From Marsupella aquatica (taxonomy: Eukaryota; Plantae; Marchantiophyta), in NCBI GenBank assembly GCA_973895155.1, contig OZ316895.1, forward strand, positions 5,149,181 to 5,213,180: a DNA stretch of 64,000 nt. The letters are read 5' to 3'. The notes beneath the pieces are model-generated. The model saw only the letters and a list, made by a program, of their open reading frames with translations, had not been told where the DNA came from and did not search any database. Both the position numbers and the translations under genes were made by a program. Positions within the stretch are counted from its first letter, which is position 1. The number at the start of each line of letters is the position of its first letter. Of the stretch, positions 1-64,000 are shown one piece after another.

Positions 1-923
1 CATCATTTGGAGAAAATACAATTCACATGACTTCATGTGGGCCCGCCCATTTCTGTTCGTACCGAGAGCTCTACAGATTCCGAGGCTAAATTCCTGACTA
101 GACTGAGGACCCAGCCTGGCATTCGCCATCATTGACTGAGATATCGAGAGCTTTAATTTGATCCCTTTACAGATTGATCCATGTTACTCAATACGGAAAT
201 GTTCTCAGCCCTTGACTAGTTGAAAGTGCCTTTAAGACCCTTTCTGGTTTATATTTGATAGTTGCAACGTATTTTGTGTTGCGCGATGTCTTGAAATGGC
301 ACTATGAAATTACTGCCGTTGAGATCTGTGAGCTTGGCTTGAACTGAATGTTTTCCCGGTACTGGTGTCAAGCGGTTCCCTTGTGCTTTTGCTCATCGAC
401 AGGTTGGTCGTTCTTCTTTGACGAGTAGCACCTGCTCAAACTTATAATTACATCCTGGTTCATGAAGGGCGATATGTATGAAAGAGCATCAACCGCGCAA
501 CCTGATATCTGATAGACCCTACTGAATCGTCAAACCTTGCATCATATTTCAACCTTCGAAATCTTTCTAAAGTTACATAGAGAGGGCACAAAACAGTCAT
601 GAATCTGTTGATGGGCTAGCCCCAAGTCTTTTCCGACAAACCTTGACACACGCAACTGTCGTATTCCATCCCAATGTGCGGGAACGTTTTTCCAATGCAA
701 AGGGAGTCTACTCCCATTGTACAAGTCGGCCAAATGCCTCTTTCTCCTGTACCGCTATCATGAACCCAATTGGCATAATTAGGGGAGCACATCCCTGGTG
801 TATGACTCTTCCTATGCCTGGGAGGGTTTCAGCCATGCTAGCGTGTTTAGGTAGATTTATGTGGTATGCTAAAGAATGGTCGTAAGCCTATCATAAGATA
901 CGCTCGATTTAATGTCCTAAAGA

Positions 924-3900
924 TTAGCTCCTAATAATTGGCTTACTATCTTGATGATCCAGAACGGAAGAATCTTTTCTATCGGAAAGTTTTAGCAAAC
1001 CATGCAACTCTACTTCAGATGATAATCCAGACTCGTCGTCGTCACTCAAAATTCCTTCAGGAAAATTCTCCACGTCTGATAGTAGGTAAGTAACCTCTTT
1101 ATCTGTGCGTAGTGCCAGATAAATGATTGCCCCAAGATAAATGAGGATACTAGCCACTCCACTTAGTCCTAAGAGTACTCGGCCCCCAGTTGAGATGCTA
1201 CTGTGAAGAAGCCATTGCAGCAGAGCACTTGAAACGAAGTAAATGTTAATGACCATCACAGCGAAACCAATTATCCATGTAACAACCGTGACCTGCAAGT
1301 CAATCAATTGCCACGTGCTCAATCTTAGGCTGAGGCTAGCAGATCTGTTTGCAGCTAGAACAAGGAAGATTCTCTGAAAATGATACTTGCCCTACTAAGT
1401 GCATTGGCTGCAAAACACCTCTTTAACATTCAACCTAATTGCTACTTGAAAAATATAAATTCTTACCAATTTAGAGTTAGCATGCGGTCCCATCTTTGTT
1501 GTACTGCTTGTGAACTTCAACAGGGGCAGAAGAGCAAAGGGAAGTTGGAAAGACAGGATCATCTGCACATTTGGGGATTATGTGTTGGTCAGAGACTTGA
1601 GAGCAATTTCCTTCATTGCTTATCCGTTCACTACCCTCGAAGTTCAGCAGCTACACCCATAACCTGATCTATTTGGTAGTCAAACTCACCGATGAAATTA
1701 TAATCAATCTTCCTGCTCCTTCGGACCCTCCAATGACTGCCACAAGCAAACTTGGAACAATTGCTACACTGCGTGTGAAGAGATTCCGAAGCCATGGTTG
1801 AAATTGGAGATTTAAAAAGCCCTGGAAAGTAACCAAGCTGCAAAGTTAGGAGGCAATTTAAACCCCGAGGATAGAGCATCAGAAAAGCCATGAGTACAAG
1901 CCTGAAAGCTCGACAGAAAACTTGAAGAATGAAATGCATCTGTATCAATCAAAGAATTATACCTGCATCACATACTGTCCTGCATATGTCCCAGTTATGG
2001 TTGAGCTTTGCCCAGAAGCCAGCAGAGCAATAGCAAATAGTTGAAAGCTCCACCTCCCTAGCACATTCTGAAAAAATTAAAATTACGACCACGGTGAGCG
2101 CCTAAATCTTATCTTACAGGAAAGGTATGCAGTGCTTTCAAATCAATAGACTACTAGCAATAGCTCCAATATTTAATCAACATCTAAACCATCGTGATAT
2201 TTGAAAACGTTCATGAAAGCATTTAATATTGTAACCCCAAACTAAGTTTCCAAAGCACGTACTTGTAGCAAGAAGGATGCTCGATTGAGGTCCAAGTTAT
2301 GACAGCTTTCTTGGTTTTCTGGTGACAAGTCGGGGCTGCTGCACACTGATCCACTTACAGCTATAACAGACACGTTGATCAAAAAGGACAGAAACAATGC
2401 TAGACCACTTTCCACAAAGTAATATCTGCATCCGTCCTGTAACACATACAACAGACATGGTTCATCAGATAATCTAAAAATAACTCAAAGCTGCTGCTCA
2501 CGCCCCCTATCTAAAATATCCTCAGAATTTGTAATCGAAGCTCACTCCTACATTATTGTCTTATCTCCGTTGTGCCAACATGTCAGGTACCTGAATGCCC
2601 GACAGTGTCCTCGGGATCTTTCTTGTCAAAACCAGAGCAGAATGCAGAAAGAGATTATGCCTGAAAAATAACAGTACAAACTAGTAAGACTGTAGGCCAA
2701 TTTCAAAACTGCATCTTGCTCTCCCAAGCATTCTTCGGCGAGAATTCCCGCAAAATTCTAATACAATATAGTGAAGAAATTCAAAAACTTTCGTATCACT
2801 GTTTCTAACAAAAAATTAAGGAGCGACCATCCTTTCTCGCAAAAAAGACAAACAAGCAAATTAGTTCAGAAGTTCCGGATTCGAAATAAAACGAGAAGAC
2901 GTTTAGCTAATTCAAGGGATTTCTTAGGAGCCAAAATGGTGGGACTTACGGCATAACCATTGCCCCAAGCAGAGATATAGCTAGTCCTGTTGCCCCAGGA
3001 CCTTCCAATTTTGGAATCACAAGGCCTTTGAAAATCTCTCCAGCAGGGGGTGAAGCATAACCCAACTCTCCAAAAAAACAAGAAGCCATTGTGAAGACCA
3101 AAAATGCAATTACCACCTCCAATTTCCGTACCTGTCAACCCCAAACCCAACCAGAGCCAAGGCGCACATTGAGTCCTATATGCCATCACTGCAAATTTAC
3201 CCTCCAAGAGTTTCTAGCATGACCAGCAATGATGTAATTTTTTTATAAGCATGCCTGCCCGAAGAGAATGTTTGCACCGGAAAAGTACACAATCTAGATG
3301 TCATATCACAGACAGGCACATCCTGTTTAAACACAAGAGGAACGATGAAATCATTACCCCGTACTGTTGTAAAGCCAGGAACATTAATGTACTACACCCT
3401 GTAAGGAGGACACCGATCCAAACTGGTAGGTGAAACAGCATGTTTAGGGCGTACGCTGAACCTATGACTGCATGAACCCAATTGTATGTTTGGTTAGAAA
3501 GGACGAGATAGTTTCACGATTTGAACCTCAAAATCACAAAGACTTCAAACAGGGGAATTGACAATTTGTGCATTGAAGCTGACGGGCGACTCCAAGTTTT
3601 CAAAGGTCCTGAACGGGAAATCACCACTAGTGGTACAAACTTCAGCTACAAAAACTGACCACATCCCTAACTTATAGCATCAGGAAAACGGGGCTTACCT
3701 TCTGGTATATCACTCGCCACAATTGAAACCTCAGCTAATATCCACAGTACAAAATTTACAAATCTCGGGTACTCTGTTCTGCAGTGCTCGGACAGATGCT
3801 TCCCTGAAAGCATTTCCAATTTCGGTAAGCGATCTGCTGGTGATAGTGAAGGACATTGAAACAAGCTTGGACCACATAATGAACCGTATAGCGTTAAACT

Positions 3901-5361
3901 CCTGAGCAGAAGTCTTTGAGTCTATCCAATGGTCAAGGAGTTCAGTCTAAAAACATGAAATCTACAGCGAACAGTGAAGTTTATGAAGGCCTTATAAGTT
4001 CGACCTAATATAATCCATTACCTGTAACCACCCCCAAGTTCGCTGCCAGAGATTGTATTATCAATGCAAAGCCAGATGCAAGCAGGATGACCCATAGCAA
4101 CTGCACATATCGAAACACACGTTTCAATCAGATAATGACAGGGCACATATCTGGCTCTATAGGAGAGATTTAGCTTAAGACTGAGGCCCCAACCAAGGCC
4201 CGGAGTCGCATGTGGATGCTAAGATAACGTCAAAGAGGATGTGTAAATGCAATCCTCAACCGTGTTCGAACTTTTACAACCAACTGACAAGAGCCCAAGA
4301 ATTATCTCACCTGGTACCTGTATTGCGCCCCAGCTTGCAAATCGCTCTCAACTGTCAAGAGTACATACCCGAAGGAGTTTAGTTCAGCAAGCCACAGTAT
4401 TTTACACGGAGCATAAGGATGAAATATTTCAAGACTGCAATCGGAAATACTTACAATTTCCTGGATCGATGTAGGCTATAGACACCAAGAATCCGGGGCC
4501 TACGTAAGCCATCAACTTCCGCCATCCCCGCTTCTGCAAATGGACACCGTTTGAGAGACGACAACAATAATTTCCTGTCACATTAAGACAGCATACATAG
4601 ACATACAATCGCCCCGAGAAGCAGTGCATCTCACTTGAAGAAAAACACCAACCATCCAGTTTGATGTGGATGTCCTGACAAGACTGTCTATGTTCACAAG
4701 AGCCCTACTTCTGACGTCAGTCCTTTGTGGCATCCGCTAAAACGTCTCTGAAATGTCTGGCACCTCCACATCACATCATTGCTCAGTCCTACGACAATTC
4801 ACCTTCATACCCTAGTAATTTCGCCAATTGAGACAGTAAGCGAGACAGGATAAAGAGAGCGCGATTGGAGGAAGAAACGTGAGGTGTGGGAGACTAGGAC
4901 TGGATTTCGTCAAAAATGAGAACTGTTAAAATACCCTAATTAGACTAAATCAAGAATCCACTTTCATGCCTTAATCCCTAACTTCGTCAAAGTTTTCTTG
5001 TAGTGAAAATCGTTTTCAATGACGGCACTGGTTCTGCAACCTCGCACTGCGAATTGTTCGAAGCACATTCGACCGTAACTCGAAATATGATACAAAATCA
5101 GCCACGGGCTTAAGCACAAGACTGGCGCAAAAACTGACCAAAGTCAAGAGTCTCCAGGAAGAAACGAAATCAGAGGAAATGGATTTTGCAGTTCAACATT
5201 CTTACCTCTGGCACTTCCACTTCGTCGGCCTGCGCACCGTCCCAGTCTCTATTACCCCATTTCAAAGTAGGCATGGGAGTCTTTGTAAAATCAATGTCAT
5301 TGTAATTAGGACTCGAGTTGGCAAACTCATAAATGTGATCCACTTGAGGATCTGGCGCCAT
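924..5361 (-). CDS. NRAMP: NRAMP-family Fe/Mn transporter (NRAMP1/6-like group), multi-exon
   Basis: Spliced exons give [76 protein letters not shown] and [18 protein letters not shown]. The junctions checked are GT-AG. ATG at 5361, stop at 924. Confidence 0.95.
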
Positions 5362-7261
5362 GACTACAACCCCTCGAGAAACACATGAACGAATAGAAAT
5401 GCTCTACAGATAGTGCTGTGGGAGGTTTGATTGCACGACGGCCAAGCCAGGTTTGACGCGTGAAACAACTTCAACAGGGTTTAATGCCCTTGACAAGACA
5501 CCAATCGCGCCGAAATGCATTCGGGCACAAGGACAGCAAAGAAATGCATGACCGATGAGGAATACGGTACGAAATTACTAGATGTGGATGACGGGAAGAG
5601 TGTGAACGAGGAGAGGGAAGAATTCCTGCACATAGAATAAACTACACTAAGACGATGAGCTGAACCAGGGCAGTCAAATTATTCAAATGTTTGGTCTCTT
5701 TCTGTTCCCCTCTCGACGGATCGGTTCTAAAAGGAAAGGACGTGGGGAGGATGACGTTTTGAGAACAGAGAGGCCGGGGTAGATCGAACAACAAAGAGAT
5801 CCCGTCAATGGAGAAGCTCCATTTTAATCCTCGCTCAATGCGTTCATAACGAGCTCAGCCTGCAGTAAGGATATGCACTCCCTTTCCTCTCCTTCCTTCC
5901 TCCCTCCCGATCGCAGGTGATTACCGGCAAAACTTTTGCAGTGAATCGATTCAAAATAGCAAATCGGTTTGGCCGACGGTCGAAGACCACAATTGCTTTA
6001 GGACCTCACACACGTGCTCTCCTCCCTGCTCGTCACACCGTGTCCACGACAAACCTGAATTAATTTCCTAGTCTTTTCCCACGGAACTCTTTACAACCAT
6101 ATATCTTCAGCTCTCCTTCCAGTGCTTTCCAACTCGCAGCAGCTATCGTTGTCCCTAAGGAAAGCATCACGCTGAAATCCGCTTGCTCACTGGTTTGCGA
6201 AATCCAAATCAATCCCTCCTGCGTTTATCGGCAACGACGCATCCGCTCTCGGCACTCGATCCACATAGCAATAACGTGACAACAACCAAGAAGCAGTGTG
6301 GCCCGTCACCGGCGATGTCGCGCTAGATAGACAGATAGATCCTGTAGATAGATATTCCGTCCGCGCAGCAAAAATCAGAGGCGTACCGCTCAGACAGATA
6401 GATCCTGTAGTTAATATTCTCTCCGCGCAGCAAAAGTTAGAGGTGTAACCTCATCCAGAGCAGAGTTCCGATCTCCCTTCGATGAAGCAGCCCGACGAGG
6501 GCACCTGGAGCGACCTTCCTTCGCACACACTCCAATCCAATCAATCCTCACAACACCACCTCATTGCGCAGCGCAGCGCACCACAGCCTGGTTGATGATT
6601 TGGAGGCCGACCTCCAAAGACCCGACGGATGCAAACCACGAACGATGTAGAGCGTCAAACTAACAACATTCGGCATTTCGATCCAGGTGCCTACAAGTAG
6701 AGTCCCAGGCTGGCTACCGGCAGTCAAAATGATCGTCGCCAGCTCCCGATTTGCGTTCCATTACAAAGAAACTTTAGGTACTCAATCCTTCCTTCCTTCC
6801 TTCCTTCCTTCGATCGATCGATTCGTTTCGATTCGTTGTTGCATGTTGCTTCCAATGCTCCTCCCGATTTCGTTGCCCTGCAAACTACAGGAGCGTGGGT
6901 GCTCTCTCCTCCACGTGCACCCCATCGATTTACGACGAGGAATTGATAGTGGAAGAGTGGAAGACGTGGATTAGAGGTCAAAGCGTGAGCAGATCCTCAA
7001 TTCCTCCACTATCACTAGTTCCTACGAGAAGCTTTGCACATGATTATCAAACTAATTGCACACCGTTATATTATATATGCCACGAAAATGAATGTTGAAT
7101 AAAATATTAGTGCCAACATATAATTTCTACGAGAAGAGCCTTTGCACATTATTATCAAAGTAATTGCACACCATTTATCTAGGCCATGAATGCTGAATAA
7201 AATATTGGTGCCATTATAGAATAGGGTGACACCAAGATTGAATAAAATATTAGAGCAGAGC

Positions 7262-8290
7262 ATAATTAGTATGATACCAAGATTAGAGTCACTCACACTG
7301 AATTGTGTGAACTTTTTTTAACCCTGAATCACACTAATTAAGTATGTTAAGTCACACACTCTACTTTGTATTGAGAGTCATTATGTTAAGTCACACACTT
7401 TACTTTGTATTGTGAGTCTCCTTAAGTCTTTATGCATATATTCTCACTGTGCATATATTCTCAGTGTGGTAATTAGTGAGACCAAATGTGTGACTTTCAT
7501 CTGACCTGTAATTAAAGTGACACCTAAAATAACCATGAGTGCACACTATTTTATGTGAGATATAAAATTTGAAGGGCTATGCAATTAATGTGACTAACAC
7601 TAATTGCCATAGACTTAAGTTAAGGTTTTCTTGACTTTTTCTTTATTTCTTTCTTTTTAAGGGGAAATCCCTAAAACCCCAGAGAAAGGGAAGAGTCACT
7701 CACAATAGTTGAACCCAATACCTATCAGTCTCTACTCAAGTGAGCTACCACAAAGTCATGCCTCACTCGGCAAGATTTTCTTGTCTTGGAAGGAACTGAG
7801 TAAGAACCCTTAGTAGACTCTCCCCACCCCGATAATGATATACATTTTTGTATGGAACCCATTTCAGGGACCGGACCAGGAGGGAAAGAGGATAAAATCA
7901 GAGCAGATCCTCATTCCTCCACTATCACAAGAAGCTTTGCACATTATTCATTGCACACTATTATATTATACTATATATGCCATGATTGATAAAACAAGCT
8001 GCACATTAAGGTCTCACTAAAATAGTTTGAGTCACATTATTTCAGGTGTCGCACTTATTACAATTCTCCAGAAGTCACACTTTTGGTCTCACTAATTGAG
8101 ATGTTCGCCTTGAATACTGCACACTATGAATCGAGGCATAAATTGAGACTCAACAAGCGTACTCTCAATAAAAAGAAAATAGTGTAACTTAACATACTTA
8201 AAGTGTGATTTTGGGTTAGAAAAAATTTGTTCACGCAAATTTAGTGTGTTACTCTAATTTTGGTGTCACACTAATTGTATAATCACACTA
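7262..8290. repeat. Degenerate inverted pair of an AT-rich repeat (~7262-7600 vs ~7990-8290), MITE-like
   Basis: 7262-7360 (aattagtatgataccaagattagagtcactcacactgaattgtgtgaac...taagtatgttaagtcacac) matches the reverse complement of ~8180-8280. Boundaries are approximate. Confidence 0.55.
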
Positions 8291-8424
8291 TTTACGGTGG
8301 ACAGTGTACTTAAGTCAAGGTTGTTTTGTCTTGAAAGGAAATGAGGAAGAACACTTAGTAGATTCTCCCCACCCCAATAGTGACAATCATACATTTTTTA
8401 TACCCATTTCAGGGTGAGTTCCCA

Positions 8425-8635
8425 CGGTGGACAGGGACCACAACAGGAGGAAGAGAGGATTAAATCAGGATCACAAAAGTGGGCGACCAGGGCCCGAGGA
8501 GATAATCAGAACTCCCATCCACTAGCCACAAAACCCATTAACCCACACAAGTATATCCTCCACATCCATGTGTGTGGAGGGATCAAACCCGGGACCTTTC
8601 AGTTCCAGGCTAATCCCCTAGCCAACTGACTATCA
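8425..8635 (-). mobile_element. Degenerate copy of the tRNA-derived SINE seen at 34686
   Basis: The reverse complement reads tagtcagttggctaggggattagcctggaac..ggtcccgggtttgatcc (A/B-box head) and gggagttctgattatctcctc..tttaatcctctct..ggtccctgtc, collinear with 34690-34900. Confidence 0.7.
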
Positions 8636-11600
8636 CTGACTATCACTGTTTCCATATGCCATGATGAATGATATGCCATGATGAATAAAAACAAGCTTCA
8701 AATTTGATGAACCTAACTTGACTACTTAAGTTAAGGTTAGGGACAGAAAAGTCATGGTGTAGAAAATCAGTAGTTCATAATTTTTTGTCATAAACATTGG
8801 TCATATGCCATGCACCCTAACCTACAGTACAGGCTAGTGAATTTTGTTTTTGAAACCCCATGTGAGAAAGTTATGACCATTTCTTTATGGCCAAAACTAA
8901 GCTCTGACGCCCTATTATCATAACAAGTACTGTTTAGCTGAAGTGTTCTCAAGTAGTATAAAATGTTATGGGAGTAGGCCTTTGGCTATCCTAAGGAAAG
9001 CTCAAGGGCTCAACACGTAACTAATAATTTTAACAACTTTCCTTTAACTTTAGGTGCAAATACAGAAATCCAAAAAGCTTTGATTGAAGGCATGTGGGCT
9101 TGTGTCTAAGGAGGTGATGGCTGCTACATTTGAGGCACAGAAAAGGTAACCAAGAATGAAGGAAAATTGATATCAATGAGATTGAGATGAAGCTGTAACT
9201 CCTGCCTTATGGGGCAGGTCAAGGCTATGTCCCCCCATTTTAAAAAATTGTCTGGATTGGGTCCTATCTTAGGGGCCTCAAATATCCAAGGGGTGTCTCA
9301 TATCACGCGCAAAGTTTTGGAAGAACTTTTGATAAATATCCAAGGGGAATACCCAAGGGGAAGACACCCCTTGGATATTTGAGAAGTTTTGGAAGAATTT
9401 TTTAACCCCTTACTTAATGGAATATTCTTGGAATATTCTCAAATTTGGTTTCAAAACACTCTATGATTCTTATAATTCTCAAAACTGTATTAAAATAACC
9501 TTAGTTACTTTCTTCAACACAACTTTAAAAGTTTTTCACTAAACCCAATAAAAACACCCTATAGTTACTTATTTGTGTAAGATGGGTTGGAAGAAAAGAA
9601 GTGAGTACCCCGTGAGTCCTATAACCAAAGTCACCGATGGACCATAAATACGTGACTTTCAGCCAAGGCCCCTTTTAGTCTCACTAGACATTAACGGGGC
9701 ATGGCTGAGTATTGCAACACCGTACTATAATTATCATAGCAGGGTGTCTCAAAGCTTCATTGTTGCGGATCATGGCTTTTGATCATAAACAAATGGCCAT
9801 AGCCTTTTCATAGGGTTATGTAAGAGGCTTTTTTCAGATAGCCTCTATGGTGACTTATGGTCATGGCATAGGACCAGTCTTTATGGAAAATTGGATTACA
9901 AATTTGGTAGTCCTTAACTAGCTTTTTATGTTTGTAATAGTAACTTGGTAGTTAAGGTCCATCAAATTTTGAGGATTTGAGACCCCCCTGGTAATTGCAG
10001 ATGGAAGTGTCATCAAGTATAAGTGAGATGGCCAATTGCACACTATTATCATTGTAAGTATTGATGTTGAGCAAAGTGTTCTCAAACACAAGTGAAATAT
10101 ATAGCCAAGAAGTCTGCCCCTCTAGGGAGTTGACAAATTGACCTGACAACTGGATTTCAAAGAGTGTGCTAGATTAGGGAAAGTGATAGGGTTTTAAATG
10201 GGCGTGGAAAAGGTGCACAATGGCACATTTAGGTCCATGTTTTGGCTAGGAGTGAATATCATTGTAATCAATCAACCAGGGAAGCTTCCAACTAGAATGA
10301 CATTTTGCAAACAGACAAAGATGAATGGACCAATAATAATAAGATCAGCATGACAAAGACCAATGCTCAGCTAACATTAATAATAAGAATAAATTGGACA
10401 CCTTTAACAGTGGACCCATACTTCAGCAAATTTAGCATGGGTCCATGCTCAACTAATTTCAGAGCTGGACCCATGTGATTGCAACTTTATTTAGGTTTAT
10501 TATGGGTCCATGCCATTGGGTCACTACAATGTAGGACAAATATCAGATTTTGTTGTTGTCAGATTTCTCTAAATGAACAACTATCAGATTTTGTGTGTTG
10601 TCATATTTCTTGAAATGAATGAGATTTGACTTCAGGCACCATGCCCTACTTTGGGAAAGGCAAAGTCAAAGCCTCTCTAAATGAATGAGATTTGACTTCA
10701 GCTACCATGCCCTACTTTGGGAAAGGGGGTATCAACGTCAAAGCCTGACCTTCACTCTCAAAATCAAAGTTCACTGGAGTGTTGCATCATGGAAAAGAAT
10801 CACTTCAACAACTTGTCTCGCAACTTGTTTGCGGTTCACTTGTCGACTTTGGGGCCAAATTGACTGATTAGAGAGTGATGCCAAGTGAACTCACATCTGA
10901 TCAAACTTGAAGCTTTCATCCCATTTTATTGTATTTTGTGATCTTTCAAGTTTATATGAAATCTGACCACTCGCCTGGAAGAGTGACTACTCTTTTGAAG
11001 GGGCTAAATAAGAGGGAAGGAATAATTGTTAAGAAACTAAGAAATTTTATTCTTCACATGGAAGAGGGACTACTCTTTTGAAGGGGCTAAGAGGAATAAA
11101 AATGAGAGGACTTTTTGTGTTTCTATTTCTTAGTCATCTATTTGTTGAGGAGAAAAGATGGACATGGAACACATGGATAATCTCTTTTAGGAGAAATGAT
11201 GGATACGGAACACATGGATGATTGCTTTTAGATTATTTCTTTGTTTGAGGGTGGACTATATAGGATTAAGGGTATCTTAAAGTAGGAAAGGAATGAAAAG
11301 ACAAAAAAAGACATTTATGTTCTTTGGTCAGGATGGAGTAAAATGGTTGTACCTTAAGGGGAGTGATAGAAAAAGGTAAAGAAAATGTATTTTTTTAATT
11401 GTTGGGATATTATATTCTTTGCACTAGTTATTTTCAACCTTTTAGGATGGGTGGATGGAAGTTTAACAGTATTTTAAGAGGAGGAATAAAAAAGGCAAAA
11501 AAAAGTGAGAGCTTTTGATTTTTATAAATCTTTGTTCAAAATGGTCTTTTTCATCCTTTTTCCTGCAAGAGGCAAACACTATTTGATGGAGTTTTTTCTA

Positions 11601-12471
11601 AAGTAACAAATACAATATGAAAATCAAAACAGAAATATATATAGATATGTATTTTTAATTTTTTTCTAAACTTCTGACTCATTTGTAAACACAAATCTAG
11701 ATGTTTGTTTGAGTTATTATAGGACATGGGTTGGGTGTACATTTATTTAGGTTAGGTGTGATATTAATCAGGACCTAACTAGGGTTGGGGATGTGGTTGT
11801 TGTTGATCCTACCGGGGGAGCCATGTTGCGGTTGCCACCCATGTGCCTGGCCATGCTGCGGCCAAGGCTGCCAGCTCAAGGAGAAGGCCTATGCAGTTTG
11901 CTACCCGGGGATTCTTTTCTACCCCTTGAGGTTTTTGGTGCTCTCCACCATACCTTTGATCAGTTCTTGAGGGCTGGTGCAGTTTTTTGTATTGAGAGAC
12001 TGCCTTTCCCCCCAGTTTCAGTCCTCACCGCCTTTTTTGGTAGCAGGTGTTTGTGGCTCTCCAACGGGCCCAGGCATTCTCTTTCATAGGGCTGAGGTAG
12101 TTGGTTTTAGGGCCTTCCGCCTGGTTCCACTTCGTGACACTCCTATGCGGTTTACTCCTAAGTTCTACCAGCCCGTTCATTTATTCACTAAGTAGGGTGT
12201 TAGCCTTCAAGGCTCCTGGCTCCAAATTTGGAGGTTACTTTTTGGCCTTGTGCCTCCTTTGGCTTGTAGTTGGGTACCCTTGGCTTGTTTTTCTTGAGGC
12301 CCTTTCCCCTTTTTTACTCCCCATGGTTTTTTCCTCCCCCTTCACTTCATTGGGTTTTATTGCCTTCGGGATCTTGTCCTCCGGTTCGGCGTTTTCTTCC
12401 TTTGTGCACTACATACATGTAAGGCGGAGCGAATCGGATTGTTCTCTGCAACTCTGTTCTCTTCAACTCTC

Positions 12472-13515
12472 ATGGCGATGGCGAGTCTCTGTGCTGCTGC
12501 TGCTGCCTCCGGCTGTGTAGGATTGCTGCCACAACCGGCAACAGCCTCCATCTCGCAACGCTCGTCCACTTCGAGGGCGGCACTGACGTCCTCCTTCACC
12601 GCTTCTCGCGCAGTCGCCCCGTCGTTGTCCTGCTCCTTCGCCTGTATGGCATTCTGTTCTCTCTCGATTGGCCTTGGGAATTTCCATAGCCAGCTCGAAC
12701 TTCCGCTTTCTCTTGCGTATGGTGTCTATGTTGAGTGGTTGAATGTGGATTTTGACTAGGAATGTATGGCTCTCCATGGATTGCAGTTGCGAGGCCTGTA
12801 TGCCATGTTGCGCCGCGCAGATTGGTGATTCGAGCAATGGCCGATAAGGAAGCAGCTCCCGTCAAGAAGAAAGAGGACTCTGCCAAGAAGAGGGCTAGAT
12901 TAGCTGAGGACAGGCGTGTATACAACAAGTCGAGGAAAACTGAGATCAAGACGCGCATGAAAAAGGTAAGTCTGTGTAGGATTCGGGTATCTGTTTGGAC
13001 CTATATTCGAACACCGTTCCCAATCGCGTGTATTGGGAAGGCGTCTCGTAATTTATCTGGAGAGTGGGAGACATGTAGATGCCGGAAGGTGGATTAATGA
13101 TGAATTAATGGAAGAGATTGGTTTAGAGTGGAGTGTGAAGCGGTAAGATGAGTTTACCGTGGAGACGATGATCACAAACAGAACTTTCGTTTAGCTCAGG
13201 GTGGAATGAGCTTAGGATTTTGGGTTCACGTGGTATTGAATCTGAGTTTGAAGCACGTCAATGAGCTGACACTGACATTGGTGAAAGCAGGTCTTTTTGG
13301 CTCTCGACAGCTTGAAGAAGAGTGGTGCTGAAAGTCCGGAGGAAATCAAGCCAATTGAGAAATTGATAGCAGAAGCATATTCGATCATTGACAGGTCAAT
13401 TAAGGTTGGAACCCTGCACAGGAACACAGGGGGTAATAGGAAATCACGCTTGGCTCGTGCAAAGAGGGCTGTAGAAGTTCAGCTTGGTTGGTACACCCCG
13501 ACACCAACAGCATAA
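12472..13515 (+). CDS. PRPS20: Plastid 30S ribosomal protein S20 precursor; exons 12472-12643, 12787-12965, 13291-13515 (191 aa)
   Basis: Ser/Ala-rich transit peptide, then DSAKKRARLAEDRRVYNKSRKTEIKTRMKKV and AYSIIDRSIKVGTLHRNTGGNRKSRLAR. Splice phases join in frame. Confidence 0.95.
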
Positions 13516-16500
13516 AACTAGCTAGGTTGCCAAAAATCATTCCGATATTTTCAAGTTTCTCCAGTAAAGGCCACGGGTCTCCCTCGGATTGGTATGCCGT
13601 GATTGTCTCTACTGTAAATTCATTTGCACAATTGGTACGATTTCATCTTTTGGCAACCTTTTCATTGGGCCTCCCAGTATATTTCACTTTGATGAGTATG
13701 TCTCAATTTCGAGCTTGCTTAGATTGCCTGGGGTAGAGATTGTATTCACAAAGGTAAAGTAAGCTCCTCGGAGATCTGAATTAGAATCGCAAAATCCGTA
13801 GCTCACACCTAAAGTAGAAACCATTTACTTTTTTTGTGGTAGTCTTTTCACCGGTGTTCTCTAGCTTGTGATAGCGTCATCAATGTGACCGTGTGTGGGG
13901 TTTTAACCTTTCCTTTGAGAACTGTAGTAACTTAAACGGCTGAAGTCCAGGCATGTCCTTAACCTCTAGCCGATCTCGAGGACTGGTCAAGCTGATACTC
14001 TTGTTCTTGAGAGAAGATCTGATGTGAATTCGAATATCTGTGCTGAGGCTTCAGGCGACGGTTGGGAAACGACGTATTCCGTTGCAAATGGTACATTAGA
14101 TTTGTTTTAATCGGCACAAATATGGGATCATCTCCTAAAAAGCTTTGCTTGTGGCTGCACGAATCCAATTTGCATTGGGGTGACCTTTATCCTTCATACC
14201 CGACCACGAGCTCAAATTTTGAGCCCATCAAGAGATAATATTGTTTGACGGAGTGCCACAATAACGTGTATAATTCTGGATCGGTTCCTGTAAAACTACG
14301 GCAGGGACAATCATGAACATTTTGATAGGGAGAAGGTTAAAGTCAATTTGTTGCAGTACAACACAGGCGAATTACAAATTTAAGGTGGCTGACCAGTTGT
14401 GCCATCAGGTCACCGGTTGTTGCCTGGGTGCCCAAGAAGTCAACCCACTGAAAAACAGCCCTGCTCCAATTGCTAGTTTGGTATTCCAGGAGGCCAGGGC
14501 TGCGGTTCAAGAAGGAGACAAAGTAGGCGGAGGAGTGCAGCGAGGCGCTCCTAAGCTTACTATGTTTGGTCTATCCTCGTAACCATGTATATGTGTCTAT
14601 GAATCTCAACTGAAAAGCTTTATGATGTTGCTTTTGATATCGATTTTCAGTTTCAAGCGATATCTTCAACAGATAAATATTTTCTGAAAAGAAGAGTTTG
14701 CAGCAGTGGTACTATTTTTCCGGGAAGATTTGCATTCCTCGACGTTTGAAGTTCTCCACTCGCACCGGTTGAATTCAAGTTTTGCCTTTGACTAGTGAGG
14801 GAGAAGATTAGCGGTAGTTGCTGTTGCAAAGTGGAAAGGAGCACAATGATTACGAGAAACAATCCCGAGAGAAGGTGAGCAGGAGGACGTGGTTGCTAAA
14901 TGGTTCCGTGTGTCGGTATTGAATGGAATTACAGGAGCGAGGGACAACGTTAGAGGAAACATAGATGTATGTTCGATGCTTCCGAGTATTACATAAATCA
15001 GTAGAGTGGAATCTCTCATAATCAATCTATTTAGGATCAACCATGAACAACCGCAACATGAACAACATTGTGGAGATCAGCACCACTGTTGTAGAGAAAG
15101 ATGGGGCCAACAGGGCTAGAAGTCAATCCGCTCCAGCACTTCTCAGTCGGCATAAATCCCCTCCACAGGTCACGCGCTATTGTGCTGCAATTCAGTACGC
15201 AAATCTCTTGAAAGAAGCAGCGGAAGAGATACGGACTCAACGACTCGAAGCGGAGGCAAAGATAAGAAGAGTTTAAGGAATCGATCATGATTTCAATTAT
15301 GGTATGATCTGTCCAGGACCTCCTCAAAAGCTCAGACTTGATAGCTCCAGGGTCTCACTTTCTCTGAGGGACTATTACGCCGGGAAAAGTGGGCCTGTTT
15401 AAGAAGATTTCAGGTGAGGATGATTAAATGGTTTAAGTATTTCATATCATAAACCGCAGCGAAATTCAGGGTAATTTGCTCAAATTAAAGCTTTCTCTGC
15501 CCCTAAGACCTGTAGGAATTGTTCACGAAACGCGGGCACTCAATTGCTGGCATCGAAACGGGACGATGAATAGACAGTGGACAAGAACACAGCCGGTTAC
15601 TCACAAATGTGCTCCTGTACTCGTAACGGTTGGTCCTTCGAAGTATTTGGGGATCGAAATTGACATGAAGACACAGGGAGTGCCAATCTCGAAGAAAATG
15701 GCCAGAGTTGACGGGGGGGACAAGTACAAGCCAGTCATATCAAGGAGGTTGATGGGAAACCTCTTCGAAGAATTTCCATTCTCATTTAAGGAAGGACTCT
15801 ACCAGGTGTAGTGAAAGGTGCGAGTCTCACTAAAAGTTACTTCCCTGCATCTGCGTGAGGTGACTCCATATTTGGAAGCACAGTCCGGTTCTATTGTGCA
15901 ATACTATCCCTGTACAGGACAATTCTACTGGTCTCTCAGGTTATTCCTTGGATCTGGCCTTCGCATGCAACACCTAAGCCTAAAGGTAGAACCACCCACA
16001 AATGAAAGCTTCACTGCTCAAATGCAAATACGAAGAACTTGAGCGGATCTCCTTGTACGTAAGCATGAGCTGGAAATAGTGGCAGACTACGGTAAACTTT
16101 AAACTGCGACCATTGCAAACCTAGGGATCGACTCAAAGACACCTGCTGGTTTTCCCAACTGTCAAATCCTCTGAACAGGCATTTCTATAAAAATCCTGGA
16201 ACTCAAGGTCTTTACTGGCAAATCCGAGGCATCTCCAAGACTTCAATTCTACTCAATCAATGTTTTCTAATTAACGTATGAGAGTTGTTTCCGGAGTGAA
16301 AGTAGATGGACATCCCCCAATAATCCCCACCATCAGTAATTTAGGGTCGTATGGATTGATGCGCAATGCTAGGATTTGGATAGACTAGAAACTACAGTTT
16401 CCCCGAGGCTTGAATAGTGCCTCAACACCTGCTGGTATGCCGGAAACCGCAAGGAGCTTTTCAGCAAGACCTGGCATCAAAGAACGTCTCCCCAACAAAT

Positions 16501-16620
16501 AGAGACATTGATACAATTGTTCTGACATAATGGAAACCAGCGTTTGAAAAATTCGGATGGAGGGATTGAGAGCCCATTCTTGACGTCAGTGAATGACATC
16601 TCGTTGACAGTATGCAAACT

Positions 16621-18820
16621 TTAAGATCTTTTCCGTTTTAGGAAACCCTTACACAGCTGTACTAAAGCCTCTCGATCTGCTTGTCCTGCCCTTAAAGTCG
16701 CCCTTGCATCCTTCGCCAGTTCTTCCTGTAGAGTGACAGCTCAAAACAAATTTCAGGCTCTATGGCCACGAAAACACAATACAAATGCTAACGTCAATCT
16801 CTTCAGGAACAGTAGGATCAACTTAACAAGATCTACTAGAACTGATCTTGACTAAAAGCAATCGAGGTTGATTCTTCATTGTAAGCTCACCATCTAGATA
16901 AAAGAGTAGGACACCAACTCTGAAATGTCTGTCTAGGTTACGTAAAGTCTATAGTAAGGACAAATGAAGGAAAAAGAGATGGTCAACAAAATCACGGACT
17001 TAAGTGCAACTGTCCAACTTAGGGTAGTGCCAGAAGGGATTGTACCGTCAAAAGTCCAAGGCTGAGACGACTGTCAATAAGGTCGTTTACAACGTCTTCT
17101 GTGTACTCAGGATGTCCTTGGATACCTAAAACATGGTCACCTACTGCAAACACCTCGACTGGAGTTCTCTCAGAGAAACCCAGCAACTCCCCTCCTGGGG
17201 GGATCTCCTGGACCTGCAACAAATAATAATCCAGTTAGGGTAGATCAGAAAACCACAGCGATTACTAGAAAGATGTCATAAGAGGATTTTGTTGCAGGAG
17301 GTCCATCCAAAATTGCTGCAAGATTTCAGAGGATGTTTTCTACTGGATTAAATGAAATCCTTCCTGGGCGTGCATCCACATTGCAATTGGAGGATGACCT
17401 GATCTTGATGAGATTGCATAAGTCTGAAGACTGGTGGGACTCCAACGGCATAAGATTTGGAAGCTAGCGCTGCGGTGGTCTGAATCTGTCGTAGCCCTAT
17501 CTCCCATCCAACATCAGTTCTGCCCGTTCTGCCTCCGAGTGCACGGGAAAGGACCTGCAAGCACAGTACCAGGTGAACTGCACACCATTGAGACAGAGGA
17601 GAATAATTTTGTTTGCAGGTGGTAGAGTTCAAACAATAAAATTACAATCACTTGAATCGGACAGAATCCATATCAATGTTCAGCAAGAAAACTACCGTAA
17701 ATGAACTGAAAATTGCTTGTTCTAGCCATTCACAAGTACGTAGCTATGTTTGCCAACAATATTTTCTGAAATGAAATGCAAAGACCAGCCAATGCTTGAT
17801 TTGTCCAAACGGTCCTCCGAAATATTGTGCGTAGAGACTGATAGAAATCATCTCCACGTAAAATATATTAGAGTGATCAACACCACAAATATTGGCTGGC
17901 CGATCTCACCATTTACCGGTGTATCAGATCCCGTACTGTATCGTTTCGTACCACTGTCAATGACGTTAAACTAAGACAACCATAATGCACACCATTCACA
18001 ACATAGGTGCAATATAATCTCTGCACATCCTCGGTAGTGATTCCAGGGAGCACAGAGGCCCAGAGAAGTTCCCAGAAATTCTCACCTGATGTCCAAAACA
18101 GATTCCAAGTATATTTTGCTTCCCCTTCTTCTTTTTCTCATGGATAGATTGGAGAAGAGCGCAGAGCTTTGCAATCCACTCTTCACTGCCGTGTGCATCA
18201 TGTTTACTTCCCGTGATCACGAACCCGTCATACTGCTCCAGCTCCTCCTCCGCTGGAAACTGCCCGTCCACCACCGCACATATGTCCCACTTGTCATACG
18301 GATCGCCAAGCAGCTTGACAAGCATCTTACCGTATCCTCCATAGAGGTTCTGAGTGTAGTCCGACGCATGGCCCGTGAGAAGAACGCAATACCTCCCCCC
18401 CACCAGAGATTCTTCAGACCCGGTTCCGGTCGAAAGCGAAGAAGTAGAAGCCTCATTCAATTCCTCAGCTTCTGTGCTACCACTTCTGCTGCTGCTCACC
18501 GCTCTTGCCGTGAGGAAAATCGACGGATCCATATCTCGGAGCGATCGAAATTGACGAGCTTCTCTGAGTCTCGCGCGATTCTCTCTGTAGAACCGGACCA
18601 CCTGAGTTCGAGCTTCGAATTCTCCTCCGCTCCTATCTAGAGCGCCGGGGCAGGGAAACCCAACTCGAGTGAGTGCCCAGGTCGTCGGATTCGGAGAGTG
18701 AAGGCTTCTCAAACGCTGCTGCGGCTCCTCCTGCGACCGAATTGCAGCTAGAGCAGCAATTCGAGTTCGAGGCAGAGGGGAGCGCACGGCAGAAGCTAGA
18801 ATGGAGAGTCTGGCGATCAT
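16621..18820 (-). CDS. Class I glutamine amidotransferase-like / gamma-glutamyl peptidase (GGP-like); exons 18820-18086, 17554-17399, 17213-17046, 16725-16621
   Basis: YDGFVITGSKHDAHG, GICFGHQ (nucleophile Cys) and GIQGHPEY (His-x-Glu of the triad). Long Arg/Ser-rich N-terminal extension, probably a targeting peptide; the start codon is uncertain. Confidence 0.9.
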
Positions 18821-20254
18821 TTTCTCCTACTTTCTCCCGTGTGAATGAGTTGATGGATTGAGGAATGGATTGATGGACGTAACAACTGGTTGATCAATCC
18901 ACTCGAATGACCGCCATTCGGGTGAATTGATCCATCAATTGGGGTGCGTGAATTGATGGATTGGAGGCTGGGTGAGCTGCTTGCTCGATCACTTGAGCTG
19001 CTTGCTCTCTCCTTGCTCTCTCCCTCTGTGTCTGTGTGTGTGTGTGAGAGAGAGTCCATTGGTGTCCAAATTAGTTTAATCATTGAGTTGCTCTCTTTGG
19101 TTGGTGATTATTTTAATTTTAATTTAGGCCTTCGATGGCTGGCTTCCTTGTTATTTTTTCTACCTGCAAATTACTTTAACACCCCATATATATAAACCCT
19201 TCCATTTATTATTTCTTTGTCCAAATTGATTGAACCCCTTTAAGTTCATTTCTTTCTCTGCCACCTTTTCTCTGCCGTTAATTGAAGGGAAATGAAAACA
19301 TTTCATGCCCAATTGGTACTCACTACCTCAAGGGCGATTCTGGACCAGTGCGTCACATAGATCTACTGTGCAGAACACATACCTTATATCACATTGAAAA
19401 TAGAAATCATTCTGACGTTCCCATCACCCACAACCTCCTCTGGGCCCGCGCCTCCTTCTCTTGGGCACAGAGTTTTAGATTTTTTGATGCTCTTCATCAT
19501 TTCAAGTTTTATAGTTACTTTATATTTCCATTATCTTATGCAAAATATGCATTTAAATAAATTTAGAGATGATAGTAAAACTTAATTTTTATATGTTTTC
19601 CAATAAGTTAAAATAGTCAAGCGCTAGAATGATGCTCCCATATGATGGGAGCAACAGGAATTTTACCCTCCAGATTAATTTAGCCACATTTTGTATCATT
19701 TAACTACTGAGTTGCCCCCATTGTATGATGGGAGCAAACACTCATTTTTGACACCCAGGAGAGCATTGGTAGTGAGTCACTAGTGGATCTTAATATCTTT
19801 TGATTTTTGCTGACTTTTGTATTTCTAGTGCATTTCTAAGACTCCACATGGCTAGCCAGTTAGCTAGCCAAAGGAGGAGTCCCAAAATTTGGTGATGCTA
19901 ACCAGGTTTTGGCTAGCTAGGGATTAACTTTGTTAGCGAAGTGGGTTATTTTACTCATATGTTGAAAACTTTTCACTGTTTGCTCGCAAGCTACCCCCAA
20001 GCTGACCCCCTCAAACCTTAGCTTTTCGACCATCGTCAGAGGGAGTTACCTTTTTAACTTTTTGGACATCTTGTGCTAGATGAAGCTGGGTTCTCCTCCA
20101 GAACTAAGTTTGTCCTATTCTGAACTTTAGGTGACTTAAGGAAATAAGTGCTGGGAGGCCGGTTTGAAGTGACAGGCAACTTGCCGAGTTGCCCGGCACG
20201 TAAACTCGGCATTTGCCGGACAAAAATGCCTCCATTTGACGCATATTCGCTCTT

Positions 20255-20660
20255 ATTCCCCGGCCCGGCCCGAATTTCTCCCGGCCCGGCCCAAACTCTT
20301 CCTGGCCTCATCCCGGACCCTACCGCCCTTCCCTTCCCGCGAACCAAACCTACCCGGCCTGCCCCCCCCCCCTGCCCTCACCTGAGCCTGGACCCGACTG
20401 GGTCCGGGTGAGGAGGCCGGGTGAGGAGGGGAGGAGGGGAGGCCGGGTGAGGAGGGGAGGAGCCGGGTCCGGGTGAGAGGGTCCGGGAATGAAATCCTGG
20501 AAAAGTCCGGGCCGGGGCTGGGGCCGGGACCGGGAGAGTCAAAAGGGGAGCAAGGCCGGGGGAAGGGGCCGGGGGGAAGGGGGAGAGAGAGGAACTCAGG
20601 ACGGGAGGTCATGGCCGGACCGGGCCGGGACCGGGGGATCGAGACCAGGAGAGTCCGGGT
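20255..20660. repeat. GC-rich degenerate fold-back region (C-rich arm then G-rich arm)
   Basis: cccggcccggccc repeats to ~20390, a central hairpin cctggaccc-gact-gggtccggg at ~20387-20408, then gggccggg/ggggagg repeats. Confidence 0.5.
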
Positions 20661-22253
20661 GTCGACTTGCCGGTTGACGGCCTCAGAAGGGTCTATTTGT
20701 AGGGCAAGTCCAAACCGGGCTGGGAGGCCCAAACATAGTTTCACCCTGGTAATGAACACCCACTAGTTGATGTCGATGTCAACCAGTAACTCACGCTGAA
20801 TTTGAATAGAAATGCTGGTCAACTCATCTGATTTCAGCCACTTTATGGATAGCTCAAATGTGGGGGTGGTAGAGTCATCCAGAATATTATGGCGAGATTC
20901 ACAAATTTATAAATGAAAAACACACAGAGGGAGGATGGTACAGCATGAGGAAGTGCGAAGGACTTTGCACCATAACCAACGACAAGGAAAAAATGAGGAA
21001 AATTCATTAAAGTCTTCTTGTCAATAAAATGATAGTTGGTCAGTATTGTTTCAGTTAGAGGGGACCAGCACCAAGTGTATGCAAATGAGGGCAATAGGGC
21101 ATGTCAAAGCAGGGCCGTCAGTGAGGTATGGCCATGGATGTAAAATGGTTTTATTGCCAGGACAAAAACCTTATGGGCTACCTGTAAATATGCCCCATAA
21201 GGATCCAATGTCAAATTTGATCATAGCCATAAATTTGATCACTGCCGTTGTGGCAATGCTTTGACACCCTAATGCCTACTAAAGTTCTCCTTTATCTTTA
21301 CTTACCTCTAAGATAATTCTGTTCTATCTGGTGAAAGCATTTGAAAGTAACCACCCCTCCCCAGAGGAACCCTGGGTCAGTCTGGCGTGGGGGTGATAAC
21401 TTCTAGTCTTGGTTTCCTGTTCCTCTCTTGGCAAATTGCAAGATTGGCCACTATCCCTAGTTCATCACTCGTCTTATATCATCATTCAATCATTCATTAA
21501 AGGTTCTCTGCACATCATCACATTTTTTGTCCCTTGTTCTGTTTTTGGTTCGTGGTTGGACTCAGTAGACAAATCGGTTCAATTCGATGATTCTAAGATG
21601 CTAATCTCTACGCAACAAAATCATACATTTTATCCAAGGTGAGAGATGAGGGCCTTTTCTGTCCTTAGCCACTATCAAGATGGAATCTGAATAAGAAAAT
21701 TTCTCGACAGAACTCTTTGCTCGGTAATTGAAAGTCTCAGCTAAGCATCCTTCACTAAATCTCGACCGATTGAAAAACATTCAAGAATTTCTGTTTGATA
21801 AGATTCTTAAAAATTGGACTTTGATGGGCGCCCCCACACAGCGCTTGCTAAATAACTTTATTTGTACTCACAATGACCAATTCTGAGAATATCAATTTTT
21901 ACACACCTACAACGGTGGCAAGAAGAAGTTGCTACACATTTTCGAGAACTGAAGTCCGCTGCGCTAAATGCGATTAGGACATTATCCAGACCAGTGTCCA
22001 ATCCGAGGAGGGTGCCGGTTGTAGAAGAAACCAGTCACCAGTCACTCCCATGCCAAAGAATCTTCGAGAGAGAAAACTAGCAGAGTCTGAGGTATCTGCA
22101 ACCTATGTCTGCTGAACAAGAGATCCCAGCAAACAACAGGAAGCGTTGAAGAAACTGAAGTCCTCAACTTTATGGGCCAAGATCCTTTTACTGGCGAGCC
22201 AAGAAGACTTTTCTTTAGCAAGGCACTGCGAGGCATGAGTACAATGGCCATGA

Positions 22254-25200
22254 TCAAAACATTTTCCCACCCCCGGGGCCTCCTTGAAGTACTGAGTCTG
22301 GTATTGTCAGTCGTTGGTGTTTGCCAACCAAGGCCTGTAATTGATCAACCTTGTCATACATGCCGAGCAAGCCTCCCGTATGCACAAACAGGACTTTTCT
22401 TCCTTCCCAGTAATTCGGCCGGTCCTTGAAATCCTTGAGAAGACCAAAAACAGCTTTACCACTGCACCAACAATGACAAGGGTCAGTGCTCTCTGCCTGT
22501 TCACTAATACACCAATATTCTGGACGATGAGAGAACCACATGAATTGCCGGCATGACGACATACCTGTAAACCGGGTCAAGGATCACCCCTGTGGCCACA
22601 GCTACGTCCTTCACTACTTTAAGCTCCTCGGCAGTACTGATAGCATATCCCTGACCCTTTTCCTGCTCACACCAATAAAAGTTAGTACATGCATTATTCC
22701 AAGATATTTACTGTGCTAAGAACATGAACGATAGCAGAAAGCACCCACCTAAAGCCGAATACAGGCCCCAATTTGAGATTGAATGAAGGCTCTACTATAA
22801 GTGAAGTTTACAGGCCCCAATTTGAGATTGGATAAAGTGTACTATGCGAACTGAGTCCTCAAATGCCAAAAACTTTGAACTAAGGTAACAAAGTCATGGT
22901 TTGAGTGATTTAACGGAGATAAGAGAAGTAAATTTTACCAATTTAACTTCGACAACATCTCTCGAACTGACACCAGCAGCCAGCCCGTCCAGCAGTCCTT
23001 GAGTGAAGTCATAAAAATATGTTTCATCGTCACAAACAGCAAAGGCATGAACCTGCACTCAAGACAAAGGTTCAATGAACTGATCACAAAGAATGTAGTC
23101 TTTAACGACTTAGACAGGTCATCCGGCATCACTTCTGAGAATTGGCGATGTGCGACAAGTCATGTACCTTGGATTTAAGACTACTTAATTGAGATCCTAG
23201 CCCCAGCCCTGCAGTCGTTCCTCCGCTGCAAAAGTGAATACGGATCAATACTACAAGTGTAACGGCTGCACTATTGGCCACTTCGCTGAGACTGAGCCGT
23301 TCAACTAATTTTGTCGAAATTTTTCAATGGTAATAAGATGACTCTTCTAGCCATAGAATTCTTCTGATCCATCCTAGCCATTGGATTCGTCTGATCCATG
23401 TTCTCAATTTATCCTATTTCCGAATCAATGACTTAAACGTTGCCTTCGTTTTAAAGGGCCAGCAACATGAATTCTAGTCTTTCCTGGTCCCCTGGTTTTG
23501 GGTAAACTGGAATCTGAGCCATTTAACTGAGGGACGAATTATTGTCACGACTCTAGTCCATCAATCTCGCTGAGAATCCAATTGCGTATATTACATTAAT
23601 GGGCCTAACATTCTGCAACCTATGAAGTCTTCCGTAATCTACAAAGATCATTGATGTGAGGTCTTCTACGATCTCTCTTTCCAATCAATGAGATTGCGGA
23701 CGCTATGTAGTGAGAACAATTTCTCTCTAGCAAGATAATGATACTATACCTTCCACATGCCATCACAATATCATCAAAGTGGCTAACACCCTTGACCTTT
23801 CCTTCCTGCAATTGGTTCTCAATCTCTCGTATTCCCTCGATGTAGCCCCTGCATTTAACCAGTCAACAACTACGTCACCTCTTGAAGAAAGTACTGTAAT
23901 AGAGTCACCGATTTCTTCACAACCTGGGCGAAGCCAAAGTGATGACGAACTCACCAAATTGAAAATAACATCTTAAGGTTTAACCACTGTCGTAAAACAA
24001 CAAGAAGTGTTCTCTCCGACCTATTTTTGCACCAATCTGCAATAAGTACCAAAATTCTGTAGATTTACCAAGTACCCAGAGAGTTTGAACCTCCAACTGG
24101 GATGAAATAAGGTTTTCTGCCTTCCTTTTTGAGCTTTTCCATGAGAATATTTCCGAGGGTCTGAGATACAACAAGCAAGTCAACATCTGGTTTGAAACCG
24201 TTTGGCTCAAGGCCAGAGCAGCCAGATCGATACTTCATGATCACAGAACTGAATGCTATTGACAGGGCAAAATTCAAGAAAAATTACTGTCCATAATGCT
24301 TGGAGGGAGATCGAATTACCACACTTCCAAGCTTCATGTATTCCTCTTTTGTAACAAGCTCTATGTTTGCACCGATCATCCGCTCCACAAGCAAATTCCC
24401 TGTGAGACCTGGGTCCTCATCTACCACTGTCTGCAGTAAAACAGGTACACCAATATGCCATCTTAGAGAACGCATGCATGAGTCCCCCCACGAACAAATG
24501 ACGTTCCAAGTCGACAGGGCCCCGGTAAACATGCTTGAGCACTTTGGTTAGCAGCATGGAAAGGAGATAACGGACCCGACTCGTTCTCAGAATGAGGTAA
24601 CTGTCCAGCCCAACATAGCGAGCAGCAACTGCAGTTGCTCTGGCGTGATTACTCTGAATCCCGCCAATGGTTACCACACAGTCGGCCCCCTGTGCCTTCG
24701 CTTCAGCAATCAGAAACTCCAGCTTTCGAACTTTGTTCCCACTCAGCTGCATCCCCGTCAAATCGTCTCTCTGCAGTACCCCTGATGCTAATCCAGTCAG
24801 TAAATGAACAAGACTATTCAACTTACTTAGTCCATCAATCCGGATGCCTTCAAGCTGACGTTATGAGAGACAAATTCTGTTTCAATTTCAAAACCAGAAC
24901 TGCATTGATACAGCCGGAGAAAGAGTGACATACCTTGACCCAGACTTCAGTCCCCGAGGGCAATCCTGGAAGGTTCCAACGGTGAATTGGCGTCGGGAAC
25001 TGCATATCAAACGCAGAGTATTATAGAAGGGCAGCCTGGCAGGACATTTTCTTAATTGAAAGCAGCAAAGCAGGAAACATTTCCAAAGGCCACCAGTTCG
25101 TATCAAGATACGACTTGACCACACGATTCAAATCGCCATTTTCTCCTCTGAGCCAGTGCACTTAACAGCGAATCTCTCTCTCTCTCTCCCTCTCCGCGTA

Positions 25201-25694
25201 ATTACACAAAAGAACATGGTATGAATTCTTACAATACCCAAACTGGTAAACGAAGATGGAATTGGATGAAGATGAGAAGCCCACGCCGGCGGTACATATG
25301 CCTCTGTGCTAAACATTTCAGGACGACCGGCCTGCTGCCCAATATACCCAGCCCCATTGTCCGAAGCCATGCTCACCGCCGAAACTGCAGCTCGACCTTC
25401 AAGATCTCTTCTCCAAGCTCCTCCAATTGTTAGCCTCCTGAAATTCCCGTGGCCCCAGAACCTATCACCCCTCTTCCCAGGGATCTGCAGACCACAATAA
25501 GCAGTGAAAGATGAGAGCCCACAAATTCGTGACAAAGTGCTTTCACTCAGCTGCGAATTCGGGATTCTGGGAAACAGGGTCGAGGCAGAAGAAGAGCTAG
25601 CAGAGTGAGGGAAGATTGCTGGAGTGGCAGAGTGTCGGGGAATTGCGTGGGCAGAGGATGCATATGGTCGCATTATCGTCCTGGTGGAGGCCAT
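22254..25694 (-). CDS. DCD: D-cysteine desulfhydrase / ACC deaminase-like PLP enzyme, 10 exons, with organellar targeting peptide
   Basis: [34 protein letters not shown] (PLP Lys), [51 protein letters not shown] and [11 protein letters not shown]. Confidence 0.95.
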
Positions 25695-27089
25695 GTTGGG
25701 GTCTCCTCCTGCTCTGTGCTCTGCTGTTAAATGACCAGGGTCCCTGTTCTCATGAGCAGACTCTTTAGAGAGTCCACTGTGTCTACTTATTGATTTGTTG
25801 TCCCCAGTTCAGTCCAAAGCTACTGTAGAGAGAGGCTCTATGCAAGCTGTCCCACTCTCCCAAACGGGTTTATTACGTCCATCTGCCCCATTTTGGAAGG
25901 ATTTTTAATTTGGGGTTTTTTGAGAGGGGGAGGGAGGGCGGGGGTGTGGGAGAGAGGGGAGGAGGAAGCGATACCTTCCCCAGATAACCAGGCACATAAT
26001 TGGGGGTGGGGGAAACCCTTCATGTTTTAATTTACTATTTAGTATTATTTTCCTTCTTATTTTTATTGAAACGGAAAATAACAAAAACAGGCGAGACAGG
26101 ACTGACACAAAAAGAAACAGAGAAGTGCCAAAGTCGCCAATGAGTGCCCATTAGAAGATTACCAAATTACAAATATACCCTTCCTGTTTCTTCTGTTCCT
26201 TATGTATATGCTATCACCTTGACAACAGGTATTTAGAGTACACCAAAAACAAGCTGCTTTGAGGCCCTCCAAACCCAGTGCCTTTTGCACGTTTGCAGGA
26301 TTTTGCCCCTTGCATTGACAGGGCCTGTCCATTTGGATTACAACAGCCTTAAATGTACTCACCTCTATTTATGTTCAAAGAACTGACACTCTGGTAATCT
26401 ACTAGGACATCTCATAAGTCAGTCAAAGCACTGAGCTGAGGTTTCAAGGTTAGTCCCATAACTCAAGTTCCAAGACCAGATTCTTGATTTAAAAAATTGC
26501 AAGAAGGCAACATTGACCCACCCCATGAAGCAGAGCTTATGGTCCACCTTAGTCCCACAACATATTAATATCCCTTGTACGTCCTTCCTCTCTCGGTCAG
26601 TGGCCACCCCAAATGCAGCAGCCATCACCGTGTGATAACCAAAGCCCACGTGCTTTCAATCAAAACTTTACAGATTCGTGGATTTTCAGGTCTGCGCCTA
26701 AAGTTACTAGAGCCTGTTTAAGGTTACTGGTTACGCATCGGGCCTACTGACTCTCTTTATGGCAACCAAAGACAGTTTGTCTTCATAACTTCTATGTACT
26801 TGGTATCTTCAAGTTATGAAAAGCCCTACTCAATTGTCCAATGCACTATTGGTTAATGTTCTAGTAATTGCACATCAAAATATGACAATGTACAATAACT
26901 AACATTCACTGATTTAAACAGAATAATCAGGTTTATCATCAAATTCAGATAATATAATTAGGTTTATCATGGCATAGAGTGACCTAATACACCTTATTTT
27001 GTCACATTTTGATGTATCAGGACTCAATACATTACCTCACTTGGACACAGGTATCATCAGTGTGGCTCATGTACCACACACTACAGTAA

Positions 27090-27722
27090 TGTAGTTGCGC
27101 ACAGTCATGGTTAGATAATGCTCTGAGTAGTTGTGCACAGTCATGGTTAACTTAAGCTCTGAGTAGTTGCGTACAGTCATGGTTATCTTAAGGTCTGAGT
27201 AGTTAAGGACAGTCATGGTTACCTAGTGCTGTGAGTAGTTGTGCACAGTCATGGTTAACTTAAGCTCTGAGTAGTTGCTCACAGTCATGGTTAGCTTAAG
27301 CTGTGAGTAACTGAGGACAGTCATGGTTACCTTGTGCTGTGAGTAAAGTGCAAAGTCATAGTTAGCTAATGCTGTGAGTAGTTGTGCACAGTCACGGTTG
27401 GCTAATCCACTGAGTAGTTGTGCACAGTCATGGTTATCTTAAGCTCTGAGTAGTTGAGGACAGTCATGGTTACCTAGTGCTGTGAGTAGTTGCACACAGT
27501 CATAGTTAGCTAATGCTATGAGTAGGTGCGCACAGTCACGGTTGGCTAATTCTCTGAGTAGTTGCGCACAGTCATGGCTAGCTAATGCTCTGAGTAGTTG
27601 CACACAGTCATGGTTAGCTAATGCTCTGAGTAGTTCGGCACAGTCACGGTTGGCTAATGCTCTGAGTAGTTGCGCACACTCATGGTTAGCTAATGCTCTG
27701 AGTAGTTCGGCACAGTCATGGT
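27090..27722. repeat. 36-bp tandem array, ~17 copies
   Basis: Unit ~ctgagtagttgcgcacagtcatggttagctaatgct; it translates as 12-aa repeats (LANALSSCAQSW) in the ORF track. Confidence 0.95.
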
Positions 27723-28242
27723 TCGCGACGCGGGTTCGAGGGTGGTCGTCGTGACTTGCGACAAAATCATCGATTTTTTTGGCTCCCTCGCACGCAAAGC
27801 ATCTCGAGTCTCGACATTAGTATTCCTCCTCCATTGCTCGAAGAACCTCAATGAAAGCTTCGAAGCAGAGCACCGAAGCAGACGAGGATTTGATGCGGAG
27901 CGCTCAAGCATCGAGCCAGCCATCCAGGGTCCACGAGCTTTGAAGCAGAGGAGGCGAGGTTGAGCACCGAAGCTCGAGTATTCGACAGGATTGCGGTGAG
28001 TTGAACTCTTGCTCCCACCGTTCGAACTCCCTCCTTCAGTACGTTTTCTTCGCCTTCGTCGTTGGAATTCCGGTGATTTTTGGAATTCGATTCCTCGACG
28101 AGAGAGAGAGCACATCGGAGATCGAGCTTCCGAGGAGCTAACTTGATTTGCTTCCCTTTGATCTTCTGCTTCAGGGAAAGATTTCGTCGAAGTGGTGTAT
28201 TGGAGTGGAGCGGAAGTGAAGAAGAAGAAGAAGAAGAGCGAA

Positions 28243-29971
28243 ATGTTTAGGAATCAGTATGATACGGATGTCACAACATGGAGTCCTGCGGGGCGACTGC
28301 ACCAGGTGGAGTATGCAATGGAGGCAGTGAAGCAGGGGAGCGCTGCGATAGGGTTGCGATCCAAGACGCATGTCGTGATGGCTACGGTGAACAAGGCGTC
28401 ATCAGAGCTGTTGTCGCATCAGAAGAAACTATTCAAGATCGACGACCACATCGGGATTGCCATGGCCGGGCTCACGGCTGACGGACGTGTGTTGTCTCGC
28501 TACATGAGGTCGGAGTGCATCAATCACAATTTCGTTTACGAATCACCCCTTGCAGTGGGTCGATTGGTGGTTCAAGTAGCCGATAAAGCACAGGTTCGTA
28601 TATTTTCGTCCTCTGCTTCCCTTATTACAGACTCCCGACCTTCCCCTTGGTTTTGGCTTCTTTTGATTTTGTCCCATTGTTGTAGGCAATGGCCTACTGG
28701 CAGTAGTGTGTGGTCCTCAGCTGTCCGGCAGTTCGGCGTCTATCCTTTGATTCAGCTTCTGTATTCGGAATTCGTTGGTCCTTCTGTTGCTGGAGAATTG
28801 TTTAGGTTTGATTTTTGGTAGCGAGCGTTAATTACTGTTGATTTAGTGAGACCTACCTAGCTTGGGGAACGCGTGTCTTGTCGCGAGTCCCTTCCCCTGT
28901 GTGTGCTTATTGCTTTTAAATTTAGGGTTAGCAAACATTTCAGACTCGTAGAAGGAACAGCGTCTAATGCGACACTGGGGAAAGCATGAAATCTGAGGCT
29001 CAGCAGGTTGCATTCTCAAAACCCGCGTACACGAGTTCCCTGGTTAATTTCTTGAGGACACGAGTTCTGACCGGCTGTGTATATGGGATAGAATGTGTGG
29101 GTCTGCTGAGGCTATGCATGGTGTATGTAGCCTTGACCTCCTGACACGCATTGCAGACAGGTGACTCGGCATTCATTGAAGGATCAGTTAGGTTGATGGC
29201 ACTCCCTTCATTTTATGTAGTTGAATTGCAATCTCTTTGGCAAGTTCCCATTCTTGCCACGTTTGTGATTGCGACTAAAATGACGTGCAATTCCAAAACG
29301 ATAAAGGGATCTATTTCTGTTTCCCTGGTTTTGCAAAGCTTGTTTTTGATAAATCGAGAGTTTCAAAAGTTGTTTCAGGTCATGTTTAAGTGTCTTGTAT
29401 GCTGGCTATGGAAGGGCATGTACCACAGAGGCTGCATAGTTGATATAATTTTTTTGTTCTGGATTTCCAGGTTTGCACCCAGAGGTCCTGGAAACGACCC
29501 TATGGTGTTGGATTATTGGTAGCGGGCATGGATGAAACCGGCCCTCACCTCTATCAAAACTGCCCTTCTGGAAATTATTTTGAATATCAAGCTTTTGCGA
29601 TTGGATCACGCTCACAAGCTGCAAAGACATATCTAGAGCGCAAGTTTGAAACTTTCTCGGATTGTACGAAGGATGAGTTAATCCGCCACTCACTGCTCGC
29701 AGTGAAAGAATCTCTACAAGAAGAGGAGTTAACTAGTGGAAACTGTGGGGTGGCTATAGTGGGAATTAACGACAAGTTCAAAATTTTAGATCCCAAGGAG
29801 TTGCAAGAATATATTAACAGCTTGGATGAAGGGACCAAGGAGGAAGTTACACCCGTGGAAGAGGATGCAGCACCACCTGCAGAAGCTCCAGCTGAGCTCT
29901 TGCGCAGGGAAGGATCTGGGGGAGTGGGAGTCCCTGCGGACGGAGATGGACCGTCTCCTATGGAAACTTGA
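28243..29971 (+). CDS. PAF: 20S proteasome subunit alpha type-1 (alpha6); exons 28243-28593, 29471-29971 (283 aa)
   Basis: [43 protein letters not shown]|[46 protein letters not shown], and an acidic C-tail ending PMET. Confidence 0.96.
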
Positions 29972-31861
29972 AAGGTGGCCCGAGGACTACTGTAGTTAAA
30001 CATACCAGAATGTAGGTTGACAACGTAGGGCTGATGGTTAGGCAGTTACAAGTTCACAAAGAATTGTGATTTTCCAGGGTTTAACAGCTAAATCTAAAAG
30101 TGACTAGCCTAGACTCCCAATTTGCATCATCCATTGTTGAGGTGACATGCGCATTTGTTAGTAGCCGTTTACTGGTAGGTGTTGGTCGCTGGTAGTCAGT
30201 CAGGATTTTTTCGGAACTGAATAATTTCTGAGAGCATTTCAGTGTCAATAGCTGATTATCCAATGACCAGTTTGGTCTCCAAATTTCATCATTATAACCA
30301 AGCTTGCAGTGGTTCTTCGTGTTCATGGGTAATAGTAGTTCCTCCTTCTTCTTACTCAAAAGATAATGGCACAGATGTTGCTTCTGCTCCAAAAGTCGTC
30401 TACAAATTGCATTTATAAGATGTACTCGTCCACAAATTGCATTTATAAGATGTACTGCCTTGACCAAGAGCGTCACCTCCACTGTCCTTCGTTAGAGGAG
30501 CAGAAGCGAAAGTAATGTAATTGTTGGGACCTCGTCTCCTCACTAGTGCTTCTGATAATATGTTTGTTTCCTCTTCGGACTCCTCGTCTCCAACTGCCCG
30601 CATTGTATGACTCTGAAGTGTTGGATCGTTCGGGTTAAGATCACTAGATGTCTTGTCACTATAACAACCCAATTAAACGACACCATTTTCTCCTCAAGAA
30701 CGCCATGAACTCCAAAGCGTGGATGACTTTGACCAAAGCTCCATGAAGCGTCTCAGAGGCACCAATCTAACATCTGATCACCTCTCCTTCGCAATTAATG
30801 GCTTTGATGGAACGTCTGCCTTAGCATCAATCCAAGATACAATCACCTCTTCCTTGTCCCAAGTAATGGTTTTGATGCATACGTCAGAACCTCCCAATAG
30901 GTCTGACTGGCCTGATTTCTTCATGGTTTTGAATGTTGATCCAATTTTAGTAGAATCCTACTATCATCAAATAGGGGACACTGTGGGGGGCTCTAGTGGT
31001 CCCCTCCATCAGGTTTCTCCCGTCAGGTTTCGCCCGTCTGTCGGCTTCATTAGAAATAATTTCTTGAGTCTTTCCCCTCCAACAGTTTGACAAATATGGG
31101 GCAAAATGTGGCTGAGATCTTGTAACGACCACCTGATGTGTCAATTCACGAGAGCCATCAAGGGACCACGTTTTTAGATCATTAATTGGAGGGCCCTAAG
31201 CATATCATCCTCAAGTGTGCAGTGCCTTCACATTGGTTCTAGAACCACCTGATAGAAACTCCAGCAGCTTCACCAACGTCACATAGATCAAGGCTTCAAT
31301 TTCTGAAGGTTGACGATATAATTGTACCATCTCTCGTACCATTACAGTTGCTGTTAATCCTAGGTGTCTGTGCTTACCACTTTGCCCACAATTTCGCTCT
31401 TCACGTGGGCTGATCAAAACTAATTTGCACTAATCTATTGCCATAAGCTACCCGTGATGTAATTCAACTAGTTGCCAATTATTCGACATGGCGGAAAATC
31501 TTCACAATGCCAAGCCTTCGTATGACTCGATCACAACGAGAGATCCAAGCTATATCTAGCGACGAGCAAGAAGCATCAACTGTAATACTGAGGAAACACG
31601 GCAACTTATCACAGATTTAATCACAAGCCTTTCATGGTCACTAACACTCTTTGAAAGTGCAATAGAGCACCAGCCCAGCAATAAGTGGAGCGAACCCACT
31701 GCTTCCGACGTGCTACATAATACGTTCTCTCACCGAGAAGGGTATGGACCAATTTTGGATTGAATGGTATGAATCATCGACGAATTTAACATAGATGTTC
31801 CTCGCAAGGTTTAATGAAAGAATAAGCATTCAAGCAAATTGCAGAAAGAACCAGGATTCAT

Positions 31862-34390
31862 CTAGACGACACTGAAAGAGTTGGCGGCTCCCTCGACGAA
31901 CTTCTTGGCACCCTTGAACCATCTCTTGTCTCCTGCCTGTGCCTTCATAATGTACAGCTTTCCACCGTCGATGGTGGCAACGATGAGCTGATGCTTGCCT
32001 CCCTCATCTCCATCGGCAGTGCGAGTAAGGACACTCAAAGCATAGTAGGTCTTTCCCTTCACTTCCTTAACTTCAGTATCTAAAACGGCGGCTGTGGAAA
32101 CCAAGTTGGCGGCGAATCCTCCCTGACGACCAAAGATCGGGAAATCACACAAAAAGAGATGCGTAACGTCAATATTTTCCCTCGACACAAGTCCAGGTAC
32201 CTCAGAAATTAATTTAACGTATCTCGGTGGGCAAATCAAGTAAATGCATTTCATCTCGCTGACCTTCCTTTATTTATGTATTCCATTCTACGGGAATCTA
32301 ATCTTTGTTGAGCAGAGCTAAGATTCGCCAGGATACTGGAATTAGAGAAACCATCGTTCACTGCACGAAACTAATTACCATAATTTCTCAGACTCTCGAG
32401 ACGGCCAATAAAGAGATCCATAGAGCTCCCCAGATTATGGGTCAAACCGCATAACAGCAAAAACACTATGAAACCTGATCGATCAAGATTTCCATAAAGA
32501 AAAAGAGCATTAGGATTACTAGAATCCTTCTCCGAAAGAGCAGACATTTTTGATGCTGCAGATTTTCACGTCTCTAAATTGCGTGCAGCACTGCTAATTG
32601 ACTTTTTGGTCAAAATTATTCATCTCAAAATCCAATTGCCTACCCTCAAAACTGTGAGACGCCTGGGATCTATCCGAAAAGATCGAAGACTCTGACGATC
32701 AACTCGGCATTAATGAAACTCTGCTCCAACAATCCGTACAAGCGGTTCGCTGATTTCATACGAAAATTGGGGACCCGGGATCGCTAGTGAAATATAACTT
32801 CAAGCTGCGGGTAAATTAAGCGAATGCACTTATTCAATCGACCGTCCAAGTCATAATTTGTAAGCAAAGTTGAGACTCCATACACTACCAGGAGGACAGA
32901 AGATGGCTCAAAGAGAGTCCCCATACCAAGCAGCATTGCTCACTAAAACGAAGAGATTACGAAAAGAAGGTAGGGATCACCTCAGATGTTGTCTTTCCGG
33001 TGTAGGATTGCCTCCCGAGCAGGTAAGATAACTGAAAAGACCAACACGAATCCCAATCTCAGAGTCTGCTTGTGAGCGAAAGTCCTCGGGAGTTCCATGT
33101 TCACATTTCCAAGTTGCTACTCTCACAGAGTTCCGTTGAATGAAGATTCCTAAACGAACAAATGCCTAACGAGTGGACCATCTGACAATGCTGGAAATAC
33201 AATCCTTGACAATGTTCAGGAAATTCGTCAAAGCGGAGACGCTAATAAGAGGAAAATCCGTCTGGCTACCACAGTCAGTTTCTAGAGGCAAGGCAGAGAC
33301 ACTTACGGCTTTAAGGAGCCCCTCCGGTGAACCGTAGTCTTTAATTGAGGACTTATCGGTCTTGAGAATGCTAACAGAGAGATTGTTCGTGACATCGCCA
33401 TTGTCCTCGTATCTCAGGACCTGCCCGGGGAACTCCACCTCCTTGCTGGGATTCCACTTCGCTGGAAGCTCAACTTGGAAGCCCTCCCCGACGTAGGGTA
33501 CGAAGCCGGTCTGAGCCTTAGGCGCAGCGAAGATATTGGCTGCGAAAAGTCCACAATTTTCATCAGAAAGGATCTCCAAAGCCGAATATATTCAATGCAC
33601 AAGTTCCAAATCAGAGACCAAAACAAATCTCAACGCTACATTCTCATAGAATTGATGCTCATCTGGCAATGATTTCGAAACCAAAAGACAAATCTCAGTA
33701 AAGTACACAGCACATAAACGTTCCAATCAAAGCACGCAAAGAACGAACTCAGACGTGAACGACAACGCTTAAAATCTCTGCGACATCAATGGCGGGCCGC
33801 ACCAAATCACGACGGGAAACAAGCTCTCAATTCACTAGGAACATGCTCTCAGCACATAGCAGATAACATAGGAAAATGCTCTCAACACATAGCAGAGCAG
33901 ATAACATAAGAAAACGCTCTCAACACATAGCAGATAGCATAACAACAACACTGTACTATACTGTGCGCCACAGTCCAATAAAGAATGCATTCGTCACCAC
34001 CAACGAGGGCGCGTCATCATCATAATCACAGCGGATATCGAGCTCGCAAACTTAAATCACAAGCAGAAACTCGCCATTCTCCATTTCCTTACCGGATTCG
34101 CCATAGGCGGCTTCCGCGGGATTCGCGCGGATGGTCACGGCCGCAGCACCGGCGAAGAGGGCGATGGCCAATCTTCGGGAGACATTCGACGAAACCTCGG
34201 ACTCAAGAGCGTTCCGCCCCTCGCTGCTGCATCGCACAACACCCACCGACCTTGCCGAAACGGCCGATCTCACCTGAAGCGACACCACGGGGGCGCCATT
34301 GACAGCTCCGCGCGATGAGCAGAGCTCCGCGAGGCCGCTGCAGCTCGCAGCAACGCGAACCGTCGACGAAACACTACCAGCGACGGCCAT
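31862..34390 (-). CDS. PSBP: Oxygen-evolving enhancer protein 2 (PsbP, 23 kDa); exons 34390-34093, 33539-33307, 33031-32981, 32122-31862
   Basis: Tat signal SRRLAIAL...AEA|[31 protein letters not shown] and [17 protein letters not shown]...[18 protein letters not shown]. Confidence 0.96.
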
Positions 34391-34685
34391 TGCTGTGCTC
34401 GAGAAGCTCAATCTGTCAATCACAATCCTCGAATGCGGAACCAGCGAATAAAATAACACTGTAATGCTCGAGAGTCGAGAGAGCTCGAGTCGAGCTTTGT
34501 TCGAGGGATTATGTTTGGTGGGTCGTTCGTTCTCTCGATACCTTCGTAAAACCTCTCAGTGTCCACTTCTGTAGCGATGTGATTCGACCGAACTGGTCTG
34601 GATGAGCTCTGATTGGTCCCACAGCGAGAGAGCGAGAGAGTGTCTCTAGGTGCTTTTTGCTCGCGGACAAGAGGTGGGGCTCCCT

Positions 34686-34989
34686 GGCTTTGGTCAGTTG
34701 GCCAGAGGATGAGCCTAGAACCCAGAGGTCCCAGGTTCAATCCTCCCTCCACGCATAAGGGGTGTGGAGTATAAGGGGTGTGGAGTAAAGGGGTGTGTGG
34801 GTGGGGTGTAGTGGTGGGAGTATTGATTATCTCCTCAGCCCTAGTTGTCCACTTTGGGTTCTGGTTTAATCCTCTCTCCCTCCTGGTCTGGTCCCTGTCG
34901 GATCCCTGGGTATTGTCCCCTTGTGGCTGCCCTACATAGAAATGCTTTCGGTTTTCAAGACAAAAAAAAACCCCCCAAAAAAAAGAAAA
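34686..34989 (+). mobile_element. tRNA-derived SINE (~304 bp) with A-rich tail and 14-bp TSD
   Basis: A-box tggtcagttgg, B-box ggttcaatcc and A-rich tail. It is flanked by identical aggtggggctccct at 34672-34685 and 34990-35003. Confidence 0.85.
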
Positions 34990-37900
34990 AGGTGGGGCTC
35001 CCTTCCTATTGGGTGGGTGAAGCTATGTATATAGTTGATTAAGGACGCCTGATGTTAACCAGGCACCAAAGAGGTCACAAAAGCGCACTCTCTTTAGTAT
35101 TGTACACTATATTCAGCATAGTATGCGCAGAAAAAATAAGTTGAAGGCAATTTTGGGCCCCCACCACAAAGCAATGAGGTATTTGGTTGATAGTATATGG
35201 TCAATCCGCTTCAGCCAATGAGGTATTTTTTTGATAGTATATGGTCAATCCGCTTCAGCGGGGAGACCTTATATGGGAGACAAAATACTGACATAAAGAA
35301 ACAAGTAGGTGCCCTTAGCTGCACGTCGTGGGTGTATATGGTCGACCCGCATATGCCGGGTGTTTTTTAATGACATATTTGGTAGATAATATATGGTCAA
35401 CCCATGTATGCCAGAGACATATTTGGTCGATAATATATGGTCAACCCATGTATGCCAGAAGACCCTATATGGGAGGCAAAATAAACAAACAGATGCTCTT
35501 AGCTGCAAGTTAAGGGTGTTTTTGTGATTAAACAGCCACTTCTTTGTCCCCCCTAGCATTTGAGGGCAGTAGCCTTGTAATCATCACCAGCTGTCACATT
35601 TTGCTCCTGAGCAGTCATGCTGTAATGTAGACCATATACAGATTGTATAAAACTATGGTAATATTTAATGAGATATAATCAAGTCAAAGAGAATTGTGGT
35701 GGCAGCAACCTAAAGCCCCAAAACCTGAAAAACCACACAGGTGACCTTAACGATAGGTGAGAATTAGACTCTTTTTTGTTGGTCTTGAATGAAATGAGTA
35801 GACTCTTCCCACCCAAACAGTGACATACATTCTCCCCACCCCAATAGTTATCAGTGCCTTTTTTAGACAGCGGGTGTCTATGGCGCTTCAGCGAGCACAT
35901 GCCTTCACTATTCTTCGTAGGGGAGAGGCGGTTGGATTCTGAGCATCTAGTCAGATTCCCTTGCTTGACCCTCCTATGCAATTTCCCACCTGAGCTTTAC
36001 CAGGCTCTTCAGTTTGCAGATAGGTAGAGTTTTGGTTTGTGTGTCTTTTGCTTTCCTTGCGCTGGGCTAGTGCCTGGTCTGTTAGTATTTTTGGCTTTTT
36101 CTTGTTCTCCTTTGACTGGGTTTTTTGGCCTGTCTCTCGGTTCAGTGTCTCCTGCTTTTTGGCAGTTTGATATATAATAGTGACACACATTCTTTGTAGG
36201 GGAGTAGACTCTCCCGGCCCAAAGTGGCATACATTCTTTGTAGGAAACTCATTTGGGTGAGCCCCCTAGGATGGGCAGACCTGCACCAGGAGGAGGGATA
36301 GGTTGGGTAGGTGAGTTCTTTATCTGCATATCACATTATTTTATTTATGGGATTTTCTAGTGTACATGAAAGGACGTAACTTTTATGTACAGATTGCAGG
36401 TAACCATTTTTGGAGGCACATAGTGTTCCCATAATCTCTTGCCCATAAATAACCTTTTTTGGACAATAATTACTTACTATAGTGGAGGTTTGGGCTAGGG
36501 TTTTAGTCTGAACCTTACTCCGAGAAAGCTCAGAAAAGTTTCCCAGCGACCATCGAGTAAAATTTCTTTCACTATCTGGTCACCTGATTACAAGTGTTGC
36601 TCGCGGACAAGAGGTGGGGTCCCTCTCACCTATCATAATTTTCCTTGGGATTTAATTGGATAACAATGTGAATTTTCAATATCCAATAGTCAGCACTGAG
36701 GGCGAGGGCAAGGGTGCGGAGGGTTGCAGAGGGACTGGTGAGCCATACTAGGGGGATTGTTTTTGGCCAATCAATTAGTTCAGAAAAAACAGGATTTCAA
36801 TGGACGGCCATGATTGTTACCCACCCAATTCCCACCCATATGCTTGGGGGTTTCACTTCCACAAAAATGGCACATCATGTGCGGCAAAGGATAAAATAGT
36901 TTTATTTTCCTAAGAGAAGAATTAAGAATTTTTGGAGAAAAACAATAGGGTCTTTTTAAATTCAAATTTGAGACATATAAGAACATTAGGGTCTTTTTAA
37001 TCAAAATTTGAGAATATTCCATTTTATAGAGGTTTAAAAATAATATTTTTTATTCAGTACATTTTAGGGGGTCCGAGGCCTAAAACGTCGCAAGTGATGG
37101 GCAAGTCTTCATATAGTGAGACCCCTGAGCCCATATGACAGTTTGTAAACAGAGGATGGAGGAGAATGGGCAATTTTGCAATTACATTGTGCAGATGGAG
37201 AGTGTCTCTTTGGTTTATTTTACTTGCAAGTACAAGGTGAGCTCCCCTTCATAGGAGGTGGGTGAGCTATGATTGGTGAGAGTTGGATTATCTCTTTGTC
37301 ACAATATTTTATCTAGGGAGCATAATAACCATGCTACCCTGACAAGTTCACAAGCTCCTTTACAACAATTCTTCTTCTCTCTCTCTTAGTCTATAAATCC
37401 TAAAACAGATATCTAAATATGAGCTTTCACAAAGATATATCCCCTCTCCACCATTGTAACCTCAATGCCCTTAACCATGGCTAATTTGTGCTCCAGTTAA
37501 CCTAACCAAGCATTAGAGTTAAGTACTATTAAATTCTCTAGCCTCTTAACTATAGTCTTGAGTTAACTACGAAGTGAGTTTATTCCTACTCTCCATTAAT
37601 ATGTATGTTCACAAGAGATGCTAGAAAGGAAACTCCTTTTGTTAACTAGAAGCAAGTTTGGATCTCTGAGAATTGGAGTCAAGCTAGTGTGCCATGGTCT
37701 CTACTTCACAGACCATCAAGGTGTGAGAATGGTTTCCTCCCTGTGAGATTGGGTAGACAAGTCATGTCCATGGGTGTGAAAGTGACGCCAAAAACGCCCT
37801 TTGTAGACTATTTTCACTTAACAAAGTACGCAGGCTTGTACTGATTGCATGACAAATGTGCTTGACAAGCTTTAAAAGATTTCTCATGCCTCAACTGGTT

Positions 37901-38291
37901 CTGCAGCTAAGCTGCTTGAGATGAGCAAGATCTTCAGGCAGGCCAAATGAATCAGCCATGATCGGTTCGATCACTTGATTTCCAGGTACTTCAAGACTTT
38001 CCATGCTTGCACATTGTACAGTCCAAAATGGAAACAGAAAACTTATAATTTGCTATGCTTCAATCCTTCATTATATGAGTTCTAGACACACTTGAGGTTG
38101 CCAAAATCATGATCAACATGAAAATTCTGCTTTGGCTTTTTCAAACCACACCTGCTCATATAAAAGGGCCCCATCCTTTGCCTGGCTACTTCTCGCCCAT
38201 GTCCCGTGGTGAGCAGTGTATTTCCTGTAAAAAGTGGAGCCCAAGTCCCTGTTTGCACAAGTCCAATCCTAGCAAAAGTGATTGTATAATG

Positions 38292-38896
38292 TGTCGTGCG
38301 CATACACATCGCTACACAACATACATCGCTTATCACACATATCCAAGCATAGTCACAATCTAACGACACAAACCTAAGAGAATGAGCTACAAATGGAACC
38401 CATGTCCATACATGCCCAAAACCCACAATAATCTTCTTCAATAGTGCAAATCGAACAACGATCGGTGCTAATCCAACAACAATCCCATCCGATGCGATCA
38501 CACATGTATGTCAAGCCCAACGCACCTTGTGCTTCAAGGAATCCACGTTACATGCACACAACCTGGTCAGCCACACCATAGCCACCAAGCTCATGCTCAA
38601 AGGCTCAACATTGAAAGATGAGGCCTTTGAGCCAACACAAGGGGATAACTATCCCTCACACCAACTCAAACTAAACATAGTGCTCATGTAGCACACATAC
38701 AAAACCTCTATACCTAGATAGTACGATATACTTTACTACCACTCTAAATGGTGTGACAGCTGTCGTGCACATACACATCGCTACACAACATACATCGCTT
38801 GTCACACATATCCAAGCATAGTCACAATCTAACGACACAAACCTAAGAGAATGATCTACAAATGGAACCCATGTCCATACATGCCCAAAACCCACA
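38292..38896 (-). repeat. Two 136-bp TG..CA direct repeats (38292-38427, 38761-38896); probable 3' LTR region of the decayed gypsy element
   Basis: Near-identical copies tgtcgtgc...cccaca. On the minus strand a purine tract (aggggggcga) lies immediately before the TG at 38896. Confidence 0.65.
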
Positions 38897-39071
38897 ATCG
38901 CCCCCCTAGCTGGAAGTGAGGTCCCCTAACTCTAGCTAGCCATGAGTTCTAGAAGGTTGATATACACCTTTTTAGGTGTGAAGATCAGGAGGCCGGGTGC
39001 AAGTGAGCCCCATCGATCACCTACCTGCAATCTATATCTTCCATGAGAACACGAATGATAACTAGTCGGCA

Positions 39072-41150
39072 TCACCGACATTGAGGACACAACCATGATC
39101 CACTAGGAATCATGTGCAAGGGTGGTGTCAAACACGACATGTGCCATCCTCTAGAACACCGATCACAATCAACATAGTAGCTGCTCCCTGAGTAGACCCA
39201 CACAACATACACTTCAAGCCAGCACGAACATGTGCCAAGCTTGGATCCATAGTACCATCAATGTTTGGAAGATGACATGGCGCACAATTACGCACATGAT
39301 CCTTCCAAACCATACCATCATGTCCTTCCAATATAAGGACTCCAGAAGGCAACACTTCACGCACACGTAAGATTGTCCGCCCTACATCAAGCATTGTTGG
39401 TGCTGTCTACTGCAAATAAACATAATCGCCAGGATGAAATCTTCTAATCCTCGTGCGATAACCTCCTCCACGAATAGTAGCATACCGCAAAGTATCACGA
39501 TGTTGGGCAATAGCAAGGTTGTCAAAGGCCATGGGCATGACTCTCTCAAAAACTTGTGCCCTCTCTGAACAAACCTTGACCCAAACATCTGGATCATCCA
39601 AATCCACAACAGTTGCAACATCACGATGAATAGCCGTTGGCAAATCTGGTTCTCTACCATAGAGCAAGAAATAAGGTGAAAAGGATGCAAGTGATGCTTG
39701 TCGACTGAAACGGTAGCCCATAGCTAGCCAAGGTAGTTGGAGATCCCAGTCTCCCAAATGACCAACCTGCAAGCCATACTTACGCAATCCTCTCTTCACA
39801 GTTTGTACAACTCTCTCTGCCAATCCATCTGCCTCAGGATGATCACGAGAAGTAGTACGATGATCAATCAGAGCTTGCCTACACAAATCCTCAAAATCTC
39901 CACGAAATTCCGTGCCCTGATCAGTCAACACCTCAGCTGGTGCTCCAAAGTGACTGAGTACTCAATCCAAAAATGTGGTAGCCACTCCTCCACTAGCTTT
40001 ATCTGGCAATGCCACTAGTTCAATCCACTTGGAGAAGTGCTCCACCATAACCAAAACATACCGATTGTGACGTTGGGTAAGAGGCAATGGACCAGCAAAG
40101 TCCAAACTCCATCGATATCCCAAACCCATGATCGGTACGGATGCAACTGGGGAGTGGGAGCATTGAACGATGCTCGCACTCGATCACAAACCACACACTT
40201 AGCTATCAATTGCTGGACATCAGTGTGCATACCACGCCACCAATACTGTGTCTGCAGCAAGCTATAAGTGCGCTTTACACCAAAGTGCCCTAACTCTTCG
40301 TGCGCATGTCGCACCAAATGTACTCGTTGTGACGGTTTTGGTACAACCAACACCTTCCCATCACGTAGTACCCTCAAAAGATGGTTTCCTTCCCATCGAA
40401 ATCTCTTGGCTCATTGTAGAACCCTATCACGCTCCTTAGCATCAACATTGCCACCAATGCAGCCAACACGCAAATATTCCGACACTCTCACATCGTTGTG
40501 AATATCTTGCTGTCCAAAAACTACATCACCAACATCCATATCGGAAGACTCATCATCTACTCTATCCAATGAAGTAGAGTCTACATATCCACTACATACT
40601 GGCACCCAACAAAGGAAAGCAGACGCATGCCATCCTGGCACCATCTCCTTATCCGTCTCATCATGCCATCGGGCTCCAGTCTCATCCTCTTGACTGGTAC
40701 ATGGATTGCGGCTCAACCCATCTACATCCAAATTCACTTTTCTAGGTCTATGCACAACCTGAAAATCATACTCTTGCAACAACAATGCCCATCGTGCAAG
40801 CTTCCCTCTAAGCTTGTCAGACTCCATTAACCACTTGAGAGGTTGATGATCAGTGATCAAGGTGAACAAATTACCAAACAAATAGCAACGGAAATGTGCC
40901 ACAGCCCACACTGCTGCCAAACACTCTCCCTCATAAGAGCTATACTTAGCCTCTACTGAATTGTTGGATCTACTGGCATACGCCACAACAAACTCATTCC
41001 CCTCATCATCCTTCCGAGTCAACACTGCTCCAAGTCCTACTCCACTCCAATCAGTGTGAAGCTGAAATGGTCGCCCTGAAATGGGTCTTCTCAAAATAGG
41101 TGTTGACGCCAGTCTTTCCTTCAACTCTTGGAAAGCATGCTCCTGGTGGG
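39072..41150 (-). pseudogene. Decayed Ty3/gypsy pol fragment: RNase H, integrase and C-terminal PHD finger
   Basis: FQLHTDWSGVGLGAVL, SSYEGECLAAVWAV, TDHQPLKWL (RNase H); HEELGHFG..CVVCDR (HHCC); LTDQGTEF, HPEADGLAERVVQTVK (integrase core). Frameshifts and stops are present. Confidence 0.9.
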
Positions 41151-41163
41151 GGATCTCTCCGTG

Positions 41164-41205
41164 ACAGCAAACAGCAAACAGTAAACAGCAAACAGCAAAC
41201 AGCAA
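41164..41205 (+). repeat. (ACAGCAA)6 subterminal heptamer repeat
   Basis: Six tandem copies (one is acagtaa) within ~15 bp of the inferred element end. Confidence 0.9.
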
Positions 41206-41906
41206 AACTCATACCAGCAAATGTGCACCCAAAAAAGACACCAAAGGGTATGAAAATATTGTCACATATATTGGACGTGAAGCGGCCATTGAGTACATTT
41301 ATACTAGCGCCGAGCGCTATAAGGAAAACAACCAAATAAAAACCTCTTTGAACTACCGGCTACAGTAATAGCGTCGGGCGCTACTCCAATCCGACACATC
41401 ACAACGTTCTTATTGAGTGTCGTCGTTCTCCATAAACGGGTAAATAAAACAAGGAAAACTAAAGACCAGATCCACAACCACCACTCGACTCTGAGCCCGA
41501 TTCAGAACCGCTACTTTATGATCTATCAGTGGACTCTGCTTCGTCGTCCACATACTTGGATTTTGCAATATCATCTACGAAGTGATTCTGCACAAACTTT
41601 CTATCTGAGCCTCTCCTGAGTCTAAGACCCTTACTCTCCCAAGTAAGCGTCCTGACTGAATCTGCCCGTCGTGCCGCCTTTTCAGCATAAGAGGGGAGAA
41701 CAAATGGCTTCTCCGGGGTCTGTACAACGTTCCTAGAGACATTCCTTCGAAGTTGAAAACGCCTCCGAAGATTCCACTTTGACCTGAGAATTTGAACTGG
41801 AGTTCTTTAGTCGAAGTCGGGAAATCGGGCGAATTTTCTAGACAAAAGGGAGTAGAGGAGTTTTTTGGAAAAAAGTATACAATGAGAGAAAGAAAGCTAA
41901 AGAAAA

Positions 41907-44900
41907 TTACTCTTCTGACTCTTCACTGTCCTCATCTCCAGATCCAAGGTCCACCACATTCTTCGACACCTCATCATCTTTAGATTGCTGAGAAGCATTT
42001 CCACCCTCACCCTCGTCTTCCGAATCAAAATTTAGAATAGCACGGAGCCTGTCCTGCTTCTTACTTCCAGGAATCTTCTTAGGAGGAGTTGGTGCAACCA
42101 CTTCTTTGTTCTGTAAAAGATCGAGGAAGACCTTACCGGAAGTATCAACAAACTCTGGCCGATTTTCCAGCCCAACAACAAAGCGACCAGAATAATCTCC
42201 AGCCACAAACGTACTACCAGAACCTACTGTCCAGTCCATAACGATATCTCCAGGAAGAGTCACCAATTCCAAAATAGTTTGCATGAAACCCACAGGCAAT
42301 CGTGAATTTCCTGCAAATTGGAGCTCAGGAGTCGGGTCATGTCGCGGCAACGAAAACCCAATAATGTTAGTGACGGAAGGGTCTTCATCATTCGATAGTG
42401 GCCGGAACTTGGGGTCTTTCGGGACCCTTCCCTTTGTCGAAATGCGGCAAAATATATTAAGAGTAAGTGTGAATATCTGCAACACAGTTTCCCAATGAAG
42501 GCAGTATAAGAAAACAGACACATATATTAGCGCTTGGCGCTAGTCAACCATTCATCCTTACGAAAGATAAGTGAATTGTAGATATAGCGAATGCTGATAG
42601 TAGCGTCGGGCGCTAGTATGTGCAAGAGGAATTGTTACCTGAGTATCAGATCGGGGCCTATACATTGGTGTAGTCATGACCACATGGTGGGTTGAAATAC
42701 ACTGGAAACACTTAGAATCCTGGCAAGCCGCAATCACTTCAGATACCTGATCATAGTCTCCTCTATGTAAAATTGCAAGTAGGCCATCGTTTGCAAGGAA
42801 CGGCTCCATGGCTCGGAAGAAAGAGCTGGGAATAGTGTAATCCTGAAGGTTCCACTTGGGAACCTTCCGATCAAGAAGTGTTGGTTTTAATCTAGTGGGA
42901 ATGTAGATGAAACCAGCATCCACACCAAAGCCCCTCTCTTTTCCGCCACGCATTACTCCCTTCTCTCTGTCTCCTGACTTTACCAATTCCTTTCCCCAGG
43001 CCTCAACTTTAGTAACCCACATGAGCTTCATCCCCTTGTTAAATACCGAATCGTAAAATTCGTTTAAATTGGACTCCACAAAACAGTGTCTAGAACACCT
43101 TTGCTTAAATTCTCGACATCTCTTTGGAGTCCATAGGAAATAACGTCTCGAGTAGATGATGCTGCTCTGTCCTCACCGGCGCCTCTCTTTTTCTTTTTCT
43201 TCGTGCTAGTTGCGTCAAGAGGGACAATGGATTTGCCAGCACCATCCGGGGTCCCTTGATCCGGGGTTTCTTGAGCTCCAGTGTTTGCCTCCGATGCCTG
43301 AGGAGTTGCATCATTCTTCCCTTCGGCAGCCGGGACCTCCGTGTCGGAATTTCGACCTCCTGTTAGGCACAGAAACTTGAATGAGTCCAACCTTTCAGAC
43401 TAGCGCCAGGCGCTATTAATCAAAGGAATTTCCAAATGAAACTCCTGCAAAAGCAGCGCCAACAAGTAACCAAAAAGCGCTTAGACTACTCACTTTTCTT
43501 GAAGGACCTTGTGGAGTCACTTGGTGCAGCCGACTCATTCTTCGCCTTTGCTCTTGGCTTACGGCTTCGGTCAACGTGCATGACAAGAGACTCACAATTC
43601 TTCTGTAACTCAGATGCAGATTCGTCAACATCAGACTGGAGACCTTGCTTCATTGCAGACACATAGTTGGCAGGGATCTGGGACTTCTGCAACTTCATGA
43701 AGGCATCCTTCTCAGCTTCGTCGAACGGTAAATCCCATTTGTCTGTGTCGAGGTACCACGGACAGTGAAGTCTCTCCCACTCCGACAATGAACGTGGTGG
43801 AAACTTTCCCTCCGCTGGGTACATCAAATAAAGGTCGGCAAGAGCGTCTCCCTCTTCGATAGACACCCATTTCTGAAATGCAGTCAGGTATGCCCACAGA
43901 GTGTCAGGAGATCTAAGCTCCATCCACATGTAAAACCGGTATAGATATCGTTTGGCTCTCTTCCGATTCCGCTCTGTGTAATCTTCCTTGTCCGCATATT
44001 TGGAAGGCCACAAGTTGTTGAAAATTTTTGCCTTGACAAGATCCCCAAAGTTTCTGAATTCATCGAGAATGATCTTAAGCATGGCCTCCATTGACTCACA
44101 CCCAGACTTTGTGAGACGGTCAGCCGGCATCCGGTCAGAAATCTGTTTGAAAGAAGTGTGAAGCATTCCAATTGCAATTCCCTCCACAGAATTCCAAGTA
44201 TGCCATGTATGGCACCACTGCTTCACAGGCTCGTCGTTGACACTTGCAGGATGGAAAAACTGTTTCCGAATCTTGGGAGTGCAGTGGGCTACTAGAAGGG
44301 TGCACCTCAATTTTGGATCCAGGTATGAAACAGCAGTAAACAACCTGGCTCGATCCATTGTGCATACAACTGTGTCTGGCTTCTTCTCCCGTTTGTTCTT
44401 CTCAGTTACGGGATACATCTCAGCACAGGTTCCCAAATAATCTCCAAAATCCGGATGAAGTAAAGGGGTGATCTTCGTCACTTTGATCGACCAATCTTTG
44501 GTCGCCTCCTTCATCATTGCCTCATGCCTCTTTGTGGTCTCCTCTTCTGACCAAGAAGCCCCTTGAGCTTTGGCTAAAGCCATATCAGACTTAAATTGAT
44601 TTGAGTAAGACTTGATTTTGTCCACACACAGAATGTAGATGAGAGCATCCTATGGCATTTTATGTGTAAACCAAGACCCCTTTCTCGTCTTCTTTTGGAT
44701 CGCCTCAAACTTTGCCATGTTCACGCTGTCGATGAGTGGCTTATAGTGATCAAGATCACACGACAAAATTCAGGAAATTCTGTCCGCGTCAAGAATCCAG
44801 GAAGGCTCGACGACTGCTTGTCCAAGCCTGGATGCAATGAAAAGGAATTAGTAGCGCCGGGCGCTAGCAAAAATTGGGGAACGAACACTTTTGCAAAGCA

Positions 44901-45266
44901 TGTTTGGTCCAAAATGAATGACAGGGGTAACAACAGTTAACGAATAGAACTTACTGGTTCAAGGTGTGCATTGCCGCCTCGAGCTCAACTAGCAAACCTC
45001 TGTCACCATTGAAAATGATGCAAATCACACGAGGATGATACTTCAAGTTGTCCGGATTCTCCCTCGTGATGATTGACCATGAGTACAATCGATGATTTCC
45101 GTCAAACACACAAAATATTTTATCTTTTAGAATATGGAATGTTGGGTCCGCATCACACTCTTCCTCAAACTTGTCGTTCTCTGCGACCCAGATTGGATTC
45201 CAAGAGTCCCGGATCTCGCTGGTGCATATCTGAGAAACCCCATCGGCATTCGTAGGTTGAACGTAG
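41907..45266 (-). pseudogene. 3' part of a ParB/Srx-like + N6A/N4C DNA methyltransferase-like gene; exons 45266-44955, 44827-43494, 43359-42639, 42476-41907
   Basis: FCVFDGNHRLYSW (DGNHR at 45089-45103); VDAGFIYIPT (motif IV position, ~42894-42923); RLPVGFMQTILELVTLPGDIVMDWTVGSGSTFVAGDYSGRFVVGLE (SAM-binding motif I). GT-AG introns. Premature stops consistent with CGA>TGA and CAG>TAG, plus frameshifts. Confidence 0.75.
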
Positions 45267-46377
45267 TGTCACTTGCCTCTCCAACGGTTAATACGTGCAA
45301 ACCGCACTTTTCTTCGCTTAAACCGTTGGTATCGTATTACGGGGTCGTGGAGGGACGCTATTTGGATTCTTTTCACACCAGGATGAGTATTTTGGTTTCC
45401 GCTCCCGGAAATGTAGGTTTTGATCAAGTCTACCGACTACCCTCACCCCACAGCTTTTGATCAAGTCCTGCCGACTACCCCACTACACCTTCACTCGGAG
45501 TCACCCAAAGAGTGCTGTCACCACCCCTACTCACAAGGCCGACTCAAACCAAGCAAGTTTCTTCAAATCATAGAACGGGAGAACATAATTCGGAAAGCGA
45601 AAAAGGGAGAAGGAACACACAACAAAAGCCCATCAAGTCAAATGTACAGATCCATATCTCTTGGGAAAAACGATACACATTGCATGAGTAACCCGGCCTC
45701 CTGCCGTCTACTCAACTCCTGCCTCTCCGGACAATGAGTATGGCTCCCCCTCACTACTCTGAACACGCTTTCAAACTCCTCAGGCTCCACTCTATCCCTC
45801 CTTGCTAACTTCACACTGAGTCCCCCTAACTACTTCGGGGCTATCCCCCTAAATACTGAAAAATCACACCAAAGCACCCCTCACAGGGTCACAACGGTGG
45901 CGGCTACCCTAGCGGCGCCGCTAAAACCTTGCACTAAGAGAAATCCTTAAACTGAAGAGGAGCATGCGGCACACACATGCTGCTAAAACCCTAAACCCAA
46001 AACAAGGGGGCCGACGGTGCCTTCGACGGCGCCCCAACAGTACACGTGAACCCTGAAAGTGAGAGGCACCCCAAAATGGCCGAAACTAGGTGCCCTTCCA
46101 AGTGCACACCTGAGCTCACCCCTGGATAGCTCTTCTTTTCCTGCTTCCGAATCACTAAGTCGCTCCCTCAACGGACTTCAGACGCCTGAGTTATGGCCGT
46201 TTCCGTACCGCAAAAACATAAGTTCTCCAGGCCATAACTTGCTCATCCTGGCTCCGTTTGAGGAGCGCCGCCTCTTGTTGGAATCAGCTCCGCGAGCTCA
46301 TCCCAACAAGCCCATGAGTGACCCCCCACTAAAATGTTGGAAATCTGGAGGCCGTACACCCACGTCCGTACGCCTAT

Positions 46378-48234
46378 CTAATCCTCCTCTTCTTCTTCGC
46401 TCTCGGTGCCCGGACTTGTGCCCCGTGAGTGGTCCTCCTCCTCATCACTCACGGGAGTGAGTGCCACCGTACTTTTCTTCTTCTTCGACGGAGTACTCTT
46501 AGTGCTGCTGCTCCCGCGCTTCCTCAAAGCAGCCAAGGCCTGCCACGCCTTGATGTACCCCTCACCAATTGTGTCCTTCCAGAGGGTAGCCTCTTCTCCG
46601 GACCGCAACTCCAACGGTAGAACTTGCCCCGTGGCCATGGGAGTCCCGGGGGTGACAGACCTGGGTGGCATCCCCGTACTGACCTGAGCCTCCCGTAACG
46701 ATTTCCGTACCTCCCGGAGCTTCTTCTCCAAGCTCTTACTCTTCTCCTGACTCTTCTTGGCTCCATCCAACAAGGGTCCATACTTCCCACTAACCTCCTT
46801 CACCACCATCTCGATAGCTTGGGAGATCACATCCGGGGAAAGTGTGGAGCCAGGTGTGCCGGGACTCTTCCGTTTCCCTAGACTCAGGGCCTCACTTCTC
46901 TTCGCTCGTGTCTCAAAGGCTGCCACCTGACTCCGTAGTGCTCCCACCTGGTTCCTCCACTCCATCACTTCTCCAGAATTTTGCTTCTCTTTGGCCAATG
47001 CTTGCCTCAACGCTCCTACTTCTTCTGCTTCCTTGGCCTTGGTGGACAAAGCTCCCTTCAAGTTGGTGATCTCTACGTGAGCTGCATTGATGTGCCTGAC
47101 CTTCTCATGAATGGTCTGCTCCTTGGTCTTGATCACCTCCTTCAGTGACAGGATGCTCTGCTCTAACGTCTCTACTTTGACTGTGGCGTGCTTGAGAGAC
47201 TCCCTCAATGCGTGGACTAGCTTGAGTCCCTCGTGGACTCCCTCTCTGAAATCCCGTAGCTCTGCCAAGTAAACATCCGGAATGTTGTATTCCAGAGGCT
47301 GTTTCGGATCTCCCACGAGTGATTCAAGCCACTCCAATGTGCAATCATCCTCCTGGTTCTCTTCTTCTCTATTATCCTCCCCACCAGCAGACAATGATTC
47401 CTCCGTGAGCTTCCCTAAAACGGTAGTGGCAATACTCCGGATCTCCGTGGTGAGAGATGATCCCGTGTCTTCATGCCCCGGAGAACCAATCAACCCTTCT
47501 GCCCTGGCCAATACAAATGACCCCATCAAATGTACAGCCCCACCTGGTTTCACACTCCCGGGCTCAGCGGCCAATAGCTTCTTCAATCCGTAGCACCACC
47601 ATCCGTACACATGGGCTGGGTAGTTCTTGATGTCCATAGCTACCACGAAATGCTCCTCATTCAGCACTCCGGATTGCACGTTGCCAAGAACCCGTTGATG
47701 CACCTTGGCCAGGAAGCCCTTATACTCAACATCCTTGACAGCAGAAAGAGGGATGGCGGTGGTGGAGGTAGGATTGGTCACCCAAGTGGCCACCATTTTC
47801 AACGTGAGTTCTCCCCTGATATTCCGAGGTATGAATGAGAATTTCTGATTCTCAAGAAACAATAGCTTAGCCAACTCCACATGGGGCACTACACGTTTGA
47901 GACATTCAAAGTAGATTCCCTCCGTTCGGAACTCCATCCCGGCCTCAATGTCCCAGCTCTTCCCTGAAGGGATGGTAATCTCCACCTTCATGAATTCTGT
48001 AAGCCCGGTGGCTTGGAAAATGTTCCGACAATCCTCCATCACCTTGGTGGAGGTCTTGGGATAAATTCGACGAAAAATCTTCCTACCCACCGGTGAGGAA
48101 CCCGCTGCCAATCCCGTGCTCATCATAACTTCTCTCTCTTCCCTTTCCCGTGTAATCCGAGTCTCCACGTAGTCACGGTAAGCAGCCTTGTATCTCCGAA
48201 TGCGTGACGCACTAAACTCTGGTTGATCTAGCAT
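46378..48234 (-). CDS. 618-aa LTR-encoded protein of unknown function (globular N-terminus, coiled coil, basic NLS-like motifs, acidic tail), 3' LTR copy
   Basis: Intact ATG-to-stop ORF, same strand as gag-pol. Heptad-rich segment LRESLKHATVKVETLEQSILSLKEVIK...; GKRKSP and SKKKKS motifs; EEEEED tail. Confidence 0.85.
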   Translation of the reverse strand: MLDQPEFSASRIRRYKAAYRDYVETRITREREEREVMMSTGLAAGSSPVGRKIFRRIYPKTSTKVMEDCRNIFQATGLTEFMKVEITIPSGKSWDIEAGMEFRTEGIYFECLKRVVPHVELAKLLFLENQKFSFIPRNIRGELTLKMVATWVTNPTSTTAIPLSAVKDVEYKGFLAKVHQRVLGNVQSGVLNEEHFVVAMDIKNYPAHVYGWWCYGLKKLLAAEPGSVKPGGAVHLMGSFVLARAEGLIGSPGHEDTGSSLTTEIRSIATTVLGKLTEESLSAGGEDNREEENQEDDCTLEWLESLVGDPKQPLEYNIPDVYLAELRDFREGVHEGLKLVHALRESLKHATVKVETLEQSILSLKEVIKTKEQTIHEKVRHINAAHVEITNLKGALSTKAKEAEEVGALRQALAKEKQNSGEVMEWRNQVGALRSQVAAFETRAKRSEALSLGKRKSPGTPGSTLSPDVISQAIEMVVKEVSGKYGPLLDGAKKSQEKSKSLEKKLREVRKSLREAQVSTGMPPRSVTPGTPMATGQVLPLELRSGEEATLWKDTIGEGYIKAWQALAALRKRGSSSTKSTPSKKKKSTVALTPVSDEEEDHSRGTSPGTESEEEEED

Positions 48235-48655
48235 CCATGCATCCCGAAATCAATTTCTCAATCACCAATCCCGTCACCCGTGGCAATGTCAATTCCCTGG
48301 CCCGAAACAGCCCCCGTAGCCCGATCACTTAAATTCTCTCAATTTCCCGTCACTACTCCGTGCGGCCGCCACTAATGCCTGGAAGAATGACGCCAGCAAG
48401 CCCCACTAATCCACCATGAAAGAGAGAGCTTCAAAAATAATTAGAATCTGGAGAGAGCTTCCGGCAAGAGAGAGAAGAACCCCGTTTTTGCTTTCGGCAA
48501 TGAGAGGGTCGTGCAAAAGGAAGAGGGAAAGAAAAAGGAAGGAAAAAAAAATAGAACCGAAAAAACTCCTGGCGCCTTCGCCATGCGCCCCGGCCCATTT
48601 CTCGGGCCTTACCCTTGCGTCCTCCTGCGCGCGGCCCTATGCAGGGCGCGCGGCC

Positions 48656-48983
48656 ATTCCTCCCGGCTCGCGGGAGGCCCTTCAACTCCCCCCCGCTCGC
48701 GTGATCCTCCCAGCTCGCGGGAGGCCCTTTAACTCCCCCCCGCTCGCGTGATCCTCCCAGCTCGCGGGAGGCCCTTTAACTCCCCCCCGCTCGCGTGATC
48801 CTCCCAGCTCGCGGGAGGCCCTTTAACTCCCCCCCCCCCGCTCGCTTGCGCTCCTTCAGCTCGCGGAGCCTCATTAATTGCCCGGGCACGCAGCCCTATG
48901 GGCTCGCGAGGCAGCCCCTTCAGCTCGCGGAGCCCCATTAATCGCCCGGGCACGCAGCCCTATGGGCTCGCGAGGCAGCCCCT
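48656..48983. repeat. GC-rich tandem repeats in the LTR: ~4 x 47 bp then 2 x 64 bp (also at ~59353-59680)
   Basis: Unit aactcccccccgctcgcgtgatcctcccagctcgcgggaggcccttt with starts at 48684, 48731, 48778 and 48825. The second unit cagctcgcggagcc...gcagcccctt starts at 48857 and 48921. Confidence 0.92.
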
Positions 48984-49309
48984 CTTTCTCTCGGACGGCC
49001 ACTAATGGGACTCGCCCTCCTGAGGAGGGATTTATTTAAAAAAAAACCCCCCCCTCTCCTGACTTTGCAATGGGGGTCTCAACAATAGCTCTTGAAGCAA
49101 AACGGTAAGTCCTATGGGGCTGGTCCTGGCTAGTTTCAAGGTCCCAAAATATTTGCCCACTTAGGTCGCCGCAAATCTTAGAACTATTATGAGAGAAAGA
49201 ATATAAAGTCACCTGGGGCATCATCAACCTATAATGACGGAATTAACTAAAAATTAAAAAATGGCTTATTTACATTGACTATTAACAAGGTATCGGCCTT
49301 TGCAACCAG

Positions 49310-52300
49310 TTATGTGTGACTTCCCGTGACGGGGTACCCGTCACATAGCTCCTCTCTTAATTGCGAAGCGCCCCCGCGAGCACCATACTCTTCCTCCGTG
49401 TAGTACTTCTTTAGGCGCTCTTGATTGATCCGTGTGTTGAGTAGTTGCCCCTCCAATGTCTTGAGTTGAACCGAGCCGTTGGAGTAGACGGCATCCACTA
49501 CGTAGGGTCCCATCCACCGTGTATGCAACTTCCCGGGGAAATGCATGAAGCGGCTATCGTAGAGGAGCACCAAATCTCCCTCCTCAATGGACACACGACG
49601 GAGATGGGAATCGTAATGTGACTTGCGTTTGCCTTGCTCCTGCTCCGTATGTGTCAAAGCCTCTTCTCGTGTCTCCGTGAGTTGCTCCAACTGTTGGATC
49701 CGTGAAGCGACACTTTCTTCTGCCCCTTCCCTTTCCCGTGTTAGGATTCGAATGGTTGGAACCTCAAATTCCACCGGCACAAGAGAGTGTTGTCCAAACA
49801 CAAGGAAATAGGGGCTGTGGCCCGTGGTAGTCTTGTGAGCCAGGTTGTAAGCGTAAGTGGCAGCCAACAACTTCAAATCCCAATCGGTCTTGTGAGCGGA
49901 TACCGTTTTGTTGAGGATCTTGCCCATGATCCCGTTGGCTCTCTCAGTGAGCCCGTTGGCTCGAGGGTGGTACGGAGTGGTCTTCCTATGTGAGATCAAG
50001 TAGTTCTCCGTCAAACGTTCAATCGTATGATTGAGGAAGTGAGTACCCCTGTCACTTACCAACTCCAATGGTGGACCAAATCGTGTAAAAATCTGCTCAT
50101 ACAAAAAACGTGCCGTGGTGTTGGCATCATCCTTGGCAGTAGCTCGGGCCTCCACCCACTTGGTGGCATAGTCCGTTGCAAGAATGATGTAGCGCTTCCT
50201 CCCTCTTCGTGTGATGGGAGTGAAAGGGCCAATGAAGTCCACCCCCCACTTCTCAAAGGGTGCAAGAGGAAGTATGGGCACCAATGGGTGTCGTGAGGAG
50301 GGCCCTGGTTTGCCTTGACGCTGGCACGGATCACATCGCTGGATGTACCGGTGTACATCCCGAAAGAGAGTTGGCCACCAATATCCAGCATCTAGTATTT
50401 TCCTTGCGGTGGTCTCCCGTGCAAAGTGGCCACCAGCTTCCTCCTCATGTAATGCTGCCATGACTGTACGTATCTCCGCTTCCTCCAAACAACGACGAAG
50501 TCGGCCATCCATGCCGTACTTGTGAAGTACTCCCTTCACAAGCAAGTAGGGACCTGTCTTACGCAAAAACACTGCTGCTCTCTCCGGGCCCAAACGTGAG
50601 GGAACTCTAGCCGTGCGGAGAAATTCCAAAATTTCTCCATACCAAGTAGTGGCCTCTGTATTCACGCTGAACACTTCCTCATCCGGGAACCGATCATCAA
50701 TCTCCTGGGAGTCAGATGCTCCCTCAATACGGGAGAAGAAGTCTGCATTGCTATGACTCTTCCCCGATCTTACTCTCACCTCATAGTTGAACTCTTGTAG
50801 CAACAAAACCCAACGTGCAATTCTCCCGGACAGATCTGGCTTGTTGACCATGTATTTCAAGCTGTTGTGATCCGTGTGGAACACAACCTTGTACCCCAAC
50901 AAATAATGACGATACTTCTTACAAGCGTAGATGATACCAAGTGCCTCCCTATCGGTGGGTGAGTAGTTTTTCTCTGCCGGGGCCAACTGCCTACTGGCAA
51001 AGTAGATGGGATGGTCTCTTCCATCATCATCTAACTGACTCAAAACGGCACCGATGCAAAATCCTGATACGTCTACGTAAACATGGAATTCCTTATTCCA
51101 ATTGGGCGTAATGAGCACGGGGGCCTCTAGCAATCGTTTCTTCAATTCATCAAAAGCAGCCTGACGGGAAGGAGTAGGTTCAAACTCACTTCCTTTTTTC
51201 AACATGGAAGTGAGTGGCATGGCTACCTTGGCAAAGTCTTTGATGAAGCGTCGGTAGTAGCCAACACACCCCAAGAACCCTCTCACTTCCTTCACATTCT
51301 TGGGAAATGAGACTGCTACCCACACGGCGACCTTCTCACGATCAACTTCAATCCCTCGTGCAGACACTTTGTGGCCCAATAGGATTCCCTCCTCAATTCC
51401 AAAGAAACATTTCTCCGGATGCAGCTTCAGGCAAGTCTCCCGGCACCGCTGAAAAGTCAACCGTAAGTGTTCCGGATGCTTGACTCGTTTGCCGTAGACA
51501 GCAAAGTCATCAATAAAGATCTCCAAGAACCTGCGTAAAAAGTCATGAAATATATTCATCATGAGCCGTTGGAACATGCCAGGGGCATTGCACAACCCAA
51601 AAGGCATTCTCCGGAATGCAAAAATCCCCCACTCTGTTGTGAAAGCCGTCTTGAGTTGGTCCTCCTCCCGTATCCAGATTTGGTTGTACCCAGAGTAGCC
51701 ATCCAAGAAGCTGTATATCTCCCAACCTGCTACCATGTCCAACACGATATCCGTGAACGGTAGCGGGTAGTGATCCTTCTTGGTCGCATCATTCAACTTT
51801 CGAAAATCTTGGCACACCCGTATTTTCACCTTCCCGTCTGGCCCCTTTTTCTTGGGCACGATTACGATGGGTGACACCCACTCACTATGCATGACCGGAT
51901 AAATGAATCCTGCATCCAACAAACGGTCAATCTCCTCCTTCACCATGAGTGAGTATTTGGGGTTGAGGCGGTATTGGCGTTGCCTCACAGGTCGTGCTCC
52001 TGACATCAGGTCAATGCTGTGCTCACCAAACTCAGGTGGCACTCCTTTCAAATCTTGGTGGCTCCACGCAAATACGTCTTGGTACTCTTTCAACAATTCC
52101 TGAATCGTGCGTTGCTCCGTAGCATCCAACTTACTACCAATGTTGAGTGTCTTGCCCTCACCCACTTCCACCTTTGTGTACTGCTCCGGCCTGATCACGT
52201 CCAACTTGTTGCGTGTCTCCTCATCAAAGGTTTCTTCCAACCGTGCGAGCCTCATCCCTCCATACACCGGTGCATCACTCTCCTCCTGGTCTGGTCGGGA

Positions 52301-55300
52301 TGGAGGTGGATCCTTTGTCACATGGGCCATTATTTCTTCAACGTCAGATTCTTTGTAATGTGACAATAGCTCCTCTCTAAAGTCATCATCCAGGATGTCA
52401 TTCAAAAACTGCTCTCTTTGCTCATCATCAAACATGATCGTGTGGGCTTGCATTTCCACCTCCTCGGGGTGATCCTCTGCCTCCCTATCATGAATCTCTA
52501 GAGGTTCAGCCTCCACAATTTTGCTTCGCTCGTCTTCCATCTCTTCTAGAACAGCGTGCACTTGGCTAACTGATTCCTCTACTGCATGCTCTTGAGTAGC
52601 AACTCCGGGGCCAAAAACATCTTCCTCCGTGAGGTGAGAAATCAGTTTCACCATGTATACTTCATCCTCGTCTTCATCTGAGGTGACCTCTGAATCATAT
52701 TCCTCCTCCATAGTCGTAGTCTCCCCGTGAGGTGACTCCGCTGACCATGGAATAGTGATAGTGGGGATACCAAACCGAAACTGCCGTTTGCCCCAATCAC
52801 TTGTGACCTTGGCCACATACAACCATGGCCTGCCAATTAAAATGGGAAAACCGTACGGCCGAACGGGTCGCATCACCAAATAGTTGAGGGGGAAAGATTT
52901 TCCCCCAATCATTGTTGGAATCTTGGTGAGACACCCCAACGGCACCACCCGTGCACCATCAGCCAACCTCATGGCACGTGCCGGTGGTTCTAACTCTGTA
53001 TACCCCAACCGGTTTGCCGTCTCCTCAGTCATGATGTTGACTCCCGAGCCCCCGTCCACCGGTACAAACCGTATTGCACATCCATTGATGTCCACCGTGA
53101 GTTCTGGGGCACCCAAATCCTCCGTGACCCAGTTGACTTGTATGGGGTCAGCCCCAACTTTGGGTAACCTTCTTCTACGTCTCCTCCTCATGAGAATCTC
53201 CTTGACTTGGCGACGGTATAGGGAGCTATCCCGTAATAGTTGACCAATTGTGGCACTGACTGGGCAATCCAGAATGTCTTGAGCAATGTTGTACGCGGTT
53301 GCAGGAGGTATGGGTGGGATGACCTCTTCTCCCGGTTTCCAACGAACAACCCTCTCCTCCGCTTTCTTTCTGGCCTTTGCCTCCTCCATGTCTTTGTCAA
53401 TGGCCGCTTGCATGGCTTGTGCTTCTAGCTCCTCCAACTGCTTACGTACCTCTTCTCCCACCTTCGGATAGAACAACTTGGGGTTGTCCCGATCAAAGTC
53501 ACTATCCTCCATGGGTGGCACCTCCGGTTCGTGTGAGGTACCCGATGTGGAAGCTTGATGCACCTCCTTGTACTTCTGCTTGAGCTCGGACTTGCCCTTC
53601 TTTTTGCCGGATCGAGTGGAGACTCGGTAACAAGAGTAATGCCTTCTCTCCTCGTCGCTGTCTTCCTCCGGTAGATTCTCAGCATGAGTCCACTCATGAC
53701 TTGGGGGTGAGGGGTTAGCAACTTCAACTTCCGTAGATGTTGCAACAACAACCACCGGTATCTCAACAACTGGAGATACTACAACGACTAGCGGTACCAC
53801 CTCCTCCGTTATGGTGGTCATCCTTTGCTTGGGAATGTTCACTACGGTTTCTTCTCTTCTAGTGATTAGAGGGGTGTCGACTGCTTCCGTGGTGAGAAAG
53901 TTGACGCTAGCTTCTTTCAGAGGAGGTGGCGGCCCCTTCTTCTCTTGTGCCCCAATCGGTTGAGCCTTGAACGCCTCCAAGGTTGGGCAGTGTGGTGCAA
54001 GATGACCCTCCCCCTTGCATAGTTGACACAGCCGGGCAAAATCTCCATTGCCTTGACGGGTGGGCTCTGGGCACACATTAGCGTAGTGGCCCGCCACTCT
54101 ACAATTGTAACAAATAGGGATCTTCCTCACTCCAGGGTACGGTGGTCGATTCCCTGGGTTAGCGTTGGGATAGTTGGAGTATGCGGGTGCTCGGGCGTTT
54201 GTTGAAACTCCATGAATGCTCCGTGGTCCCGGGTTGAGAGGTTGTACACTATACACGTTGGCCTCTGGTGGCTCCTCCATGAAGTACTCTATTGGCCCTT
54301 CCGCTGCATATGAAGGATTTGAGTAGCTTGCCCCCTCAACATCCTCCTCCCGTACTTGGAAAACCTTGGCTGGTTCTCCCGCTGGGCACTCCTTCGGGGC
54401 ATGACCAAACTTCATGCACTTGGTGCACCACACATTGGCTCTCTCCACCGGAACTTTTCTCCTCTCAGGTTTGAGTCCGGCAAAATGTACTTTCAACGCT
54501 TTCATTTGCTCCGTCAGCTCATCATATCTGGCCTCTTGCTCCTTCAGGCGTCTTGCCGTAGACAATGGTGTAACGGCCACCGTGGGTAGTATCACTTCAC
54601 GGTGAGAGGACTTCTTGACTTTCTTTGACAACTTCTTCTTCTTCCTCCTTCGTCTTTCAGCTTCTGACTCCGTAGTGTCTGACTCTGTAGTACTCTCAGA
54701 ATCCTCAGATTCATCACTACTATCTGAATCAGATCCACTCGACTCCTCACTGGAGGAACTGTCAACCGGCTTCAGCTTCTTTCTTCGGCAACGCTTGCTT
54801 GTGGCATCAGCTGCGGTGTATGACTCCGCTGCTGCAATAGCTTCAGCCAATGTGGTTGGCTTGGCTTGACGTACAAAGAACCCCATCTTGCTTGGTAGGG
54901 CAGCCACAAACCAGGCTTGACGCATAGCATCATCGGTACGGGCTTGGATCCGACGTACCAGCTTTTGGAACCTTTGCAAAAACCTCCGTAATGACTCCTT
55001 CTTCTTCATCCTGAGTTGGCCCACCTTTAATAGTGAGGTGGCCTCCACTCCTATGGATCTGAACTCCTTCAAGAAGGCTTGCTTGAACAGAGCCCAATCA
55101 GCTTTCACGTTGGCCAACAACGAAATGAACCATGGACCTGCCTCCCCTCTCATCATTCCAGGAATGATAGTGAGCTTATGTGCAGACTCCCCATTAGCTT
55201 CGGCAATCCCTTCAAACTCCTCAATCCATTCGTCTGGATCATCCTTTGGTCTCCCCTTGAAGGGTACGTACTGAACACGGGTACGTTGTGCAGCTGCCAT

Positions 55301-55708
55301 CGGTGCAGCCGGTGCCTGTATCAACACAGGTGGTAATGGCGCTTGTTGGGCCACCGGTAACAGCACCGATGATAGGTGTGAGATGATTTGTGGCAATGCA
55401 GTGAGCTCTGGGATCAGATTTTGTAACTCAGACTGCACCAACACAAAGGGCTCTCCTTCTTCTCGCTCGTGATCTATGTCTGGCTCTTCGTCTGGGCATA
55501 TGGCCTCATTACATTGAGCCTCTTCCTGTTGCACACCAACTTGTTCTTCCAGCACCAGTGGCAACCTCCTCTCTTCTGCAAGCCGTAAGCGTTCTTCGGC
55601 AGCAACTCGTCGTCTGGTCCCAATCCAAGAGGGCCCCCCTTCTAGCTCTGATCTTGGGGTACGTGTGTGTTGGGGACTTCCTCTACCTCCCCTTCTCCCT
55701 CTCGGCAT
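49310..55708 (-). CDS. Gag-Pol polyprotein, 2132 aa (Gag with 3 CCHC knuckles, protease, RT, RNase H, integrase; no chromodomain)
   Basis: CTKCMKFGHAPKEC, CYNCRVAGHYANVC and CQLCKGEGHLAPHC knuckles; VDGGSGVN protease; CQDFRKLNDATKKDHYPLP, FLDGYSGYNQI and FIDDF (RT); VYVDVSGFCIGAVL (RH); WGVDFIGP, LVSDRGTHF, HPRANGLTER and WMGPY (integrase). Confidence 0.97.
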   Translation of the reverse strand: MPRGRRGGRGSPQHTRTPRSELEGGPSWIGTRRRVAAEERLRLAEERRLPLVLEEQVGVQQEEAQCNEAICPDEEPDIDHEREEGEPFVLVQSELQNLIPELTALPQIISHLSSVLLPVAQQAPLPPVLIQAPAAPMAAAQRTRVQYVPFKGRPKDDPDEWIEEFEGIAEANGESAHKLTIIPGMMRGEAGPWFISLLANVKADWALFKQAFLKEFRSIGVEATSLLKVGQLRMKKKESLRRFLQRFQKLVRRIQARTDDAMRQAWFVAALPSKMGFFVRQAKPTTLAEAIAAAESYTAADATSKRCRRKKLKPVDSSSSEESSGSDSDSSDESEDSESTTESDTTESEAERRRRKKKKLSKKVKKSSHREVILPTVAVTPLSTARRLKEQEARYDELTEQMKALKVHFAGLKPERRKVPVERANVWCTKCMKFGHAPKECPAGEPAKVFQVREEDVEGASYSNPSYAAEGPIEYFMEEPPEANVYSVQPLNPGPRSIHGVSTNARAPAYSNYPNANPGNRPPYPGVRKIPICYNCRVAGHYANVCPEPTRQGNGDFARLCQLCKGEGHLAPHCPTLEAFKAQPIGAQEKKGPPPPLKEASVNFLTTEAVDTPLITRREETVVNIPKQRMTTITEEVVPLVVVVSPVVEIPVVVVATSTEVEVANPSPPSHEWTHAENLPEEDSDEERRHYSCYRVSTRSGKKKGKSELKQKYKEVHQASTSGTSHEPEVPPMEDSDFDRDNPKLFYPKVGEEVRKQLEELEAQAMQAAIDKDMEEAKARKKAEERVVRWKPGEEVIPPIPPATAYNIAQDILDCPVSATIGQLLRDSSLYRRQVKEILMRRRRRRRLPKVGADPIQVNWVTEDLGAPELTVDINGCAIRFVPVDGGSGVNIMTEETANRLGYTELEPPARAMRLADGARVVPLGCLTKIPTMIGGKSFPLNYLVMRPVRPYGFPILIGRPWLYVAKVTSDWGKRQFRFGIPTITIPWSAESPHGETTTMEEEYDSEVTSDEDEDEVYMVKLISHLTEEDVFGPGVATQEHAVEESVSQVHAVLEEMEDERSKIVEAEPLEIHDREAEDHPEEVEMQAHTIMFDDEQREQFLNDILDDDFREELLSHYKESDVEEIMAHVTKDPPPSRPDQEESDAPVYGGMRLARLEETFDEETRNKLDVIRPEQYTKVEVGEGKTLNIGSKLDATEQRTIQELLKEYQDVFAWSHQDLKGVPPEFGEHSIDLMSGARPVRQRQYRLNPKYSLMVKEEIDRLLDAGFIYPVMHSEWVSPIVIVPKKKGPDGKVKIRVCQDFRKLNDATKKDHYPLPFTDIVLDMVAGWEIYSFLDGYSGYNQIWIREEDQLKTAFTTEWGIFAFRRMPFGLCNAPGMFQRLMMNIFHDFLRRFLEIFIDDFAVYGKRVKHPEHLRLTFQRCRETCLKLHPEKCFFGIEEGILLGHKVSARGIEVDREKVAVWVAVSFPKNVKEVRGFLGCVGYYRRFIKDFAKVAMPLTSMLKKGSEFEPTPSRQAAFDELKKRLLEAPVLITPNWNKEFHVYVDVSGFCIGAVLSQLDDDGRDHPIYFASRQLAPAEKNYSPTDREALGIIYACKKYRHYLLGYKVVFHTDHNSLKYMVNKPDLSGRIARWVLLLQEFNYEVRVRSGKSHSNADFFSRIEGASDSQEIDDRFPDEEVFSVNTEATTWYGEILEFLRTARVPSRLGPERAAVFLRKTGPYLLVKGVLHKYGMDGRLRRCLEEAEIRTVMAALHEEEAGGHFARETTARKILDAGYWWPTLFRDVHRYIQRCDPCQRQGKPGPSSRHPLVPILPLAPFEKWGVDFIGPFTPITRRGRKRYIILATDYATKWVEARATAKDDANTTARFLYEQIFTRFGPPLELVSDRGTHFLNHTIERLTENYLISHRKTTPYHPRANGLTERANGIMGKILNKTVSAHKTDWDLKLLAATYAYNLAHKTTTGHSPYFLVFGQHSLVPVEFEVPTIRILTREREGAEESVASRIQQLEQLTETREEALTHTEQEQGKRKSHYDSHLRRVSIEEGDLVLLYDSRFMHFPGKLHTRWMGPYVVDAVYSNGSVQLKTLEGQLLNTRINQERLKKYYTEEEYGARGGASQLREELCDGYPVTGSHT
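49349..49358 (-). other. Polypurine tract
   Basis: Minus strand AAGAGAGGAG, 3 nt before the TG of the 3' LTR. Confidence 0.8.
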
Positions 55709-55925
55709 CCCATTGAGACCTGCATTCCAAACTTACACCAATGTCTCAGAAAGCAATATTTGTAAACATCAACCATCGCACGATGCGTTGTGGTTGACGT
55801 ACAATAACAAAGTAACCAACAAACTTCTCACGTATCAACCGTCGCAAGTTGCGTTGTGGTTGATAGGTTTGAACTCCCAATAGACGTAGCTCCCCTCCTT
55901 CGTGTCGTCAAACAAGAAGAAGGAT

Positions 55926-55943
55926 TCCCCGGCAGCGGCGCCA
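55926..55943 (-). other. Primer-binding site complementary to the 3' end of tRNA-Asp
   Basis: The plus strand reads tccccggcagcggcgcca, matching the plant tRNA-Asp 3' end (TCCCCGGCAACGGCG-CCA) with one mismatch. This is the PBS type of Athila elements. Confidence 0.85.
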
Positions 55944-55963
55944 AAAACAAAAGACCACACTTA

Positions 55964-58900
55964 TGTCACTTGCCTCTCCAACGGTTAATACGTGCAAACC
56001 GCACTTTTCTTCGCTTAAACCGTTGGTATCGTATTACGGGGTCGTGGAGGGACGCTATTTGGATTCTTTTCACACCAGGATGAGTATTTTGGTTTCCGCT
56101 CCCGGAAATGTAGGTTTTGATCAAGTCTACCGACTACCCTCACCCCACAGCTTTTGATCAAGTCCTGCCGACTACCCCACTACACCTTCACTCGGAGTCA
56201 CCCAAAGAGTGCTGTCACCACCCCTACTCACAAGGCCGACTCAAACCAAGCAAGTTTCTTCAAATCATAGAACGGGAGAACACAATTCGGAAAGCGAAAA
56301 AGGGAGAAGGAACACACAACAAAAGCCCATCAAGTCAAATGTACAGATCCATATCTCTTGGGAAAAACGATACACATTGCATGAGTAACCCGGCCTCCTG
56401 CCGTCTACTCAACTCCTGCCTCTCCGGACAATGAGTATGGCTCCCCCTCACTACTCTGAACACGCTTTCAAACTCCTCAGGCTCCACTCTATCCCTCCTT
56501 GCTAACTTCACACTGAGTCCCCCTAACTACTTCGGGGCTATCCCCCTAAATACTGAAAAATCACACCAAAGCACCCCTCACAGGGTCACAACGGTGGCGG
56601 CTACCCTAGCGGCGCCGCTAAAACCTTGCACTAAGAGAAATCCTTAAACTGAAGAGGAGCATGCGGCACACACATGCTGCTAAAACCCTAAACCCAAAAC
56701 AAGGGGGCCGACGGTGCCTTCGACGGCGCCCCAACAGTACACGTGAACCCTGAAAGTGAGAGGCACCCCAAAATGGCCGAAACTAGGTGCCCTTCCAAGT
56801 GCACACCTGAGCTCACCCCTGGATAGCTCTTCTTTTCCTGCTTCCGAATCACTAAGTCGCTCCCTCAACGGACTTCAGACGCCTGAGTTATGGCCGTTTC
56901 CGTACCGCAAAAACATAAGTTCTCCAGGCCATAACTTGCTCATCCTGGCTCCGTTTGAGGAGCGCCGCCTCTTGTTGGAATCAGCTCCGCGAGCTCATCC
57001 CAACAAGCCCATGAGTGACCCCCCACTAAAATGTTGGAAATCTGGAGGCCGTACACCCACGTCCGTACGCCTATCTAATCCTCCTCTTCTTCTTCGCTCT
57101 CGGTGCCCGGACTTGTGCCCCGTGAGTGGTCCTCCTCCTCATCACTCACGGGAGTGAGTGCCACCGTACTTTTCTTCTTCTTCGACGGAGTACTCTTAGT
57201 GCTGCTGCTCCCGCGCTTCCTCAAAGCAGCCAAGGCCTGCCACGCCTTGATGTACCCCTCACCAATTGTGTCCTTCCAGAGGGTAGCCTCTTCTCCGGAC
57301 CGCAACTCCAACGGTAGAACTTGCCCCGTGGCCATGGGAGTCCCGGGGGTGACAGACCTGGGTGGCATCCCCGTACTGACCTGAGCCTCCCGTAACGATT
57401 TCCGTACCTCCCGGAGCTTCTTCTCCAAGCTCTTACTCTTCTCCTGACTCTTCTTGGCTCCATCCAACAAGGGTCCATACTTCCCACTAACCTCCTTCAC
57501 CACCATCTCGATAGCTTGGGAGATCACATCCGGGGAAAGTGTGGAGCCAGGTGTGCCGGGACTCTTCCGTTTCCCTAGACTCAGGGCCTCACTTCTCTTC
57601 GCTCGTGTCTCAAAGGCTGCCACCTGACTCCGTAGTGCTCCCACCTGGTTCCTCCACTCCATCACTTCTCCAGAATTTTGCTTCTCTTTGGCCAATGCTT
57701 GCCTCAACGCTCCTACTTCTTCTGCTTCCTTGGCCTTGGTGGACAAAGCTCCCTTCAAGTTGGTGATCTCTACGTGAGCTGCATTGATGTGCCTGACCTT
57801 CTCATGAATGGTCTGCTCCTTGGTCTTGATCACCTCCTTCAGTGACAGGATGCTCTGCTCTAACGTCTCTACTTTGACTGTGGCGTGCTTGAGAGACTCC
57901 CTCAATGCGTGGACTAGCTTGAGTCCCTCGTGGACTCCCTCTCTGAAATCCCGTAGCTCTGCCAAGTAAACATCCGGAATGTTGTATTCCAGAGGCTGTT
58001 TCGGATCTCCCACGAGTGATTCAAGCCACTCCAATGTGCAATCATCCTCCTGGTTCTCTTCTTCTCTATTATCCTCCCCACCAGCAGACAATGATTCCTC
58101 CGTGAGCTTCCCTAAAACGGTAGTGGCAATACTCCGGATCTCCGTGGTGAGAGATGATCCCGTGTCTTCATGCCCCGGAGAACCAATCAACCCTTCTGCC
58201 CTGGCCAATACAAATGACCCCATCAAATGTACAGCCCCACCTGGTTTCACACTCCCGGGCTCAGCGGCCAATAGCTTCTTCAATCCGTAGCACCACCATC
58301 CGTACACATGGGCTGGGTAGTTCTTGATGTCCATAGCTACCACGAAATGCTCCTCATTCAGCACTCCGGATTGCACGTTGCCAAGAACCCGTTGATGCAC
58401 CTTGGCCAGGAAGCCCTTATACTCAACATCCTTGACAGCAGAAAGAGGGATGGCGGTGGTGGAGGTAGGATTGGTCACCCAAGTGGCCACCATTTTCAAC
58501 GTGAGTTCTCCCCTGATATTCCGAGGTATGAATGAGAATTTCTGATTCTCAAGAAACAATAGCTTAGCCAACTCCACATGGGGCACTACACGTTTGAGAC
58601 ATTCAAAGTAGATTCCCTCCGTTCGGAACTCCATCCCGGCCTCAATGTCCCAGCTCTTCCCTGAAGGGATGGTAATCTCCACCTTCATGAATTCTGTAAG
58701 CCCGGTGGCTTGGAAAATGTTCCGACAATCCTCCATCACCTTGGTGGAGGTCTTGGGATAAATTCGACGAAAAATCTTCCTACCCACCGGTGAGGAACCC
58801 GCTGCCAATCCCGTGCTCATCATAACTTCTCTCTCTTCCCTTTCCCGTGTAATCCGAGTCTCCACGTAGTCACGGTAAGCAGCCTTGTATCTCCGAATGC

Positions 58901-60041
58901 GTGACGCACTAAACTCTGGTTGATCTAGCATCCATGCATCCCGAAATCAATTTCTCAATCACCAATCCCGTCACCCGTGGCAATGTCAATTCCCTGGCCC
59001 GAAACAGCCCCCGTAGCCCGATCACTTAAATTCTCTCAATTTCCCGTCACTACTCCGTGCGGCCGCCACTAATGCCTGGAAGAATGACGCCAGCAAGCCC
59101 CACTAATCCACCATGAAAGAGAGAGCTTCAAAAATAATTAGAATCTGGAGAGAGCTTCCGGCAAGAGAGAGAAGAACCCCGTTTTTGCTTTCGGCAATGA
59201 GAGGGTCGTGCAAAAGGAAGAGGGAAAGAAAAAGGAAGGAAAAAAAAATAGAACCGAAAAAACTCCTGGCGCCTTCGCCATGCGCCCCGGCCCATTTCTC
59301 GGGCCTTACCCTTGCGTCCTCCTGCGCGCGGCCCTATGCAGGGCGCGCGGCCATTCCTCCCGGCTCGCGGGAGGCCCTTCAACTCCCCCCCGCTCGCGTG
59401 ATCCTCCCAGCTCGCGGGAGGCCCTTTAACTCCCCCCCGCTCGCGTGATCCTCCCAGCTCGCGGGAGGCCCTTTAACTCCCCCCCGCTCGCGTGATCCTC
59501 CCAGCTCGCGGGAGGCCCTTTAACTCCCCCCCCCCGCTCGCTTGCGCTCCTTCAGCTCGCGGAGCCTCATTAATTGCCCGGGCACGCAGCCCTATGGGCT
59601 CGCGAGGCAGCCCCTTCAGCTCGCGGAGCCCCATTAATCGCCCGGGCACGCAGCCCTATGGGCTCGCGAGGCAGCCCCTCTTTCTCTCGGACGGCCACTA
59701 ATGGGACTCGCCCTCCTGAGGAGGGATTTATTTAAAAAAAAACCCCCCCCTCTCCTGACTTTGCAATGGGGGTCTCAACAATAGCTCTTGAAGCAAAACG
59801 GTAAGTCCTATGGGGCTGGTCCTGGCTAGTTTCAAGGTCCCAAAATATTTGCCCACTTAGGTCGCCGCAAATCTTAGAACTATTATGAGAGAAAGAATAT
59901 AAAGTCACCTGGGGCATCATCAACCTATAATGACGGAATTAACTAAAAATTAAAAAATGGCTTATTTACATTGACTATTAACAAGGTATCGGCCTTTGCA
60001 ACCAGTTATGTGTGACTTCCCGTGACGGGGTACCCGTCACA
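55964..60041 (-). repeat. 5' LTR (4078 bp)
   Basis: Near-identical to 45267-49345 and followed on the minus strand by the PBS. Confidence 0.97.
57075..58931 (-). CDS. 618-aa LTR-encoded protein, 5' LTR copy
   Basis: Translation identical to 46378-48234. Confidence 0.85.
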   Translation of the reverse strand: MLDQPEFSASRIRRYKAAYRDYVETRITREREEREVMMSTGLAAGSSPVGRKIFRRIYPKTSTKVMEDCRNIFQATGLTEFMKVEITIPSGKSWDIEAGMEFRTEGIYFECLKRVVPHVELAKLLFLENQKFSFIPRNIRGELTLKMVATWVTNPTSTTAIPLSAVKDVEYKGFLAKVHQRVLGNVQSGVLNEEHFVVAMDIKNYPAHVYGWWCYGLKKLLAAEPGSVKPGGAVHLMGSFVLARAEGLIGSPGHEDTGSSLTTEIRSIATTVLGKLTEESLSAGGEDNREEENQEDDCTLEWLESLVGDPKQPLEYNIPDVYLAELRDFREGVHEGLKLVHALRESLKHATVKVETLEQSILSLKEVIKTKEQTIHEKVRHINAAHVEITNLKGALSTKAKEAEEVGALRQALAKEKQNSGEVMEWRNQVGALRSQVAAFETRAKRSEALSLGKRKSPGTPGSTLSPDVISQAIEMVVKEVSGKYGPLLDGAKKSQEKSKSLEKKLREVRKSLREAQVSTGMPPRSVTPGTPMATGQVLPLELRSGEEATLWKDTIGEGYIKAWQALAALRKRGSSSTKSTPSKKKKSTVALTPVSDEEEDHSRGTSPGTESEEEEED

Positions 60042-60046
60042 CGTAG

Positions 60047-60447
60047 AAAGGCATCCCAATGCGCGAGTTGTACCCGGTGACACGGAATGATTCTTTCAAC
60101 TTCTCAATCGATGCACTTTCTTTCTGTAAGGTTTGAACAACCTCCATGGGGAGCAATCTACAAAGAGGAATTCGAGGTGGCTCCTTATCGAATCCTCAAA
60201 AATCCTTCCCGAATGACAATGCGTGCTTTGATATTACCTCGTCTATCAATAAGCCTATGTCACTGACTTCACCCATGGAGACGTCCTTAGGGTCCATTCT
60301 CCCTCTCCTCGACCTCGGGAAGGGCTGTGCAGATTCAGCTTCGGAAGTCGATAGGGACGCAGTCGATCGAGTGACGCGACGGGTGTATACTGAACCAGCG
60401 AATGAAGACTGAGAGGACTCAGAATGACCACCATCAGCCTCCCCCAT
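60047..60447 (-). pseudogene. 5' part of the ParB-MTase-like gene, upstream of the LTR insertion
   Basis: MGEADGG... then an in-frame stop at 60196, then PPRIPLCRLLPMEVVQTLQKESASIEKLKESFRVTGY...PFY|V, which continues in frame across the TSD into 45261 and below. Confidence 0.7.
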
Positions 60448-60531
60448 TCTCGTATCACCCAGCCAAAAGTTGCCATGGAGAGCGACTCAACCAAAGGCAC
60501 TGTCGGATGCGCCGTGCAGTTCTTGTCACGA

Positions 60532-62015
60532 TCACGTCTCAAAATGTATGGGACCAATAAAGGACGCACACACGCACTTGACAAACTCGTACAGTCCGAG
60601 GTCTGAGCGCGTAGACAGACTAAATTATCCCAAACGAGCGATCTCCACCTCGTATTAAGACACCGATACATTGGAACCAGCCATTCGATTACAACGGTCC
60701 CAAGTATAGATGGCATTCTCCGATTGGACTTTCATCCCAGACAAAAGCAAAAAGGGTTCCGTGAACCTCAATCTACTATAATATTACCGTTGGAAAGTGA
60801 CCGTTGGAACCACATCAATGTCGGTAGTTGTGGATAGCGCTAGGCGCTATTATACAACATACTTTCAAATGTATCTGAAAAACCGTCAATGTAGCTTTGG
60901 ACAGTACTATCAACACAAGTGTCTATAAATTTTCCAATTTTGTGCAGGAGTCGACAAGCCAACTTTAGTAGCGCTCGGCGCTAGTATCCAAATAAATGAT
61001 GAAATCGGAGTCCAATGACAACAAACATGACCACATGAACCCATTCATTAAACGAATATTCCAATGAATTACAATAGCGCCTGGCGCTATTAAAATGCAC
61101 ATCAATTGAACAGACTTTGTTGAAATAAAAGTAAAAATAACTCCGAACGGGTCTGACTTGTGATTCCTTTCATTAATAGCGCCCAACGCTATCAAAAACA
61201 CTTCAGAGATAAGACATGTCACGACAGTGTTACGGACACTTTGTTTGTCATAATAGCGCCGAACGCTAGTAAAAACATTGACAGCAAACGAGTGTTTACG
61301 GCCATTTCAAAGAAATAGATCAGTTTCGCATTCAGAAATACAATGCAAACACGGGAGTAGAACCCAAAATTAAAGCTTGGTCTTCTGAATTCAAAAGCAT
61401 TGACACCGGGGTAAAAACGAACGGTTGTGTCGTTCATATACAAAATGTTACAATACACTAGAAATCCGGCATACGAGGAAGGAACGGTATGGGTTTTGTA
61501 ACGGAAAAAAACGAGTGGAATTAGATCCTATCAACCTCGATGGATCCTCAAGTCTCTCCAGCACTCGAATGAGACGCTTTGACACCGGGAAATCAGTCTT
61601 CCCACCAACTTGGCTTGTACCCATCAGAGTCGTCATTCAAGTCGCTCGATCCATACCACGCAAATCCTTGCCTGCTCGGTGATGAGTCCCCACTCAAAGA
61701 ACGATCACTCTTAGTGGATGAAGAAGATACAGAGACTCCCGTGCAGATAGTGTCGGCTCTTGGATGGCCGACTGAAGCATGGGCGATATCCCTAGCGGGA
61801 ATAGAAGTCGGGCCGCTCGCATTTGGCCGACTGGATCCTTCGCTGCGTCCCACAGTTGGGGCATTCTTCGTCTTTGAGATGAGTTTCCCCTTCTTCGAGA
61901 TTGGAACCGTCGTCCTCTTGTCCCGAGGTGGTAAGCTATTTGATGCAGGGGTCTCCCGGTTGGTGTCACTCGGAACAAGTGCCTCCTCCTTTGCCTTCCC
62001 CCGTGGAGGTGCCAT
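60532..62015 (-). pseudogene. Decayed two-exon accessory gene of unknown function (MAPPRGKAKEE...), intron ~61474-60770
   Basis: Low-complexity basic/Ser-rich N-terminus with an apparent frameshift near 61600 and a GTATGC donor at 61474. The downstream exon-like segment has TAA stops. It could instead be the true 5' end of the ParB-MTase gene. Confidence 0.4.
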
Positions 62016-62474
62016 TGAAAGTGAACTAGGACGAGAACAAGAAGCGCGAACAAGAACGTGAAGGAGGACAACAACGTGAACTAGGACGAGAATGAGAAAT
62101 GAGGACGAGAAGGAGAACAAGAACGTGCACGAAAGCCAAAAAGAACAACTGGGCCCGAATGCGAGAACGGGAACCACGCGCCCAAAAGATGAGCCACAAT
62201 TGCGACTCAGTAAAGAATGGCTTGACAATGAGGACATTGGAGGAGAACGACTAGATATAAGGAGAGTTTGCACTTGGTCCTGGCTGCCCACTTTGAAGAG
62301 GACCCTCTGATATAACTTTCAGGGATGCTTCCTCTCTGACACATTTGGACCCGGACGGATCGGATTCGCGAAGATCCAGTGGAGATCTTAAAGTGTGCCA
62401 ACTTAATGACTCGTACTGTATCGCATTATCGTACTTATCCTTCCATTGAATGTTTTCAAGTCCATTGAAATAGG

Positions 62475-62618
62475 TAGCGCCAGGCGCTATTATTTATTGC
62501 CTTCGTACTCCTCACCCAAGAATGTTTGCACCCAGAGGTAGCGCCAGGCGCTATTATTATTGGCATTCATAGTCCTCACCCAAGGGTGTTTTACACATAG
62601 AGATAGCGCCAGGCGCTA
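62475..62618. promoter_or_regulatory. Three ~64-bp tandem units, each carrying TAGCGCCAGGCGCTA, between the divergent genes
   Basis: Palindromes at 62475, 62539 and 62604; the two spacers share tcctcacccaag. A regulatory role is inferred from position. Confidence 0.6.
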
Positions 62619-62793
62619 GTAACTATGAACCCGAATCCTGCCGTTGGTAAGACGACAAAACGTCATTGATGGAGTGCGTCCAAATCCATAACGACTCTAT
62701 AATGAGAATGGAACGTTTACTTCTCGTACTCGAATCTCATGATAAACATATTTCATTTCGCGTGGGGCAAATGCATATCCCTCTTTTGAATCC

Positions 62794-64000
62794 ATGGCTC
62801 AAAATATCGTTGTCATGAGGAAGGACACTCTGGATGTAATCACAATTCCCGTTCTCAAATCATCTGAATCAAAGCGTGTTTCAGAGGAATATTTGGGAGT
62901 GAGATTTGATGTCACCAAGGAGTCTATTTTAGCGATCTCGTTAGTGTCGGTTTGTTTGGGGGAGACTCCAGTTTTCTATGATGTTGTTCATGGTCTAAGA
63001 TATTGGACTCTGGAGGCTCAGAAAGAATATGAGGTTTTTGTTTTGAGAGATTCTGGGGCCTCCTATACTCGTCCTCCCACAGTGGCTGAACTCGATGTCA
63101 TCGAACTCTCGGAAAGTTCTGGAGATGATAAGCAAGCGACAATTACTCTCGGAGAGAAGATTCCAGTTTACCCATCCGAGGTTAAAAAGGAGTCTAATGC
63201 GGATCGAGAAATGATTGTGCCTTTGACTGTGTACCGACAGAGTGCAATGGATACAATCTTGAAATCCAAAGGTCATAGTGAATTGTCTCGGTTTATAAGG
63301 GGGAGTGATTTTGTTCATCACGTAGTGCCTAGTCTTCCCACATCTTACAATGGGAATGTGGTTTTTGAGTTACCCCCGGTAGACTGTGTGAACGCAAAAG
63401 GTGAACGTTTGAAAGATATGGATCGTGGTAAGGATTGTTATTATTGGACTCAGATTGTGAAAACGTCTTCAAATGTTCTTCCGAAGAAAATGTGGGATTT
63501 CGGGAAAGTCCAGTGTACGGGATCGCTGCAGTGTCGAAATAATGCTTGTCCGTGGTGGAAAGACAACAAGTTTCGAAATAATGAGATGTGGGCAAGAACC
63601 CCAAAACTTTCGGGCCCATTCAGAGTTGGGGAATTGATCTCCGAAGGTGGAGTTGTTTGTCACCATTGCTCCGAACCTCCGATGTGCGTTGAGGCCTGCC
63701 CTGCTCTAATGTTCTACATGTATCCATCTGCAAAAGTTGACGTTAAGTCTTTGGCCCACATGTCGCGACTAGCTGTTCATATGGGATTTCACAATCATCC
63801 CAGTGAACGGGTCTTTTCGAGGGAGGCAGAAAACGTTGCAAAGTCTCATCTGGAGAAGGGATTCACTGCAAACCCGATGGCATCCCCAGTAGGGATTAAA
63901 AATTCTGCGATTGAGACACTGACGAATACATTTTGTGAGGCCTCTGTTGAAGAAATCTCTCTTGAAGAAGAGAAGGAAATTTGGGAGTCCCTGATGGTCA
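62794..64000 (+). CDS. N-terminal part of a putative Mutator-like transposase with a GCM/WRKY-type zinc DNA-binding domain (runs off the window)
   Basis: Frame open from ATG 62794 to the window end; it is missing from the ORF track because it has no stop. It reads DCYYWTQ..KVQCTGSLQCRNNACP..CHHCSEPPMCVEACPA..RLAVHMGFHNHP, with Cys/His spacing like the GCM domain. Confidence 0.65.
   Translation, partial: MAQNIVVMRKDTLDVITIPVLKSSESKRVSEEYLGVRFDVTKESILAISLVSVCLGETPVFYDVVHGLRYWTLEAQKEYEVFVLRDSGASYTRPPTVAELDVIELSESSGDDKQATITLGEKIPVYPSEVKKESNADREMIVPLTVYRQSAMDTILKSKGHSELSRFIRGSDFVHHVVPSLPTSYNGNVVFELPPVDCVNAKGERLKDMDRGKDCYYWTQIVKTSSNVLPKKMWDFGKVQCTGSLQCRNNACPWWKDNKFRNNEMWARTPKLSGPFRVGELISEGGVVCHHCSEPPMCVEACPALMFYMYPSAKVDVKSLAHMSRLAVHMGFHNHPSERVFSREAENVAKSHLEKGFTANPMASPVGIKNSAIETLTNTFCEASVEEISLEEEKEIWESLMV

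Follow-up and report, generated by a model that had tools for sequence, protein, structure and literature searches.

A ParB-like cargo gene and dispersed palindromic sites in a probable Mutator-like transposon of a liverwort

The VANDAL elements of Arabidopsis are protected by an anti-silencing system, VANC, in which, according to the accessible part of the report, VANC21 binds motifs in introns and spacers (PMC5735166). In red algae, the accessory protein PAG3, a homologue of ParB, occurs with its own inverted repeats on Plavaka, Mutator and Zisupton transposons, and the portion of the preprint available proposes self-binding and self-modification (bioRxiv 10.1101/2025.02.11.637652). The bacterial ParB-family regulators KorB, VirB and BisD load at a palindrome with a free centre and repress, activate or relieve silencing, the operator of KorB being TTTAGC-G/C-GCTAAA (both from excerpts of PMC13768133); in the case of VirB, silencing is relieved from a parS-like site. 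The locus analysed here, in a window of 64,000 nt of Marsupella aquatica DNA, had been put forward as a new system, which was overstated, since red-algal transposons had already been proposed to carry an accessory gene for a ParB domain together with inverted repeats of its own.

The transposon and its palindromic sites

The element is probably a Mutator-like DNA transposon. It takes up 8,071 bases of the window, 38% of them non-coding, and leaves 55,929 bases outside. Its left end, with (ACAGCAA)x6, was inferred by reading the sequence at 41148..41215, where it adjoins a decayed Gypsy RT/RNase H frame. A Gypsy LTR retrotransposon on the minus strand (45267..60041; 4,079-bp LTRs with one mismatch and one gap, TSD CGTAG) is a recent insertion and not part of the system. 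The family is multicopy and dispersed, with 255-705 matching contigs in each of three runs and 54 in a fourth, at similarities from 99% to below 90%. The named homologues of the element's proteins all come from liverworts, Riccia sorocarpa having several paralogues.

The 14 sites of the original prediction were all recovered at their positions: the 15-bp motif TAGCGYYNRRCGCTA has 14 exact matches in the window, against none expected (0 in 100 shuffles). Also as predicted, all 14 fall within the element, the remaining 55,929 bases, which include the inserted retrotransposon, being free of the motif, and all are non-coding (p about 1.5e-6, or 2.7e-5 when counted as 11 independent events). By exact motif scan, two sites 64 bp apart (41305 and 41369; 41305..41383) are near the left end, five (60835, 60969, 61075, 61177 and 61254; 60835..61268) lie in the stretch that separates the accessory ORF from the ParB-like gene, and three (62475, 62539 and 62604; 62475..62618) belong to a 64-bp tandem repeat located between the divergent genes. 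The first two had been called subterminal, which holds only relative to the left end as placed near 41148; on the right, the element runs past the window edge. The cluster of five had been assigned to an intron of the accessory gene; it is likely intergenic, because the accessory ORF stops at 61593 and no downstream frame looks coding. It is thus probably between genes rather than in a coding intron, and may be in a UTR intron. A coding role for the segment 60448-60771 was rejected, as synonymous change is not favoured in any of its frames and there are five stops in the ParB frame. Gaps between successive sites within the element do not exceed about 1.5 kb; the confinement to introns and spacers may be explained because sites would be free of cost there, yet cover the element at such intervals.

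The flanks of different sites, described earlier as mostly unrelated, indeed gave no alignment past about 20 bases, except for the three tandem-repeat sites at 62475-62618. When one mismatch and a free 3-base spacer were allowed across the window, no additional site was found, so there are no decayed relics of sites. A neutral origin of the sites, from a tiny repeat or through local duplication, is hardly credible: three of them do share one tandem repeat and two other pairs are spaced 64 and 73 bp, but partly decayed copies are absent, the flanks are unrelated and diverged relatives retain the site. A host transcription or chromatin factor, whose sites the element would exploit, was also considered. 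It would suit the site clusters upstream of both main genes, and a non-coding location fits any cis-element; however, 41 kb of the window contain no site near any host gene, even with one mismatch, an invariant dyad of 15 bp would be long for a host factor and the candidate binders are encoded by the element itself, all of which makes this explanation very unlikely.

As for the form of the site, a consensus T-A-(A/C/G) extends it outwards in 20 and 21 of the 28 half-sites. This outer consensus is common to the half-sites without lengthening the stems, since 11 of the 14 sites gain no extra pair, and positions 6-7 vary independently in the two halves, so that the transcribed strand has C-A mismatches at 41369 and 42601. 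Because the halves vary independently and the outer consensus adds no stem pairs, the site appears to behave as a dyad for protein binding and not as a hairpin. A role as RNA hairpins or as signals for splicing might be suspected from the presence of a site in all three introns and from a branch-point-like CTAAT that overlaps or follows two of them, but the distances from site to acceptor vary (24, 41, 51 and 124 nt), 10 of the 14 sites are outside these introns, the transcribed strand has the C-A mismatches and Rfam gave no match, making such a role highly improbable. None of the 80 differences listed among the top matches falls in a site, a weak signal (p=0.046 among non-coding differences and 0.12 for CpG loss). 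Site-bearing segments are richer in CpG, which was not counted as evidence because the sites themselves supply many CpGs. Helical phasing of the site spacings was examined and was unconvincing.

The ParB-methyltransferase-like gene and its product

The gene is on the minus strand, and its splicing was predicted from the sequence with GT-AG introns. The upstream part of exon 1 (60042..60447) reads as a start codon, a disordered N-terminus and the IPLCRL start of the ParB-like domain, with one premature stop; the downstream part (44955..45261) carries, by domain comparisons, the ParB-like N-terminal domain with DGNHR. Intron 1 (44828..44954, 127 nt) contains site 44852, and diverged contigs cease aligning at 44829-44830. 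Exon 2 (43494..44827), with 94 homologues and two premature stops, encodes a helical domain whose first half resembles a ParB-type DNA-binding domain with insertions, judging from the model of a Riccia homologue and a fold search. Intron 2 (43360..43493, 134 nt; site 43401) begins where many homologue ORFs also end. Exon 3 (42639..43359) encodes a low-complexity linker and then, by sequence comparison, the N-terminal half of the methyltransferase-like domain; the window copy has a frameshift near 43106, where all the X2 contigs covering the position have an extra base. Intron 3 (42477..42638, 162 nt) contains two sites, 42528 and 42601, and homologue P0099 ends at the same donor. Exon 4 (41907..42476) encodes the SAM-binding half of a beta-class N4/N6 methyltransferase fold, an acidic tail and the stop. 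The claim that every intron of this gene holds a site is thus borne out for the three predicted ones. In the window copy the gene is dead, through the LTR insertion, three stops and one frameshift.

Weak but concordant signals suggest that the N-terminal domain of the cargo protein is ParB-like. Its Atlas score was 0.92 to a cluster in which 32% of the members are ParB_N, and hhalign against a ParB profile gave E=0.013 and a score above 30 of 30 shuffles, although one N-terminal shuffle reached 19.5 against the 19.8 observed. A PHROG match was to a ParB-like family (E=0.15), a match to DGQHR had E=0.048, and the ParB-like region had no match in Pfam. The canonical CTP-binding motifs are absent, DGNHR and HN/HT standing at the positions of ParB's GERR and EN, with the GxxR core retained.

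A ParB-type DNA-binding domain directly after this N-terminal domain is weakly indicated by the structure model, which is that of the Riccia homologue's protein and has pLDDT under 50 in the N-terminal domain. Among 48,161 chains, three ParB-family DNA-binding domains came at ranks 8, 19 and 20, all beginning to match at the end of the N-terminal domain: 6s6h (Z 4.8, rmsd 6.9, 125 aligned), KorB 8qa8 (Z 4.4, rmsd 4.0, 101 aligned) and Spo0J 1vz0 (Z 4.3, rmsd 3.0, 94 aligned), Z values of 4.3-4.8 being within the noise level that the tool gives for helical models. Against PDB and viral libraries, Foldseek gave the same model no match at E under 0.001 and listed no ParB. In the profile test the DNA-binding domain did not reach significance (score 10.2 vs. 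7-18 for shuffles, and 9.7-10.0 once the insertions were removed), no ParB turned up among solved structures searched by sequence, tblastn on plasmids gave three chance matches only, and the Atlas search with exon 2 returned only low-recognition unnamed clusters.

The C-terminal half of the methyltransferase-like domain keeps the SAM-binding motif I (PF01555, E=6.5e-8, profile positions 164-219 of 221; PHROG, E=3.4e-8), and its best PDB matches were DpnA, M.PvuII, CcrM and M.MboII. The catalytic motif IV of beta-class enzymes is (D/N/S)PP(Y/F/W). This motif is missing from all five aligned sequences: the slot reads YIPT in the window copy and YLPT, DLPT, DMPS or nothing recognisable in the four homologues. 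The domain is thus probably inactive. Of the ParB/MTase-like protein originally predicted, the SAM-binding half stands, the ParB-like domain is tentatively supported, with a weak signal of a DNA-binding domain, and the catalytic motif is missing.

The proposed self-marking by methylation fares poorly on these data, and self-methylation of the element seems unlikely. In its explicit form, the ParB-like domain would guide a catalytically competent methyltransferase, whose 4mC or 6mA, deposited on the sites or close to them, would mark the element as self. Such a reading could point to a SAM-binding half intact enough for its Pfam match, to the 4mC enzyme M.PvuII among the beta-class relatives together with the use of 4mC by liverworts, to the aspartate and proline kept in the motif IV slot of two Riccia homologues, and to the PF01555 genes that red-algal transposons carry in the accessible part of their description. 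Nevertheless, with the motif lacking in five of five sequences, and its first residue also gone in the window copy and P0099, this activity is improbable.

Transposase, homologues and the candidate binder

The plus strand from 62794 to 64000 encodes the first 402 codons of a probable Mutator-like transposase, Cys/His-rich and running past the window end (35% identical to P0001, E=4e-71). The homologue P0001 extends into a DDE-like core with two aspartates on predicted strands and with a D-x-x-H that we take to be the Mutator/IS256-type transposase motif. Foldseek of P0001 placed ISCth4 at ranks 7, 13 and 19 (E 0.033-0.12); the mean pLDDT of its model is 37, and a wide fold search of the model was uninformative. 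Pfam gave no match for the transposase. Its Cys/His-rich N-terminal part presumably follows a GCM-like pattern, and this pattern is conserved; however, the earlier GCM label found no backing in Pfam or PDB matches, and the structure model is unusable in that part. The accessory ORF on the minus strand (61593..62015) encodes 140 aa of low complexity with no known domain; six of its nine listed differences are synonymous (p=0.01) and its indels are in frame. Neither it nor exon 2 matched any Pfam family at cut-off.

The site itself is retained in diverged contigs amid unrelated flanks, and in one X5 contig it follows 24 other letters, a distance equal to that of window site 60835. In addition, two of 96 non-redundant homologue tails, of the P0011 cluster (35-40% identical) and of the transposase P0001 (35%), spell the site just past a splice-donor-like position. 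Two such matches were reached in 27 of 5000 shuffles, and none occurred in 18,325 other residues; this evidence consists of intron read-through peptide, not DNA, and the other 94 tails are without the site, most of them ending short of an intron. The retention in contigs and tails supports the original view that the motif itself is maintained. One clade, that of P0024, P0025 and P0066, hints at a 14-bp variant of the site, a lead that clusters on the tree of the ParB-like protein. Word-index searches for longer homologues gave none for exon 2, one for the transposase and one for the methylase part; metagenome locus searches gave none with exon 2 and one aligned exon-only contig of 1,053 bp (L003) without the site. 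In viral contigs, two protein scans found nothing and the paired-site scans matched one unrelated contig.

The main alternative regarding the binder is the transposase, whose own N-terminal zinc domain would bind the sites, either activating cognate copies or building a transpososome, with the ParB-like gene as independent cargo. P0001 appears to hold a site in its own intron, two sites are close to the left end, another three precede the transposase gene, and the AtMu1 transposase shows sequence-specific activation of cognate copies in the part of its report available. In contrast, 12 of the 14 sites are internal, among them those in introns several kilobases away from the end, the length of the dyad and its free centre suit a dimeric helix-turn-helix protein such as KorB, and the lead for the 14-bp variant clusters on the tree of the ParB-like protein. 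We regard binding by the transposase as unlikely.

On balance, and with no great confidence, we favour the ParB-like cargo protein as the binder of the 14 candidate sites, by which the element would recognise and regulate itself. The protein would dock on the palindromes and the element would thereby control its own copies, the dead window copy depending on protein supplied by intact ones; this regulation would most likely be directed against silencing, the data fitting activation and repression alike. If so, this would be a land-plant case of self-recognition drawn from a bacterial protein family, and, because the 15-bp site is sharply defined and a candidate binder is known, discrimination of self from host by cargo-carrying transposons would be directly testable in liverworts. 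A tentative extension is that liverwort Mutator-like elements constitute a eukaryotic ParB/parS system, in which a nucleotide-dependent sliding clamp loads at dispersed intronic dyads, spreads over the whole element and uses a dead methyltransferase domain to protect it from silencing, the site geometry of subfamilies (15 bp vs. 14 bp) having changed along with the protein. A ParB-type clamp working on eukaryotic chromatin would be surprising and might provide a sequence-directed tool.

Comparison with known systems

As far as the VANDAL/VANC system is described in the accessible text, it belongs to Mutator-like transposons, as the liverwort element probably does, and shares with it a short motif limited to non-coding DNA (14 of 14 sites here), which in VANDAL means introns, intergenic and terminal parts; related VANDAL families have differing motifs (PMC5735166). 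The VANC motifs are, by the same partial account, 8-9 bp, non-palindromic and built by tandem repeats, whereas the liverwort site is a 15-bp dyad with mostly unrelated flanks and a ParB-like candidate binder. VANC causes sequence-specific loss of DNA methylation, an effect that is hypothetical for the liverwort element.

A ParB-type protein on a mobile element, ParB-like in the liverwort case, and a palindrome with a free centre are common to KorB, VirB and BisD, insofar as the available excerpts describe them, and to the liverwort element. Unlike these regulators, the liverwort protein belongs to a eukaryote, contains large insertions, reads DGNHR where they have the GERR patch and carries a methylase-like fusion, and no ParA was seen. 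The beta-class N4/N6 enzymes (M.PvuII, DpnA, CcrM and MpDN4MT1) have the same motif order and SAM-binding half, but the liverwort catalytic motif is degenerate; Marchantia MpDN4MT1 is moreover set apart by its description as a host gene with TSPPY, the liverwort element's gene being transposon cargo.

The N-terminal domain of the Riccia homologue scores 0.95 to clusters with DUF3723 members, a link by score and not by alignment. DUF3723 proteins are conserved cargo of fungal Starships, just as the ParB-like protein is of its own eukaryotic transposon; Starships rely on a tyrosine recombinase, and the part of their description at hand mentions neither sites nor a methylase fusion (bioRxiv 10.1101/2021.12.13.472469). 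This link suggests what a core gene of Starships that is still uncharacterised may do and, if true, a ParB-like domain common to Starships and the red-algal PAG3 elements would make the liverwort mechanism a general means by which large eukaryotic transposons recognise themselves.

By the available description, PAG3 and the liverwort element have in common a ParB-like accessory protein and own inverted repeats on a eukaryotic DNA transposon. In the same source, ParB is fused to a 2OG-oxygenase in PAG3, and the PF01555 methylase gene of those elements, PAG2, is a separate gene with SET, whereas in the liverwort protein the ParB-like domain is fused to the probably inactive methyltransferase-like domain. 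The PAG3 repeats are described there as tandem arrays beside the gene, whereas the liverwort sites are single and dispersed in introns and spacers, with three of 14 in a tandem repeat. Thus, with ParB and inverted repeats on transposons already proposed for PAG3 and intron and spacer motifs known for VANC, the liverwort element is a new variant.

Layout of the element and its relatives

Ordinary plant genes fill the left 38 kb of the window. Between two of these host genes, a 36-bp unit is repeated in tandem about 17.6 times (27091-27723), and short dispersed and inverted repeats, probably small non-autonomous elements, are common to the 7-9.5 kb (7771-8517, 9399-9517) and 35-37 kb (34693-34899, 36932-37040) regions. 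A decayed Gypsy pol region (38000-41147) is the apparent insertion target of the DNA transposon, giving three nested layers; its frame runs out near 41148, the apparent start of the element.

The ParB-like gene occupies 60447 to 41907 of the minus strand, its four exons separated by three GT-AG introns (127, 134 and 162 nt). Its exon 1 is interrupted by a young Gypsy element (45267-60041; TSD CGTAG, LTRs 99.95% identical), and the window copy also carries three premature stops and one frameshift; at one of these stops relatives have a sense codon, and the missing base is present in them. Compared with related copies, 11 of the 27 exon differences listed were synonymous (30 of 40 listed rows taken in, with 10 rows from the 3' non-coding part left out). 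The Gypsy LTRs (45267-49345 and 55964-60041, 4,079 bp each) contain 47- and 64-bp GC-rich tandem repeats and, unusually for an LTR, each an intact 623-aa ORF (46378-48249, 57075-58946) that encodes a coiled-coil region and lacks any known domain.

The N-terminal part of a probable transposase is encoded on the plus strand at 62794-64000, with 35% identity to its homologue P0001. The later part of P0001 is predicted to form a strand-rich core that includes two aspartates and D-x-x-H, and it has weak Foldseek matches to the ISCth4 transposase; the plus-strand protein is thus probably a Mutator-like transposase. The original prediction had spoken of a GCM-domain protein, a label that found no database support.

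An accessory ORF of 140 codons (62015-61593, minus strand) looks coding, with six of nine listed differences synonymous, and the alignment of one diverged contig set breaks off at its stop codon. For these two reasons, the five-site cluster formerly placed in an intron of this gene is likelier to lie between genes or in a UTR than in a coding intron. The ORF is mainly low-complexity and ends in an aromatic-acidic SWWED, where diverged copies stop aligning, possibly a short interaction motif.

The window stretch was present in six sequencing runs from four studies, with hundreds of contigs per run aligning at identities from 99% down to under 90%. A library-wide search detected 94 homologues of exon 2; of 30 homologue clusters looked up, 10 bore an organism name, Riccia sorocarpa (7) or Calypogeia fissa (3), which makes a liverwort the probable host.

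Form and maintenance of the palindromic sites

TAGCGYYNRRCGCTA was found 14 times in the window, at every position predicted, compared to 0 in 100 shuffles; allowing one mismatch and a free spacer gained no further site in the window. As had also been claimed, all 14 are confined to non-coding element DNA (expectation 38%; p about 1e-6 to 3e-5), within 8,071 bases and with none in the other 55,929, and each of the three introns of the ParB-like gene contains a site. The sites are real and well defined. In 28 of 28 half-sites the first five bases are identical, with C or T at positions 6 and 7; the centre shows no constraint, and T-A-(A/C/G) continues the consensus outwards. Because the two halves vary independently, some sites have C-A mismatches on the transcribed strand and 11 of 14 have no added base pair beyond the core, we infer that these are dyads of the type recognised by a protein dimer on double-stranded DNA.

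Three exact copies of this dyad, extended to GTAGCG..CGCTAC, were detected in L001 (5001-5090), where a small gene ends; L001 is an unrelated phage-satellite-like contig and the sole such match among 2.9 million viral contigs. This cluster may be an origin; inspection of L001 by eye showed no ParB or methylase ORF.

Among the 80 best-supported differences between the window copy and its relatives, the best rows of longer tables (683 + 359 further rows), none fell inside a site (p 0.046-0.12, weak). Better support for maintenance comes from diverged contigs, in which a site is reached from aligned sequence via unrelated letters, once at 24 bases as in the window; several loose contig ends start at a site or within about ten bases of one. 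Where a gene caller takes no account of introns, its ORFs run on into them and the predicted proteins end in intron-derived residues: LLAPGAS, ending the homologues P0011/P0104, and IASARR-stop, ending P0001, are two translations of the site. Such tails occurred in 2 of 96 non-redundant homologues (11 cluster duplicates and 2 window-derived proteins left out), a number reached in 27 of 5000 shuffles, and in none of 18,325 other residues. An MLAxAL tail, picked out afterwards, was shared by three further homologues (P0024, P0025, P0066; three reached in 0 of 5000 shuffles), all within a single 98/96 clade, where the other six of the nine rows lack it. It may represent a 14-bp variant, a dyad one base shorter, in that clade; as a hint that site and protein co-vary, it is post hoc, comes from peptide sequence and is no established result.

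Domains of the ParB-like protein

Several weak signals agree in marking the N-terminal domain as ParB-like. In Riccia homologues this domain (IPLCRL ... DGNHR) is likewise joined to that of exon 2. For the ParB-like domain of the Riccia homologue P0085 (residues 165-335), the nearest Atlas clusters, at 0.95, contain DUF3723, an uncharacterised Starship cargo family, and no paper in the literature searched names DUF3723 and ParB together. The P0085 structure model is confident for residues 330-555 and poor for the N-terminal domain. When searched against 48,161 chains, it matched ParB bound to parS, KorB and Spo0J at ranks 8, 19 and 20 (Z 4.3-4.8, singly within noise), with all alignments beginning at the N-terminal domain end. 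Foldseek on this model found no ParB-family chains, and the exon-2 domain had no significant match to a profile of 22 bacterial ParB proteins. A ParB-type DNA-binding domain is, overall, fairly probable.

At its C-terminus the protein has a domain matching the SAM-binding half of beta-class methyltransferases; since the catalytic slot is degenerate in five of five aligned sequences, methyl transfer by it seems unlikely.

Putative role and known systems

The simplest account, towards which we lean slightly, is that the ParB-like protein would dock on the dyads of its own element and, once bound, would regulate it. The main rival, that the transposase acts at the sites instead, we consider rather improbable; in its favour, cognate copies are reportedly activated by AtMu1, and a P0001 intron apparently carries a site. 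If the ParB-like protein does bind, anti-silencing would be the preferred outcome, by analogy only: among bacterial ParB-family proteins at such sites, KorB represses, BisD activates and VirB relieves silencing (PMC13768133), and in plants VANC recognises motifs located in the introns and spacers of VANDAL elements and strips methylation (PMC5735166).

The literature searched, few subscription papers among it, gave no description of this ParB-like transposon family. The available part of a review of eukaryotic adenine methylases reports ParB-HTH fusions in chlorophytes and chytrids and mentions no land-plant transposon of such kind (PMC4738411); that of a Marchantia 4mC preprint does not mention ParB. 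The family represents a new form of a kind that has already been proposed: in a red-algal genome preprint on Plavaka, Mutator and Zisupton elements, the ParB-homologous accessory protein PAG3 is adjoined by inverted-repeat arrays, and the PF01555 methylase is a separate gene (bioRxiv 10.1101/2025.02.11.637652).
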